A stretch of DNA of 64,000 nucleotides, from NCBI GenBank assembly GCA_905178155.1, contig CAJINV010000010.1, forward strand, positions 2,364,778-2,428,777, given 5' to 3'. The notes below the pieces were generated by a model. It was not told where the DNA came from and ran no database searches. It saw only the letters and a program-made list of their open reading frames with translations. Origin of the DNA: Amoebophrya sp. A120 (taxonomy: Eukaryota > Protista > Dinoflagellata). Position 1 is the stretch's first letter, and each line of letters begins with the position of its first letter. The position numbers and the translations under genes are program-made. Below are positions 1 through 64,000 of the stretch, one piece after another.

Positions 1-1018
1 CGGCTGCGCGCGTGAAATCAGCGAAAAGCGGCCGGGGCGGGCGGAGTTACGGAGAAACCGCCCGCGGGCCCGCCGGCCGGCGCAGTACGTACCTACGGAC
101 GCATCGGCTGCCGCAATTGCGCCGGCGCGCAATGCCGGCAGCGCGGCAAGAAGTGCGCAAAAGGCTGGGGGGCTAGCCTTTGCGCTTTCCCGTACTCCGA
201 AACTATAAGCCCGGGCCGGTGCCTTCGCCCGATGCGCCTGATTCTTCCGGGCGCAGTCCATCGCCGCGGTGGATGGGCATACAACCCGGCGCCCAGGGCT
301 GCGGCCCACATCTTGCCCAGCATGCGCCGGCCCTGGGCCGGCCGCAAGGCGAAAACGACCCCAACAAGACCCCCCAACCCGGGGCCCCATCCGCAACCCC
401 CCGGAGACGCGCAGGCCCCCCCTTTCCGGTAGCAGCTGACGGCGGCCCCGTGCTCCGTGGCGCGGCTCAGCGCCGTGGCGTGCCGCGCTACATCTCCTCC
501 CCTCTTGGTTCCCCGGCCGATCTCCTCCCCTATGATATTCCACAACTCGCCTGCCTTTTGTCACTTTGCCGCGACACTGGAGCGCGCATACATAGGCGAC
601 CGGGAAGGCGCCCAGCCTCACTGGCTGGCACGTACACACTGCGGCCAGCTCAACGAGCAGCCCAACGCCCCGGGGGCGCGCACGGCGGGGCGGCACTAGC
701 TACACGCCCGCCGCGGCCTGGGGGCGGGCGCGTCGCCTTCCTCCGCCTCACACGCGCAGGGCTGCGCCCTCGCGTCGCGGAGGACCTTCGCGCGCACTGC
801 TGCGCCCGGCCCCCGCACGGCTTCGCAGGCGCGCGCCGTGAAACTCCTGGAACATCGCCCGCGCTTGCTCGGCCAAGTTCTGCACCAGGTGCGCAGGGCA
901 AAGGACAACGGCAAAGGGCGCGCGGCGCGCACGTTCCGCCGGAAATTCCCCGAGATGCCTCCGCGCGGCAATTCCCAAACGATGCGCCGAGAGCCGTCCC
1001 CCCCCCGCAGCGAACGCC

Positions 1019-1098
1019 CACAGCCAGAAAGCCCGCACAGCCAGAAGGCCCGCACAGCCAGAAAGCCCGCACAGCCAGAAAGGCCGCACAGCCAGAAA
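1019..1098. repeat. Tandem 17-18 bp repeat (CACAGCCAGAAAG(G)CCCG) about 4.5 copies, in a GC-rich block
   Basis: Directly visible tandem copies. Confidence 0.8.
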
Positions 1099-1749
1099 GC
1101 AGGCGGGCTGCTCTGGGGGAGATGCGTGATAATGGCAGAACCACACTAGGCACTGCAGAAAAAACGGCGCAGCCCAATTGTTAGCTGGGAACACACTGCA
1201 GGATACTGAATCAGTACCGGTGTCGAAGAACCGGTCGATCATTTTTTCTTCCCGCGCTTTGATGTTGCAACCAACAAGGGAAAACTGCACGCAGCCCGGA
1301 ATTCAACGGGAGCCTTGCCATCTCGAGCCCGATACCATCACCAGAACCATACAGATGTCGCGACTTAATGGTCGCATAAGGGTCAATCTTGTCAAAGACT
1401 ACTGTATTCTTGAGTTGCAATATAGTATTCTTGATTTGCACAAAAAATCCGATAGACCTAAAGCTGAGCCTGACTGAGGTGAATATCCAGGAGACCTGCC
1501 AGACATTAGTCGTACCGATAGAAATAAATATGTTAAAACCTATGAAAGCGTGTCACCAGCGTATTATTTTTCATTTTCTTGCAACGAATATACAGGAAGG
1601 AGCCTCCTCCACTCGAAAAAATGGCAGCTCCGCCTCCGTTGTAAGTAGAAGTGCACCTACGCAACAAACATAATTCCGGTGGACCTTCACCACCACACTT
1701 CAAAATCAATTTTTCCAGAGGGCTTCCGTGCGGGAGGACCCCTCACGAG

Positions 1750-4700
1750 TCTACTTCTTTTCCACGACCAGCAGCTCCCCTACAACAACCACTCTACCCA
1801 ACCTGCCTCCTCGCTCTGCACAAACCTTCTGTGAGTTCCCTATCAAAAGGAAAAGTGTCTGGGTCTGCAATGTTGCCGGGTTTGTCATGCATATTTTGCA
1901 TGACCCAGGATGTCTGTAATGCATGACCTAGCATCGCAGATTTTTAGAGGGCTTCCTGATCCCTAATCCGCATGACAAATGCCCTCCCCGCGTAGCACAA
2001 ACTAGACTCCTCTTGCTGATCATGCAATACAGCTTCTTTTAGAGTCCAGAGTTAGCATCACAAGCTCCAACCTTCCAGACACAGACATTTTTGTATTTGA
2101 TAGTCCCGTGCCTTTTCCAACACCGCGGCGGAGATGAAGCGGTTTTTGCGAGGGTATTAAAAGGAAACATCCCCCCTCTCCATATCGAAAAAGCGCGCTG
2201 TTCAAAATTTGTGATGCTGATTTGTGGCCACAAATCGAGTCTCCCTTGCAGAAGAGGAACGCCAGAGCTTCGGCCGCATTTCGCAGGCGATTTGTAATGC
2301 TGCTGCGCCAATGGGGCAGACAGCTGCCATGCTAAGTGCCTACCTCAAGCCACTCCTTTCCGGGCTTTGTATCTGCCTGCAGTGCTCTACTCCAAGACAA
2401 GACTGATTAGATTTGTGTACGCAAATACAGCATCACAGACTTCCCTTTCGATATGAGGAGGGGGGATTTTTCATTTTGATAGAGGGTAGAGCGTGTTCAG
2501 CGCGTTGTTCAGTAGGGTGCAGTCGTCCTCAGCTCGCTCTCTATCCTCTCTCTTCTCCGCCCGCTGAAGCCGGGACGCGTGGTGCCGTATCATGGTTCGC
2601 GACAGCGGCATCGTAGGTCGTGCATTACTAGTCTTTTGCGAAGGCGAAGAGGAAGACTTTGCCTCTGTCTGTGTCTGTCCCTGTAGAAGTCTACTACTTC
2701 TTGAGGAGGCTCCTGCAGATGTTGAAGTCGACGCTTTCGGCAGGAAGCCAGCCGCTGTCGGGGTAGTAGTAGTTCTCGAAACTCCTGTAGAAATTCCGGG
2801 TGAAAATAAAGGACTCTTTGACGACGGTGATGATGATGATGATGCTCCAGCACGACCAGAGGGAGAACGAACGCCACCAGCCGAGCTCCTCGATGAACTA
2901 CTTCTACCACTACTCAACGTCTCGGCCAAATCTGCGTCGGCTTCGACGAATCCGGACAGCAAGTCTTCCACTTCGTGGCACAATTCCGTCGAGAACAATT
3001 CCGGACAAGCAAGCTCCTGAACCCTGCGTTGGTTGAAAATCGACAGCATCCCAATCGGGATGGATCTATCCAAGGAAACAAGTGCTTTTTACAGTTACAC
3101 AGTTCTAGTGAATTCAGCATCTTCACAAAGTTGGTCTGCCTAGCAAACAAAAAAGCTTCAACTTGTATAAATGCGCGGCCTGTAAGGAAATGAAACACGC
3201 ACGAAATGACAATGCCAAGCATGTCCTGCATGACAGACGTTGTCTGTCTTACTTGTCTTGCATCAGAGTGTCGTGTACTAACTGTACACACTTTTTTCTT
3301 CGCATAGGATCCATCTAGGAAATACTGGAGTTCCAAGTTCCGGTAGTGCATGGAATCCACCGGTTGGGCGTAATGATCAGCAGATTTTGTACAAGAAGAA
3401 TCTACTTTTTTCTTGTTATTCGGAAACATGAAAGGTGACTCCAGGTTTGAGGCAAGTTTCAAATCGTTTCGCACACGGTCCGCCACACTGGAACCTGCAG
3501 CTCCTATCAAATGCAAAAATGTCTAGGTCTGGAAGAGTCGGGACTTATGATGCACATTTTGCATGACCCGTGAGGTCTGTGATGCTGGTGCTAGCATCAC
3601 AGATTTTTTGAGCGCTCCTTGATGCTAATTACGCATGAAGAATGACCTCTCCGCGTGCCAAGAACTGACTCCTCTTGCTGTTCATGCAACACAGATATTT
3701 TTAGAATCCGCAGACAGTATTACAAGTTCCATTCTTCCAGACCCAGACATATAAATATGCAATCCATAGCTCCGGTTGGAGTGCTACTCGCTGACGCGGC
3801 AGACCCCGCTCCTCGTTTATTTCCCGCGTGCCGACTGCCGCCCGCGGCGGTGGCAGGTGCAGGCGCTTTTCTCGAAGAAGAGGAGGAAGAAGTAGGTGTA
3901 GTTGGTCCCCATCCTGCATGCTGATGATGCCCTCCCGCATTGTTTGTCATCATCCCGGTATTTATTTTTCCTTTCTTTCCGAGACCTTGCTGTTGTTGAT
4001 CCTGATTCTTCGACTTGCACTTCGCAATCGCCGACACCATGGGGCTTGGCTCGTCTGCGCACACCGGACACCTGCACGACCCAATATTGGCCACAATACC
4101 TCTCTTCGCGTTTCGTGCTTCCCTTCGCATCTGCTCAAACCGTTTTCTCGCTTCCGGAACGGGGTTCACGCGGATGAACTGCCTCAACTGTGTCATCACC
4201 AACGCAACGGTAACGCTGCCGCTGGAAATCTGCCCAAGCACATACATCCAGAACATGGAGGAATCCTGATAGAACACGTGAAGATGGTTTGTAGGTTATA
4301 GTTTCTTGGGGATACGATATGATTGCCTGAGCGTTCCGTACAGTTCATTTCCTAACAAACAGATTGATACGACATGGCCAAAATGTTGACGAGGAGATCG
4401 AGATATTGATATATGTTGATATCAGTAGATCCTCCATTCGAAAATTACTCTCTACCCTGAACTCCGGAGGTTCGAAGCACTGCACAGTCATTTCGAAAAG
4501 GGCAATGACGGCGAGTGGATAGCGCGCGGCGTGCCGCACCAGCTCCAGATAGGGTTTTGCCAGCCGGCCGGCTAAAGACGTCGGTAATACTTCCTCGAGA
4601 AGGTCTCCAACAGCACTGGGGATGGTGCCGTTGCCCGCTTGATGCGCTGCGGATTTTGCTGCTGCCGCTGCCGCTGCTACACCCCCTCCTGAAACCTTCG

Positions 4701-7700
4701 TTGCTTGTTTTTTTGAACTACCCTTCGAAGCAGCTGTAGTTGACGAAGTAGAACTACCGCTTTTTTGTTCGGCTCCCGCCGTCGTGTTGATGTTCCTCCG
4801 GTGCAGTAACGCCCTGATCGCTTTCCTCTTTTCGCTGTCCGCGTCAAGACAACTGCTCCAGGTCTGCACAGCCTGGTCAACTAGTCTTTCCTTCGGGGTT
4901 TTTGTTCTAGTGGGATTTTGTACATTTGATGATGATAAAGAAGATGACGTTGCTCCACCTGTCGCGCCATTTTTGCCAGAGAAAGCGGTACTAGTCGTGG
5001 ACCCGTCTTCTTCTCGCACGGCCCCGGCTTGTTGCAGAAATCCCTTACTCTGCCCCCCATCGACGCACTCGTCTGGAACCATCCAGCATCACAAGAAAAA
5101 AGTGTTACGGTCTTTACACATTTGTTGTAAGAACTTCAGCAAAACGACAAATTTTCTCTGTGTGGGGCTTGTTCCGGCGCAACACAATGTGTACTTGACT
5201 GCAAGACTTTTTTCTACTTCCCATATCCAGAAGACCCGGCCGGTATCCGGATCGTGAAAATTTTTCGGCAAAATTTCCTTTTCCCCGTCTACCCCAAACA
5301 TGACGACCAGGAACATGAGTTTCGCAATGGTGTGGAGACCGGTAAGCATGACATTGTCGATTCTTTCGAATTCCTGTCTCGTAACGTCGTCCACGGCACC
5401 TTTCCATGCCAGAAACGCCAGCCTGTATCGCACAGAAAAAAGCGAGCAACGAGCGCACATTTGTAATGCAGCACTAAATTATATATAGTTTTGGCTATTC
5501 AAAAAATCATGCCTCCTGCTTCTAGCTTTTTTCTCTAGCATAGCGTGAACGACTTGCTGATCAGCTGGACCGCGATCTCTGACCACATGCTGTGCAGGAT
5601 GAAGAGCACTTGGAAGAGTTTGTATCGAATGTACAGATCGCGGTGCTCGACGAGCGACACGCAGGGCGGGGCTATCGTACGGGAAAATCCCCCCTCCCCA
5701 TACTGAAAAGGTTAAGCTATACTGTTGGGCATTTGTGACGCTGCTTTGTGGTCACAAATCGCGTCTGTCTTGCAAGAAGGCAAACCCAGAAGGCCCCCCG
5801 CATTATGCAGGCGGTTTGTGATGCTGTTGGGCCTACAGCATGGATTTTTGTCATGCTGAGCTCCTAGGCGAAAACCTCTCTACTACGGCTTGATATGGGC
5901 CTGTAGTCCTCTACTGCAAGACCAGGGCGATTTGTGTACGCAAATCCAGCATCAGAAATTTCGTTTTGATATAGCGAGGGGGGATGTTTCTCTTTGATAG
6001 GAGCGCACTGATCCACCGCGTGTTCCAGGAAATCCGAGCGGAGCATATAACCCGCTCAGGTGTTACAATTTCAAATCGGTTATCTTTACCATAGAATATT
6101 ATGGAAATCTGTGATGCACGAAGTGCAAGAGCTAACCTACTCGTCGCACAGGATTGCGCAAGACAACTTCTGGAGTGGTCCCAATCCGCACTAAGTAGAT
6201 CTGGCAAAATTTGTATTGCAGAAAGTCGAACGCTGTGCGAGTCTGTCATGCTCTTCATGCAAGACAAGGAAAATGCAGACTCTAAATGGTAACCGATTTG
6301 GGATTGTGACACTTGAGCAGGTCATAGAGCACGCGGAAACTACTGGTCCACGCACACACATTCGCTTCGATCTCCTCGTCCTCAGCATCGTCCTCTTCTG
6401 CGGCAATGGATTGCTGTTTCTCTGCAGTAGGTCTGTCTTGGTCCTCGACTGCGGTCGTGTTCTTCTCCTCCTTCTGCTTGCCCGTACTGAGATGAGAATC
6501 GGTAGAAGCTGGTGCGGCGTCGACATCCATTTGCTCGTTGTCCCCGACAAATGTTGAATCAATTTCCATTGCGTCTTTTATGGAAGAAGATGAACCAGCG
6601 ATGTTTACTGGTCTAGCAACGGCAGAAGAGGATTTGATACTCCCAGTAGTTCTTGTACCAGAAACATTATTGTCCTCCTTCCTACCGCCGCTCATTTCCA
6701 GCACCGTGCCGCCTCTGTTCACTACTTCAGCGATTGCCGTGAACGCGTGATCACCCCCTGCTCCACTGTGAACCAGGCCCCCACTCTCCACTTTCTTCAA
6801 GTCTTCTCTCTGTGGTAGGCACTGCTGCATCATTTTCAGCTCGCTTTTACTCACCTTCACGGGGAATTCCACCTTGTCCGCTATCAAATGCAAATATCCC
6901 TGGATGTCTGGACGATTGCGAGATTTGTCATGCTAGTCTGGCATGACTCTGCGCTCTGTATTGCGTGGCCACCAAGAGGTCCTCCAGCCTGTCATGCAAA
7001 AGCGCAAATTCTCCTGCGAAATACGCAGCACAAAAGAACGAAAAAACTTGTCATGCTTAGCGGCGCATTACAGGAGAGCACTGATTGTTCACGGACTTGC
7101 ATCACAAGTTTGTTCCAGACCCAGACATATTGGCAATGGATATCCGCTGGAATTGTCACAAACTTGTTCCGGGCCTCCATCACGGACCGAATCTGGTTGG
7201 CCGTGTAGCCCTCCAAGTCGAGGCGCGGCTCCAATTTTGGCGTCATTACCAAACGAAGAAATTCCTCCGCACCCTTTTGATCCACAAAGGATTTCTTCGG
7301 TCTGCTGACATTATTTCCGCGCTGCTGCTGCTGCTTGTCGTGGCGACTAGAATTAGTCGTACAACCGGCGGCAGAATTTTTAGGCTGCTTGCTGTTGTCT
7401 TTGTGCGGCCTGTTGCTTGTTTTCGGACCCTATCAAGCGCAAAAATGTCTGGCTTTGGAAGGTGGTAACTTGTAATGCTAGCTTTCCATAGCTAGGAAAT
7501 CTGTTTTGCATAACCAACAAAATAAGTCGCAGCCTCTTTTGTACATGCAAACACGCAGTTTCTCATGCGGATTGCCTATGAGAAAGCGTTCTGGAAAGTT
7601 GTCATGCTAAATTGCATTGCACACTGTTTCCATCATCCACATTTTAGCATCACAAGTTTCCAGACCCAGACACTTTTGCATTTGATAGACCCCGACCAGA

Positions 7701-8776
7701 TGCGGTCTTCGCCGCTAATGGACCTCGTCCACTCCGAACTTTAGCAGTAGTTATCAAAGTGAAAAATCCCCCCTCCCCATATCGGAAACGGAAGATGCGC
7801 GAACTTGTGATGCTGTATTTGAGTACACAAATCGACTTGTATTGCTAGAAGGCCAAGAGACGAAGCTGTGGCCTCAATTGCAGGCAATCTGTCATGCTGT
7901 TTCCCACTTCCAGTTGCCTCCTGTCATCCTGGAGCTGCAAGGCTTTCCCAGGCTAGACAGCACTACAGTCTGCATCTTTTGCCTTCTAGCATCACAAAGC
8001 TGATTTGTGGCCACAAATCTGCATCACAGATTTCCGTTTTGATATGGGGAGGGGGCATTTTTCATTGTAATAGTAGTTGTACCAGCACCACCGTAGCATG
8101 ATCCGACGCCGCTTGCAGTACTTCTTCTACCATCCTCCTCGTAGTGGTCCAATGGATCGAACCGCGCGCCTTCCTCTTCGTCCTTCATTCTCGCGTCTGC
8201 CTCGTCCGACGCAGAGGTAATAAAAATCCGCATGCCGGTGAGCAGCGTCGCGAATAAATACAGCTGATCCAGCATCATGGCCATGGACGCACCGCAGCAA
8301 ATCCACTCCGCGCACTTAAACGGAACATTGCCAATCGTGTCCCGCTCACTGGCCAGAAGTATGCTCAGAAAAGATTGCGCGCGCTTTTTCTTCGGGTTGG
8401 TGTGCTCGCTAGTAGATTCGTGCTCGTCATCATCGACGTTGTTCCCGATAGCAGTTTCTTCGTCTTCTTGCGCAATCGTGGTGCAACGTGTGCCACTACA
8501 CGTTGCTGCTCTAATTGCAGCAGCACTCCTGCTCCTTCCACTACCTTGCTCCACCGCGGTAGAAGAGGAACTACGTGTACTTGCAGAAGTTTCCTCATTA
8601 TCCGCAAAGATCAAATCTGCGACCTCCTGCGCCAAGGCGTGCCCGATTCGGTCTTCGTCGGTAACAAACCAACTATCGGCGTACTTTTCCTTAAGTTTTT
8701 CGTCTTCCTCAGTCAATTCGTAGTGAGGGAGAATAATCCGCTTCATTTCTGTATTCCGGATTTTCTCCTTGTCCAA
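1750..8776 (-). CDS. Multi-exon hypothetical protein(s); boundaries uncertain
   Basis: Minus-strand ORF pieces (8024-8776, 6992-7285, 6282-6893, 4345-5082, 3720-4277, 2471-3073) end at TIR elements or GT-AG introns. Removing element 6882-7142 plus one TSD joins ...FVTIPAD|KVEFPVK in frame. No family recognised; may be continuous with the gene upstream. Confidence 0.45.
1841..2102. mobile_element. Introner family A
   Basis: TIR TATCAAA..AAAA(G)TGTCTGGGTCTG / CAGAC(A)CAGACATTTTTGTATTTGATA; TSD TTCCC/GTCCC; close copy of 53120-53395. Confidence 0.88.
2155..2481. mobile_element. Introner family B
   Basis: TIR with CCCCCTC(T)CCATATC / GATATGAGGAGGGGGATTTTTC; TSD GAGGG. Confidence 0.88.
3505..3768. 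mobile_element. Introner family A
   Basis: Family A TIRs; TSD GCTCC. Confidence 0.88.
5673..5999. mobile_element. Introner family B
   Basis: Family B TIRs; TSD GGGGC/GGAGC. Confidence 0.85.
6882..7142. mobile_element. Introner family A
   Basis: TSD TCCGC; removal restores frame. Confidence 0.88.
7431..7687. mobile_element. Introner family A
   Basis: TSD GACCC. Confidence 0.88.
7752..8072. mobile_element. Introner family B
   Basis: TSD GTAGT; right end resembles the family E terminus. Confidence 0.88.
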
Positions 8777-8872
8777 AATCTCTTGCAGCTCTACTACTTC
8801 CGGCGTTGAGATGAAAAGGCGATTTTTCTCTTTCTTGTCTCCAGCACGAGAACCACCTCTAATGTCATCAAT

Positions 8873-11800
8873 TTAATTTTTTATGCCGAGGCTCTTTATC
8901 CCGGCCTTTTCCAATCGCTTCCCCACGACGCTGTCGTGGCAAAAGCTTCGCCAGTATCCAGGAAAAAAACTGTGTAAGTGTAACCCTGTAGGAAGAGCAG
9001 CATCACAAATTCGTTTTTCATTACACGGAAAACCTGTCATGCGCATCTAGTAAGTGGAAACACGTATGATAGTAGCCTATGACGCGCTTCCAGCATGACA
9101 AGTGTAACTGTTTTGCATTTTCTGCATCACAGATTTACACTCACACAGTTTTTTTTTTTGCATAGCCAGGATTTCTCGTTTATCACGTACTTCTGCCAGG
9201 AAGAAAATGTCCGCAGTATTCCGGTGAAAAATGCCTCCACCCCGTAAGTTGCAACCATTTGTAATGCGAAGTTTCGAAATGCACACTTTTTGTCTTGCAT
9301 GAAAGGACGATGGATCTTTCTGATGCAGATTCTAGTCGTATACAGCAGCCCTTGCATGACAAGCGCCGCCCTGGCTGGGTTTTTTTGCAATACAGATTTT
9401 TGCTATTCACGATTGAAAATCTGTGATGCTGATACATGCAAGACGGCGAATGTTTCCATTGTGAAGCAGGTTTGCAATACTTACAAATGCTCCCAAGTGC
9501 TGGGGTCGTGGGGGCATTTTCATTGTAATACGAGAGAACCGCGCGTCGGCGCCGCGGACACGATTTTCACCCTCCCAGCTTTCCATCGCCTTCCCCGTCT
9601 CCTGGTCTTTTATCCACTCCGGCGACAGAATCTCGCAGAAAACCTCCGTCCAGGGATCGATCAAAACTGTGTTGACAACGTTTGTCACGCTCTCTGTCAC
9701 ACTTGCGACCGGCGTAAAATTCTTCGCCAGCGGGTAGACGAGCTTGTGCGCGAAGAGGGGCAGAGCCAGCTTCCAGATCGTGTTGAACCGTTTCCTGTCA
9801 ATCCTTTTGTTCGAAAAGGGCACGCGGATTCTCTGCTGCTTCAAGGATTCAAAGTGCTTCTTCCGCCGCTGCCCGATAACGTGCGCGGAGAACTGCGCGC
9901 GGGAAAGCAGCAGGGAAGCCAATTTCGCCCACTTTTCTTCTCGAAGCGAGGTCGTGATCATTGGCGGTTTTTGTTCATGATGTGATGTACTAGTAGAAGT
10001 AGTACAACTTTGTGTAGAAGTTTTACCACTACTACTACTACTACTGCCCCCACCTCCCGCTGCTCCCCCCGCGAGTTCTATCCTGAGTAAAAACGTACCC
10101 ACACCAGAGTCAGGATGGGGATTTTGCAACACAAACCTAGGAGTTTTGTGAGTCACGCATGACAAGTTGCACTCTGCAGCGTAGTGCAGGTTAGCAAGTG
10201 CAGCCGCAGCACAGATTCATCTGCTCATCCTGTTCACAGCATCACAAATTCCAAAACACGACTGGAAATGGCTCTCATGGGGATGCGCATTACAAGTCTT
10301 CCTGTCTTTGCAAATCTGCATTACAACTCTGGTGTGGGTACGTTTTTACTCAGGATAAGTTCCGCGCTTTTCACCTCCACAGCGGAGAAGATTTTGTCCC
10401 GGAGGCGGGTGATGATCAGATCCTCTAGCGCTTCGTTCTCTTCGCAGGCGCCGTGCTTTTCGCTCGTGCACGCGTAGCATTTTGGAGGCCGCTGGTCTAT
10501 CCTGAGTAAAAACATACCCACACCAGAGTCAGGATGGGGAATCTGCTAGACAAATCAGCCAGCTTTGGTTGTTTGGCATGACAAGTTTGTCCGCGTAGTG
10601 TAGTGCTGCTTGAGCTAGTTTAGCAGCATTACAGATCTAGTATATCGTGCTGATTGGAGCATGACAAATTTCAAAACCGCATTAGAAAATGCTTCTCATG
10701 GGGCTCCGCATGAGAAACATTTTAAGCATGCAGAGTTGCATGACAACTATGGTGTGGGTACGTTTTTACTCAGGATATTGTCGGAGGTTTTGTTATTTTT
10801 CACCTGATACCGCACATCGTAGCAGGGAGGATAATTGATGAAACTGCTGCTTCTAGCGTTTCCGGTGCTCTGACAAGGAGTCGAGCCTGATCCTGAAACT
10901 GGACCACTTGCTGCAAGAACCGGATTACTATTTCCTGTCGCTCCATGACTGGTAGCAGCAGAAACCGATCCCGCTGCTGGTTCTCCGGATCCTGCTTTGC
11001 GCACTGAGGAGATCTTCAAAGGACATGCCGGTAGATCTACTTTTTCACCGGTGCAGCTGCCATGAACCGGAGTTGCAGAGCCCGAAAGTGAGTTCATCTC
11101 CTTCGGACACGGAGTCCCGGTCCACGACTTCGGCGAATCAATATCATCCCCAGAACAAACTAATCCGCAAGCACACGACGACGTCAACGGCGAAGAGCCG
11201 CAAGAAGTGCGGCCAGAAGTATCCCGCTGGCGATTTTCGCTCCACGCTTGCGTCAGAGAAGATCTTGTTGGAATCTTCTTGCTCCCACCAGCACAAGAAG
11301 ATAAACCTCCCCTGGAAGATGAGGTCGACGGCGAGGAAATAAATCTTCCCCCGACTTGCATCTTCCGGATCATACCCAATTGCCGGCGCACGTCCCTTGC
11401 CAAAAGCTGGAGCGCCAGTTTTTCCCACCGGACGCGGAACAGTTTGGCACTTCGCAGTCGTTTCGCACTGTCCTTCACAAATTGCTTCGCGACGAGCTTC
11501 TCCCAGGTGGCGATAAAAAGCTTCGATCTTTCCTGTCGCAACCTATTGAGAGGAAAAATCCCCCCTCCCCATATCGAACAGGTATGTTTCCGAAAATTTG
11601 TCTTGCTGATTTGAGACCACAAATCACGTCTGTCTTGCAAGAAGACAACTCCACAGGCTCTGCCGCATTATGCAGGCGGCTTGTGATGCTGTTGGGCCTA
11701 CAGCATAGACGTGTCTCATGCTAAGCGCCTAGGGCAAAAGCTCTCTACTCAGGCTTAGCAGGAGCCTGCTTTCCTCTACTGCAAGACAAACCTGATTTGT

Positions 11801-14800
11801 ATACGCAAATCCAGCATCAGAAACTTCCTTTTGATATGGGGAGGGGGGATTTTTCCTTGTGATACAACCGATCTAATTCCTCCAACATGGACTTTTTCTT
11901 TTCTTGCTCTTCCAACGCTGCTACGGCCTCCACTGCGTCTTCGAGCAAAGAGCGGGTCGTACTAATGCAGCTTGCTGCACTACAACTTTTGTTCCCTCCA
12001 CCTCCTCTGAGATGCCTCAACAGTATGCTGACGTCATTCCCGAAACAATCGCAGTCGCCGCTAATTTTCCGAAAAGCCTCCTCTAGAAGAGCGTGGGTGG
12101 AACGACCAGCGACTCTGCTATAATTTTGGCCGAGGACCCCTCCGCCGCTGTTGGTGGATGACGGAATATGAAAGTTATTGCCCATTGCAGATGTTGTTCC
12201 CTTCCTCTCATCGACCCAAGTCTGCGTGAAGATGTCGAAATCTGGGATGGCTGGCAAAACCCCATGCAAGAACCACTTCCGCTGCTCTTCCTCGGTCTTG
12301 ACGTCAAAAAGTTTGAAAATCTTTTCGCACGCCGTCGTCAGATCTTTCCCCTTCCGCTTCGACCGTCGCATGTTTTGTGCTTCCTTCAACTCGTTTAGGA
12401 AAGTTTCGCACTTCTTCGCGGGAGAATGTGTTGCGGTTGGGGATGAAGAGGGTGAAACAGGAGGTGCTCCACCTCCTGCGGTTGATGGAGACGCAGCAGG
12501 ACAAGAGGATGACCCTGGCACAACTTCTGCGCTTGGTGCAGATGCCTTTGCATCAACCGGTAGTCCTGCTCCCGCAGAGCTAGCCGCGAAGCTAGGAGAA
12601 AAAGAAGAGGACGCAGGTGGAGGAGGCTTCATTGCTTCGAAGATCAAACAGAGCTGCTGCGTCACGTATAATTCGGTGACTTCTCTGTCTAGGTCGGCAG
12701 CGCAAGAACCGGCGTTCTTGTCCTCTTTCAATTCTGTTTCTTGTACACCGTCAGGATCTACTGCCTCATTTATTTCCCCGGTCGTGGCGGGTGCAACTAG
12801 TTCATCTCTCGGCGTTTGCTCCATATCGACGTCGGGGGCAGCAGCTCCAGGTGCTGGCAGTGCACCTACTCGGCATACCGTAATAAGCGGCTAAAGTGGT
12901 AACTTTTTCCGAGCCACAAAACAAGAAAGCTATTGCTTCGCGCCGTGCGTGGTCCCCATGACAAAAGCAGAAATGAAAGCCCTTGTACCAGGGCGAGGCG
13001 CTCCCTTTCTATTGATTCTTGCGGAAAAAAGCCAACAAAGCTTCAAAGCGCTCCCTTTGCGGAAAAAAGCCAAAGCTTCATCAAAGGACTAGGTTCCTAT
13101 TTGCGCGCTCAAATAGGATATCTATTTCTATGCTTTTCGAAAATGCAAAAAGATAAGCTCCCTAATGGCCGCGCCATTAGGGAACTTATGCTTCAGAGTT
13201 TTTGCGTTTCCACTTGCGCATCATCGAGTGAAAAAAACCCAAAATCTCAAGCCATGAGTTCCCTAATTGCACGTGCCAATAGCGAACTTATGTTAATGTT
13301 TTTCGAAAATGAAAAGTCAAAAGTGTCCTAATCGCGCGTGCCATTAGAGAACTTATGCCTCAGAATTTTTGCATTTGCGCATCATCGTCATCGAGTGAAT
13401 AAAACGCAAAATCTCAAGTACGGACGCGCGAGGTTTTTTCCCCAGGGAAAAAGCAGAAGGAGAGAAATCCTGCAGCACTTAGCTCGGGAAGCCGGAGAAT
13501 GCAGAAGCTAGCAGTCGTGCGGAAAAAATTTCATTCGCTTGCTCTTTTTCTGTGGGCCGTACCAACTTAGCCGCTAATTACGGTTTTTCGAGTACTTCAC
13601 CTCTCGCCGTTTGTTCCATATCGACGTCGGCGGCAGCAGCTCCAGGTGCTGGCAGTGCCACCGGAGCAGCAGGGCCTTCATCACGATCCCTCTGTTGATC
13701 ATCCGCCTCTACGACCTCCATTGGATCATTTCCACCTGGCACAACTGCTACGTCTTCCGTCCCCGCGAGTACTCTGCTCCCTTCGCAATCGCCCTGCTGA
13801 GTGGAGGCAGTTCGCGCAGTGCCTTGCGCGGCTTCTAGTACCAGACCAGCTTCCACGCTCCGTCTATTAACGAGCTCCTCGTCTCTAGCTCTACTCGCAT
13901 GGTTCGCCTGCTCAGCTGGTTCCTCCCTTTCACTTTCCTCCCCCGCAGAACATGCGCCCTGCTCAAGTGCACAAGAAGCACCTGTTTCTCCTCCACAGTT
14001 CCGATTGATTTCGCTGAGAGAGGTATCGTGAGAAAAAAGTGCTTCACTGTAAGCTAAGGATTTTGCAAGCTTTGCATGACAAAGTCGCATGACAAAGTCG
14101 TTGCACATGGCAAAGAAAACGTGCCATGCGTACTTCCCAATGGAAAACGTGTTGAAAAAGCCAATGTCTTGTATGTGTAGCAACACAAACGCGCTTGCGT
14201 TCCATTCTATGCATCACAAGTTTACAGTGAAACAGTTTTTTCTTTGCATAAGAGGAAGAATTCGAGCCGCCCAAGGTCGTAGAGGAAGAAGTTTGACTTG
14301 CGTCAGCTGTTCTTTTAGCAGGATCGTTTAAAAAAGGCCGCGGGGGCCCCTGATCAGGGTCGGACGAAGAAGAGCTGCAGCCAGGATGATGAATGCAACT
14401 AGCGGGAAGAACATCAACTGAGAACAGGTCGTGGTTGCTGTTGTTGTTGCCGGATTTACTATTTTCACCTTTTTCCGGACCGGAATTTAGTACCATGTCA
14501 ACACTCGGAACAACAGATGAACTGCTATCCAGCATCGCGACATCAGTCGACGACGAAGAAGACCCTGAGAAGGAAGTTTGTGTTTGGTCCATCAACACGC
14601 CAGGTGATGCTGATGTTGTGCTGTCAGCTGGATCATGAACTTCTTCTTGTTGCTGTCGCGCAACGACGCCTTCCTCCTTGCGAAGAGGAAGTAGACTGGG
14701 AAGTAGTAGCTCTGACAGCGTTCTTTGTGACGCTGCCTCCGCTTTTCCTGTTTGCTTTTTATCCTCCTCCTCGCCATCATCTTCATCCAGCAGTTCCAAC

Positions 14801-17800
14801 CACTCACGCAAGACCTCCTCTCCATGATCTTGTACGCCTGCACTAGTATCAAAATCAAACTCACCAACTCTTTCGCAAAACCCCTGGTGTTCCGCATCCG
14901 CCCTCCGGTCGTCTTCCAGATCGGCACTTGATGATGCCGCGGCGGTCAACTCTACTTCAGTATTTTTGCTAAAAGTGCCATTCTGTTCATCGACCGCCGC
15001 GGCCTGCTCATCTAGCCCACCAGAGGCAGAGCCCGCCTTATCCTGCATTAAAAGGTATGATTCCTGGTCGCCTTCCAAACATGCGTCGATTTGAGCCAAC
15101 AAGAACGCATCGTGATCTTCTAGTACTGTATCAAGCGGCAGAGCAAGTTCGGTAAGTGCTGCTGCCGCACCTGGTAGCACGGTGGCGAGGGCAGCTTCCA
15201 GGTCAGCGTTTATCTCTTCGATGCTGGGGCGAACTGCTGGGGTTCCTGGTGTTCCATTCTCATTCTCTGCAGAAGTTGTACTATTCTGAAAAATAAACTC
15301 AGCTTTTCCATCGTCCTCTTCGTCCCCTTGCAGTTGCAAATCCGCATCACAAGTTCCCACCTCCTGCTGTTCCTCCTCGAGAGGTTCCAGTAAGCAGTCG
15401 GCGTGTGCTGGTTTATTGTCCCCCGCGCCGGGGGCGTCAAAATCGAAAAAGCTGGGCAAAGCAGGTTGCAGATGGTGCCTCGACGTAGTTCTTTCATCTT
15501 CCAATGTTGCAGTTGCATTTTCCATTGATGACGTCCTCAAATGTGGCTGAACAGAATCAGCATGGAAGAACTGGAAGTCGTGCTCCTGTCGGCCCTGCTC
15601 GTCACAGCTACTTCCTATCTTTTCATCTTCATCAAAGGTTACTGCCTCCTGGTTGTGACCACCCATTGATGGCGGCGGCGGCGGCGAAACTACGCTCTCT
15701 GCACTCGCCGCGAAAGGCAGCACAGCCGCATCGTGGTCTTGTATTGTGTCGAGTAGAGTAGAGAAGTCACCTCTAGAAGTAGTACCGGAGCCGGGCACCG
15801 GCGTAGTATTTTTATTGGAGGGAGCACTTTTACGATGCTCCTCCGTTGGACCACTACCAACTTGATGTTCCTCGGTGGAAACAGCAGGTTCCGCATTCAT
15901 TCTGATTCCCACTCTCGTCTCTGCACTACTGGGCAGCAGGAGCACCGGTGACCCTCGGCCGGAGCGCAGTGAAACCAGGCTGTCCCCGCCTTCCACCAGA
16001 GGGGAATACGAATAGGTGAGCTGAGAATCATCACTTTTGACCACAGCTGACAAAGGCGTCGCCGTGAGAGAGGACGCGTGGCTCCTGTCTGCAGGAGATG
16101 GTGACGTTGTCATCGAATCTTCACGTATGATCGTTGTTCCTGGCGTTGCTTTGCTTTTGTGAAAAAGCAATCTTCCTGCTCCGGGGGGAGACGGCAAGCC
16201 TGCGCTCCCCGGCGTAGAAGAAGTTCTTGTTCCTCTGACAGTGCTATAATCAGCAACCTCTACAACTTCTGACACATGCAAAGACGTCCGGAACCTCTGC
16301 GCCAGCTGGTCCACTGCATTGCGCTCCTCAGCACGGTTTGTTCCGCCGGGCAAAATGCTTTTCGAATTCCATGGCGACCAGTTGAACGCACTAGCCCTGG
16401 ACGAAGGTGAGTTATCCAGCTCGGGCGCGCTGTGGAGCTGGAAAATTTCGGACAGCTCGGGCGGGAGGAAAAACTCATCGCTTTCTGCAGGACCGGTCGG
16501 GCGACCAGCTTGGTGCTGCTGATGTTGCGTGTCTTCTGGTACTGCAGCTGCTTCCTGCGGTCCTACTGCAGGCCACTCCGCATGATCCACAGGCGGCGGT
16601 GGCGGCGGCTCCGTGGGTGGAGGGGTCTTCGGCGTTGTGCTGAGACCTTGATGTTTTTGTACTAAGGGGTGCCTGCTTTGGTAGCTCGAATCATGCAACT
16701 GCTGTGCCCCCGGCGGCGGGGGAAAGTTAGTGTTATCTTGTGCTGCAGGAGGAGGTGATAGTATCATCGCATTGGTCGGAGTAGTCGTCGTCCCCTCGCC
16801 AGTGTAAGAACCAGGAAGAGCAGCAGCACTTGGTACAACTTCTTGCGGCCTTTGCCGCAGATATGTTGTAGCTGCTTCTGCTACTTTATTGAGAGGAAAA
16901 ATCCCCCCTCCCCATATCAAAACGGAATTTCTGATGCTGGATTTGTGTACACGAATCGGGTTTGTATTGCAGAGAGGCACTGCGGCCAGATCCCCAGGCT
17001 AGGTAGGGGCGTATGGGTCTACTTGTTCAACACGGCAAACGGCTCAGGTTTAGGCCAAACAGCATGACAAATCGCCTCCATAATGGAGCGGAAGCTTCTG
17101 CCCTTGTCTTCTTGCAAGACAGATGCGATTTGTGACCTCAAATCAGCAACACAAATTTTCGGAAACGTACCTTTTCGATATGTGGAGGGAGGATTTTTCC
17201 TTTTGATATACTTCCTTGGTCTCCAGTCCAGGAGGGGCCGCAGGTCGCCGCAGCGAAACCGCCGACAAAGGCAGTGGTGGCGGTGCTGCTGGTGCTGCCT
17301 CTTCCCCTTCCCCTTCCCCAGAGAGCAGCGTTGGCCGCGGCCTCCGTGGAAGATCCTCACTTCTTGTGTAGAAAGATTGCAACAGATGGCTCGGCATCAT
17401 GTTGTGTAGTTGCCAGGGTCGAGGACCAGTTGATGCGCCGATCGGCTGTGTCTCAGACCCAGGTGGCACGTAGGAGCTCCTGGCACTACGCGGCTGACCG
17501 TGGTTCTGGTGCAGTGGCGCCTGCTGGCCATGGCCTCCATTCGGGTTCGGCCCTGGCCCCGGCTCGATTATAGCATCGTGTGCTGCCGGCGCGTCTTGGG
17601 CTTGTCTCGACGGGCCCCGCTGTCTCCTCCGGGAGTGCTGCAAGAACGGGGCTGCACTACCGCTCGAACTGCTCAAGCCCCCTGGCGCATGATCGGGCCT
17701 GGCCGCAAAAACGCCTGCTGGAAACAAGGAGAAGCTGCTGGTTGTTTTCTTGTCGGTAGCTGCATTATATGCATCATCCCCGTGCTGGGAGGGGAGGAAC

Positions 17801-17937
17801 AAGTGGGAGATGAGGCAAAGGAGGAAATAAAGACAGGTGAGTTTCATCACCTGCCTCCTTGTGGTGCACAGAGGGTGATCCTCATGAGGGGGTCTGACGA
17901 GTTTTGCAACTCTACTACTGTACATCATCTTGATCAT
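8873..17937 (-). CDS. Large low-complexity multi-exon protein with N-terminal hydrophobic (signal-like) segment
   Basis: ORFs 17143-17937, 14044-16980, 13578-14186, 11817-12824, 10747-11640, 10321-10521 and 9407-10165 join in frame after element removal (KEV|AEA, SSS|LSE, DRL|RQE, AEL|AGG), and across a GT-AG intron holding the MITE at 12867-13594. Confidence 0.55.
8955..9164. mobile_element. Introner family D
   Basis: TIR TATCCAGGAAAAAAACTGTGTAAGTGTAA / TTACACTCACACAGTTTTTTTTTGCATA; TSD GCCAG. Confidence 0.88.
9217..9530. mobile_element. Introner family E
   Basis: TIR TATT..GTGAAAAATGCCTCCACCCC / GGGGCATTTTCATTGTAATA; TSD decayed (CGCAG/CGAGA). Confidence 0.8.
10079..10357. mobile_element. 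Introner family C
   Basis: 32-bp perfect TIR TATCCTGAGTAAAAACGTACCCACACCAGAGT; TSD AGTTC; near-identical inverted copy at 62461-62739. Confidence 0.92.
10498..10777. mobile_element. Introner family C
   Basis: Family C TIRs; TSD TGGTC/TTGTC. Confidence 0.9.
11544..11864. mobile_element. Introner family B
   Basis: TSD CAACC; frame restored. Confidence 0.88.
12867..13594. mobile_element. About 725 bp TA-flanked MITE (Tc1/mariner-like) inside a GT-AG intron
   Basis: About 35-bp imperfect TIR TACTCG....ACCGTAAT(A/T)AGCGGCTAA..TGGTA at both ends; internal repeats CCTAAT.GC..GCCA.TAG.GAACTTATG x3; no ORF of note. Confidence 0.75.
14024..14250. mobile_element. Introner family D
   Basis: TSD AGAGG; frame restored. 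Confidence 0.88.
16887..17208. mobile_element. Introner family B
   Basis: TSD TACTT; frame restored. Confidence 0.88.
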
Positions 17938-18703
17938 CTCCCGCTACCAGTTCTTGCAAGTAAAAAAATTATAAATTATCACGCAGCTGCATGCCACGAA
18001 CTGCTACAAAAAAATGATCGTAGGTATATTTTTCATGCGATCTTACGGGCAGCATGTCAATAGAAAAAAAATGTTTCTTTGCATTTTCTCAGTCAGTCTG
18101 TAGCTGCTATTGTTGTTCGGTTTCACCAACATGAAAGTGGAGGGTCAGAAGCAGAAGCAAAGTCAGACCATGAAATGCTTGTGACGTACGACGTCAAACC
18201 TAACACATAATTCACGCGACGTATGATCTTTTTTCTTCGTTGCACGAATGGCGTTACCAGAGCAGAAGCAGCGGTGGTATACAACTAAAGAAAGTGCCGC
18301 GGTTGGATCCTTTTCAACTTCATGCAGGGGTCAACATCTTCACAGACTCAGACACCTCCTGCTGCGAGACATCAAAAATCCAGTCCTGATCATCGTCTGT
18401 CATCATCGCGATCGATTGGTAGCAAAATGAAATCCGTATGGTACTATCTTCGTACTCTCTTCTTTAGCCTAAAGCACTTCTACTATCAATCTACTCCGTT
18501 GATCTTTTGAACTTCTGTTGCCCCAGTTTTCTTTTTCTCACACAAGAGTGAACAGGCTGCACAAAACGTTCCAATTTTCACTCCTCGCAGAGAAATGTTG
18601 CGCCATGTTTTTCCTCCTTGAGAGGCGCTTTTATTTCGAAAGCCTGACTCAATCAGGACAAAAGAGAATTCAAATTGTCGTTCTTGTAGCGACACACCAG
18701 GTC

Positions 18704-21560
18704 TTATTGATCTTGAGATAGTAAATATTCGCCATGATCTTTATCTCTATCACCGATTGCTCCATGCAGTTGCTTCCTCCGCAGAGCCTGCGACACCCTC
18801 TTCTCGGTCTTCGTCTGCTTCCGCAGCATCGCCTTACTTCGCGCGGCACCGTGTCTGCGCAGACCACTGCTACTTTGTGATCGACCACTGCTTATGTCTG
18901 TTCTGTCTGTTCTCGTCTGCTGCTCTCCTGCACCTTCACTATCGCTACCGCCCCCAGGACGATCTTCTCGACCACGACCTGTGTCAGCAGGTCTAACCGC
19001 AGGAGAGAGCTGTGCTTTATCTTGTTCGGGAAGAACCACCCCCGAGTTATGATGTTCTCCACCTTGACTCGCGGCTACTGCTCTGGTTCCTCGTCTGGAG
19101 GAAGCCCTGGAGGATGCAGTTCTCCGCCCACCAGCGCTAGTACTTCTCCGCGCCTGTCCTCGCGACGAGGCCCTTTGGTGCCGACGGCTGGTAGCAGATG
19201 AAGGAGACTGTTGCACAACAGCTTCTGGGAGCCCTCCCGTCCACGGCGGAGACGTCGTCGAAAGATCTTCTTCTCCCAGGAACTGCTGCATCGATATTCT
19301 TCCTAAGCTTAGAGAATTTTGTTGCGCAGCAGTACCAGCTATTTTTCCAAATACTGATTTTTTCCTAGAGCTTGCTTCCTGCTCTGCCCCCGCGATGTTG
19401 ATCCCGCCCGACACGAAACTCGGTTGCAGCTCCTGTGTTGAAAATGCAGTTGTCCTACTGGTCGTGGTTCTTTCACCGGCGCGGGGGTACTGGAGGTCGT
19501 CGCTGTGGCGATACAGCGCACTATCCCTATCGGCAGAAGTGCCGAAATGCATCGAAGATGAAGCCCCGGCCACAACTGCAACAGCTTCTTCGCTTATATT
19601 TTTCTCGTCCGGATATTTTTGGCGCGCGGGCTCGGAAACTCCCGCCCCGGTCGTACTACTCGTGTACGAGGCTTCTCGTTCTCCTGCAGCTGCAACCGTG
19701 CCTTTGTTCCTCGATGCAGCAGTATTGAGGAACGTAAAACCCGGTGCCGCTGTACCGTTTTTCCCGCCCCACTTGTTGTTTCCACCGCCTTTGTAGTTCC
19801 TCCCATGGGCAAGATCAGGCCTACCGTTTTTGGCTTGAAGTGGCAGCTGTTGCATGTGCAACAACATCTTCCCAGGTGTTGAACCAGTGCTGCTGTCGCT
19901 CGTGGCATTTTCCGACACCTCGTAGCCTGTGAACTTCACGACCCCCGGAAGATGATCTATCACGAGGAAAAATTCCCCCAGCCCCAAAGTTGCAAAAGTT
20001 TGTGATGCAAAGTTTCCAAGTGAAAACTTTTTGTCATGCATGAAAGGAGTATGAACCTTTCCGATCGATGCAGATTCTAGGCGTGTGTGTGTGTGTCGCA
20101 TCGCTTGCATGACAAGTGCCGCTCTTGATGCTGGGATCTTTTGCAATACAGATTTTTCCTATTCATGATCGGAAATCTGTGATGCTGATAGATGCAGGAG
20201 GGCGCATGTTTCATTTGGAAAGGTTTGCAATACAAATGCTCCCAAGTTCGGGGGTGGGGGCATTTTTCATTGTAATATGATCGCAGTCCTCTTCACTGTC
20301 AAGCGCGTCGTCGTCCCCACCGCCCGCCTGCCGTCCCACGGTCAAAAACCCCGCGGTGGCCAGGCAGGCCACGCCGAGAAAGCCGCAGTATCCACTGCAA
20401 AAATGTCTGGGTCTGGAAACTTGTGATACAAGGAAGGGAATATTGAGCACACTGTAATGTGCTCCCCAGCATGACAAGTTTTTCCGTGGTTCAGAGTTAC
20501 GTACTCCGCATGAGAAACTGCTTTTTTGCATGACACACAAGAGGACCGCTTCGCGGGCACGCAATACAGAGTTTAGAGTCATGCCAGACGAGCATGACAA
20601 ATCTCGCAATCTCCCAGACCCAGACAGATTTGCAGTTCATACGCAGAGAATCATCACGATAAGACGGAGGTCGGAAGTGGTGTGGAGGTCCGCTTCTTCA
20701 GAAGTTGCGGATGTGGTACTCGTAAAAGTCATCGAATCAGTAGTTCCTGCTTCAGTACCAGTACCATTTAATATTCCAGCACTCGTGCCATTTTTCGTAC
20801 CATTTCTGGAAGATCTACTCTTCTGTGTGCCTGCTCTCCTACTACTTCCGGAAACGAGAAACGAGCGGCCTTTTGATTTTCTGCCCACAAGAAGCGGTGA
20901 GGCAATGGACCACGGCTCGGAAGGAGAAGTCGCACCCTGTAGAAGTTGTTGTACTTGCTTTCGCGTCGTCAAAAGCGGCACTTTATTCTCTGCTCGGTTG
21001 TCTACTTTCGACCCTAGCAACGAACTTCCGCCGCGCGCCTTCTGGAGAGCAGAAGTTCTTACTCCTGTGGGTATAATTTGTTCCCTTAGTCTTAGAGCTG
21101 CTGGTGCTGGTGGTGGTGTGCTATAATTGTTCTCCGCGGATAATACTATCGTCCCACGCCCTGGTGGTTGTTCCACGCGAACTTCCTCCGAATTTTTCCT
21201 AGTTGTTGTTCTCTGCTGCTGCACCAGAACCGCGTGTGCCGTAAAAAATCTTCGACTTGGTGCACTACTTTTTGCGCCGCCGGAAGCGGAAGTAAGAATC
21301 AGTTTCTGATCTACTTCTTCTACATTTGATGTGGACCATGTTGGTCCACCGCATGATGTGGTCGTAGTTCCCGATAGGGGCAACAGGAGAAAATCTAAAT
21401 CACTGCCTGCGAAGATTATGGCAATCGTCCAGAACAACAGAGGTCGAGTCATTTTCATTTTGGGATGAAGGAGAAAAATCTGAAGAACGAGATTTAGCTG
21501 ATGATTGCGGGAAAGAGAACTCGTTTTTGTCGGCGGCAGTACTTTCGTGGTGAGTGACAC
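18704..21560 (-). CDS. Type I membrane-like low-complexity protein
   Basis: Signal-like MKMTRPLLFWTIAIIFAGS. The TM segment LIVMILC|GFLGVACLATAGFLTVG is restored by removing 20389-20641; CDH|LPGVVKF by removing 19958-20277. Confidence 0.6.
19958..20277. mobile_element. Introner family E
   Basis: TSD TGATC; frame restored. Confidence 0.88.
20389..20641. mobile_element. Introner family A
   Basis: TSD CGCAG; splits a TM helix, restored on removal. Confidence 0.88.
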
Positions 21561-22235
21561 TGACAGGATTACTTTTCTAAATGTAAGCTGCCATTAAACT
21601 GGCGAATATTATTACTTTTTGACAAGTGCCTCCAAGGGGACTGCATTCCTTTCGCGTTGTAGTTGTTATTTTCACGCAGCTCGGCGGTGTAGAATATTCT
21701 TCTTTTGATGGTTCAGATTGGTCCACGACCTACGAGGCGGCAATACGAGCCATCGAAGGAGGACCACACGGCACGAAGATCAAGATATGAATCACGAAAG
21801 GAATATGAAGAACGAAGATGTTGCGCAAGAACGACGAACGACGATGAAGCAAAAATATCAGAGACCTCGTACGATTGAACAATCCCAAGACGACGATTAT
21901 TTAGAGGTTAGTACAGCCAACTCTGTACATTTTACAAAACATCACTTCGCTGTGTTTCCTGACGATTATGACACGAAAACATAACAAGAAAGACAACAAG
22001 GATCGGATCGTGAACACGGAGCATCTTCAAGCAGGTATAGCTACTAACGTACCTATTGCCTGCTCCTGGGTCTCCGACAGACAGGGAAATTCAAATTTTT
22101 CCGCGACAGACATTTCTTCTGCATCTGCTTCGGGTATTTTTATATAAAAGCCCACTTCGTATGTTATTCCACGACATACCGATGCCGGAATTGCAAAGCG
22201 AAAGCGATATCTTTGCAACATATCATAAGTTCATC

Positions 22236-24144
22236 TCACACATAGTATTCTTTCTCTTCACATGATCTTCCCTGTTGTTCGGTTTTCGTCTTCCTCTTCG
22301 ATCGGCTTCGTCGACGCTCTTCCTTTAGCCGTGGGAGGGAAGCAGCAGCTTTTGAAGACTCCACGTCCTCTTGCGGCCAGGAGTCGCCTTGCGGCCAAGA
22401 GTCGCCTTGCGGCCAGGAGTTGTCTTGCGGCCAACAACCCTCCTCCTCCGCCTCCCTTTCGCCAACCTCATATCCGTATTCAACAAAACTTTCCTCCGGC
22501 CAAAACGCCTCACCCTCACCTAGTGCCACGTTCCTGCTGTGACGCGGCTCAGCGGTCTTGCCGATACTAGTTCTTGAACCAGAACCGCGCTGCACAATAA
22601 CTACCTCCGGAGCGATGTTGAATGCCTCGTGTGTACTAGTAGTTCCAGTGCTGGTGATCTTCACGATCTGCTTTCGCCGCGGGTCCTCGCCGGGAGGGTC
22701 GTCCCTTGTTCCAGATAAAGGTCTTGATGCAGCCACAGGCGTGGAGGTCATCTTCATCTTCTCTACTGCAGACAGCCGACTCGTTACGTCCGCCTTACTA
22801 CTCCTAGTACTACTAGAAAGCGACTCCCGCACCGACCGCGCGATATTTCGGACTGCTTGACAGCGGAACACCAGAAAAGAGGCCGAATAGAGCAGAAGTC
22901 CCCCCGCCACCGCGCCGAGGGCGACGAAGATCCACGTGAGATCTGCTTCGTCGTCATCTGTTCTCCCCACCAACGGCGCTCCAGGTGCCGAGGTCGAGAC
23001 CGTTGGCGGCTCAGGTCCGGCGCTACTAGTACTTGGCGTAGTGGTACCTCCTGAACCGGGCTGCTGCCCCGTGGTCGTCGTCATCGTTCCCGACGATGTT
23101 TCAGTGGGCATTGCCGGTGATTGACCTGATGTTGTATGTCCCGGCGTTCGTCACATCAAGAGCTGGTGGTATCCAAGAAAAAAAACTGTGTTTGTGTCTC
23201 GGGGTGACAGCATGACAAATTCGCTCTGCATGACAGAGAAGCCCTGACTTGTTCACGGGCAGCGAGTACGTGGAAGCTCGTATGTTGAAAAGAGGACGCT
23301 ATAATAGGTGGACACCATGACAAGTGTCATGTAACTGTTTTGTATTTTCTGCATCACAGACTTACACTTACACAGTTCTTTCTTGCATAGGTGGCTCTGT
23401 GATACTCGTAGCGCCCCACTCGCAGGTGAAGTCTCCCGTCAGTCCGTAACCCGGCCGGCACGCTCGGCATGCTTGCGCGCGGGTATTGTAAAACTCGCAC
23501 CGTGGGTACAGCATCGCGTACCCGTTCGGACACACGCAGGGGGGCTTGACCAAACTAGACCGGACGGTGACCTCGTAGGGCGCGACATCCTGCGCAGCGT
23601 ACGCGTGCCCGTCCGTCAAAGTCTCCAACGCCCCACAGCAGGTGGTCACGTGGTACAGACAACCCCCGTTTTCGGTCCGCGTTTGCGTTTTATTGCTGCG
23701 CGCGCAGTAGGCCGGATTGATCTCTAACGTTGCTACGTGGTACCAGGCCCAGTTGGGACACACGGTTCCGAACGTGTAGCGCACCTTCAACACCGGCCGG
23801 GTTACCGTTGGGTACTCCAGGATGTCTGTGTAGGGGGCTGCAGCAGCTGTCGCATTGGTCAGGATCTCGGGGTAGCTTGCCTCGTGGTATCCGAGGACAT
23901 GGGCGGTAACTGTCGGATCGATCTTTTTGTGTTGGGTCAGGCGCCACCGCTCGGCGATTGCCGTGCGGGAGAGGTAGGAGCTGTAGCGTAGGTCGTACCA
24001 GGAGAGACGGTAGTCGTACGCTGCATCGAAGACCCCGTTGTGCAATTCCGGCACAAAGATCACCTCGTTGCCGACTTGCGGAAAGGCTAAATGTATCCGG
24101 TGCAAAAGAAGTTGTTGTTCAACATCGCATTCACTTAGGGACAA
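22236..24144 (-). CDS. Cys-rich (EGF/furin-like) single-pass membrane protein; 5' end unresolved
   Basis: CVCPNG...CRACRPGYGLTGDFTC, a Thr/Ser-rich stalk, TM WIFVALGAVAGGLLLYSASFLVF and cytosolic SWPQGD repeats. One unexplained frame change near 23120. Confidence 0.55.
22368..22436 (-). repeat. 18-bp coding tandem repeat (SWPQGD-type, 4 copies)
   Basis: TTGCGGCCA(A/G)GAGT(C/T)G(C/T)C repeats. Confidence 0.8.
23170..23389. mobile_element. Introner family D
   Basis: TSD GGTGG. Confidence 0.85.
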
Positions 24145-24284
24145 GTAACACCAAAGGTGGATGCAAGAAAACCTTAGAACCTCTTAACCTCTTCGACCTT
24201 GCTAAAGTGCAACTCGTGGTCTGAGGCAGACTCTAGTACGTATACGTGTTGTTGCGATAGTACTTACAACTTTTGCAGTCCATA
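24094..24284. mobile_element. Decayed family F-like element
   Basis: TATCCGGTGCAAAAG...CTTTTGCAGTCCATA ends, no recognisable TSD. Confidence 0.45.
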
Positions 24285-25553
24285 CTCTCACGCAGTGGCG
24301 TGTTTGTCCCGCTGCACACTCCAGTGATGTTTCGCACTCCCGGATGAGAATGTTCCTGATAATATCATACAGAAAACTACAAGCACTCGATGTTTTTACG
24401 ACGGTCTTGTCAATAACGCAAGGAAAAGTCTCTTTGCTCAGGGCATCATAGCGCAGCAGGCCTTCGCCTTCTTGTACGATCGCTGCAATAAATAACAGAT
24501 GATTATACGATTTCTACCGTCTGATGTACTTCCTTTGCATGATCTTGACTACTTTTGACATATACACTGTCGACGTCTTTCTTTTTGATATGATCAGGGA
24601 GGTTGTCGTGCTAGTATTTGCAAACGCAAACCTGTGAGAACCAATCCTCTCCTGTGCTAGCCAATCTAACTCCTGCGAGAGCAACAGGAATGCGGAAAGA
24701 GCAGTGCCCCGTCGCTGGAGCCACTCGTTCACCGAGCGAATACGTCCAGGAGAAACTACTAAGTGGCTGCGGTAGTTTCCCGTCATGCGGCTCATCTCGT
24801 GCAGCTGTTCGGCCTCGTTGATGATTCAGAAACAAATTTTGCATTTACAGTTACTTTCTTCTCCCCCTCAAGTAGCAGCCAAATGGTTACAAATGAAAAT
24901 CCGGAAGTGCACCGCGATTCAGCCAAAAGATGATAAAATGGCGGGCTGTAATATTATCATGCGAGAAGCAAAGAAATTTGACATGCTTTGAGATGAGGTT
25001 CTACTTCTTCTTCTTCCGTGCTACAATCATACGATTGGACTCAATTAGTACACGAAGGGGTTTAGACTGTCAGATGAAATAGCGATAGTTTTATTCCAGC
25101 GCGTAAAGTTCCCCCTCTTCCATAACCGTGACAACGGGCGCCAGTAGCTAAAAATATAGGGCTTAATGAAGCTCACAAAAGACCGTACAAAACTAAGCAT
25201 TAGATGAAGTGCACCTAGACTTTCGTCCGACCGAATGTCTGCGAAAGCAAAGCGATCTTCAGTACTCATCGTACTTTTGGATCATAAAACCGAAGTGATA
25301 AAGTGCTAGCACAATCACGGCGCACAGAAGGTGATTTAGATTTTGTCTTCACCTCTACGTCTTCAGAACCGAATAGCAAAACACGATGAAATGAAGCAAA
25401 CATGACCTAATCCGATCCGACTGGCTTGTTCAGGATGCGACCGAATTGATTTTTTTTGTCGGGAACCGAGGAACGTGATGGCGTACTAGAAACGAAAAAA
25501 TTTTCAAATTCAACCGACGCCTGACTGTGCAGAAGTAGAGCAGTAGCAGTACG

Positions 25554-26286
25554 TTAGGGAGGAAAACCGGAGCCGCCGACGTGGATCCCAAAATTTTTTT
25601 TGCGGGGGCGCGCACATAGCTGCTCTCGGAAGAAAGCCACGGCCATCTGTTATCTCTGTCTGCCCACCCCGCTCGCGGCCTGCCAGCGCCCGCGCCACTG
25701 CCCCCGGCCGAGCGCACCAATCCGGCACTGCCCCAACCCCCGGGAGCGCTTATCGCCGGCGCCCGGCGCCCGGGCCCATGCCCCCTTCCGAAGGTTTGGG
25801 CACCTCCGCGGATTTCCTCGGATCTGCTTCAAATCGGGGAATTTTTTTGGGGCAGATATTTTCCCAAGATTTTCGCCTGATTTCGACCAGATTTGAAAGG
25901 GATTTTGTTGGAATGTAGTCGGGGGACGGCGTGAAAATTTCGGCCGGATTTGCCGGGGATTTCGCGCCGATTAGCCCCCCGGAGGGGGGCAAATCCTTGG
26001 CCAAACCGGGGAAATTTCCCGGGAATTTCCGGCCCTCCCGGATTTGGGCCAGATTTAAAAGGGATTTTGTCGGAACTTAGTCGGGGGACGGCGTGGTAAT
26101 TTGGGCCGGATCTGGCCCCGGTCCAGGTTGGGCCGTCCACCAGCTGGTTGGACCGGGCCGCGGAGTCTGTCGGCCCGTCCCGGTGCCCTCTGGCCCCGGG
26201 TTGTTTTCGAACAAACGATAGTCTCGGCGTGTTCATGCAAAAAAAATTTTGGGATCGACGTCGGCGGCTCCGGTTTTCCTCCCTAA
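25554..26286. mobile_element. 733 bp intergenic MITE with about 50-bp TIR starting TTAGGG and a 5-bp TSD
   Basis: TIR TTAGGGAGGAAAACCGGAGCCGCCGACGT(G/C)GATCCCAAAATTTTTTTTGC with one mismatch; TSD GTACG at 25549-25553 and 26287-26291; internal repeat of about 46 bp near 25887 and 26049. Confidence 0.88.
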
Positions 26287-26402
26287 GTACGCTAGTACAC
26301 CTCGTGATCCCAATAAACATGAAATAAATAGAAGATCGTTTCTACCGGGCTGCCACAGATAATCCGGCAGCGTAACTCTTTCTGCTGGTGGTAGAGCTAG
26401 TG

Positions 26403-28894
26403 CTATGTCTGGGAAAATGAATGACGAACCCGCGCGGTGTAGTTGCGACTGATAGACAGTTCCTCGGTTTCTCTTTCTGATGATGTCCTAGTCCTACTAG
26501 AAGTAACTGGAAGAAACTCCAGCCCCGGCAACAGGTCCGTCCTCCACAAGACCGCCACTTTTGCAACCGCGCCCACCCCCGCACCGTGCGGCGGGGGAAC
26601 AGAATTGTAGGTGTGCACAGTGACACGGGTGGAGGTAGAGGTTGTAATATCTTCTTCACCACCCCCACCGCCTCCCATCGCCGTTCTAATCTTCGGCAAG
26701 TACTCCCCCTCGATGTCGATTGCCTCCGAGTGAAAATCCTTCGTGTATCTGAGCGAGACGAATTTGCAGTACCTGAAGAGATTTCTCACATAGTGATCCG
26801 CGATGTCCCGGGAGCGCAACTCCGAAAACGCGTGGTTTGACACGCACAGGTCGTAGTGTACTTGTACTATGGGCGGAGATGAATTATTTTTGGGAGACGA
26901 GGAAGACGAAGATGCTTCTTTATCTCCAGCTCCTTCGTCAGAAAACAGCTTGAGCTCCGGCATGTTGGACAAAACTGCAGCGGAACTGCCTAGCTGCTCT
27001 TCCTGCGAACCATGATCTACTCCTCCGGAAGATCCGCTAGCTGCTGTGGCGCTTTGCACTTGCGGTGAAACAAGAACTTCCTCCTCCTCCTCTGAGTAAG
27101 CCAATAACTGCGACGTTGCTAGATACGCCAAATCTTCCACCTCCGGCAAGTCAGCGAAGGTGTAGGACTTTATCCTCTCTTTCCCATAAACGCTGAAGAA
27201 ACAGAACGCGAACCCACCGTGCCCCACACCGATTTCCGCAATCCGGATGGTACCCGGCTGCGGTTTTGATGCTGATGCTGATGCTACTGCTACTCCTGCG
27301 CTGCGGAGGTTAATTGTACTAGCAGGAGTTTGTTCAACAACATCTTCTTCACTACTCTTGGCCAACAAAGCCTCGACGACTGGGTGCAGATCCAGCAGTT
27401 CCCGGACATATCTCACCATCGTCGGCGAAATTTTTCCCACTGGGTCCTGAAAATCTGCGAGTAAGGGACCCCCGATGCCGTTCGTCCGGCGGAGGTGCTG
27501 CCAGAGGACAGAGTCGCGGTCGAACAAGAGCGAGTGGGAGTTGCTGTGCTGGTCTGCACGACTTGTAGTTCCACTTTCGGCTCGTGTTCTTGTACTGCTT
27601 GTTCTTCTCATCCCCCGCAGCAACGCCTTGACATAAGCGTGGTTTTCGTACCCCTCCTGCGGGGTCACGTGCTCGAGGATCAGTCGGTAGTGCCGGTTGC
27701 GCTTGAAGTTGTCGATGGTGCATTTTGAATCTTTTCTCCGAATGTTTTCGTTCAACATCTCGAATTTCCCCTCCGCAAACTCCTCCTTCTTGCTGCAAAA
27801 GTGCTCTTCCGGGTTCAGCGTTGCCAAAAAGTCCTCCGACGTTCCCCTTCGCTTCAGCAGCCGCTGCAGCAGCACCGTCTTCACCCTGTTACGGTGCTTG
27901 GCAGAAGCGGCATAGTACCGCTTTCTGTTCTGGTTCATCTGCGCAGCAACAGGGGCTGCAGATGATTTTTTCCTCGTGGCTGTTACAACAGACAAGGTAG
28001 TTACTCCGTGGTCTACTGACCCTTTGAAGTAGGAGCTCTCGGAAGTAGAACTTGCTCGCGGCCCGCCTGTAGTTTTCACGAAATCCAGCAAAACCTCCTG
28101 TATGCGGTGCAAAAGTGTCGTAGTCGTATAAATGCATTACAAATTTCCTCAGCATGAGAAATAAAATCTGGAGTGCGGATTCACCTTGAGAAAAAAATTT
28201 GTAATGCATGACTGCAATACGAGTACGATACTTTTGCACAGGATATCCTGCGCGCACCGACGGTAGGCGACCGCTTGGTGGCAGGTGACCAGCCAATCTT
28301 TGTCGGGCCGGCGCAGTATCAAATGTAAAAATGTCTGGGTCTGCAAGAGTCGTGCTGTTTTTGCATGACACAGGAGCTCTGGCGTGGAAGCTCTAGCATC
28401 ACAGCTCTCGAGAAGCTTCCGCCATGCCGAATCCGCATGACAAATCCGCCATTTTGGTGACAGAAAGTGGGCAGCTTTTGCTACCTATGCATGAGAGATC
28501 TTTCTGTGTATGTGTTCTGAAATGCGCATCGCAAGTTTGTATTCTTCTAGACCCAGACATTATTGCAATCCATACGCAGTTCCGGGGGCACATTGTAGTC
28601 TGTGGCGACGGGGGGAACGAAAAAATCCGGGCCCGCTTGTACGGTTGCGTCGGCAGAAGCAAAAAAGCACATGGCGATAATTGCAGCTTTCACGAGGACC
28701 GAGACGACAGGGGTAACGTAGTAGGTCCTGGTGGTAAAAAAGCAGATGTCCAACAGCTGAGATAAAAGATCACTCCGAGAACGTCTTCGCCTGGAATTCG
28801 CGATTCTTGGATTTGACCTCAGCTTCAAGGTTGGACACGATGGTAAAAACCGTTCGGAGCCTTGGATGATCTTCGCATCGCTGGAGGCGCGCAT
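26403..28894 (-). CDS. Putative SAM-dependent sugar O-methyltransferase-like protein with N-terminal hydrophobic segment
   Basis: Motifs FKRNRHYRLILEHV, GKISPTMVRY, IAEIGVGHGG, DLPEV and YDLCVSNHAFSEL. Upstream exons join in frame after removing 28317-28574 (ELR|RPD) and 28101-28245 (AQ|EVLL). Confidence 0.7.
28101..28245. mobile_element. Introner family F (145 bp)
   Basis: TIR TAT...GTGCAAAAGT(G/A)TCGTA; TSD TCCTG. Confidence 0.88.
28317..28574. mobile_element. Introner family A
   Basis: TSD CGCAG. Confidence 0.88.
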
Positions 28895-29426
28895 GCTCGC
28901 ATCGGGGTGCGAGTGGTCCCAGTTGCTACTCTGCGCAGGGAGAGACTTGTTTAGGTGGCTGCAATTTTGGACTTAAAGGGGCTCTTTTTCTTGTTTTCAG
29001 TTCGATATCGTTCGTTGTACAGATTGGCGTTGAGACTTGGAGGCGACATGTCAAGCCGAAGCAGCGCCTTCAGTGTTTGTACGATTGTTTGACCTTCCCA
29101 AACAAAGACGAACGAGAAAAAAAAACCGATCGTCCGATACCGACTTCCGAATCGAAAATCACAGGTCGGGAAGCGACCAACGAGCACCTGCTGAACATCA
29201 AAATATTTCAGTCGTGACGTACTAGAAAGAACCATAGCTGCAAAGTGCTTCGGGAGGAGGATGATCCCAGCTCAGCAGGAACAAGGAGACTATGTGTGTC
29301 GTCACTACTGCTTTCGAGAATCGAAAGAGATAAATCGTAATCGATTTCTTGAAGAAGCGTCTAGAACTGAAAAATTTTCTATGGCATCGTGTTTGTAACT
29401 TCGTTCACAACACCGTGAAGAGATTT

Positions 29427-32400
29427 TCACTTCAACATCGCCCACATGGCATCCTGAATTTCCACAGCAACATTTTCACGTTGAAACCAGTCTGACGTTG
29501 ACAATCTACCAAAACTGCACCTCGTCCTCTCTACAACTTCTTCATCGCCAAGGCTGGAAAGAGCAGCTTGATCCCCAACAAGAGCAAGACCTTGATCTGC
29601 ATCACTCCCTGAAGAAAAATCCAATCCACAGGCCTCGAGGAAAAAGCACCCGAGAAACATCCGGTCTTCTTTCTCTGTGGCGTAGCTACTGTGCAGTTTC
29701 CTCATAGCGGACGACGAAAACGTCCCAATAACTCGGCTCAAGGCCGTGACCGTGGCCGCTTCGGTTTCCCGCACCAGTTTTTTTTCGGACGCCCACTCTT
29801 GCAACAACGCGCGACGGTGCACGCGGTCGGATTCCGTGTCCAGCACCGGGTAGAAATCGAGGCTGGAAGACGTGGAGGAAAGGGCAGCGTTTGTCTCCTT
29901 GCTTTTCGTCCCTTCGGTAATTCTTTGTGGAGGTAGTTGTGTTGGGGAATTAGACTGGAGGTCCTGCTTCTCGCCGCCGCTGGCATGATCGGTTTCATCA
30001 AGAGCCTGCCCTTGTCCCTGGTATTCTGTTTCGTCCCTTTCCCCTTCTTCATTATCCATCTTCAGCGCGTCGCGCTTCGCCTGCTCGTCGGCCCAAAAAT
30101 TTGTTGTCGAAGACATCATCATCTCATTCGTCGAACCCTGCTGCGATCTCAACAGCATCTGCTTTGTCTTCTGCAAATGGGCGTCCTTTGCTGGTCGTGA
30201 TGGAAGTTGTGCGGTTTTATTACTGCTGCTCGCCAATAATTCGCTCTCCTGGTCCTTCTCAGCAACCGAATTTCCATTCCGCTCAACAGCAGTGCCTGCT
30301 TTTGTTTCTGTTTGTTCATCACCCTCCTGCTGTTCCACTGACTGCGCAAGCACATCCTGTTCAAACCCCTTTGCGGCTTTTCCCCTCTCCCGGATCTTCC
30401 GCACCAGTTCCACCGTGCTCGGCTGGATCAAGGCCTGCAGTGCCCGAAGTTGCCGCATGCCGAAGGACAACGTCAAGGGCAGGTTTCTGCTGATTTGCGT
30501 GTCCTATCAAATGCAAAAGTGTCTGGGTCTGGAAGTATTGCGAGGTTTGTCAGGCATTTTTTGCATGACGCCTGACGCCTGTAATGCATGACCTAGCACC
30601 ACAGATTTTTAGAGGCCCTCCTGATGCCTAATCCGCATGATCAATAGCCTCTACTCCGCGTTGCACAAACTGGACTCACTTTGCTGGTCGTGCAATACAG
30701 ATTTTTTTGGAATCCAAAGACAGCATTACAAGTTGCAATCTTCCAGACCCAGACATATTTGCAATCCATATGTCCATGTAGAAGCTTTGGACGATGGAAT
30801 CCATGGAGAAGTGGCCATCATCTTCGTGGTCTACTTGGTCTGCTTGTGCTTTATTTTCGGTTACGCTATCGTCAACAAACTCCGCGATGTTACCATTGAC
30901 ATCCTCATTGTCATTCTCATCATCCTCTTCGCAAATGATGTCCTCCTCATCATCCCCGTCTACAGGATGCATGTCGCCATCAAGAACAGGTGGTTCTGGT
31001 TTTCCTCCTTCCACCGATGCTGGTGGACCTCGTGCTTTGACGGTAAAAGTTGTTGTACTAGAATTATCCTGTGCGTTATTCGTGCTGTAGTTGTTCCCGC
31101 TGGTTTTAATATTAGTCTTCGATGCAAATGAAGTCGGGTCGTTTATTGCTCGATCTAGTTCCGGTGTGGTCGTCGTCGAACTGCTAGCGGTTGTGTTAGG
31201 CGTGCTGGAACAAGCTGTAGTTGTGATCATGATCCTCGTAGTAGTTGTTTTTCCGCATGAAGTAGATTTTGCTTCTTCTGTCACGTCTTCTATCAAGATT
31301 CCGTTTTGTTCCTCTTCGCCAGTCGCCTTTATTTCTCCTGACCGACCTGCTTCTGCATCTGCAAGACAATAATTTTCTTCCTCTTCTTCCTCCAAAATCA
31401 CCGGCATGATCCTTCTGTCGTCATTCTCCGGCAAATCTGTCCCGCATTCTATCGTAAGAAAAAACTGTTTCACTGTAAAGATTTTGCAAGTTTTGCATTA
31501 CAAATTCGCTACACATTACAAAGAAAACTTGCCATGCGAGGATCCTAAGGGAAAACACCGCTAAGAATCACTTGTCTTGCATGTGTAGCAAGACACACAC
31601 TTCAGTGATGAATTTTTTGCATCACAAGTTCACAGTGAAACAGTTTTTTCTTGCGATACGTTCCACAATAGAAACCGCCGCGACCCGCCGCTGCACGTCC
31701 GGAATGTTGACGACCGGGTGCTGCTGCAGATTCGCCCGCCGATTTATTTTCCCCGCTGCGGAAGTTGTAGATGGAGGTTTTACTACTTCTAATGCGCGTC
31801 GTGCAGATGAAATGTCGTAAGGCTGTTGCGAGGACCTCCGAGATTCATCTTCTAGATAGTTCGTCGTCTTCCCTTGTTGTTGATTTCTCTTCACTACCTC
31901 TTCTAAAGTGGGAAACATCGCGGCGGCGGCTTGTTCGAACACACTTTCGTCCATCATCAGCTCCGTTTCCCACCCCGCTTCGTCCTCAAAAGTTTCCAGG
32001 GTCGTGAGCTTTGTTGGATTTTCCTTCTCGACGGCATTGGAGCTGATGTTCTTCCGGTCGTTAGGACCACGGCGACCCAAGTTTTCATCTATGTTCTCAG
32101 GGACGACGAGAGCAGGCGAAGCAAGGCCAGAATGACCTACTTCATGCTGATCCTTCTCGTCTCTGTTCTCCAGCAAAGCATCAAATCTCGCCCGCTCCCT
32201 CCGCAGGTCTTCCGCCACTTGCTGCTTGACCGTTTCAGAGATTTCTTCTAAATTCTTGTCCACCGTGGACCACTCGGGTTCGTTGGACAGTTTTTCCTCC
32301 TTGTACAGAAACACCTTCTTCTGGCACTCCATCGAGCAAAACTTTCCCAACTCATTCAACTCCAAAACTTTCGACCCTCTGTCCCGTACGAGGTACTTTT

Positions 32401-32965
32401 TCTTCTTGTTTGCTCCGGATAAGATATTCAAGTTTTTGCAGCCAAACCTTCCGCACAAATCGACCATCGCCCGCTCCTCCACGATCCCGTCAATGTGGTC
32501 TTTCTTCAAAAATTTGCTGGCGAAATCGAGCAACTGAGGATCTTCCTTGGTCAGTTGCGCGAGCTGCAGCTGGAGCTCGAAGATCTGCTTCTTCACCTCC
32601 CGAAGTTGCAAACCGCGGTGGAAAATCTTTTGCTCGCTGGATGTAGTATTGTCGCGAATGATCGATGGGTCGTGAGATGCAGCTGTGGAGCAAGAACTGC
32701 TAGAGGAACTACTGCGATTATAATTGTCGCTCAGCAATTTTTGTACCCGTGCCGTGGGGGTAGTAGAAGAAGTGGTCGTAGCTGGAAGAATCTCCTGTTG
32801 CTCCGCGGCTGCGGTGGTTAGCTTTTCCAATAGCTCCTGCTTCTTGCGGGCTTGGGTGCTGGAAGCGGCTCCGCGGCTCCCGAGGAGAGGCATTGTTGCT
32901 GTCGCTGGAGGGATAATTGACGTGCTGGCGCGAGTTGTAGAAGGGGTGCGGAGCGGGTGCGTCAT
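29427..32965 (-). CDS. RPAP2: RPAP2/Rtr1-like RNA polymerase II CTD phosphatase
   Basis: IVEERAMVDLCGRFGC...KYLVR...KFCSMEC matches the Rtr1/RPAP2 zinc-binding domain. Three exons join in frame after removing 31450-31658 and 30505-30770 (YMD|TQISRNLPLTLSFG). Confidence 0.8.
30505..30770. mobile_element. Introner family A
   Basis: TSD TGTCC. Confidence 0.88.
31450..31658. mobile_element. Introner family D
   Basis: TSD CATTC/CGTTC. Confidence 0.88.
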
Positions 32966-35900
32966 TTTTGATGTTCTAAAAAGTACTCGAAGGGATCAGT
33001 GACGGAGATCGCAATGGATGGCTGGGGATCAAGAACATGCTATGTAGGAAAAATACGGAAATGTGTATGAATATCTAGAAGAATAAAGGCCTGTAAAGCA
33101 GTGAGGAGCGGCAATAATCCATTATTAGCTTGCTCTGATCCCGGCGTCGATCATGATAGTGCTCAATTGCGCACAGCGTAAGTGCCGCACTGGACTTTCT
33201 ATTCTAGAACCCCGACGCATCCGCCGGTCGCAGTTTAGGTTCTGCGCCGATGTATAATTCTGTTGGTGCCATCCGTGCAACGGCGAGGAATGTCAGCCAA
33301 CGCCTCCAGCCGGAACGCCTGCTACTGCAGGATCGGTCGAAGCAGACAAGCATCACGAGACCCGCACGGGGACGGCCTCACAGGCCTTGCATTACAGCAG
33401 AAGCCAAACTAACTGGAGAAACAACACAACGCCCGGCTAGCCAATCCCACTGCGCCCTTCCGAGAGGCGGCCGGCCAGCGAGCAGAGCGGCGCCGCGGCG
33501 CCATGCCGACGGTGCGCACCTACGAAGCGCCACCGCCGGCCCTTCTGAAAAAACCCCGCACGGCGCCGGGCGCCACGCCTCTTCTTCAAGGGCGGGCACA
33601 GAATGAAACGCGCCCGCCGCCTGCGCAGGCGCCGGGGGCCTGCCCGGAACTGCTGGCTGGAGGACGCGGGAAGGCCAGCCTGGCGGAGGCCGCCGCCGGA
33701 GCGAGCCCCTAGGGCTTCCGGCGCACTCGCACGAACAGCGCACCCGGGGGCGCCCTTCCTGGCGCGGCTGCTGGCGCGCCCGGCTTCGCCGCCGCGCGCT
33801 TCTGCCCGGGGCCCTTGCGCATCTCGGCAGAGCTTCCCGCGCGCCCCTTGCATCTGCGCCGATTTGCGCTTGCCGTGTGCTGCCCTTCCTTGCAGGTTTT
33901 GGAGGCGCGAGGCATGCCGGTCCTTCGCTGCTTGTAGGGGGGTCAACCCTTTGCCCTTTGGCGCGGCCGCGGGCTTCGGAACAGCCGCGGCGTTCTCCCG
34001 GGCCCGGTCGGGCCTTGGTTTTTGGCCTGCTTGCCGAAAAACCGCACGCAAGGGCGGCGCCGCCGGCCGGCTGGCTGCCGAGCCACACATGGTTGGCCAT
34101 TTGCACGCAATGGCCCGCCCGAATCTACGCCGCGGCCCTTCGGCCGCGCGCCCCCCCCCGAAGCGGCGCCCGGGCCGCCACCGCCACGAAGCGCCGCGCG
34201 CGCCAGGAATCGGGCCGCCCGACCGGCGCGCCCCCAACTTATTTAGCCCGCAACAGCCCCGCCACCGTGGCGCGCCCGCGCTGCACCACAGCCGGGGCGG
34301 AGTGCTTGAGAAGGAACAAAGAAGCGCGCCGCCCGGCTTGAAGTGCAACAAACTGGGTGGGCCACCGGCGCCCGGCCAAACAATTCCCCCTGCGGCGTTC
34401 CCCCTGCCTCCGCACGCCCGCCGCGCCGATCCTAGGCAAGGGGGCCCCAAGCTGCGTCTTTGTCGGCCCCCCGGCCCCATCTATCACGGCCGCGGCCGGG
34501 CACGGGAGCCAGGCAATGGCGGGCCAAAGACTCTGTGCCGAGGTTGCTCCACTCTTCAGATGCAGCACCAGCCGACTGCTGCGCAGCGACATCCACGCAC
34601 TCGGCAACCTGGCAGACGGCGGGCGCCGACGCCATAAAAATGGCAAAAGCAGCAACAACGCGCAGGGCCCACGCCCTTCGCGCGCCAGTCAGTGCAAAAC
34701 TTCGAGCGCGCTAAGTTTCCCTCTGCTTTGTGCCCGGTGTGCTTGCTGTCCTGCGGCCCAAAGCCGCAACAGCGGGACGTGGCACGCCTTTACCTAAGCG
34801 CCAGGCCGTGGCAGGTCGGGCCGCTGCAGCCGGGGACAGGGGCGGCAACTGCCGCACGCAAGTGCCGACAAGTGCGGCCGGCCACAAAGTGCCCGCCCGT
34901 CGGGTTGCTCCCGCGCAGCGAAAGCAAAACCGCGACGGTTGCGGCATGCGGAAAGTCCCGGCCCCCACGCTGCGCAACACGAACGCCGGCGCCTTTTCTT
35001 AGTCGGGCGGATCAATTCACTTCCTTCGGCAAGTACGGAGATTTTCCAGCTGTGTTACTGCGACAGCCTTGCGAACAACATTTTTTTGCGCCCAAGATCG
35101 TGAATTTTCAAGAGCTCGGGCTCCCGTCCTCGTCGTGCCCAGTTCAGATCCGAGCCAGCATTTTCATTATATCTTCTGATTTGTGCGTGAAAAAAATGTT
35201 CGTTTATCTCCATTGTTCTTCGCGGGATCATCAATTTCGATCCGCTTTGATGTTGTTCTACGAGCTGTCACAATTTCGATTTTCACATGTTCACCAAGAA
35301 ATGCAAGCGCAAGAGAAAACATGCCACCAAATTAAAACGTCACCACAGGGTTCAAATGTGCTTCTGCTTACTTGGCGCGCATCAACTTTCTAAATAAAAT
35401 AGTGCTACCCTTCGATGAATCGGATCGTTTGCCTACGCCAGTTTTGTAGCGCAACCAAGCCGACCCATCATGCACACACCACGGAGACAAACTATGGAAA
35501 TATATAAACTCTCTGCTTCTACACGACACACACAGGTCATAAAAAAATTACTCCCCCGGGTCTTCATGTCAACATGTCATGGTACTTAGTTGTACATCAA
35601 CCCTGGAGGTCTTTCGCACTATCTAAATACAACAGCGTGGTCCGCTAACCAGAACTGCTGCACTGAGCCTTTTCGCCGAGCAGCTTTGGTCGTAGCGTAA
35701 GAAAGTGACAGAGACTAGATCTAAAATCACTAAAGCTTTTTGCATTTCAAAATAAGTTCTCAAGAAAAAGAGCCCACACGTGGACGTAGTAAAGTCACGA
35801 CAATAACTGTGAAATAATTTCGATTATTTTAGTGGTATTTATCAAGCTAAGCTTTGCTCGAAGGAGCACCTTTTCTTCTCCATCTGCAGTGCAAACGCAA

Positions 35901-36672
35901 AGTGGCGAAATGCCACATCTTCCCGAAAGAAAAACTATGTAGCAAACCACGGTGGCCATCAACTTTGTTCATTTTGTGCCTGGCTTGCTCCTTCTCAGAA
36001 ACTCATCCCAGTCCACTCGTTTGAGTTGCGACTGCGTATCATGCAATAATCATCCCCAGCAGAAGGTGGGGCAGCTGCTCGTCCGCAGAATCCACGGACG
36101 GAGGTGCTTGCTTTGTATTGATGCAGAGACTGTAGTCTTGTAAACCTAGTATCAAACGTCTTCTATACTCCGATCTTCCTAGTGAGAAATGATAATTCCA
36201 GTCAGCCCTTTTTTGTTGAGTCTGATTCTCATTCTGTTTCTTGTTGTGATAATCGAAAAAACGCGGTATGGTTCCGTAAATAAATCATCTGCGGTATACT
36301 TTGCGATAGATCAACTAAATAAATCTGGTTTCAGATTTGTCTGCGAAAAGTTTAAGTTGTAAATCTCAATCCTATAGTGTAGATTTTTACGCTAGCCGGC
36401 TTATTTGCGCTTGTTATTTCTCGACGTAAATCCTTGTTGCGCAAAGTCGTGATAATTTTTCTTCGCGATGTATTGTACTTGTATCGTAAGTAGATTTCTA
36501 TCGGAATAGCGCGTATTTTTCTGGATAATTTTGATTCTGCGAATAAATTTAGTATGGTTATGCTTGTTCAGTACGACAGTTGTTTAATAGACACTGTTAC
36601 GCTAGGACCTTTTTGCCCCAAGAGCCACACATACAAGTCTGCTCGCTGACCCTGCTAAAACCGCATTTCCGT

Positions 36673-39600
36673 TCACCGCCCCAGCCCAGTGACCCCGCCG
36701 GTTAACCCGGCGACGAGGCTCTGCGCCGCGGCACGTTCTGTTCCCGCGCCTGGTGCCGAAGTTGCCAACGGTATATTTGCGTAGGGGTTCGCGCTGCTAC
36801 TGCTGCTCGCAGTGTTGTAGGGGTTTGGCGTTCCGTACGGATTATGGGAGTGCCAGGATTGAAATCGACAAAGTTGGAAGTAGAACTTGTCATGCATAAA
36901 ATCGCTACCAGTTGGAAGCCCAATTTCTAAGCGGTGCGTGACAAATTTCGGCACCGTCTAAATCCAGTTACTTGTCATGCTGTTTAGGGACAGAAGGCGT
37001 CTTTTGTCGTGCTACCTTAGCAGCTCTATCGCAGACCCCAAACAGGCTGACGGTCTGCCTCACTTGCCATCCATGCAAGAGAGGCACTTCATGCCTTGCA
37101 CTTTATGCATGAGAAATTATTTCAAATTTGTCGATTTCAATCCTGACACTTCCATACGGATTCGGTGTGCCGTACGGGTTCGCGACGGTACTGGAGGACG
37201 ACGCTGCCTGGCTCGCATATGGATTCGCGGGCACCGCAGTAGCCGTCGCTTGCTGTGCATACGGATTACTATTCGCGGCAAGCGCAGTAGCTTGCGCTGT
37301 TGCATACGGGTTACTATTCCCCGGCTGCACGGCGGTCGCAGTCACCGCCGCGTAGGGGTTCGTCGCCACTGCTCCTGGCGTTGCTTGCGCACCGTACGGG
37401 TTACTTGCACTACTTGCAGCCGTCGCCCCACCTACGACACCCGGCGTCTGCTGGTAATAGGGTGACTTCATCATAGAAGAAGTCGCTCCTATCTGCCCAT
37501 AGGGGTTTGCGCCGACCGTGGGAGAAGCGACAGAGCCCGCGGTCATCTGTGGTCCTATTGGCCTTCCAAATTGCTGCTGCTGCTGTTGTTGCCCAGGTAT
37601 CATCAGCCCGGGGGACGCTGCTTGCTGTTGTCTATGGAACTGTCAGGATTGAAATTAACAAAGTTGAAATAATTTGTAATGCATAAAATCCATACCAGTT
37701 GGACCCACAGTTTCCAATCGGCGCATGACACATTTTTCTGACCTCTGAAGCAAGTCTGTCATGCTGTTTAGGGCAAGATGGCTCCTCCCTGTCATGCTAG
37801 TCAGCAACCCAATTCTTGACTTTTGCCAGCACTAGAATCAGCCTCCCTTGCGTCCTCTGCAATAGAGTCAGTCTCTGCGTCGCATTTTATGCATGACAAA
37901 CTATTTCAACTTTGACAATTTCAATCCTGACACTCCCATATGGTCCACCGGCTCCGTAGAGCGTTTGCTGCTGTCCCAAAGAAGATATCGGCTGCGTCTT
38001 ATCCTGAGTAAAAACGTCTCGTCCACAGCAGAGTCAAGATGGGAAAGCTGCTAGACAAATTAGCCGGCTTTGGTTGCTTCGCATGACAAGTTTGTCCTCG
38101 TAGTGAAATCCTCTTTTAGGTAGTTCAGAAGCATCACAGATCTAGCATATGATGCTGGTTATAGCATCACAAAACCCAAAACACGACTAGATGAAAATGC
38201 TTCTCATGTTGGGGATCCGCATGAGAAACTTTTTTGGCATGCAGATTTGCATGACAACTAACTCTGGGGAGGTGGGGACGATTTTACACAGGATACGTCT
38301 GTCCTAGACCCTTCTTGGTCGCGTGGATTTTCTTGTACTGGCCCCTGGAATATCAAATGCAAAGATGTCTAGGTCTGGAAACTTGTGCTGCAAGAAAGGG
38401 AATAGTGGACTCACTATAATGCGCTGCCAAGCATGACAAGTTTTTTCCATGGCTCTGAGTTGCGTACTCCGCATGAGAAACTGCATTTTTGCATGACAGG
38501 GACGAGGAGCTCTTCGCGGCCATGCAACACAGAGCTCAGAGTCAAGCCAGACACGCATGACAAATCTCGCAATCTCTGAGACCCAGACATTTTTGCAGTT
38601 GATATGGAACTCTTCGGCGACGCAGACGACGCGCATCGCAAGAAAAAAGCGTTACAGTTACACATTGTCTTGCAGGCCAAGCAAGACAGACAAGCTCTGT
38701 CATGCCGGATATGCATAAGAGCCTCGTTTCATAGGTGTTTTCCCCTAGGATTTCTGCATTACAGGTTTTCTCTCTCATGCAGGGACATTTGTGTTGCTGA
38801 ATTGCCTACAAATGTGTAACTGTAACACTTTTTTCGTGGGATAACGCGCGGTCGCGATCCAGTGTGCGGGAAAGCGGGAGGGGCGCGAGCGCTGGAGGGG
38901 AGGTTGTTTTGAGTTTGAGTAAGTAGTTCCGGTGATCGATAATCACTGCAAAGTATTGCAGCAAAGAAATAAGGGGAACAACAAACGACATATTTTTTTA
39001 CGTACGAAAGGCTGTTTTTATTTGCGTATTTATCAGATAAAAATCGCATCACAAAAACAAAACGTACACGGCGGCAGGGTTGCGGAGAGGTTCTGCGTAC
39101 TGCCCAACCCGTCTCCGCTGATTGTCTGCCCGAGCGCCTGTCCTTCCACTAGTCGCAGAATCTGCTCGGACAAGAGTCTTCCGGAACTCGACTGGCTTTT
39201 TACATCCACGCATTCTGAGTAAAAACGTCCCCACCCCAGAGTTGTCATGCAAATCTGCATGCCAAAAAAGTTCCTCATGCGGAGCTCCATGAGAGCCGCC
39301 TTCTAGTCGTTTTTTTGCATTTGTGATGCTAGAATCAGCATGATATGCTAGATCTGTGATGCTTCGGAAGTAGCTGAACAGGATTACACTACAGAGACAA
39401 GCTTGTCATGCGAAACAACCAAACCTGGTCGGGTTGTCTAGCAGATTTCCCATCTTTACTCTGGTCGTGTAGGGACATTTCTACTCAGGATACCGCGGTG
39501 GTGTCCTTCATAATCCCCATCTCCCGGCATCACATGCAAAAATGTCTGGGTCTGGAAGAATGCAACTTGTGATGCTGCATTTGGATGTCTAAAAAATTTG

Positions 39601-42600
39601 TGTTGCATGAGCAGCAAAAGGATTCTAATTTTGGCTACGCGAAGAGGGCATTTGTCATGCGGAACGGGCATCAAGAATCCCTCAAAAAACCTGTGACGCT
39701 AGGGCATGCATCACAGACGTCATGGCTCACGCAAACCGTGCATGACAAGTCTCAGAATCTTCCAGACCCAGACATTTTTGCATTTGATACCCGGACTAGG
39801 GTCGCGATCAGCTCCTTCAGCCCCCGCAGCACCTCGTTTTTTGCGTGGTCTGCCGCTTTCATCTCCTGCAGCATCCGTGCCATCTCTGCCATGCGCGAAT
39901 TTGCCTCCGCCGGCATGAGCTGGGAAGAAGATGACCCATTCATCCCGTTATTTGTCGTGGTCAAGGTGACAGAAGATTGGTAGTTCTGCGTCGCTGTGAT
40001 TGTCGTGCTTGAGGGGATTTGTGAGGAAGAAGATGCCGCTTGTATCGCGGGGGTCGCAGACTGGAGGGCACTGGAGCCGGAGGATTGGGGAGCTCCTGCG
40101 GAGGCTGTAGTAGTTTTAGTGATCATGTTGAAGAGTGGAAGTTGATTATGATTTGCACTTGCAGAATTCAAAATGCACGACCCTCAGGTGGAGCATGACA
40201 ATGGATAAAAAGACACACAAAAGAATACGCGCAGCCGCTGCAGTCGTTTTTACGGTCGTCGAGACTTCGTGACTCCACAAAGTTTGTATCAAATGCAAAT
40301 ATGTCTGGGTCTGGAAGGATGCAAGGTTTGCCATGCACATTTTGCATGGCTCCTGATGTCTGTGATGCATGCCCTAGCATCAGAGATTTTCCGAGGGCTT
40401 CCTGATGCCTATACTGCATGAGAAATACCCTGTCGCTGTGGCAAAAACTGGACCTTTTTTCCTGTTCATGCAATACAGATTTATTCGTAGAATCCAGATC
40501 CAGCATCACAAGTTGCATCCTTCCAGACTCAGACACATTTGCATTGCATAGTTTGCACCTGGTCCCGATTCAGCCTCCCGTACCCCTTCCTCATCTCTTC
40601 TATTCTCGCTTATCGTATTTAAAAAAGTCCCCACCCCAGAGTTGTAATGCAAATGTGCATGCTCAGAATGTTTCTCATGCCGAGCCCCATGAGAAGCATG
40701 GTCTAGTCCTGTTTTGGGATTTGCCATGCTCCAATCAGCGTGATATACTAGATCTGTGATGCTGCTGAGCTAGCTCCAACAGCACTACACTACGAGTCCA
40801 AATTTGTCATGCAAAACAGCCACAACTTGTGGATTTGTCTAGCCGATTTCCCATCTTGACTATGGGGTGGGGACGTTTTTACATCGGATATCGCTTCGAA
40901 GGACTTTATCGTGAAAAACCCGAGGATTTGTTCCTCCGGGCTCGTCGAAGTGATCTTCCTCCTCAGCTTGACCACAATGGACGGCGGTGTGGAGGCCAGA
41001 ATCTCCGGGCGAAACTCCAAATCGCCCTTCCCTACATCGATCAAGTGCTGCGTTCCCTCCGTACAGCTGTGCGCCACCTCCTTGTAACTCTTCTCAAATT
41101 CCTCTCTCGCCTTTGCATCACTGATGCCGCTGCTCACCGGCTGGACCTCTGGCGGCAAGGGGAGGAGGGCAAGGAGGGACTTCTTCGGGTCCTCATACGT
41201 GAATTGCTGTGGCGGCTGGTTTACGCCGCCAATCTTGAAGCTGTAGTAACTCCCCTGGGCGCCAAGGACCTAGAGGGGAGAATTGGTTTCGCACTTGCCT
41301 TCCGCTTAAGCACTCATGCAGACGTTCACGTCAAAATGTCCATTCCTTTGCATGTACGTCTTGTGCGCATGATAAAAAACGACATAGATACTATTACTAT
41401 CGTCCAAATCCTGCGTAAAAAAGTAAAACCCAGCGAGGAATAAACACCCAAAAATATTCCATTGAGATTACCAGCAAGCTCCCCTTCGCAACAGTCACTT
41501 TTACGCCCGGTGGCCCTTGCATCCTCCCGTCTAGCCACACCCCGTTTGCGGATATTTCCAAAAATATTGCATCCCCATAAGCCTGCAGATAGCACAGCTT
41601 CTTCGGGAAGCGGTATCGTGGGCAAAAACTATTTCAGTCCCACACCTTTGATGCAGACTTTACTTAGCAGTACAAAGATGAGAGGAAAGAAACAAAAATT
41701 TCTGATGCTTCACACAGCAAGGGGAATAAAGATTATCAACGACTAAAACGACTACTTAACTTGCGTCTCCAGCATTACAAAAAAGTGTTCCGAGAGGACG
41801 TGTCCGCATCAAAAGTTGATAGTGAGACAGTTTCATCTTGTTCTCGCGAGGATAAGCAGTGTTTCAATTGCAGCACGTTCGATGCGTCCGATCCGAATGT
41901 AAATTGTTTACCGTCGGGTAGCGCGAACTTCAAAATCTGGTGCAATTGCGCGTCAGCAGACCCGGCAACTAGTGACGCCGAATTTGGTATTGCAAGGAGA
42001 AATATCCCCTCCCCATACTCGGATCGAGAATTTGTGTTGCTGTATTTGAGTACACAAGTCGACTTGTATTGCTAGAGGGGCAACAGACGCAGTTGCTCCC
42101 TCGTTTGTAGGCAATTTTTCACGCTGTTTCCCGTTTCCAGTTGCTTCCTGTCATGCTGAAAACGCAAGGCTTTCCCACGCCAGCCAGCACTACAGTCCGC
42201 ATCTCTTCCTTTCTAGCCTGACAACGTGACAACTTGTGATCACAAATCATGCTACACAAATCTGCCTTTGAGTATAATGCGGAGGGGGATTTTTCCTCTT
42301 GATATTTGGGTCCGGTTTCAGGTAGCGTTTGGTCTGCCACGCTTCCTTTTTCAGCTGCCATTCCTTGAACAGCTTCACTTTGTCTGATAATTTCATTTTG
42401 CGAGAGCTGGAAGTTTTTTGATTTGTGCTACTGCTACGCATGACAGAAAGCATACACTCAACGTGAAGATTCTGCGTGGTAGTTGCAAACGCGGAAAAAA
42501 ACAATCGTATTTACGGTCTGCCGTGCTCATCCAGAGATCCTCTAACTCCTTCATTTGCAATGTGTACTTCAGCACTTCTCGTTTTGCGTTGTCTAAATCC

Positions 42601-45600
42601 TGTACACTCCGTGTTCCAAGCCGCACGGAGGATTCCACCTGTGCCACGATCTGCTGTTTTGGCATCACTTCGGTGCGCAACTGCTGCAAGATCTTGGTGT
42701 AGCCCTGCTCCTCAAGAATTCTCTCCGCAGGGAAGGTGACGCACATGCGGAGCTTGGAGGCGAGCCTGATAGGATTTATTTTCATCCAGTTGTACTTTTT
42801 TTTTTCTCCAACAACATGTTTCCATTTTCCGATTGTAGCAATGTTTACCAGCGACTGCAAGAATAGACCACCCAGAAGTTGTAGATGCTGCTCTTTCTCG
42901 CCTCTTAGACGAGAATTTTTCTTTTCCAGATTGAATACTTATTTCGCGAGTTGTACAACTATACTCTAGCGTCCTCGCACTGTCCGCAGCATTGGCCGGA
43001 TCTACGCAAGCGACCCAAGTTGTCCTGCAGCTTCCCGCATGGCTCTCCATCAAGAGTTGCCCCAGATAGGAAGTTTGGAAGACGGGCTGATAATATTTTT
43101 CTTTTGAGAAAGTAGCGAAATCCGCAACAGAAAATCGCACTGCGCTGCACATTTTCGCATGACAATTGATCGCTTTTCATTCGATAGTAAGTACCTTGCT
43201 CTCCGGTAGCAGCGGCTTGTTCCGCCCCACGCTCGCTCTCACCAGACCGTCTACGCAAGTTGAGAACAGCTCAACGGACCTGTTTAGGTACTCCACCGGC
43301 GGCTTTCCGACTAACGCGTCCCACCTCGCCGGACCTCCACCCGGGGTAGAAGAGGAGGTACTGCTAGAAGTTGTACTGCCAAAATCCCCTTTCCCACTGC
43401 TAGACGCGAAATCCACAAACGTCACCCGACTCAGCTTCGTCGGCCTTCCGGTGCCGGGCGTGTAGGGCTGGATTGCGAGATCAATCTGCACGAAGAGAGT
43501 GTTGGTTTCGGACGACAGAGGCCGCGTGGCGGGGTCTGCAGTATTTATTTCATGTGGACGACGATCATGGTGGTTTGTTTGATGCGTTGCGATGATTCTA
43601 CTCGTAGTACTTTTGTTTATATGATACTTAACAATCACTTTGATACCTACACCTAGTACGAGTTGTGCATCACGAAGTAGACAGAAATCGTAGCCATAGG
43701 CGCTCACGCACGTGACGTACAAAATAAACCCCGTGTATTTATTTATCAAGCAGTAGCAAGTAAAGTACCTCCCAGCGCCTGCTTCTGCTTCGCGAATGCT
43801 ACCGCTTCTTGAAACCCGGCTAGATCCACAATTGGGATTTTGGTCATATGAAATGCAAAAGTGTCTGGGTCTGGAAACTTGTGATGCAAGGAAGAGAATT
43901 ATAGGGAGCACACTGTATTGCGCTGCCAAGCATGACAATTTTTTTCGTGTTTCTGAAACTGGATTGCCTACATTCGCATGAGAAATTGCGTTTTTGCATG
44001 ACATGCAAGAGGAGCTCTCTGCGGCCACGCAACACAGAGTCCAGAGTCATGTCAGACTAGCATGACAAACCTCGCGATCTCCCAGACCCAGACATACTTG
44101 CATTTGATAGGTCAGCCCGGAAACCAACATTCCCAGTTGCCCATGCTCCAGCAACGTGAACCCATCACCCGCAAGAACATATCCCATGTAAAAACATCTC
44201 CACACCAGAGCCAAGATGGGGATCTCGCAACACAAGTCGAGAAGTTTTTGGGGCCTAGCATGACAAGTTCGTCTCTTTATTGCAGTTGTGCAGTTTAGCA
44301 AGTACAGCCGCAACACAAATCCATCTACTCATCCTGTCAACAGCATTACAAAGTGCAAAACGGGATTGGACAAAAGGCCTTTCATGGGGATGCGCAATAC
44401 AAATCTTCCTGTAGCTGCATGACAACTCTGGGGTGGGGACGTTTTTACTCAGAATAGAACACTACCCGCACTCACCGTGGCTCCACCAGGGCCGCCTGTT
44501 AGTACAGCATCTTCGGTCACTTTCAGCAAATCCCGGACCGAACTGTCAGATACGTCGTAACAGGAAAGATTTACCAAAATTCGGTTCCGCTTGCCCACCT
44601 CGCAGTGCTTCACTTCTTCAAAAAGCTGCTGGGCGAACTTCTCGGATAAAGACGTGAACGTCGTTGATTTCCCGGCGTTGAAGTTCCCGTAGGTGACATA
44701 TCAGCAGGAAAAATCCTCCCTCCCCATATCGAAAACGAAATTTGTGATGCTGTATAAAAAAAACAGTATTTGAGTACAACACAAATGGACTTGTATAGCC
44801 AGAAGGCAAAGAGGCGCAGTTGTTGCCTCGTTTGCAGGCAGTTTGTCATGCTGTTTTCCGCTTCTACCTGCCTTCTGTCATGCTGAAGATGCAAGGCTTT
44901 CCCACGCAGCCCAGAACTACAGTCCGCATCTTTATCTCTTCCCTTCTGGCATGACAAAGCTGATTCGTGGCCACAAATCTGCATCACGGATTTCCGGTTT
45001 GATATGGGGAGGGGGGATTTTTCTTCTTGATATAACAATGGTTCCGTTCTGCCCCTGCAAAGCTTCCACGAGCAACTTCGGCCCAATGTCGTCGAAGATC
45101 ATGTCGTCAGACTTTTGCTTGTTGTAAGAGGAAGAAGTCGCAGCTTGCAAATTTTCCGCGTCGAAAAGCCGGTCGAATTCAAACTTCTGCGCGTCTATTT
45201 GCACTTCCCGCGACGTGTTGGCCTGTGAACAAAGTGATAAAATGCATTGCAAAAGCCCAGAGTAGAAGTCCTGCTCAAGGACCAAATTCATTGTCATGCC
45301 AAGAGCAAGAATGACTCACAACTGCCTGGAAGCTGCTCAAGATCAAAAAAGTACCTTTATTATCCCACTCCCGACCGCCCCCGCAGGACTGCTCCCGGGT
45401 CGAAATCTGACCGTCACTCTTATCGGCAACGTGTCCTGTGTAAAAACGTCCCGACACCATAGACCACGGGAAATCTGCTACACAAATCAACAAGCTTTGG
45501 TTGTTGGGCATGACAAGTTTGGCCTCGTAGTATGGTCCTGCTTGGCTACTTCAGCAGCATCACAGATCTAGCACACCGTGCTTATTGGAGCATGACAACT

Positions 45601-47930
45601 TCCAAAACCCGACTAGAAAGCGCTTCTCATGGGGCTCCGCATGAGAAACATTTATTTCTGCATGCAGGCTTGCATCACAACCATGGGGCGGGGACGTAGT
45701 TTTTACTCAGGATATAACGGCTTCGTCCCGTCCCCGGGCGGACTTACGGGTCCAAATTGCACGGGCGCTGCTGGCGTGCTGGCCGCGGTAACCGGCGCCG
45801 GCAGGCCCGAGTTTGGCGGCACCTGGGTCGGCGGCTGCGTCTGCAGGGCGGACTGCTGCTGCGGCGGGGCGGCGGGGGGTGCGAGAATGCTCGCGTCACG
45901 GTATTACAGGGAAAAGTGCCCCCCACTCCTGAAATTGCAAAAATTTGTGATGCGAAGTTTCCAAATGAAAAGTCTTTGCCATGCATGAAAGCAGTATGAA
46001 TCTTCTTTCTGATGCAGAGTCTAGGCGTGTATCGCATCGCTTGCATGACAAGCGCCGCTCTTGCTGGGGTCTTTATTTACAATACAAATTTTTGCTATTC
46101 ACGATTGGAAACCTGTGATGCTGATAGATGCAAGAGGGCGAATGTTTCATTTGGAAAGGTTTGAAATACAAATGCTCCCAAGTTCGGGGGTAGGGGCATT
46201 TTTCATTGTAATACACGGTACTCCACGTTAGACGGAACGGGCCTGACCGCATCGTAGACCGACGGAGGCTATCCACTGCAAATATGTCTGGGTCTGGAAG
46301 GTTGAACCTGTATTGCATGTCTCGCATTCCTAAAAAATCTGTATTGCATAAGCAGCAAATAAAGCGCCACACTTTCGTCATGCAAAAGCGCAGTTTGTAA
46401 TGCGTTCTGCGCATGAGGAAGCGTTTGAAACATTTGTCATGCTCCGCTGCACTTACAGGCACAGTCAATCATGACCATTCAGCATTACAAGTTTCCAGAC
46501 CCAGACATATTTGCATTTGATAGAGGCACGATGGATCCAGCCGGAGCCGGCGCCGCAGCCGGCTGGGTTTGCGCAGTTGGAGAGGGCTGGGGTATAAAGC
46601 AAATGAGAATCTGCAATTCAATTAAGTACGGACAACTGGAGCTGCTACTGTTATCTGCTTTTGCATCCCAAACGTTTCTTACACTACTGTCCGCTGCATG
46701 ACAAGGGAACTCCCTCGGAAGAAGAACGCCTCAAGTAGTACCTGCTGACTCTGCGGCACGCTCGACGGGTAGCTGGGTTGCTGACCACCCGGAGCGGGGC
46801 CTGGAAGCGGCGGTTGCTGCGTCGTCGCTCCATACGGATTTGGCGGCTGCGGTGGCTGCCCCCCGTACGGATTCTGGCCCGGCGCACCAGCCCCGCCGGG
46901 CGGCTGTCCGTAGGGATTTGGTGGAGGTTGCTGCTGCTGCTGCTGCTGCCCGTACGGATTTGCAGCTGGCTGCGGCTGCTGTCCATACGGAATATTCGCT
47001 GGTGGCTGCTGTTGCCCGTATGGATTTAGCGGTTGCTGCTGCTGCCCATACGGATTTTGCGGCCCTGGAGCCCTGGCAGGGTCATACGGCGCTGGCGGCT
47101 GTTGCTGCTGCTGCGCCCCCGTGACAGGTGGTGGGGCCACACCAGCTCCGTACGGGTTTGGTCCCTGCTGTTGCTGCGGCGCACCACTGCCTCCTCCGTA
47201 TGGATTGTTCACCGGCTGTTGCTGCTGTGACGGCGTACTACCATAGGAAACCGGTTGCGGTTGTTGTATGAATGTGCGCAACTCCCCCTCCCCCTCATTT
47301 GTCATGCAAAATGCCCAACTCAGGCTGTACCTCTTAGCACTGTTTGCATAACAAGTTCTGGCAGCCCAAATAGCACTACAATCGGCTGCAAATTTGTCAT
47401 GCAAAACCTGCATTTTCGCTGGCGCTTGTATTGCCGTTCATGCCATACGAATGAGGGGAAGGAGGAGTTGTGCACTGTCATATGCTGCTGCGAATTATTA
47501 TAGGGGTTTTGCCCGTAACTGCTCGCGTAGCTCGTGGACGGTTGTTGCTGCAGGGAGCTGGTGCTGTAGATCGACTGTTGCTGCGGTTGTCCTCTATCGC
47601 CGGAAAAAACTGTTTCACTGTAAACTGGTAATGCAAAATGTGCATCGCAAAAGCGCTTGTCTTGCTACACATGCACAACAGGATGTTTTTAGCTGTGTTT
47701 TCCAATAGGAGCCCCCCATGATAAATTTTCTCTGTCATCATGTAGAGCAAACCTGTGATGCAAAATAATTTGCAAAATCCCATACAGTGAAACACTTCTT
47801 TCGTACCATATCCTCCATAAGGACCGTATTGCGGACTGCTCGTCGTTCCGCCATACGGATTTTGCGCCGCCCCCGCAGCCGGGGGAATCAGCGACGCAGG
47901 CCGCGCGCCTCCACCGAGCTGATTCATCAT
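36673..47930 (-). CDS. Divergent kinesin-3-like protein with NPY/Gln/Pro-rich N- and C-terminal extensions
   Basis: After splicing: PIRVTVRFRP, FEFDRLFD, GQNGTIV|TYGNFNAGKSTT (P-loop region), SCYDVSDSSVRDLL, VTFVDFASS (switch II region), PVFQTSYLGQLLMESHAGSCRTTWVACVDP, an FHA-like segment near 41850-41980, and KSFEA|RIEEMRKGY (KIF1/KIF13 stalk-like). Contains 18 TIR elements plus several GT-AG introns; continuity through 41200-42950 is only partly checked. Confidence 0.7.
36843..37156. mobile_element. Introner family G
   Basis: TIR TATGG(G/A)AGTG(C/T)CAGGATTGAAATCGACAAA; TSD CGGAT. Confidence 0.88.
37633..37940. mobile_element. Introner family G
   Basis: TSD TTGTC/TGGTC. Confidence 0.88.
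38000..38295. mobile_element. Introner family C
   Basis: TSD CGTCT. Confidence 0.88.
38351..38604. mobile_element. Introner family A
   Basis: TSD TGGAA. Confidence 0.88.
38634..38843. mobile_element. Introner family D (variant)
   Basis: TSD ACGCG; TIR AAAAAAG.GTTACAGTTACA. Confidence 0.85.
39211..39492. mobile_element. Introner family C
   Basis: TSD CCACG/CCGCG. Confidence 0.85.
39528..39789. mobile_element. Introner family A
   Basis: TSD CCCGG. Confidence 0.88.
40287..40550. mobile_element. Introner family A
   Basis: TSD GTTTG. Confidence 0.88.
40611..40890. mobile_element. Introner family C
   Basis: TSD TCGCT; removal gives FEA|RIEEMRKGY. Confidence 0.88.
41988..42304. mobile_element. 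Introner family B
   Basis: TSD TTTGG. Confidence 0.85.
43847..44109. mobile_element. Introner family A
   Basis: TSD GGTCA. Confidence 0.88.
44180..44456. mobile_element. Introner family C
   Basis: TSD GAACA. Confidence 0.88.
44699..45032. mobile_element. Introner family B
   Basis: TSD TGACA/TAACA; splits the kinesin P-loop region. Confidence 0.88.
45432..45714. mobile_element. Introner family C
   Basis: TSD CAACG/TAACG; left end TGT. Confidence 0.85.
45902..46213. mobile_element. Introner family E
   Basis: TSD CACGG. Confidence 0.88.
46270..46522. mobile_element. Introner family A
   Basis: TSD GAGGC. Confidence 0.88.
47267..47482. mobile_element. Introner family H (single copy here)
   Basis: TIR TATGAATGTGCGCAACTCC / GGAGTTGTGCACTGTCATA; TSD TGTTG/TGCTG; carries TTGTCATGC motifs. 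Confidence 0.8.
47595..47810. mobile_element. Introner family D
   Basis: TSD TCCTC. Confidence 0.85.
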
Positions 47931-48816
47931 GCTGATGCTTTATTGCGGTGCAACAGCAGTAGAACAACAAATCTAGAAGCCGGCGGGGGTTGCTTGTTCT
48001 ATGTCCCAGAGGTGCACCAGCACCCTCGTCGAAGCAAACAGGCTAAGACGAGCAGACGGGATAGTACGCAACAGCCTCCAGCAGTCCCAACATCACAGGA
48101 GCCATTTTCAACATCTGGCTCTTCAAGTCAGTCCTGACTTCTCTGGCGCAGCCGCAAGGTACTAAAGTCCTCGCTTACGGCTGCTAGGAGGGCACTTGTG
48201 CCATCATCTTCTTCGACAGGGTCCTATATTAGAGACGATGAATTTCAAAATTGATTAAAAGTAGAAACCATCACGTCGCGGCAGCTGCACACGTGCATCA
48301 TCATGTTGTTGTGAATTTTGATTGGCAGTCGAAGAAGTCACAAAAATTCAGTCTGCAGAAAGCTTCAGAAGATCTAGTGGCACTCTCCTTCGTTCTACTT
48401 CACTGCCCACGTCGTGTGGTGGTGGACGTGGAAAATAAAAGTGCCTCGTTTGGGAGAAATGTTCCCTGCGCCTTAGTGTAATACAACGAGGACGAGAACC
48501 ACAAACCGCTATACCTATTCGCACTCCACAAGATCAACAAGACGACCGTCGCAGAAAGAAGTAATATTACTCGTCACGCAGATTTGACTTCTCTATTCTC
48601 TTCGGCAAGAAACACAACTGGAGGCTGTAGAAATTTCCCGGCGCTCCTAAAACGCATACTGTAGAAGTATACTCACTCAACAACTTGATGCTGGGGGAGG
48701 AAGCACTTCACCTCCGGCACGGCGTGTGCATGATTTCACAAAAGTGTCGAGAAGTAGATCTAGCAATGCCCTTATCACGACGAAAATTTTCCTTCATGAT
48801 CAAAAACATCCTCTTC

Positions 48817-49719
48817 TCAACAGGAACAGTTTTGTTTGCCTAAATTCCCCTCATTCGTCGGACTTGGTGCTCTTACCCCCAACGTCTGCCCCGCGGAACC
48901 ACCACCGCCGGGGGTGGTGTTTGGTAGCAGTTCCGGCTCGGACAAAATCGACTCTGCGAGTTCCGCGAAGGCTTTCGAGACTTGCAAATTTGTTCTCGCG
49001 GACGTTTCCAAGTACGCCATGGCGTGCGAATTCGCGAACTCCTCCGCTTCCTCCCTGGACACTTGCCTTTCCTCGAGTAAGTCCACTTTGTTCCCGACTA
49101 ACAATAGTTTCGCTTTCTCGTGGGTGGAGTGCGCCCGGACCTCCTGTATCCACTTTGGCAAGTTGTCGAAAGTCTCCTTTTATTAACTGTAAAAATGTCT
49201 GGGTCTGGAAGATTCTGACACTTGTTATGCACGTTTTGCATGAGCCCTGATGTCTGTGATGCATGCCCTAGCATCACAGAATTTTTAAGAGCTTCTTGAT
49301 GCCTATTCCGCATGACAAATGCCCTCTCCGCGTAGCAAAAACTACATTTCTTTTGGTACTCGTGCAATACAGATTCTTCTGGAATCCACATGCAGCATCA
49401 CAAGTTGCATTCTTCCAGACCCAGACACTTTTACATTTGATACCTTTTGGGTGGTGTCGAACGCGAGTATGACCCCCTGCGCACCGCGGTAGTAACTGCT
49501 CGTCATGGTCCGAAACCGCTCCTGTCCGGCGGTGTCCCACACGGCGAGCTTAACCTGTTTTTGCTGCAGGGGCAGGGTTTTCGTGCGGAAGTCCACGCCA
49601 ATGGTCGCCAGCTGCCGCTCGTTAAACATGTCGTCGCAGAAACGGAGCATCAAAGAAGATTTCCCGACGCCAGAATCGCCGACGAGAAGAATTTTGAACA
49701 AATGATCGTAGGGTTGCAT
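48817..49719 (-). CDS. RAB18: Rab18-like small GTPase, 211 aa, exons 49444-49719 and 48817-49176
   Basis: [49 protein letters not shown] and C-terminal CSC. Intron 49177-49443 is a family A element; the splice gives FDTTQK|ETFDNLPKW. Confidence 0.93.
49181..49442. mobile_element. Introner family A in RAB18
   Basis: TSD CCTTT; TSD plus TIR create a GT...AG intron at 49177-49443. Confidence 0.92.
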
Positions 49720-50729
49720 TTTTTGTGAAAGTACGTACGACGAGAAGCGGGGGCTTCTTTTATTCAAGTATGTTTTAATATTGCTGCACTCACTCTCGCT
49801 TCTTGAGGTAGGACAACAAAACTACTTCAAATGACGACTGTGACCTGACTGCTTCAGGCCTCTGGCCGGCCGTTCGAATCTTTTGGGCGGAACCATGATA
49901 ACGCGCCAAGCAGGCCAAGCTCGCCGAATAGCATCATGCACTGCTGGTGCCCTATTCGACCTGAATCCGAGACACGGGCGCGACGTGAGGGAACACTGCG
50001 ACGAAGCGATGTGCCGTGATGAGTAATTGAGAAACTGGTCGGCGCAAAGGCAGGAGTGCGAACCGAAGCGGATGGGCCAGGCAAGAGTGCGCGACCCGGG
50101 AGGGCGGCAATGGTGTCCAGCTAATCGGAGCCGCGCGCCCCGGACTCGCGGCTGGCCCCGCCCGCGGCCGGCGGGGCGCTGAAGGTAGGCCCATCCGGCG
50201 CCACGTGCGCGGGCGTACCAGCGCAACGCCCGGCCGCACCAGCCAAAGCAGCAAGGCATGGGCATGCCCGGGGGGCGATCGCCCTCTAAGGCGGCGCCGC
50301 AGGGCACCGCGCGTTTCCCCTGCCCCCGCGCAGCCCGCCGTGGATTGCGATAGCCCCGGGACACGCCATCCCGGGATACAGCGTCGGCGTTGCTCTCTCC
50401 GCCCCGGGTAGTTCTTCGTGGCCAATGTCGAGATTCATTAGTCCAAGTGCAATTTTCGCAAAAGTAAACAACTTTCTGTGCCAACAGTGGCACTTGTAAC
50501 AACCGGGCCAATCCTTTGGGTCCCATGTGGTCTCGATATAAAGCGGAGTAGCTGCGCCATCACCTCTTCGTGAGTTGTACGAACAGTAGAACTTTCCTCG
50601 CAAAAACGTTCATGAAAAATTAGTATCCTGTATTTCGCTACCAACAAAAAATAAACTTTGATGTATCACCTAAAGGTTAAAACCAAACGCACACCATGCC
50701 CGCTCAGCCCATCACATCTCGACTTCCCC

Positions 50730-53700
50730 TCACAAATCCGAATCTTCGGAGTCATCATCATCGTCTACTTCCGCATCTTCGATTTCAATTGTTTCCTCGA
50801 CCGGCACCTCCTTTCTCGCCTTTTTCCCGTCCTGCTTCTTCTTTCCGCCCCCAGCCGGCTTCTGCTTCATATCCTCGGTTACTTTCTTCTTGCTGCTCTT
50901 CGTCCCCTTGTCACTAGTTTTCACCCCGTCCTCCTTGTCGTTATTTTTCGTCCCTTTTTTCTCCGTTCCTTTTCCGTTCTTGTCCCCATCGTCGGTTTTC
51001 TTGGCCGCCGCCGAGTTCTTCGCATTGCTGGCGTTCTTGCCGCCCGAAGATGAAGTAGATGTTGCTGTTATATCAGACTTGATGTTCTCAGCCCGTAGTT
51101 CTTCTCCTCCTGCCAGCAATTTTGCTTCCTCCGCAGCTTTATCAAATGCAAAAATGTCTGGGTCTGGAAGAATGCAGATGTTCGTCATGCTGTTTTTGCA
51201 TGGCGCAAAATCTCTGTCATGGAAGCCCTAGCATCACAGATTTCGAGAAGCTTCCGCATTGCTTAATCCGCATGACAAATCCCCCACGTTGGTGACAGGA
51301 AATGGGCGCCTTTTGCTGCCTATGCATGAGAGATTTGTCTGTGTTGTGAAATGCGCATCACAAGTTCGCATCCTTCCAGACCCAGACATATTTGCAATGC
51401 ATAAGCTTTCTCCTTTTTCTCCAGCATCGGCATCCACACCTTCTTGTACCACTCCACAAACACCCGCAACCCGAACGACAGGGGCGTCCGGGGCTGGTAC
51501 CCGAGCAACTTCTTCGATTTTTTCAAATTATGAAAATGAAAAATCACCCCTCCCCATATCAAAATTGATGCTGAAGCTGATTTGTTACCACGTTGCCATG
51601 CTAGAAGGGAAGTAGAGATGCGGAATGTAGTACTGGCTGGCGTTGGAAGGCCTTGCGTCTTCGGCATGACAGGAGGCAACTGGAAGCAGAAACAGCATGA
51701 CAGATTACGATTACCTGCAAGCGAGGCCGCAACTCCGTCTACTCTACTTCGCTTTCTAGCAATACAACTCGATTTGTGTACACAAATCCCGCATCACAGA
51801 TTTCCCTTTCGGTATGGAAAGGGGGGATTTTTCGTTTTGATACAAATCCGCGTAGGTTTGCAGCACGTCGCCCTTCGCAGCGGTTTTCTTCACGTATCGT
51901 GTGTAAAAACATCCCAAAACCAACGTTAAGATGGCGATTCTGCTACACAAACCGACAGGTCTTGTCTGTTTCGCATGACAAGCTTGGGCTCGTAGCGTTT
52001 TGTCCTGTTTAGGTAGTTGTGCCGCTGCATCACAAATCGGCCTTCTTATCCTGACTCCAGCATGCTGACAAACCGCCAGATGGCAAGAAAAAGTAGTTAA
52101 AGTGCTCTTTATCACCCTGCGCATGAGAAACATTGCAGGCTTCTTGCACCAGAGTTGCACGACGAGTCTGGGGGGGATTTGGACGCTTTTGCACTGGATA
52201 TCGCGAACTTCAAGTTCAGTTTCCTATCCAGGAAAAAAAGTGTGTAAGTGTAACTTTCTTTGAGGAACAGCATCACAAATTTGCTCTGCATGACAGAGAA
52301 AACCTGTCATGCGTGGCTTGTAAGGGAAAACACACAGGAAAAGAGAACTTCATGGCTGTCTGGCATGACAGGTGTAACTCTGTTGCGTGTTTTGCATTAC
52401 AGATTTACACTTACACAGTTTTTTTCTTGCATATTTCCCCGTGTAATTGTACTTGGCGTAGATCTATCGATTACAAAAGCATCGTACAACTTTCTAGCAG
52501 CAATTGCATGACAATTTTTTTCCGGGAAGATGAAAAAAAAAATGCAACTTGTTGCTATGCTGAATTAGAAAAAGGAAATATGTCTGTATTGCACACAAAA
52601 GTGCAAGAATTCGTACGATGCTTTGCCAGAATTCATAAGATCTTCTCCCGCTTCTCCAGCGATTGCTTGTACTCCTTCTTTATGCATTGCAAACATGTCT
52701 GGGTCTGGAAGATTAAAACTTGTCATGCTGTCTCTGGAGTCGAAAAAAATCTGTATTGCATGACCCGCAAGAGAAGTCCGCTTTGTGTTACTTACGCGGA
52801 AAGGGCATGTCTCATGCGGAATACGCATCAGGAAGCCCTCTAAAAATCTGAGATTCTAGGGCCATGCATCACAGACATCATGGGTCATGGAAAATATGCA
52901 TGACAAACCTGGCATTTTTCCAGACCCAGACATATTTGCATTTGATATTCTTTTTCGCCTTGATTTTCGATTGTTGCAGCTCCATCTCCGCCTTGCGCCG
53001 TTGCTCCTTCTTCTCCTGCTGCGCCACGCTCGGGTAGTACGGCCGCCCGTTGCGCATGATCGGGCCTACCTGCCGCTCCTCAGCCTCGTCCGCATCCAGC
53101 ATCGCCTGCAGCTCGTCCGTGTCAAATGCAAAAATGTCTGGGTCTGGAATGTTGCCGGGTTTGTCATGCATATTTTGCATGACCCAGGATGTCTGTAATG
53201 CATGACCTAGCGTGGTCAGAGATTTTATCATAGAAGGCTTCGCGATGCCATTTCTGCATGACAAATGCCCTCCCCGCGTCGCACAAACTAGACTCCTCTT
53301 GCTAATCATGCAACACAGTTTTTTTTTAGAGTCCAAAGTTAGCATCACAAGTTGCATTCTTCCAGGAGACCCAGATGACATTTTTGCATTTGATAGTCCT
53401 GCAGCGCCTGCAGTTCCTGCTCGTACTCCCCGTCGCCGACGCCCGGCGCGCCGATCACGTATCATGTGCGACAACGTCCCCACCCATTACTATCTATTAT
53501 ATTCATGCGAAAGTAGAGGTCTACAGAGGATAAAAGAGAGGTGGCCGAGAGGTCAAAAAGAGGCCGACAGAGGTAAAAAAGAGGTCGACCGAGGTGAAGA
53601 GGTGGCGCGGGGGGTCTTTCGAGAGGGAGACCGAGAGGTGGCGCGAGTATAGCCCGCCGAAGGGTCCACTCTTTAGCGCCGCTGAAGCGCCTCGGAGGGT

Positions 53701-56700
53701 GCAGAGAGGTGGAAAGGAGGGCAAGCGAGAGGTGGGCAGAGGTGCCGAGAGGTTGCGCGAATAAGGCGGGACCTCTTGCGCACCCTCTCGGCGACCTCCC
53801 GGCCACCTCTGTAGCCCTCTGCCCGCGAGTATAGCCCGACTATTAGCGGGGACCTCCGAGAGAGGTCAAAAAGAGGGGCCGCGAGAGGGCCCAAAAAACC
53901 CGAATCCGCCCGGCACGCGGCCGATTTTCCTGGGGCTTTGTCATCGTGCAGGCCCACACCCTCTCGCGCCATCACCTCGCGCACCCTCTCGCGCACCCTC
54001 CCGCGTCAACCTCCCGCGCGTGATCAAAAAAGAACAGCGCGGCCCCCGTTCTGCTTCGGTAGGCACCTACGCCGAGGCGGTTTCGCTTCGCCCCCAAGCT
54101 TCGCTGCAGCTGCTCCCTGCGCATAGCGCCGGAAGGCGCGGGAAGCGCGCAGGAGGCCCAGCGGGCTGAGATGGCGCAACCCGCGCCAGTATTTCCCTCG
54201 ACCTATCACGTCGCGCGCAAAGGCATGGCGCTGTGGCCCGGTCCGCAAATAGTCCTGCCCCGCCACAACAGCCGCTCGCCCCGGCGTCAGCCGGGGCATG
54301 GCTGGTAGTTGTAATGCAAATGCGCATGCTGCTGAGAATGTTTCTCATGCGGAGCCCCATGCCGAGCATTTTCTACTTGTGTTTCGGAATTTGTGATGTT
54401 CCAATCAGCATGCCGCGCTAGCTCTGTGATGCTGCTGAACTAGCTGAACAGGATTACACTACGAGGCTCAACTTGTCATGCGCAACAGCCATAGTGTGTT
54501 GATTTGTCTAGCAGACTCCCCAATTTGGCTACGGGGTGTTTAAGTTTATGTACTGGATGAGACCAAAATAAGGCACAGAGAAACTATGGGGTGGGGACAT
54601 TCTTACGCAAGATATCACGTTGGTGTTGTTCACAGTGGTGCCGTTGCTGGCGAACACCGCCGCCTCGATCGTTTTCACGAAATCCATCAAAGACATCGGA
54701 TCGGAATTCCCGAGATTGAACACCTCCTGCACGACCTCCGTATCACAGGAAAAAAGCGCTACAGTTACACATTGTGTTGCAAGACCGGCAACAGAGACAA
54801 CCTTTTTCATGCAGGAAATGCTTGGGAGCCTCGTTTCCTTCCTGTTTCCCCTTATGATCTTCGCATTACAAGTTCTCTCTGCCACACAGAGAAAATTTGT
54901 GATGCACAAACTCCAACAAATATGTAACTGTAACACTTTTTTCTCGTGATACTCCGGGTCGGTTGTACAGTATTGCACGTGCTCGTCCTCGGGCGGGATT
55001 CTCATGTTTTCAAACATCGGCGTGGGCAAGGGCCCGCACCAGTTTTCCGACTTCCGCGTGATGTACTCCAAACTCCGGTAAATCCCGTCGACAATGTCAT
55101 CGACGTAGGTGAAGTCGCGGCTCGCTTTCCCCTTGTGAAAAATCTGGATCGGGTTTTTCTTCATTTTCGGGTTCAAAATTTTGTCCACGAAGTACCAACT
55201 GCAAAAATGTCTGGGTCTGGAAGATTGCCATGTTTGTCGTGCATATTTTGCATAACCCGCGATGCCTGTAATGCGTGACCTAGCATCACAGATTTTTAAA
55301 GAGCCTTCTGATGCGTATTCCGCATGAGAAACGCCCACTCCGAGTAGCACAAACTGAACTCGTCTTGCTGGTCAGGCAATACAGATTTTTTTTTACCTTC
55401 CAGAGACAGCATCACAAGTTGCAACCTTCCAGACCCAGACACTTTTGCATTTGATACGAAGTCAAAGTACGCCATGTCCGGCCGCCCATAGGTGCCGTAC
55501 ACGGTGAAAAACCGCAGGCCGACGGACTGGATCTCGTACAAATTCGCGTAGGTTTTCGCGGTCAGTTCATTCATCCGCTTCGTCGTCGCGTAGAGCGACG
55601 CCGGGCTGTCCACCGGGTCGGACTCGGCAAACGGGACCTTCGTGTTTTTCCCGTAGACCGAAGAAGAAGAGGCGTAGACCAAGAGGATTTCCTGCAAATG
55701 CCGCTCCTCCTCCTCCCACTCCTCTTCCACCCGTTTAAGTTCCCCAGTCCTCTTCGACATTTTTTCCTTCTTGTTCACGATCATGCGTGGCTCTCTCCGC
55801 TTGTTCTCCTCCCGAATCGCCTCCAGCAAGTCCATATCAAATGTGAAAATCTCTGGGTCTGGAAGATGATTGCGAGATTTGTCATGCATATCCCGGGTCA
55901 CGCAAATGGCGTCTGATGCAGGCAAAAGCATCACAGGTTTTGAGCACGCCTCATGATGCCTGTCCCGCATGAGAAACTTCCTACTTGCGTGCCAAGAAGT
56001 GGACAGCTTTTGGCGCTCATGCAACGCAAATTTTTGTGTGTTCCAGAGTTTGCATCACAAGTTTGTACTCTTCCAGACCCAGACATATTTGCATTTGATA
56101 GTCCACAAAACACTCCACATTGTTCCGCACGTATTCCTGCGGTGCCTCCAAACTGTACCTCACCCCCGCCTCCGTATGCATTGCAAAAGGATCGATTGCA
56201 CTCGGAGAAATTGCAGTTCCGCATGACAAATAAGCTTGTTCTGTTTCTGATTCTGTACCTAATTCTCCATGAGAAGTTTCGACTTTTCCTTCTGGGAAAA
56301 CTTGTGGTCATGGAACTTGTACTAGTACAACTACAATCTTCCCTTTGCAATGCATATTGCGCAGCCAGGTGCAAAACGTGCGTCACGTTGAAGGCCTGGA
56401 AGATGTCCTTCAAAAATTTCCGGTCGCACACATCCCCATCGTACAGCGGGAACGTCTTGGTCAGGTGAAACGTTTTATTCAAAACCTCCGTGCCCGGCTT
56501 CTGCTCGCTAATCCGCTTGCCCCGGTGGCGAATGTTTTTCCCCGCCTGTTTCGCGGCCGCTTTCGCTGCGTTGATCGCTTCTGGCTCTTTCTCCTTGCTC
56601 TTCCGCTTTCCCTCGATGTGGTCCAGCTGCCGCTGCAGCGCGCTCACCCGGGCTATCAAAGTGAAAAAAGCCTCCACCCCATACGGAAAACGAAATTTGT

Positions 56701-57113
56701 GATGCTGTATTTCATTCAGTACACAAATCGACTTGCATTGCCGGAAGGCCAAGGGCCGCAGTCGTGGACTCGCTTGCAGGCAATTTGTCATGCTGTTTCC
56801 CACTTCCAGCTGCCTCCGGTCATGCTGAAGATGCAAGGCTTTCCCACGCCACCCAGCACTAGAGTCCGCATCTTTATTTCCCTTCTAGCATGACAAAGCT
56901 GATTTGTGGTCACAAATCAGCATCACAAATTTCCGTTTTAATATGGGGATTTTTCACTTTGATACGGGCTTTTTTCAGGTCCACGTCGTAGTAGGAGTTG
57001 AAAGAGTCCAAACCGACCACCTTATAGTGGTTCTCGATAGCAAGTTTCATGGTGTGGTACCCCACGAAGCCGGCCGCGCCGGTGATCAGAACGACCGGGG
57101 CTTGGAGCACCAT
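50730..57113 (-). CDS. GAE: UDP-glucuronate 4-epimerase (extended SDR), interrupted by 13 TIR elements
   Basis: TGAAGFVG, YYDVDLKKAR, HLAAQ|AGVRYSLE, YASSSSVYG, PASLYATTK, GLRFFTVYGTYGRPDMAY, RDFTYVDDIV, FNLGN, GDVLQTYADL and LGYQP...FVEWY. Likely upstream TM exon(s) near 57300-57640; TACTAAC (57114-57120) and an AG at 57101 suggest a canonical intron there. Confidence 0.92.
51140..51403. mobile_element. Introner family A in GAE
   Basis: TSD AGCTT. Confidence 0.9.
51529..51842. mobile_element. Introner family B in GAE
   Basis: TSD CAAAT; TYADL|KKSKKLLGY. Confidence 0.9.
51895..52200. mobile_element. Introner family C in GAE
   Basis: TSD TCACG/TCGCG. Confidence 0.85.
52225..52433. mobile_element. 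Introner family D in GAE
   Basis: TSD TTTCC; near-identical inverted copy at 61820-62028. Confidence 0.9.
52465..52637. mobile_element. Introner family F-like in GAE
   Basis: TIR core AAAGCATCGTAC / GTACGATGCTTT; TSD AGATC. Confidence 0.85.
52681..52947. mobile_element. Introner family A in GAE
   Basis: TSD TTCTT. Confidence 0.9.
53120..53395. mobile_element. Introner family A in GAE
   Basis: TSD GTCCG/GTCCT; left end TGT. Confidence 0.9.
53460..54614. mobile_element. Introner family C in GAE, expanded by a nested insertion
   Basis: TSD TCACG at 53455-53459 and 54615-54619; family C body resumes at 54306. Confidence 0.88.
53487..54305 (+). mobile_element. Non-autonomous Helitron-like element (819 bp)
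   Basis: Inserted between A and T with no TSD; AT-rich 5' end TTACTATCTATTATATTCATGCGAAAGT; 3' hairpin GCCCCGGC-GTCA-GCCGGGGC (54278-54297) then CTGG (CTRR); internal GAGAGGT repeats. Confidence 0.75.
54741..54951. mobile_element. Introner family D (variant) in GAE
   Basis: TSD CTCCG; the 216-nt insertion is in frame and stop-free. Confidence 0.88.
55193..55456. mobile_element. Introner family A in GAE
   Basis: TSD CGAAG; DMAYFDF|VDKIL. Confidence 0.9.
55835..56100. mobile_element. Introner family A in GAE
   Basis: TSD GTCCA; CFVD|LLEA; no AG at the 3' junction in any TSD register. Confidence 0.9.
56175..56356. mobile_element. Introner family F-like in GAE
   Basis: TIR TATGCATTGCAAA(A)GG; decayed TSD; HLAAQ|AGVRY. 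Confidence 0.85.
56654..56964. mobile_element. Introner family B in GAE
   Basis: TSD CGGGC; LKKAR|VSAL. Confidence 0.9.
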
Positions 57114-59718
57114 GTTAGTACTTCCTCTCGCCGGTGGTCAAGCTTATGAGTAACTAAAAAGTTCTGCGAAAGAAACACAATCAAGATTGAAACAGTGTCA
57201 CATCCCAGAAGCAGATCCGAGTTTGTTGGTCGTGGTCCTAACAGAGGCTAGAAGGCCAATGGCCGACCAAGATGTGGTCGAAGCTGAAGTTATTGCCAAT
57301 TGATTTCACTGAAACTCCATCCCCATGTAGTTGCCAAGATGTTGATCCTGCAGAAACAGCCTGACTGCTGGACAAAGACTGACAACTACACCGACTGGTG
57401 AACAGAGCGAGAAATATATAAGGACTAGCGAAGACGCAAATGACAGGTCTGCATCGCAAAAAGTTTCGACAAGTGGGAAATAAATGCGTAACCAGCAAGA
57501 ACTACACGGCCAAACGAAACAAGAATGAACTCCGAACAAAACGAAAACAGCGCATGAAATAAAAAATGTAGAACAAATAAACCGGGGCCGCTTGGTGTCA
57601 TCCAGCATTCTGACAAGCCTCCTGCTTCGGCTTGCCACAGTGAAGTGTTCGCTGTCTTCGTCTCTTCGTCGGTACTTCTCATCTCTTCCCGGGTCGACGT
57701 TTGTTATCGCCCAGTAAAGAACAAGTCTCAGAAGATCATCAAGGTGTAGAAGTCAGTGACTGATCATAAAACAAGAGTCTCAACGACCTTATCCAGATAG
57801 CGCTTTACGGAAAAATCGTGTTATCCGGACAAGGTTTTTTACCAACCTTCAACTGTGGCTCACAGCGGAGGTTGTAAAAAAAATCGTAAAAAAAATCGTA
57901 CAACTAGAACCATTGTACTTCAAATAGAAATACAACCTCGGCCAAACTATAATACCTTGCCCAGCTAAGTAATACGTACAACTCTAGCAGCGTAGACAGA
58001 GATATTAAGTTGCGACCACGACCTCGTCCCTAGGCTTGATGTTCTAGCATACTTTTAAGTCGGCGCTGTGTTCTCATTATCAGAAGCCCATCCTTGGGAG
58101 GTGGATTTAAGTATATAACCAGCTAGAAAAAAGATACATCCGCCGGGAGCCTCTTCTGTTTCAGAAGAAGAGAATCCTAGCGGAAAAAAAGTTCGCTATA
58201 CAGTCGCGTCGTATGTGGTACAGTAATTCGAATTTCGGCTTCTATTCTTAGTGCTTTCACTTCCCCAAACAGTACCTCTAGACTTAGTAAATACTATTTT
58301 CAAGAACGAAGAAGTACTAAAACCCCCAGTGAAGATTGTGTGCTTGGCTTGTTCAATCCCAAATTTTACAAGTTTTTTCTTGCACTGACAGCACCTGGTA
58401 CTTACACCACGGCGCTGAAGTTTTTCGGATCAAACCGCAGGAAACCCGCGTGCAGGGCTGTCATGGAGAAATAACGGTGTCGATTTTTGTAAAGCATACC
58501 AAGAACTTCATCTGTAAAGTTGTCTTTCGTACCGAAGATAGCAGTTTACCGTGGTGCAAACTTTACAACATGCTACTCATTTCTCGCAGAGGCTACGTCA
58601 GCAAATTTTTGAAAACATAGAGGTTCTAGTATAGTAGCGGCTGAAAAGAGTCTTCGTGTGCTACCTAAAGATACCTCTCGTTCAAAAAGAGGAGAGTTTT
58701 TTTTTCACCGTCTGAAAATATTTGACAGGGAAGAAACTCTCATCCAATTTGTTTTTTTTGTAGCGCGGGCTACTGAAGATATTTATTTTTGCGGAATTCC
58801 ACCAGTCCTACATGTAGAACTATTTTCTAATTAGACAGGACATATTCCGCGGGTGGGCCTACCTCCGGATAATTTGCTCAGCTAGACGATGTACATGTAC
58901 AACCATGCTTCAGAGGCATGAGCAGTTGCATCGTGAGCTTGCCGAACAGATTGTAAATACTCCGAAACAAGGTCATGGGGCCACTTTAATTGTCATAGCG
59001 ACTCAATATGCGACTATACTTATGACCGCTCTACTGCGTTTTTGACATGACGCAACGTGTCAAAGAGCAAAAAGTGTGGTCCATAGTACGTAGTATGCGT
59101 TCGTAAAAAAATATCCACAGAAGTAGTTTAATACTCGATGTAGTTGCACCGCTGCCAGCTGCTACAGTTGCCAACACCAGCACCCAATTTTCAAATTTCA
59201 CTTCCTACATATTTAGAGATTGGTGTCCGATCTGCTTGGAGCAGGAGCAGTCGGAACATTTTCACCTTTTTTCACTTTCTAAAGTACGAATGCCTTCGGT
59301 TTTGCTCTTTCATAGGGATTTCACAGCATCATTTATTTCGGATGGTCTTGTATAGTACAGTCGAAAAGTATGTTTTGAAGTACTGTATACTTTTTGTAGA
59401 CTTTCGACTACCAGGATCACAGCACACGACCAACGTAGTTTTCTATACACACGCGTGCGAATAATCTTCCATTATAGCAAAAAGGCCTATTGCGGCCTCC
59501 CGGTTTGATCTGGATTTCACCTTGCTGTCCTCGTTGTTGATTCTATCGAAAATAAGAAAAGCTGTGTTCTCCTCCATAGAGCTGCTCTACTGTGAGGACA
59601 ATTTGGTCCTCCCGATTATACTGAAGTTAACGTCTTCACGAGAGGAGCTGCGACAAAAGATTTTTGATTTTAGTGGTATTATTCATTGCTAGTCCTACTA
59701 CTTCTGGCTTGATGTCCA

Positions 59719-62700
59719 TCATACAAGAATTCCAAATGGGACGAGTAAATCATGTAGTGATAAACGTAAACCTAAACTGTCTTCATTATCTCCCCTCTGA
59801 ACTACATCAAGCTCAACAAGAGGTTCCTTATCCCATGTAGGTGGTCGAAGTGGTGTTCCCCCCGGCGTTATACCAGGACGAACTCGAGCCTGATTTCTCA
59901 TGCGCCCGATCGCCCGAGTTGTACCAGGTGCGGCTCTTCCCCTCCCACCTGCTGTCCGGCTCGGCGCGGTTGGCACTGCTGTTCAATCGAATGCAAACAT
60001 GTCGGGGTCAGTAAACAAGTTGCGAGACTTGTCATGCGAATTTTCCATGACCCATGAGGTGTGGAGTGCGGGACCCAGCATGACAGATTCTTTGAGGTCT
60101 CCATCAAGCCTATACTGCATGAAAAAAAAGCTCCCTCTCGACCTGGTCAGAAGGGAACAACTTTTGGCCCTCATGCAAGACAGATTTTTGCATGATCCAG
60201 ATTTAGCATGACAAGTTGCAATCTTCCAGACCCAGACATGTTTGCAATCCATATGTCCCATCGCCGCTCTCGGGTGTCGTCATCGCGGGACGCGGACCCC
60301 CACTTCTGCCCGGACGAAGGGTAGTTGTAGTCTGTTATATTTTTCGACGACGTGTTGTCACTTTGTCATGCACAAAACAGCTAGAGAAAGTTGTAGATGA
60401 GAAATTCACCATGCATGCCACACACAGAATCAAGGCGTAGAACAGGTTGTCTACTTCCTTTATCAAATAAACCAGAAATAAAGTTCACCATCTACGAAAA
60501 ATCACAACAAGCAGTAGTACCCCGAGAAGCGTAACTGGCCTCCCGATCCCCACCCCGCCTGTCGTACCGGCTGCTGGTGCCGTACTCCCGGAATTTGCTC
60601 TCTCCCGTACCGGACCGGTGGTAATCCTTGCCGTAAGACCCATATCCCGTGTTGTTGTCTTTCCCGCCCCGACCCGCGTTCGGCGCCGGCGGCCCCATGG
60701 GGTTGTTTTCGAAGCCCGGTCCGAAGTAGCGCCAAGTGGTTACGTCGTTTCCGCGCCCGCGGCCGCCGGGTTCGTCCATCAGCGCAACGCCCTTCTGGTG
60801 CAGCTCGTGGCGAATCGCGTCGGCTTCCTTGTAGTTGCCGACCTGTGAATGTCATCGTCAATGTGATGGTGGAAATTACATTTTATACAAACTTGCTCAG
60901 CAATACTGCAGAATGGAATTTGTCGTGCTGGTTCTTTAGCTAATAGGAAAAATAAGATGTGTGGTCATGCACGCAATGACTGCATCACTAAATACCCGTC
61001 TCGCTTCGTTCCGCTTCTCCACCAGCCTTTCGATCTCGGTGGGCGTTGGGCACCCCGCCGGCAAACCTTCATTTTGTTCCTCAGTCTGGCTTATGCATTG
61101 CAAATATGTCTGCGTCTGGGTCTGGAAAGTTGTCATGCTAATGTCCGAATGTTCCGCAAACTGTGTTGCGCCGCTGCGCATGACAAGTGTCTGAGCAGCT
61201 ATGTCTAGCGCTAAGCGCATGACAAATAGCCTCTTTGCATGACAAGCAAGTGGCGTTGTAGCGCAACAAGCATCACAGACTTTTCTATATTACCGGCCAA
61301 GCATGAAAACCTTGTATTCTTCCAGACCCAGACATTTTTGCAATCCATATGGCTGCCGCCGGTTCGATCCAACAACCCGTGCTCCCTTACCGGTGGCCGG
61401 TACGGCTTGCTCTGCGGGACCACATTGTCCCCGTTATTTTGGTGATTTTCCTTTTCCGGACCTCCACTCTGCCCCCGGGTAGAAATGGTATTCTCGTCCG
61501 CAATCGTTGAGGGCGTCGAGGATTTATCAAATGCAAAAATGTCTGGGTCTGGAAGATTCCGAGATTTGTCATGCAGTTTTTCCAAGCTCCACTAAGTCTG
61601 GAATGCAGGGCCTAGCATCACAGGATCTGCAGCCCCTTTGTGATGCCTGTTCTGCATGAGAAATGCCCCCTCAGCATGGCCAGAATTGAGCACCTTTTGC
61701 AAGTCACGCAACACAGATTTTTGTATGATGCGCAACATGCATCACAAGTTGCATCCTTCCAGACCCAGACTACATTTTTGCATTTGATAGGATTCTGCGT
61801 GCTCCAACTTCGACGGCGATATGCAAGAAAAAAACTGTGTAAGTGTAAATTTGTGTTGCAGAGGATGCAACAGAGTTACACCTGTCATGCCAGACAGCCA
61901 TGAAGTCCTATTTTCATGTGTGTTTTCCCTTACAAACCATGCATGACAGGTTTTCTCTGTCATGGAGAGCAAATTTGTGATGCTGTTCCTCAAAGAAAGT
62001 TACACTTACACACTTTTTTTCCTGGATAGGCGAAGCAAACAGCACACTGGCGCTGTTGCCGCTGGCTGCGTTGAGGCTGGTACTTCCAGAGCCATTGGTC
62101 GACAGACTTGTGTTCATCATATTACCTGGAACACCTCCAACTCCGAGAGCAGAAGTCGTCTGCACGGAGGTTCTATCCAATGCAAAAATGTCTGGGTCTG
62201 GAAGATTGCGAGATTTGTCATGCTGATCTGGCATGGCCCTTAAATCTGTATTGCGTGGCCACAAACAGCCTCTCTCGCCTGTCATGCAAAAACGCAGTTT
62301 CTCATGCGGAATACGCAGCACAGAAGCACGAAGCAACTTGTCATGCTTGGCGGCGCATTACACTGCATTTGCTTTTGACTGACTTGCATCACAAGTTTCC
62401 AGACCCAGACATTTTTGCATTTCATAGGTTCCGCTCGACGGCTGTCCCTGCGCGAAAGTCTATCCTGAGTAAAAACGTACCCACGCCAGAGTTGTAATGC
62501 AGATTTGCAAAGACAGGAAGACTTGTAATGCGCATCCCCATGAGAGCCATTTCCAATCGTGTTTTGGAATTTGTGATGCTGTGAACAGAGTGAGCAGATG
62601 AATCTGTGACGCGGCTGCACTTGCTAACCAGCACTACACTGCGGAGTGCAATTTGTCATGCGTGACTCCCAAAACTCCTAGGTTTGTGTTGCAAAATCCC

Positions 62701-64000
62701 CATCCTGACTCTGGTGTGGGGACGTTTTTACTCAGGATAAAGTCATCGGTGTTCCTTGTGACATCGGGTAAAGGTTGTTCACACTCTGGAAAGCGCCAAA
62801 GTTGGGGAACAACCCGGAAGTGCTGCCCATAGCGCCGCCGTTGCCGTTAGATGTACCAGAGGCAGGGCCTGCCATGGGGGTCGCAAACGGGGCCGGGAAA
62901 GATGACCCATTGGTTATTCCCATGCCACCTGGAACAAAACCACCGCCCATCATCTGGCTGGTGCTGTCCATCGGCAACCCCTGCGCGTTCAGAGGCGGCA
63001 GAGGCACCGGTGGTAACAGCGGCATCGGGGGAAGCGCTGGGACCTGCGGTATCGTACAACTACCGGGTTGAAAGCTCGCGGCATTCACGTTGAAGTTCGT
63101 TGCGGAGAGCTGCTGTTGTTGACCTTGTTGTTGTCCGGATGTTGATATCCTGTGCAAAAGTATCGCGCTCGTAGTAATTGCAGTCACGCATTACAAGTTT
63201 TTTTCTCGAGGTAACTCCGCATTACAAATTTTATTTCTCATGCTGAGAGGATGAGGACTTGTCATGCATTTATACGAGTACGATACTTATTTTGCAGTTC
63301 ATAGTTGAAAGTAGACCGTTTGTCGTGGTAACCGAGCTACCGACAGACATGGTTGGCTGCAGCAGAATCCCGGATCCCAAGCCGCTGGTGAGGGAGCTGT
63401 TGCAGCTGTTCAGCGTGTATCCACTGCAAATATGTCTGGGTCTGGGAGATTGCGAGATTTGTCATGCCCGTCTGGCATGACTCTCAACTCTGTATTGCAT
63501 GCATGCGAAGCGCTCCTCTTGTCTGTCATGCAAAAACGCAGTTTCTGATGCGGAGTGCGCAACTCTGAAGGACGCATAAACTTGTCATCTGGGCAGCGCA
63601 TTACTGTGTGCTCACTACTCCCTTCTTTGCATCACAACTTTCCAGACCCAGAGATATTTGCAATGCATAGCGTGTTTTGGAGCAACTGCATCCCGGGTGT
63701 CGGATTGTTGTTCATCTGCGACGCGGAATATAGATTGCAAAAATGTCTGGGTTTGGAAGAATGCAAGATTGTCATGCTTGTCTGGCATGACTCGAGAATC
63801 TGTATTGCATAGGCACGAAAAGGCCCTCTTGCCTGTCATGCAAAAACGCAGTTTGCCATGCGGAATACGTAAGACATGGCAGCCAAGAAATTTGTCATGC
63901 ATAGCTGCGTATTGCAGTGCGTCCAACCATCATTCACTTTTAGCATTACAAGTTTCCAGACCCAGACATATTTGCACTTGATACGGAACTAGACAACTGC
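59719..64000 (-). CDS. Low-complexity protein with CysRS anticodon-binding-like domain and PAM2-like motif; 5' end beyond window
   Basis: EIERLVEKRNEARRV|GNYKEADAIRHELHQKGVALMD...TTWR (about 60730-61050), NFNVNAASFQP (63062-63097) and an RG-rich tail. Contains 9 TIR elements. Confidence 0.6.
59985..60253. mobile_element. Introner family A
   Basis: TSD TGTTC/TGTCC. Confidence 0.82.
61092..61349. mobile_element. Introner family A
   Basis: TSD TGGCT. Confidence 0.88.
61525..61789. mobile_element. Introner family A
   Basis: TSD GGATT. Confidence 0.88.
61820..62028. mobile_element. Introner family D
   Basis: TSD GGCGA. Confidence 0.9.
62174..62426. mobile_element. Introner family A
   Basis: TSD GGTTC. 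Confidence 0.88.
62461..62739. mobile_element. Introner family C
   Basis: TSD AAGTC. Confidence 0.9.
63146..63303. mobile_element. Introner family F
   Basis: TSD GTTGA; similar to 28101-28245. Confidence 0.85.
63418..63669. mobile_element. Introner family A
   Basis: TSD GCGTG. Confidence 0.88.
63729..63983. mobile_element. Introner family A
   Basis: TSD CGGAA. Confidence 0.88.

Follow-up and report, generated by a model that had tools for sequence, protein, structure and literature searches.

The window analysed here, a stretch of 64,000 nucleotides from Amoebophrya sp. A120, raises the question of how genes interrupted by many short inverted-repeat elements yield intact proteins, and at which base the interruptions are cut out. 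The introner system itself is already known and was described genome-wide with RNA-seq in 2021 (Farhat et al., PMC7789003). In the passages of that paper that treat A120, introners have inverted repeats of TAT, seven variable bases and at least three A, direct repeats of 3–5 nt at the borders, a hairpin, a length of about 240 nt, non-GT-AG borders and no internal transposase; the same passages leave the border position unknown and report no clear splice signature. Compared with these descriptions the window elements are the same in kind, and a single register and a 5′/3′ asymmetry are the additions made here. We did not find a fixed register or the asymmetry in the literature searched; Roy et al. 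2023 (Curr Biol) or figures S19–S25 of PMC7789003 might show the register.

A strict scan for TAT...ATA bounds, at least 11 of 20 terminal bases complementary and an exact 5-bp flanking repeat returned 45 elements in the window and 0–1 in each of 10 shuffles. Relaxed scans, self-BLAST and gaps in gene models brought the total to 66 short elements, with inverted repeats at the ends and a 5-bp repeat on either side. The family letters A–H in the following list are labels assigned in this analysis, and one ordinary intron is included.

1841..2102, minus, introner, family A; relaxed scan; repeat copies differ at transcript position 5, P0123 retains the downstream base
2155..2481, minus, introner, family B; strict scan, BLAST, P0123
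3067..3306, minus, introner, C-like ends; strict scan, P0123
3505..3768, minus, introner, family A; strict scan, BLAST, P0123
5087..5225, minus, short introner, C-like ends, ATG as altered 3′ triplet; P0123
5426..5542, minus, shortest introner at 117 bp; mismatch between repeat copies at position 3, P0123 retains the upstream base
5673..5999, minus, introner, family B; silent repeat mismatch at position 3; relaxed scan, P0123
6046..6326, minus, introner, single copy in window; strict scan, BLAST, P0123
6882..7142, minus, introner, family A, reverse orientation; strict scan, BLAST, P0123
7431..7687, minus, introner, family A, reverse orientation; strict scan, BLAST, P0123
7752..8072, minus, introner, family B; strict scan, BLAST, P0123
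8955..9164, minus, introner, family C; strict scan, BLAST
9217..9530, minus, introner, family E; degenerate flanking repeat, 3 differences; relaxed scan, BLAST
10079..10357, minus, introner, family D; strict scan, BLAST
10498..10777, minus, introner, family D; repeat mismatch at position 4; relaxed scan; no matching protein found
11544..11864, minus, introner, family B; strict scan, BLAST
14024..14250, minus, introner, family C; strict scan, BLAST
16887..17208, minus, introner, family B, reverse orientation; strict scan, BLAST
19958..20277, minus, introner, family E; strict scan, BLAST
20389..20641, minus, introner, family A; strict scan, BLAST
23170..23389, minus, introner, family C; strict scan, BLAST
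28101..28245, minus, introner, family F; strict scan, BLAST
28317..28574, minus, introner, family A; strict scan, BLAST
30505..30770, minus, introner, family A, in the RPAP2-domain gene; strict scan, Pfam, P0121
31450..31658, minus, introner, family C; repeat mismatch at position 4, P0121 retains the upstream base
36843..37156, minus, introner, family G; strict scan, BLAST
37633..37940, minus, introner, family G; repeat mismatch at position 4; relaxed scan
38000..38295, minus, introner, family D; strict scan, BLAST
38351..38604, minus, introner, family A; strict scan, BLAST
38634..38843, minus, introner, family C, 3′ triplet ATG; relaxed scan
39211..39492, minus, introner, family D, 3′ triplet ATG; repeat mismatch at position 3; relaxed scan
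39528..39789, minus, introner, family A, 3′ triplet ATG; relaxed scan; an X4 contig piece begins at 39790
40105..40228, minus, ordinary GT-AG intron, GTATTC...CAG; spliced out together with two introners in one X4 contig
40287..40550, minus, introner, family A; strict scan, X4 contig
40611..40890, minus, introner, family D; strict scan, X4 contig
41988..42304, minus, introner, family B; strict scan, BLAST
43847..44109, minus, introner, family A; strict scan, BLAST
44180..44456, minus, introner, family D; strict scan, BLAST
44699..45032, minus, introner, family B; silent repeat mismatch at position 4; relaxed scan
45432..45714, minus, introner, family D, 3′ triplet ACA; silent repeat mismatch at position 5; relaxed scan
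45902..46213, minus, introner, family E; strict scan, BLAST
46270..46522, minus, introner, family A, reverse orientation; strict scan, BLAST
47267..47482, minus, introner, family H; silent repeat mismatch at position 3; relaxed scan
47595..47810, minus, introner, family C; strict scan, BLAST
49181..49442, minus, introner, family A; splits a Ras-family domain; exact 267-nt skip in an X4 contig
51140..51403, minus, introner, family A; strict scan, P0001
51529..51842, minus, introner, family B; strict scan, P0001
51895..52200, minus, introner, family D; repeat mismatch at position 3, P0001 retains the upstream base
52225..52433, minus, introner, family C; strict scan, P0001
52465..52637, minus, introner, F-like ends; found via a gap in P0001
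52681..52947, minus, introner, family A; strict scan, P0001
53120..53395, minus, introner, family A, 3′ triplet ACA; repeat mismatch at position 1, P0001 retains the upstream base
53460..54614, minus, family D introner of 1155 bp, lengthened by a nested insert (about 815 bp); P0001 shows removal of the whole
54741..54951, minus, introner, family C; strict scan, P0001
55193..55456, minus, introner, family A, 3′ triplet GTA; relaxed scan, P0001
55835..56100, minus, introner, family A; strict scan, P0001
56175..56356, minus, introner interrupting a conserved epimerase motif; repeat copies differ at positions 3 and 5
56654..56964, minus, introner, family B; strict scan, P0001
59985..60253, minus, introner, family A, 3′ triplet ATT; silent repeat mismatch at position 2; relaxed scan
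61092..61349, minus, introner, family A; strict scan, BLAST
61525..61789, minus, introner, family A; strict scan, BLAST
61820..62028, minus, introner, family C; strict scan, BLAST
62174..62426, minus, introner, family A, reverse orientation; strict scan, BLAST
62461..62739, minus, introner, family D; strict scan, BLAST
63146..63303, minus, introner, family F; strict scan, BLAST
63418..63669, minus, introner, family A, reverse orientation; strict scan, BLAST
63729..63983, minus, introner, family A, reverse orientation; strict scan, BLAST

The anatomy was tallied for 65 of the 66 elements. Both TAT and ATA were present in 57/65 and the 5-bp repeat was exact in 50/65, with 62 distinct repeat sequences among the 65, so that the repeat is variable in sequence and fixed in length. 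Lengths ranged from 117 to 334 bp with one further element of 1155 bp, and the 65 elements sum to 17,846 bp or 27.9% of the window. The first-pass annotation had described this system as about 62 elements of 145–335 bp, nearly all bounded by TAT...ATA and flanked by a variable 5-bp repeat. The system and its ends stand as described; the count and the size range do not, with 66 elements found, two of them shorter than 145 bp and one of 1155 bp. Its placement of all elements in minus-strand coding sequence holds for the 52/65 that a codon model assigned to the minus strand; none was assigned to plus, and 13/65 were uncalled. BLAST of the first 63 elements gave 7 multi-copy families (24, 9, 9, 9, 3, 2 and 2 members) and 5 singles. 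The position table for 63 elements showed TAT at positions 1–3 and A at positions 11–13 in 57–61 of them; together with the family consensuses it gives an inverted repeat of TAT, seven variable bases and at least three A. All 64 folded elements paired end to end, with a median of 24 pairs among the terminal 30 bases, and the hairpin of the element at 49181 had a z of −8.1.

A further 438 copies were collected from 127 other loci (L001–L127); in the comparison for empty sites, none of these loci overlapped the window exons. Orientation was near even (82:66, 14:19, 19:19 and 24:29); the elements insert in both orientations. An Rfam search of the window and a comparison of the family A end with a viral sequence collection gave no match. 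No autonomous element with the same ends and a transposase was found across the 576 kb searched, where long versions looked like short elements with nested inserts. One candidate, L040:476-2934, was rejected as it appears to belong to family A and to carry a 2.2-kb insert that occurs in one copy; the sole long frame of this candidate (363 aa) had no Pfam, PDB or Atlas match and a predicted fold with pLDDT 44. Being short and non-coding, with terminal inverted repeats and a fixed-length duplication of variable sequence, the elements have the characters of MITEs, and their assignment as non-autonomous inverted-repeat elements removed as non-GT-AG introns is supported.

Removal could be followed in three host genes.

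1797..8746, minus, host gene of the unnamed protein P0123, 1303 aa, 11 introner introns
29430..32965, minus, host gene of the RPAP2-domain protein P0121, 1017 aa, named Amoebophrya sp. A120, 2 introner introns
50733..57113, minus, host gene of the epimerase-family protein P0001, 706 aa, named Amoebophrya sp. A120, 13 introner introns

The window exons were 99% identical to P0001 and 100% to P0121, in line with the earlier pointer to Amoebophrya introners. P0123 has a further intron at about 4272–4435, the exact borders of which were not placed. Pfam named 4/32 exon pieces, namely two Ras-family pieces split by the element at 49181, RPAP2 and epimerase. Of the gene labels given earlier, Rab18, kinesin and methyltransferase found no confirmation; a protein search with exon 37160-37627 gave no match. 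Deletion of the element plus 5 nt kept 57/63 junctions inside long minus-strand frames. Because deletion of the element plus 2 nt (58/63) or plus 8 nt (56/63) did equally well, with other lengths at 34–51, the frame test fixes the removed length only modulo 3. The database proteins matched removal of the element plus 5 nt at 26/26 junctions (P0001 13/13, P0121 2/2, P0123 11/11), and nine alternative lengths failed at 8/8 junctions tested. Both tallies agree with the first-pass annotation that deleting the element with one repeat copy restores the frame.

At the nucleotide level, a contig of X4, an RNA-like run whose RNA status is presumed, joined 49175 to 49443, a 267-nt skip that equals the element plus 5 nt. 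A second X4 contig had the exact length left after removal of two elements, with one repeat each, and a GT-AG intron. Contigs of X5, a single DNA-like run, ran from unique exon into element ends at a depth of 22–32 (8/8 listed contigs). This joint evidence comprises the 15 joints listed of 922; the raw RNA runs X8 (20 reads) and X9 (4 reads), mostly partial matches, were left out. The elements are present in DNA and are removed at the exact length of the element plus 5 nt, and the removal at RNA level proposed earlier is supported by X4 contigs that lack them and X5 contigs that carry them.

Two outcomes named earlier as contrary to that proposal can be weighed here. That the elements stay in transcripts of dead genes would fit the stops and frame shifts that many of them bring if kept; the spliced X4 contigs contradict it, long frames are intact after removal and a conserved enzyme motif is restored across a junction, so that we consider it scarcely credible. 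Absence from genomic reads is contradicted by the X5 contigs of the one DNA-like run. DNA excision in a developmental stage, as for ciliate internal eliminated sequences, also leaves inverted ends and a single retained repeat copy, and would make X4 a rearranged DNA sample; X4 is only presumed to be RNA and X5 is a single sample. However, the X4 contig also lacks the ordinary GT-AG intron, X5 contigs contain the elements, and the constraint on the ends described below tracks the direction of transcription, which is not expected from double-stranded DNA. Passages of PMC7789003 moreover report 66,565 A120 introns validated by RNA-seq against a genome that contains them, and we regard DNA excision as very improbable.

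Where the cut falls was read from repeats whose two copies differ. In the proteins the upstream base survives at repeat positions 1, 3, 3, 3 and 4, and at position 5 it is the downstream one; only a cut between repeat positions 4 and 5 fits these 6/6 informative junctions. At the epimerase junction at 56175, keeping the upstream base at position 3 yields Q, the residue of 102/120 homologues, the other 18 lacking the motif. The database proteins thereby suggest a single register with the cut one base before TAT. The reads showed no junction with unequal repeat copies. The tight bounds of the register come from one junction each (31450 and 1841); the first of these has an inferred donor that is incidentally GT, a dinucleotide an aligner could favour whatever the read says. 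In Table S4 of PMC7789003, all nine top non-canonical motifs of A120 have T second, a pattern that could carry the same aligner bias.

Alternatively, the spliceosome might cut at a site that slides freely within the 5-bp repeat, or in a different fixed register (at TAT itself or two bases ahead), so that the single register would be an annotation effect. At the 50/65 exact repeats any register gives identical mRNA, mismatches are spread evenly over positions 1–5 (17, 19, 14, 20 and 25), each tight bound has its one junction, and passages of PMC7789003 call the splice sites variable, with the border position unknown. Against this, the informative junctions all agree, and a cut held at a set place with respect to the terminal T would be expected to keep that base invariant. 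The direction of single mismatches also flips between positions 1–4 and position 5 (24:7 vs 4:7, p=0.024; all mismatches 38:18 vs 8:9, p=0.15), which lends weak support to a fixed register. We find a sliding or shifted cut unlikely.

Four other observations were set aside. A stop-codon test of the register gave 1 match (L068) among 40 framed loci elements, in the wrong frame and silent in the true one; the low T before TAT in the window (5/65, p=0.02) was not replicated in the loci (61/326), nor was the clustering of repeat mismatches at positions 3–5; and a +1/−1 base association (p=0.0006) was no stronger than that of other neighbouring repeat bases.

In any register, 3/65 elements were readable as GT-AG or GC-AG; in the inferred one, GT-AG occurred in 11/389 against 7.5 expected by chance, and no register showed a preference for AG. 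The inferred register places the invariant T at intron +2 (T 390/390) and A at +3 (388/390); five ordinary donors read in the window were GTA followed by A, C or T. The base before TAT was G in 28%. The earlier statement that removal does not depend on GT-AG holds; it does not amount to independence of sequence, the ends being under strand-specific constraint.

This constraint was measured in 390 strand-assigned elements, 326 from L001–L127 and 64 from the window; 112/438 loci elements without a strand call or enough flank were left out, as were the window elements at 9217 (degenerate repeat) and 52465 (found later). The first T was changed in 0 elements and its mirror A in 13 (p=0.00024; loci alone 0 vs 8, p=0.008). 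The third T was changed in 12 and its mirror A, seven bases before the inferred acceptor, in 2 (p=0.013), so that this A at −7 was retained in 388/390; in the window alone the third T was unchanged and the signal comes from the loci. Position 2 changed in 2 vs 5 (not significant), and positions 4–6 were without asymmetry (88/96, 91/98 and 61/62). The mirror-image ends decay unevenly by transcript direction. Neither strand-biased mutation nor pairing alone sits well with the opposite directions at positions 1 and 3 and with A>G and T>C rates that are nearly equal on the transcript strand. A YTRAY branch motif was not enriched (28/65 last-60-nt stretches vs 30 on the opposite strand).

Pairing is central to another reading, a non-spliceosomal, hairpin-guided pathway that cuts and ligates RNA as in Euglena, with an enzyme that recognises the conserved terminal bases. 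The end-to-end pairing of all folded elements including 49181, the 815-bp nested insert that leaves removal intact in P0001 and the missing AG preference are consistent with it. According to passages of PMC7789003, U2, U4, U5, U6 and 83/89 spliceosomal proteins are reported for A120 and U1 RNA was not found; PMC12501133 describes Euglena introns with paired end motifs at fixed spacing. Yet the constrained bases are not pairing partners, since the first T and a mirror A are fixed while their respective partners drift; the inferred register puts the fixed bases at +2 and +3 as in the genome's ordinary donors; and the spliceosome is reported in PMC7789003 as nearly complete. A cut-and-ligate pathway seems improbable to us, though well ahead of DNA excision.

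We favour, at a probability of roughly 55%, the reading that A120 introners are small non-coding inverted-repeat transposons, resident in DNA, that are cut from mRNA with one repeat copy, likely by a relaxed spliceosome one base before TAT. Each element would have arisen by transposition with a 5-bp target duplication, the enzyme being supplied in trans. The intron would consist of repeat base 5, TAT...ATA and repeat bases 1–4. Its donor would read N-U-A, which corresponds to the ordinary GTA donor of this genome once the first G is no longer required. The closing ATA would place its constrained A 7 nt upstream of the acceptor, where this A may serve as branch point, and the acceptor would be set by distance from the hairpin base, making AG unnecessary. 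Since the signals lie in palindromic ends, either orientation would splice and restore the protein exactly. Taken in full, namely a spliceosome without first G and terminal AG that reads U+2 and A+3, uses the closing-ATA A as branch point and ligates exactly 7 nt downstream in either orientation, so that insertion into any exon is harmless and nested elements are sheltered there, this scheme is tentative and in our judgement less likely than not.

A fixed register with single-base constraint makes the splicing mode of A120 introners directly testable. If true, the favoured reading would indicate the extent to which a spliceosome can loosen its requirements at intron ends, and explain how one transposon group could fill tens of thousands of exon positions. 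In the passages of PMC7789003 and PMC11282704 on Aureococcus and Micromonas, introners are likewise MITE-like exact introns with inverted ends and target duplications; they use canonical splice motifs, one carried and one from the duplication, in contrast to the few possible GT/GC-AG elements here. Euglena nonconventional introns, as covered in parts of PMC12501133 and PMC11282704, share paired ends, non-GT-AG borders, junction repeats and ordinary introns alongside, but are marked by a CAG/CTG pair that lies a few bases in from the ends and by a purine opening the next exon. The window elements differ in their TAT...ATA motif and in constrained bases that are not partners, and base frequencies across the repeat gave no purine preference at the exon start. 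Fritillaria borealis (PMC13326754) likewise has mostly non-GT-AG introns, handled by an altered spliceosome, with defined motifs and duplicated U2AF subunits.

Finally, among 19 of the 58 A120 rows of Gozashti et al. 2025 (PMC12130899), families measure about 148, 208, 252–261, 278, 305 and 320 bp and are mostly classed as 'TIR DNA, Unknown'. Similar lengths are seen among the window elements. The automated duplication lengths in these rows are 2 to 5, against 5 in the window, and the large families have GT donors in about 26–28%, close to the share of G before TAT measured here.

The strict scan of the window, which required TAT...ATA termini, complementarity between the ends and a perfect flanking repeat of 5 bp, returned 45 elements, compared with 0–1 in each of ten shuffles; looser scans, self-BLAST and the gaps left by matched proteins extended the list to 66. 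The inverted-repeat elements with 5-bp direct repeats described in the first-pass annotation are real. Both terminal triplets were present in 57 of the 65 tallied elements, which together cover 27.9% of the window, and exact repeats in 50; 62 different repeat sequences were found. BLAST grouped the first 63 elements into seven multi-copy families, and folding gave end-to-end pairing in all 64 elements below 400 bp. A codon model assigned a strand to 52 of the 65, all of them minus, in agreement with the placement first proposed. Single-exon queries recovered two proteins that carry the name Amoebophrya sp. A120, one of the epimerase family (P0001, 99%) and one with an RPAP2 domain (P0121, 100%); an unnamed protein, P0123, tiles window exons 1797-8746. 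According to Farhat et al. (2021, PMC7789003), A120 introner elements have inverted repeats that start with TAT, followed by seven variable bases and at least three A, as well as direct repeats of 3–5 nt; the repeated introns number 29,850 and account for 17% of the assembly. The window elements share this anatomy and are therefore a piece of an already known, published introner system; the initial interpretation was correct, for a system already described.

In a contig from X4, an RNA-like sequencing run, position 49175 was joined directly to 49443 with zero letters between, and the skip at the element starting at 49181 amounts to 267, or 262 + 5. A second X4 contig left 108 letters between two aligned pieces, the number expected once an intron and the elements 40287 and 40611, each together with a single repeat copy, are gone; this accounting puts the donor of the plain intron on GT, the sole GT among 13 neighbouring offsets. 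Removal of the element plus 5 fitted 26 of 26 junctions within the spans of P0001, P0121 and P0123, while nine other removal lengths failed at all eight junctions tested. Precise removal of an element with one repeat copy, as initially claimed, is borne out by these junctions and by the 267-nt skip; next to them, dead host genes are an unlikely reading. Excision at the DNA level, which genomic reads lacking the elements would indicate, is also unlikely, as all eight contigs listed from the DNA-like run X5 cross from unique sequence into element ends and two of the eight traverse a whole element. The X4 and X5 joints listed were 15 of 922, which leaves room for rare empty sites in X5. With X4 presumed to be RNA, the elements are removed from RNA and not from DNA.

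Where unequal repeat copies alter the protein, the base retained bounds the cut. Counting repeat positions 1–5 in transcript direction, the upstream base was retained at position 1 for 53120, at position 3 for 5426, 51895 and 56175 and at position 4 for 31450; for 1841, whose copies differ at position 5, the base kept was the downstream one. At 56175 the upstream base yields glutamine, as in 102 of 120 homologues, the remaining 18 lacking the motif. Cutting after position 4 and before position 5 would be the only register compatible with all six informative junctions, which derive from database proteins, the contig pieces listed containing no imperfect junction. The tight bounds come from one junction each (31450 for position 4, 1841 for position 5), and at 31450 the donor in this register would be GT, a pair favoured by aligners; a sliding cut or a different register is less probable. 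A stop-codon test, apparently a seventh register case, was rejected for using the wrong frame. With the cut between positions 4 and 5 the intron would begin N-T-A-T. At five places in the window, ordinary donors read GTA plus A, C or T, and T is the second base in each of the nine leading non-canonical motifs that Table S4 of PMC7789003 gives for A120.

The ends also differed in constancy. All 65 window elements had an unaltered 5' triplet, and 8 carried a change in the 3' triplet. A 24-base end pattern retrieved 127 further loci, which sum to 576 kb, belong to a single assembly judging by contig prefix and do not overlap window exons; in them a detector scoring without the terminal triplets found 438 distinct elements; the whole-triplet asymmetry was not replicated there (10 vs 9 among the 236 best-called elements). 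Counts per position covered 64 window elements and 326 strand-assigned elements from the loci. In these 390 the first T was changed 0 times, against 13 for its mirror A, the base opposite it in the closing ATA (p=0.00024; 0 vs 8 in the loci taken separately), and the third T 12 times, against 2 for its own mirror A (p=0.013; 12 vs 1 in the loci taken separately), a per-position split picked post hoc, after the triplet result, with position 1 significant in the loci by themselves. At the second position the asymmetry was not significant (2 vs 5 changes in 390 elements). Inside elements A>G and T>C changes had almost the same rate on the transcript strand (36.5 vs 32.2 per 1000), so strand bias does not explain the polarity; neither does pairing, because at both positions a base stays constant while the one it pairs with varies. 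Insertions of the families are split about evenly between the two orientations. Neither the cut register nor this base-specific polarity had a match in the literature covered, which included parts of the text of PMC7789003.

The inferred register would place fixed bases at U+2 and A+3, together with an A that lies 7 nt upstream of the acceptor. For A25, with its TTA end, the register would predict the same constraint on U+2 and A+3. Among the donor bases of spliceosomal introns U+2 is the most constant, and branch-to-acceptor distances are short in some protists. Because of these fixed bases and of the spliceosome parts reported for A120 (U2, U4, U5 and U6 with 83 of 89 spliceosomal proteins, U1 RNA being undetected, in the parts of PMC7789003 considered), we favour, at roughly 55%, a relaxed spliceosome that would remove introners with the help of the end-to-end hairpin. 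Two results count against the branch-point step: YTRAY was not enriched (28 vs 30 of 65), and positions neighbouring the A showed no asymmetry. Removal guided by the hairpin through a non-spliceosomal pathway would fit the end pairing of all 64 folded elements; we consider it less probable than the relaxed spliceosome.

End pairing over longer distances in the loci revealed versions of 457–2459 bp. In those examined both ends match short family A copies and the middle is unrelated, as nested inserts would look. The following are family A elements:
L040:476-2934, with a single-copy 2.2-kb insert containing a 363-aa frame with a helical start and a low-complexity tail
L025:627-1598, ends intact, repeats exact, apparently lengthened by a nested insert
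L049:765-1461, ends intact, repeats exact, apparently lengthened by a nested insert
L018:3862-4492, ends intact, repeats exact, apparently lengthened by a nested insert
The L040 frame had no match in Pfam, PDB or Atlas and a poor predicted fold. The longer same-ended elements carrying a transposase frame that the first-pass annotation had suggested seeking did not emerge, and no mobilising enzyme was identified among the long versions in the 127 loci (576 kb). In a 2025 introner dataset (PMC12130899), 19 of the 58 A120 rows were covered and are mostly classed 'TIR DNA, Unknown'; its authors note one introner family with Copia/Gypsy-like frames. We speculate that the L040 insert may derive from a retroelement as a fragment of it, and that such an origin could account for these reported frames as well.

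Several further features were observed. In element interiors of the loci, departures from the family consensus went from A/T to G/C at 0.044 per site and in the opposite direction at 0.028 per site, unusual if mutational. Repeats in the loci started more often at codon phase 2 than at 0 or 1 (105, 62 and 69 of 236), a skew absent in the window (23, 19, 21). A 751-bp intergenic element at 25544-26294 has 60-bp inverted ends (95%) without a TAT start and an internal 77-bp duplication, with zero copies in the 127 loci. The stretches 1-1180 and 33200-35100 are very GC-rich with frames open on both strands; one piece searched had no Pfam match, and they are possibly other repeats. Nested in the introner 53460-54614 lies a GC-rich insert of ~815 bp (53492-54305), with X5 depth at variant positions of ~20–900 vs ~25 for unique sequence. 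It starts with TC, has a GC hairpin right before its 3' end and is located between A and T, all features of non-autonomous Helitrons, which it resembles. A P0123 intron at about 4272-4435 (borders approximate) includes a donor-like start, GTATCAA, that is similar to an introner end, and has CAG as its last bases; it is possibly an old introner turned canonical. Finally, a tandem 157-bp duplication (13096-13418, 76% identical, with internal palindromes) lies between two genes, and a 66-bp coding-like segment occurs twice, at 12798-12863 and 13593-13658, in neighbouring minus-strand frames, which suggests paralogous genes.
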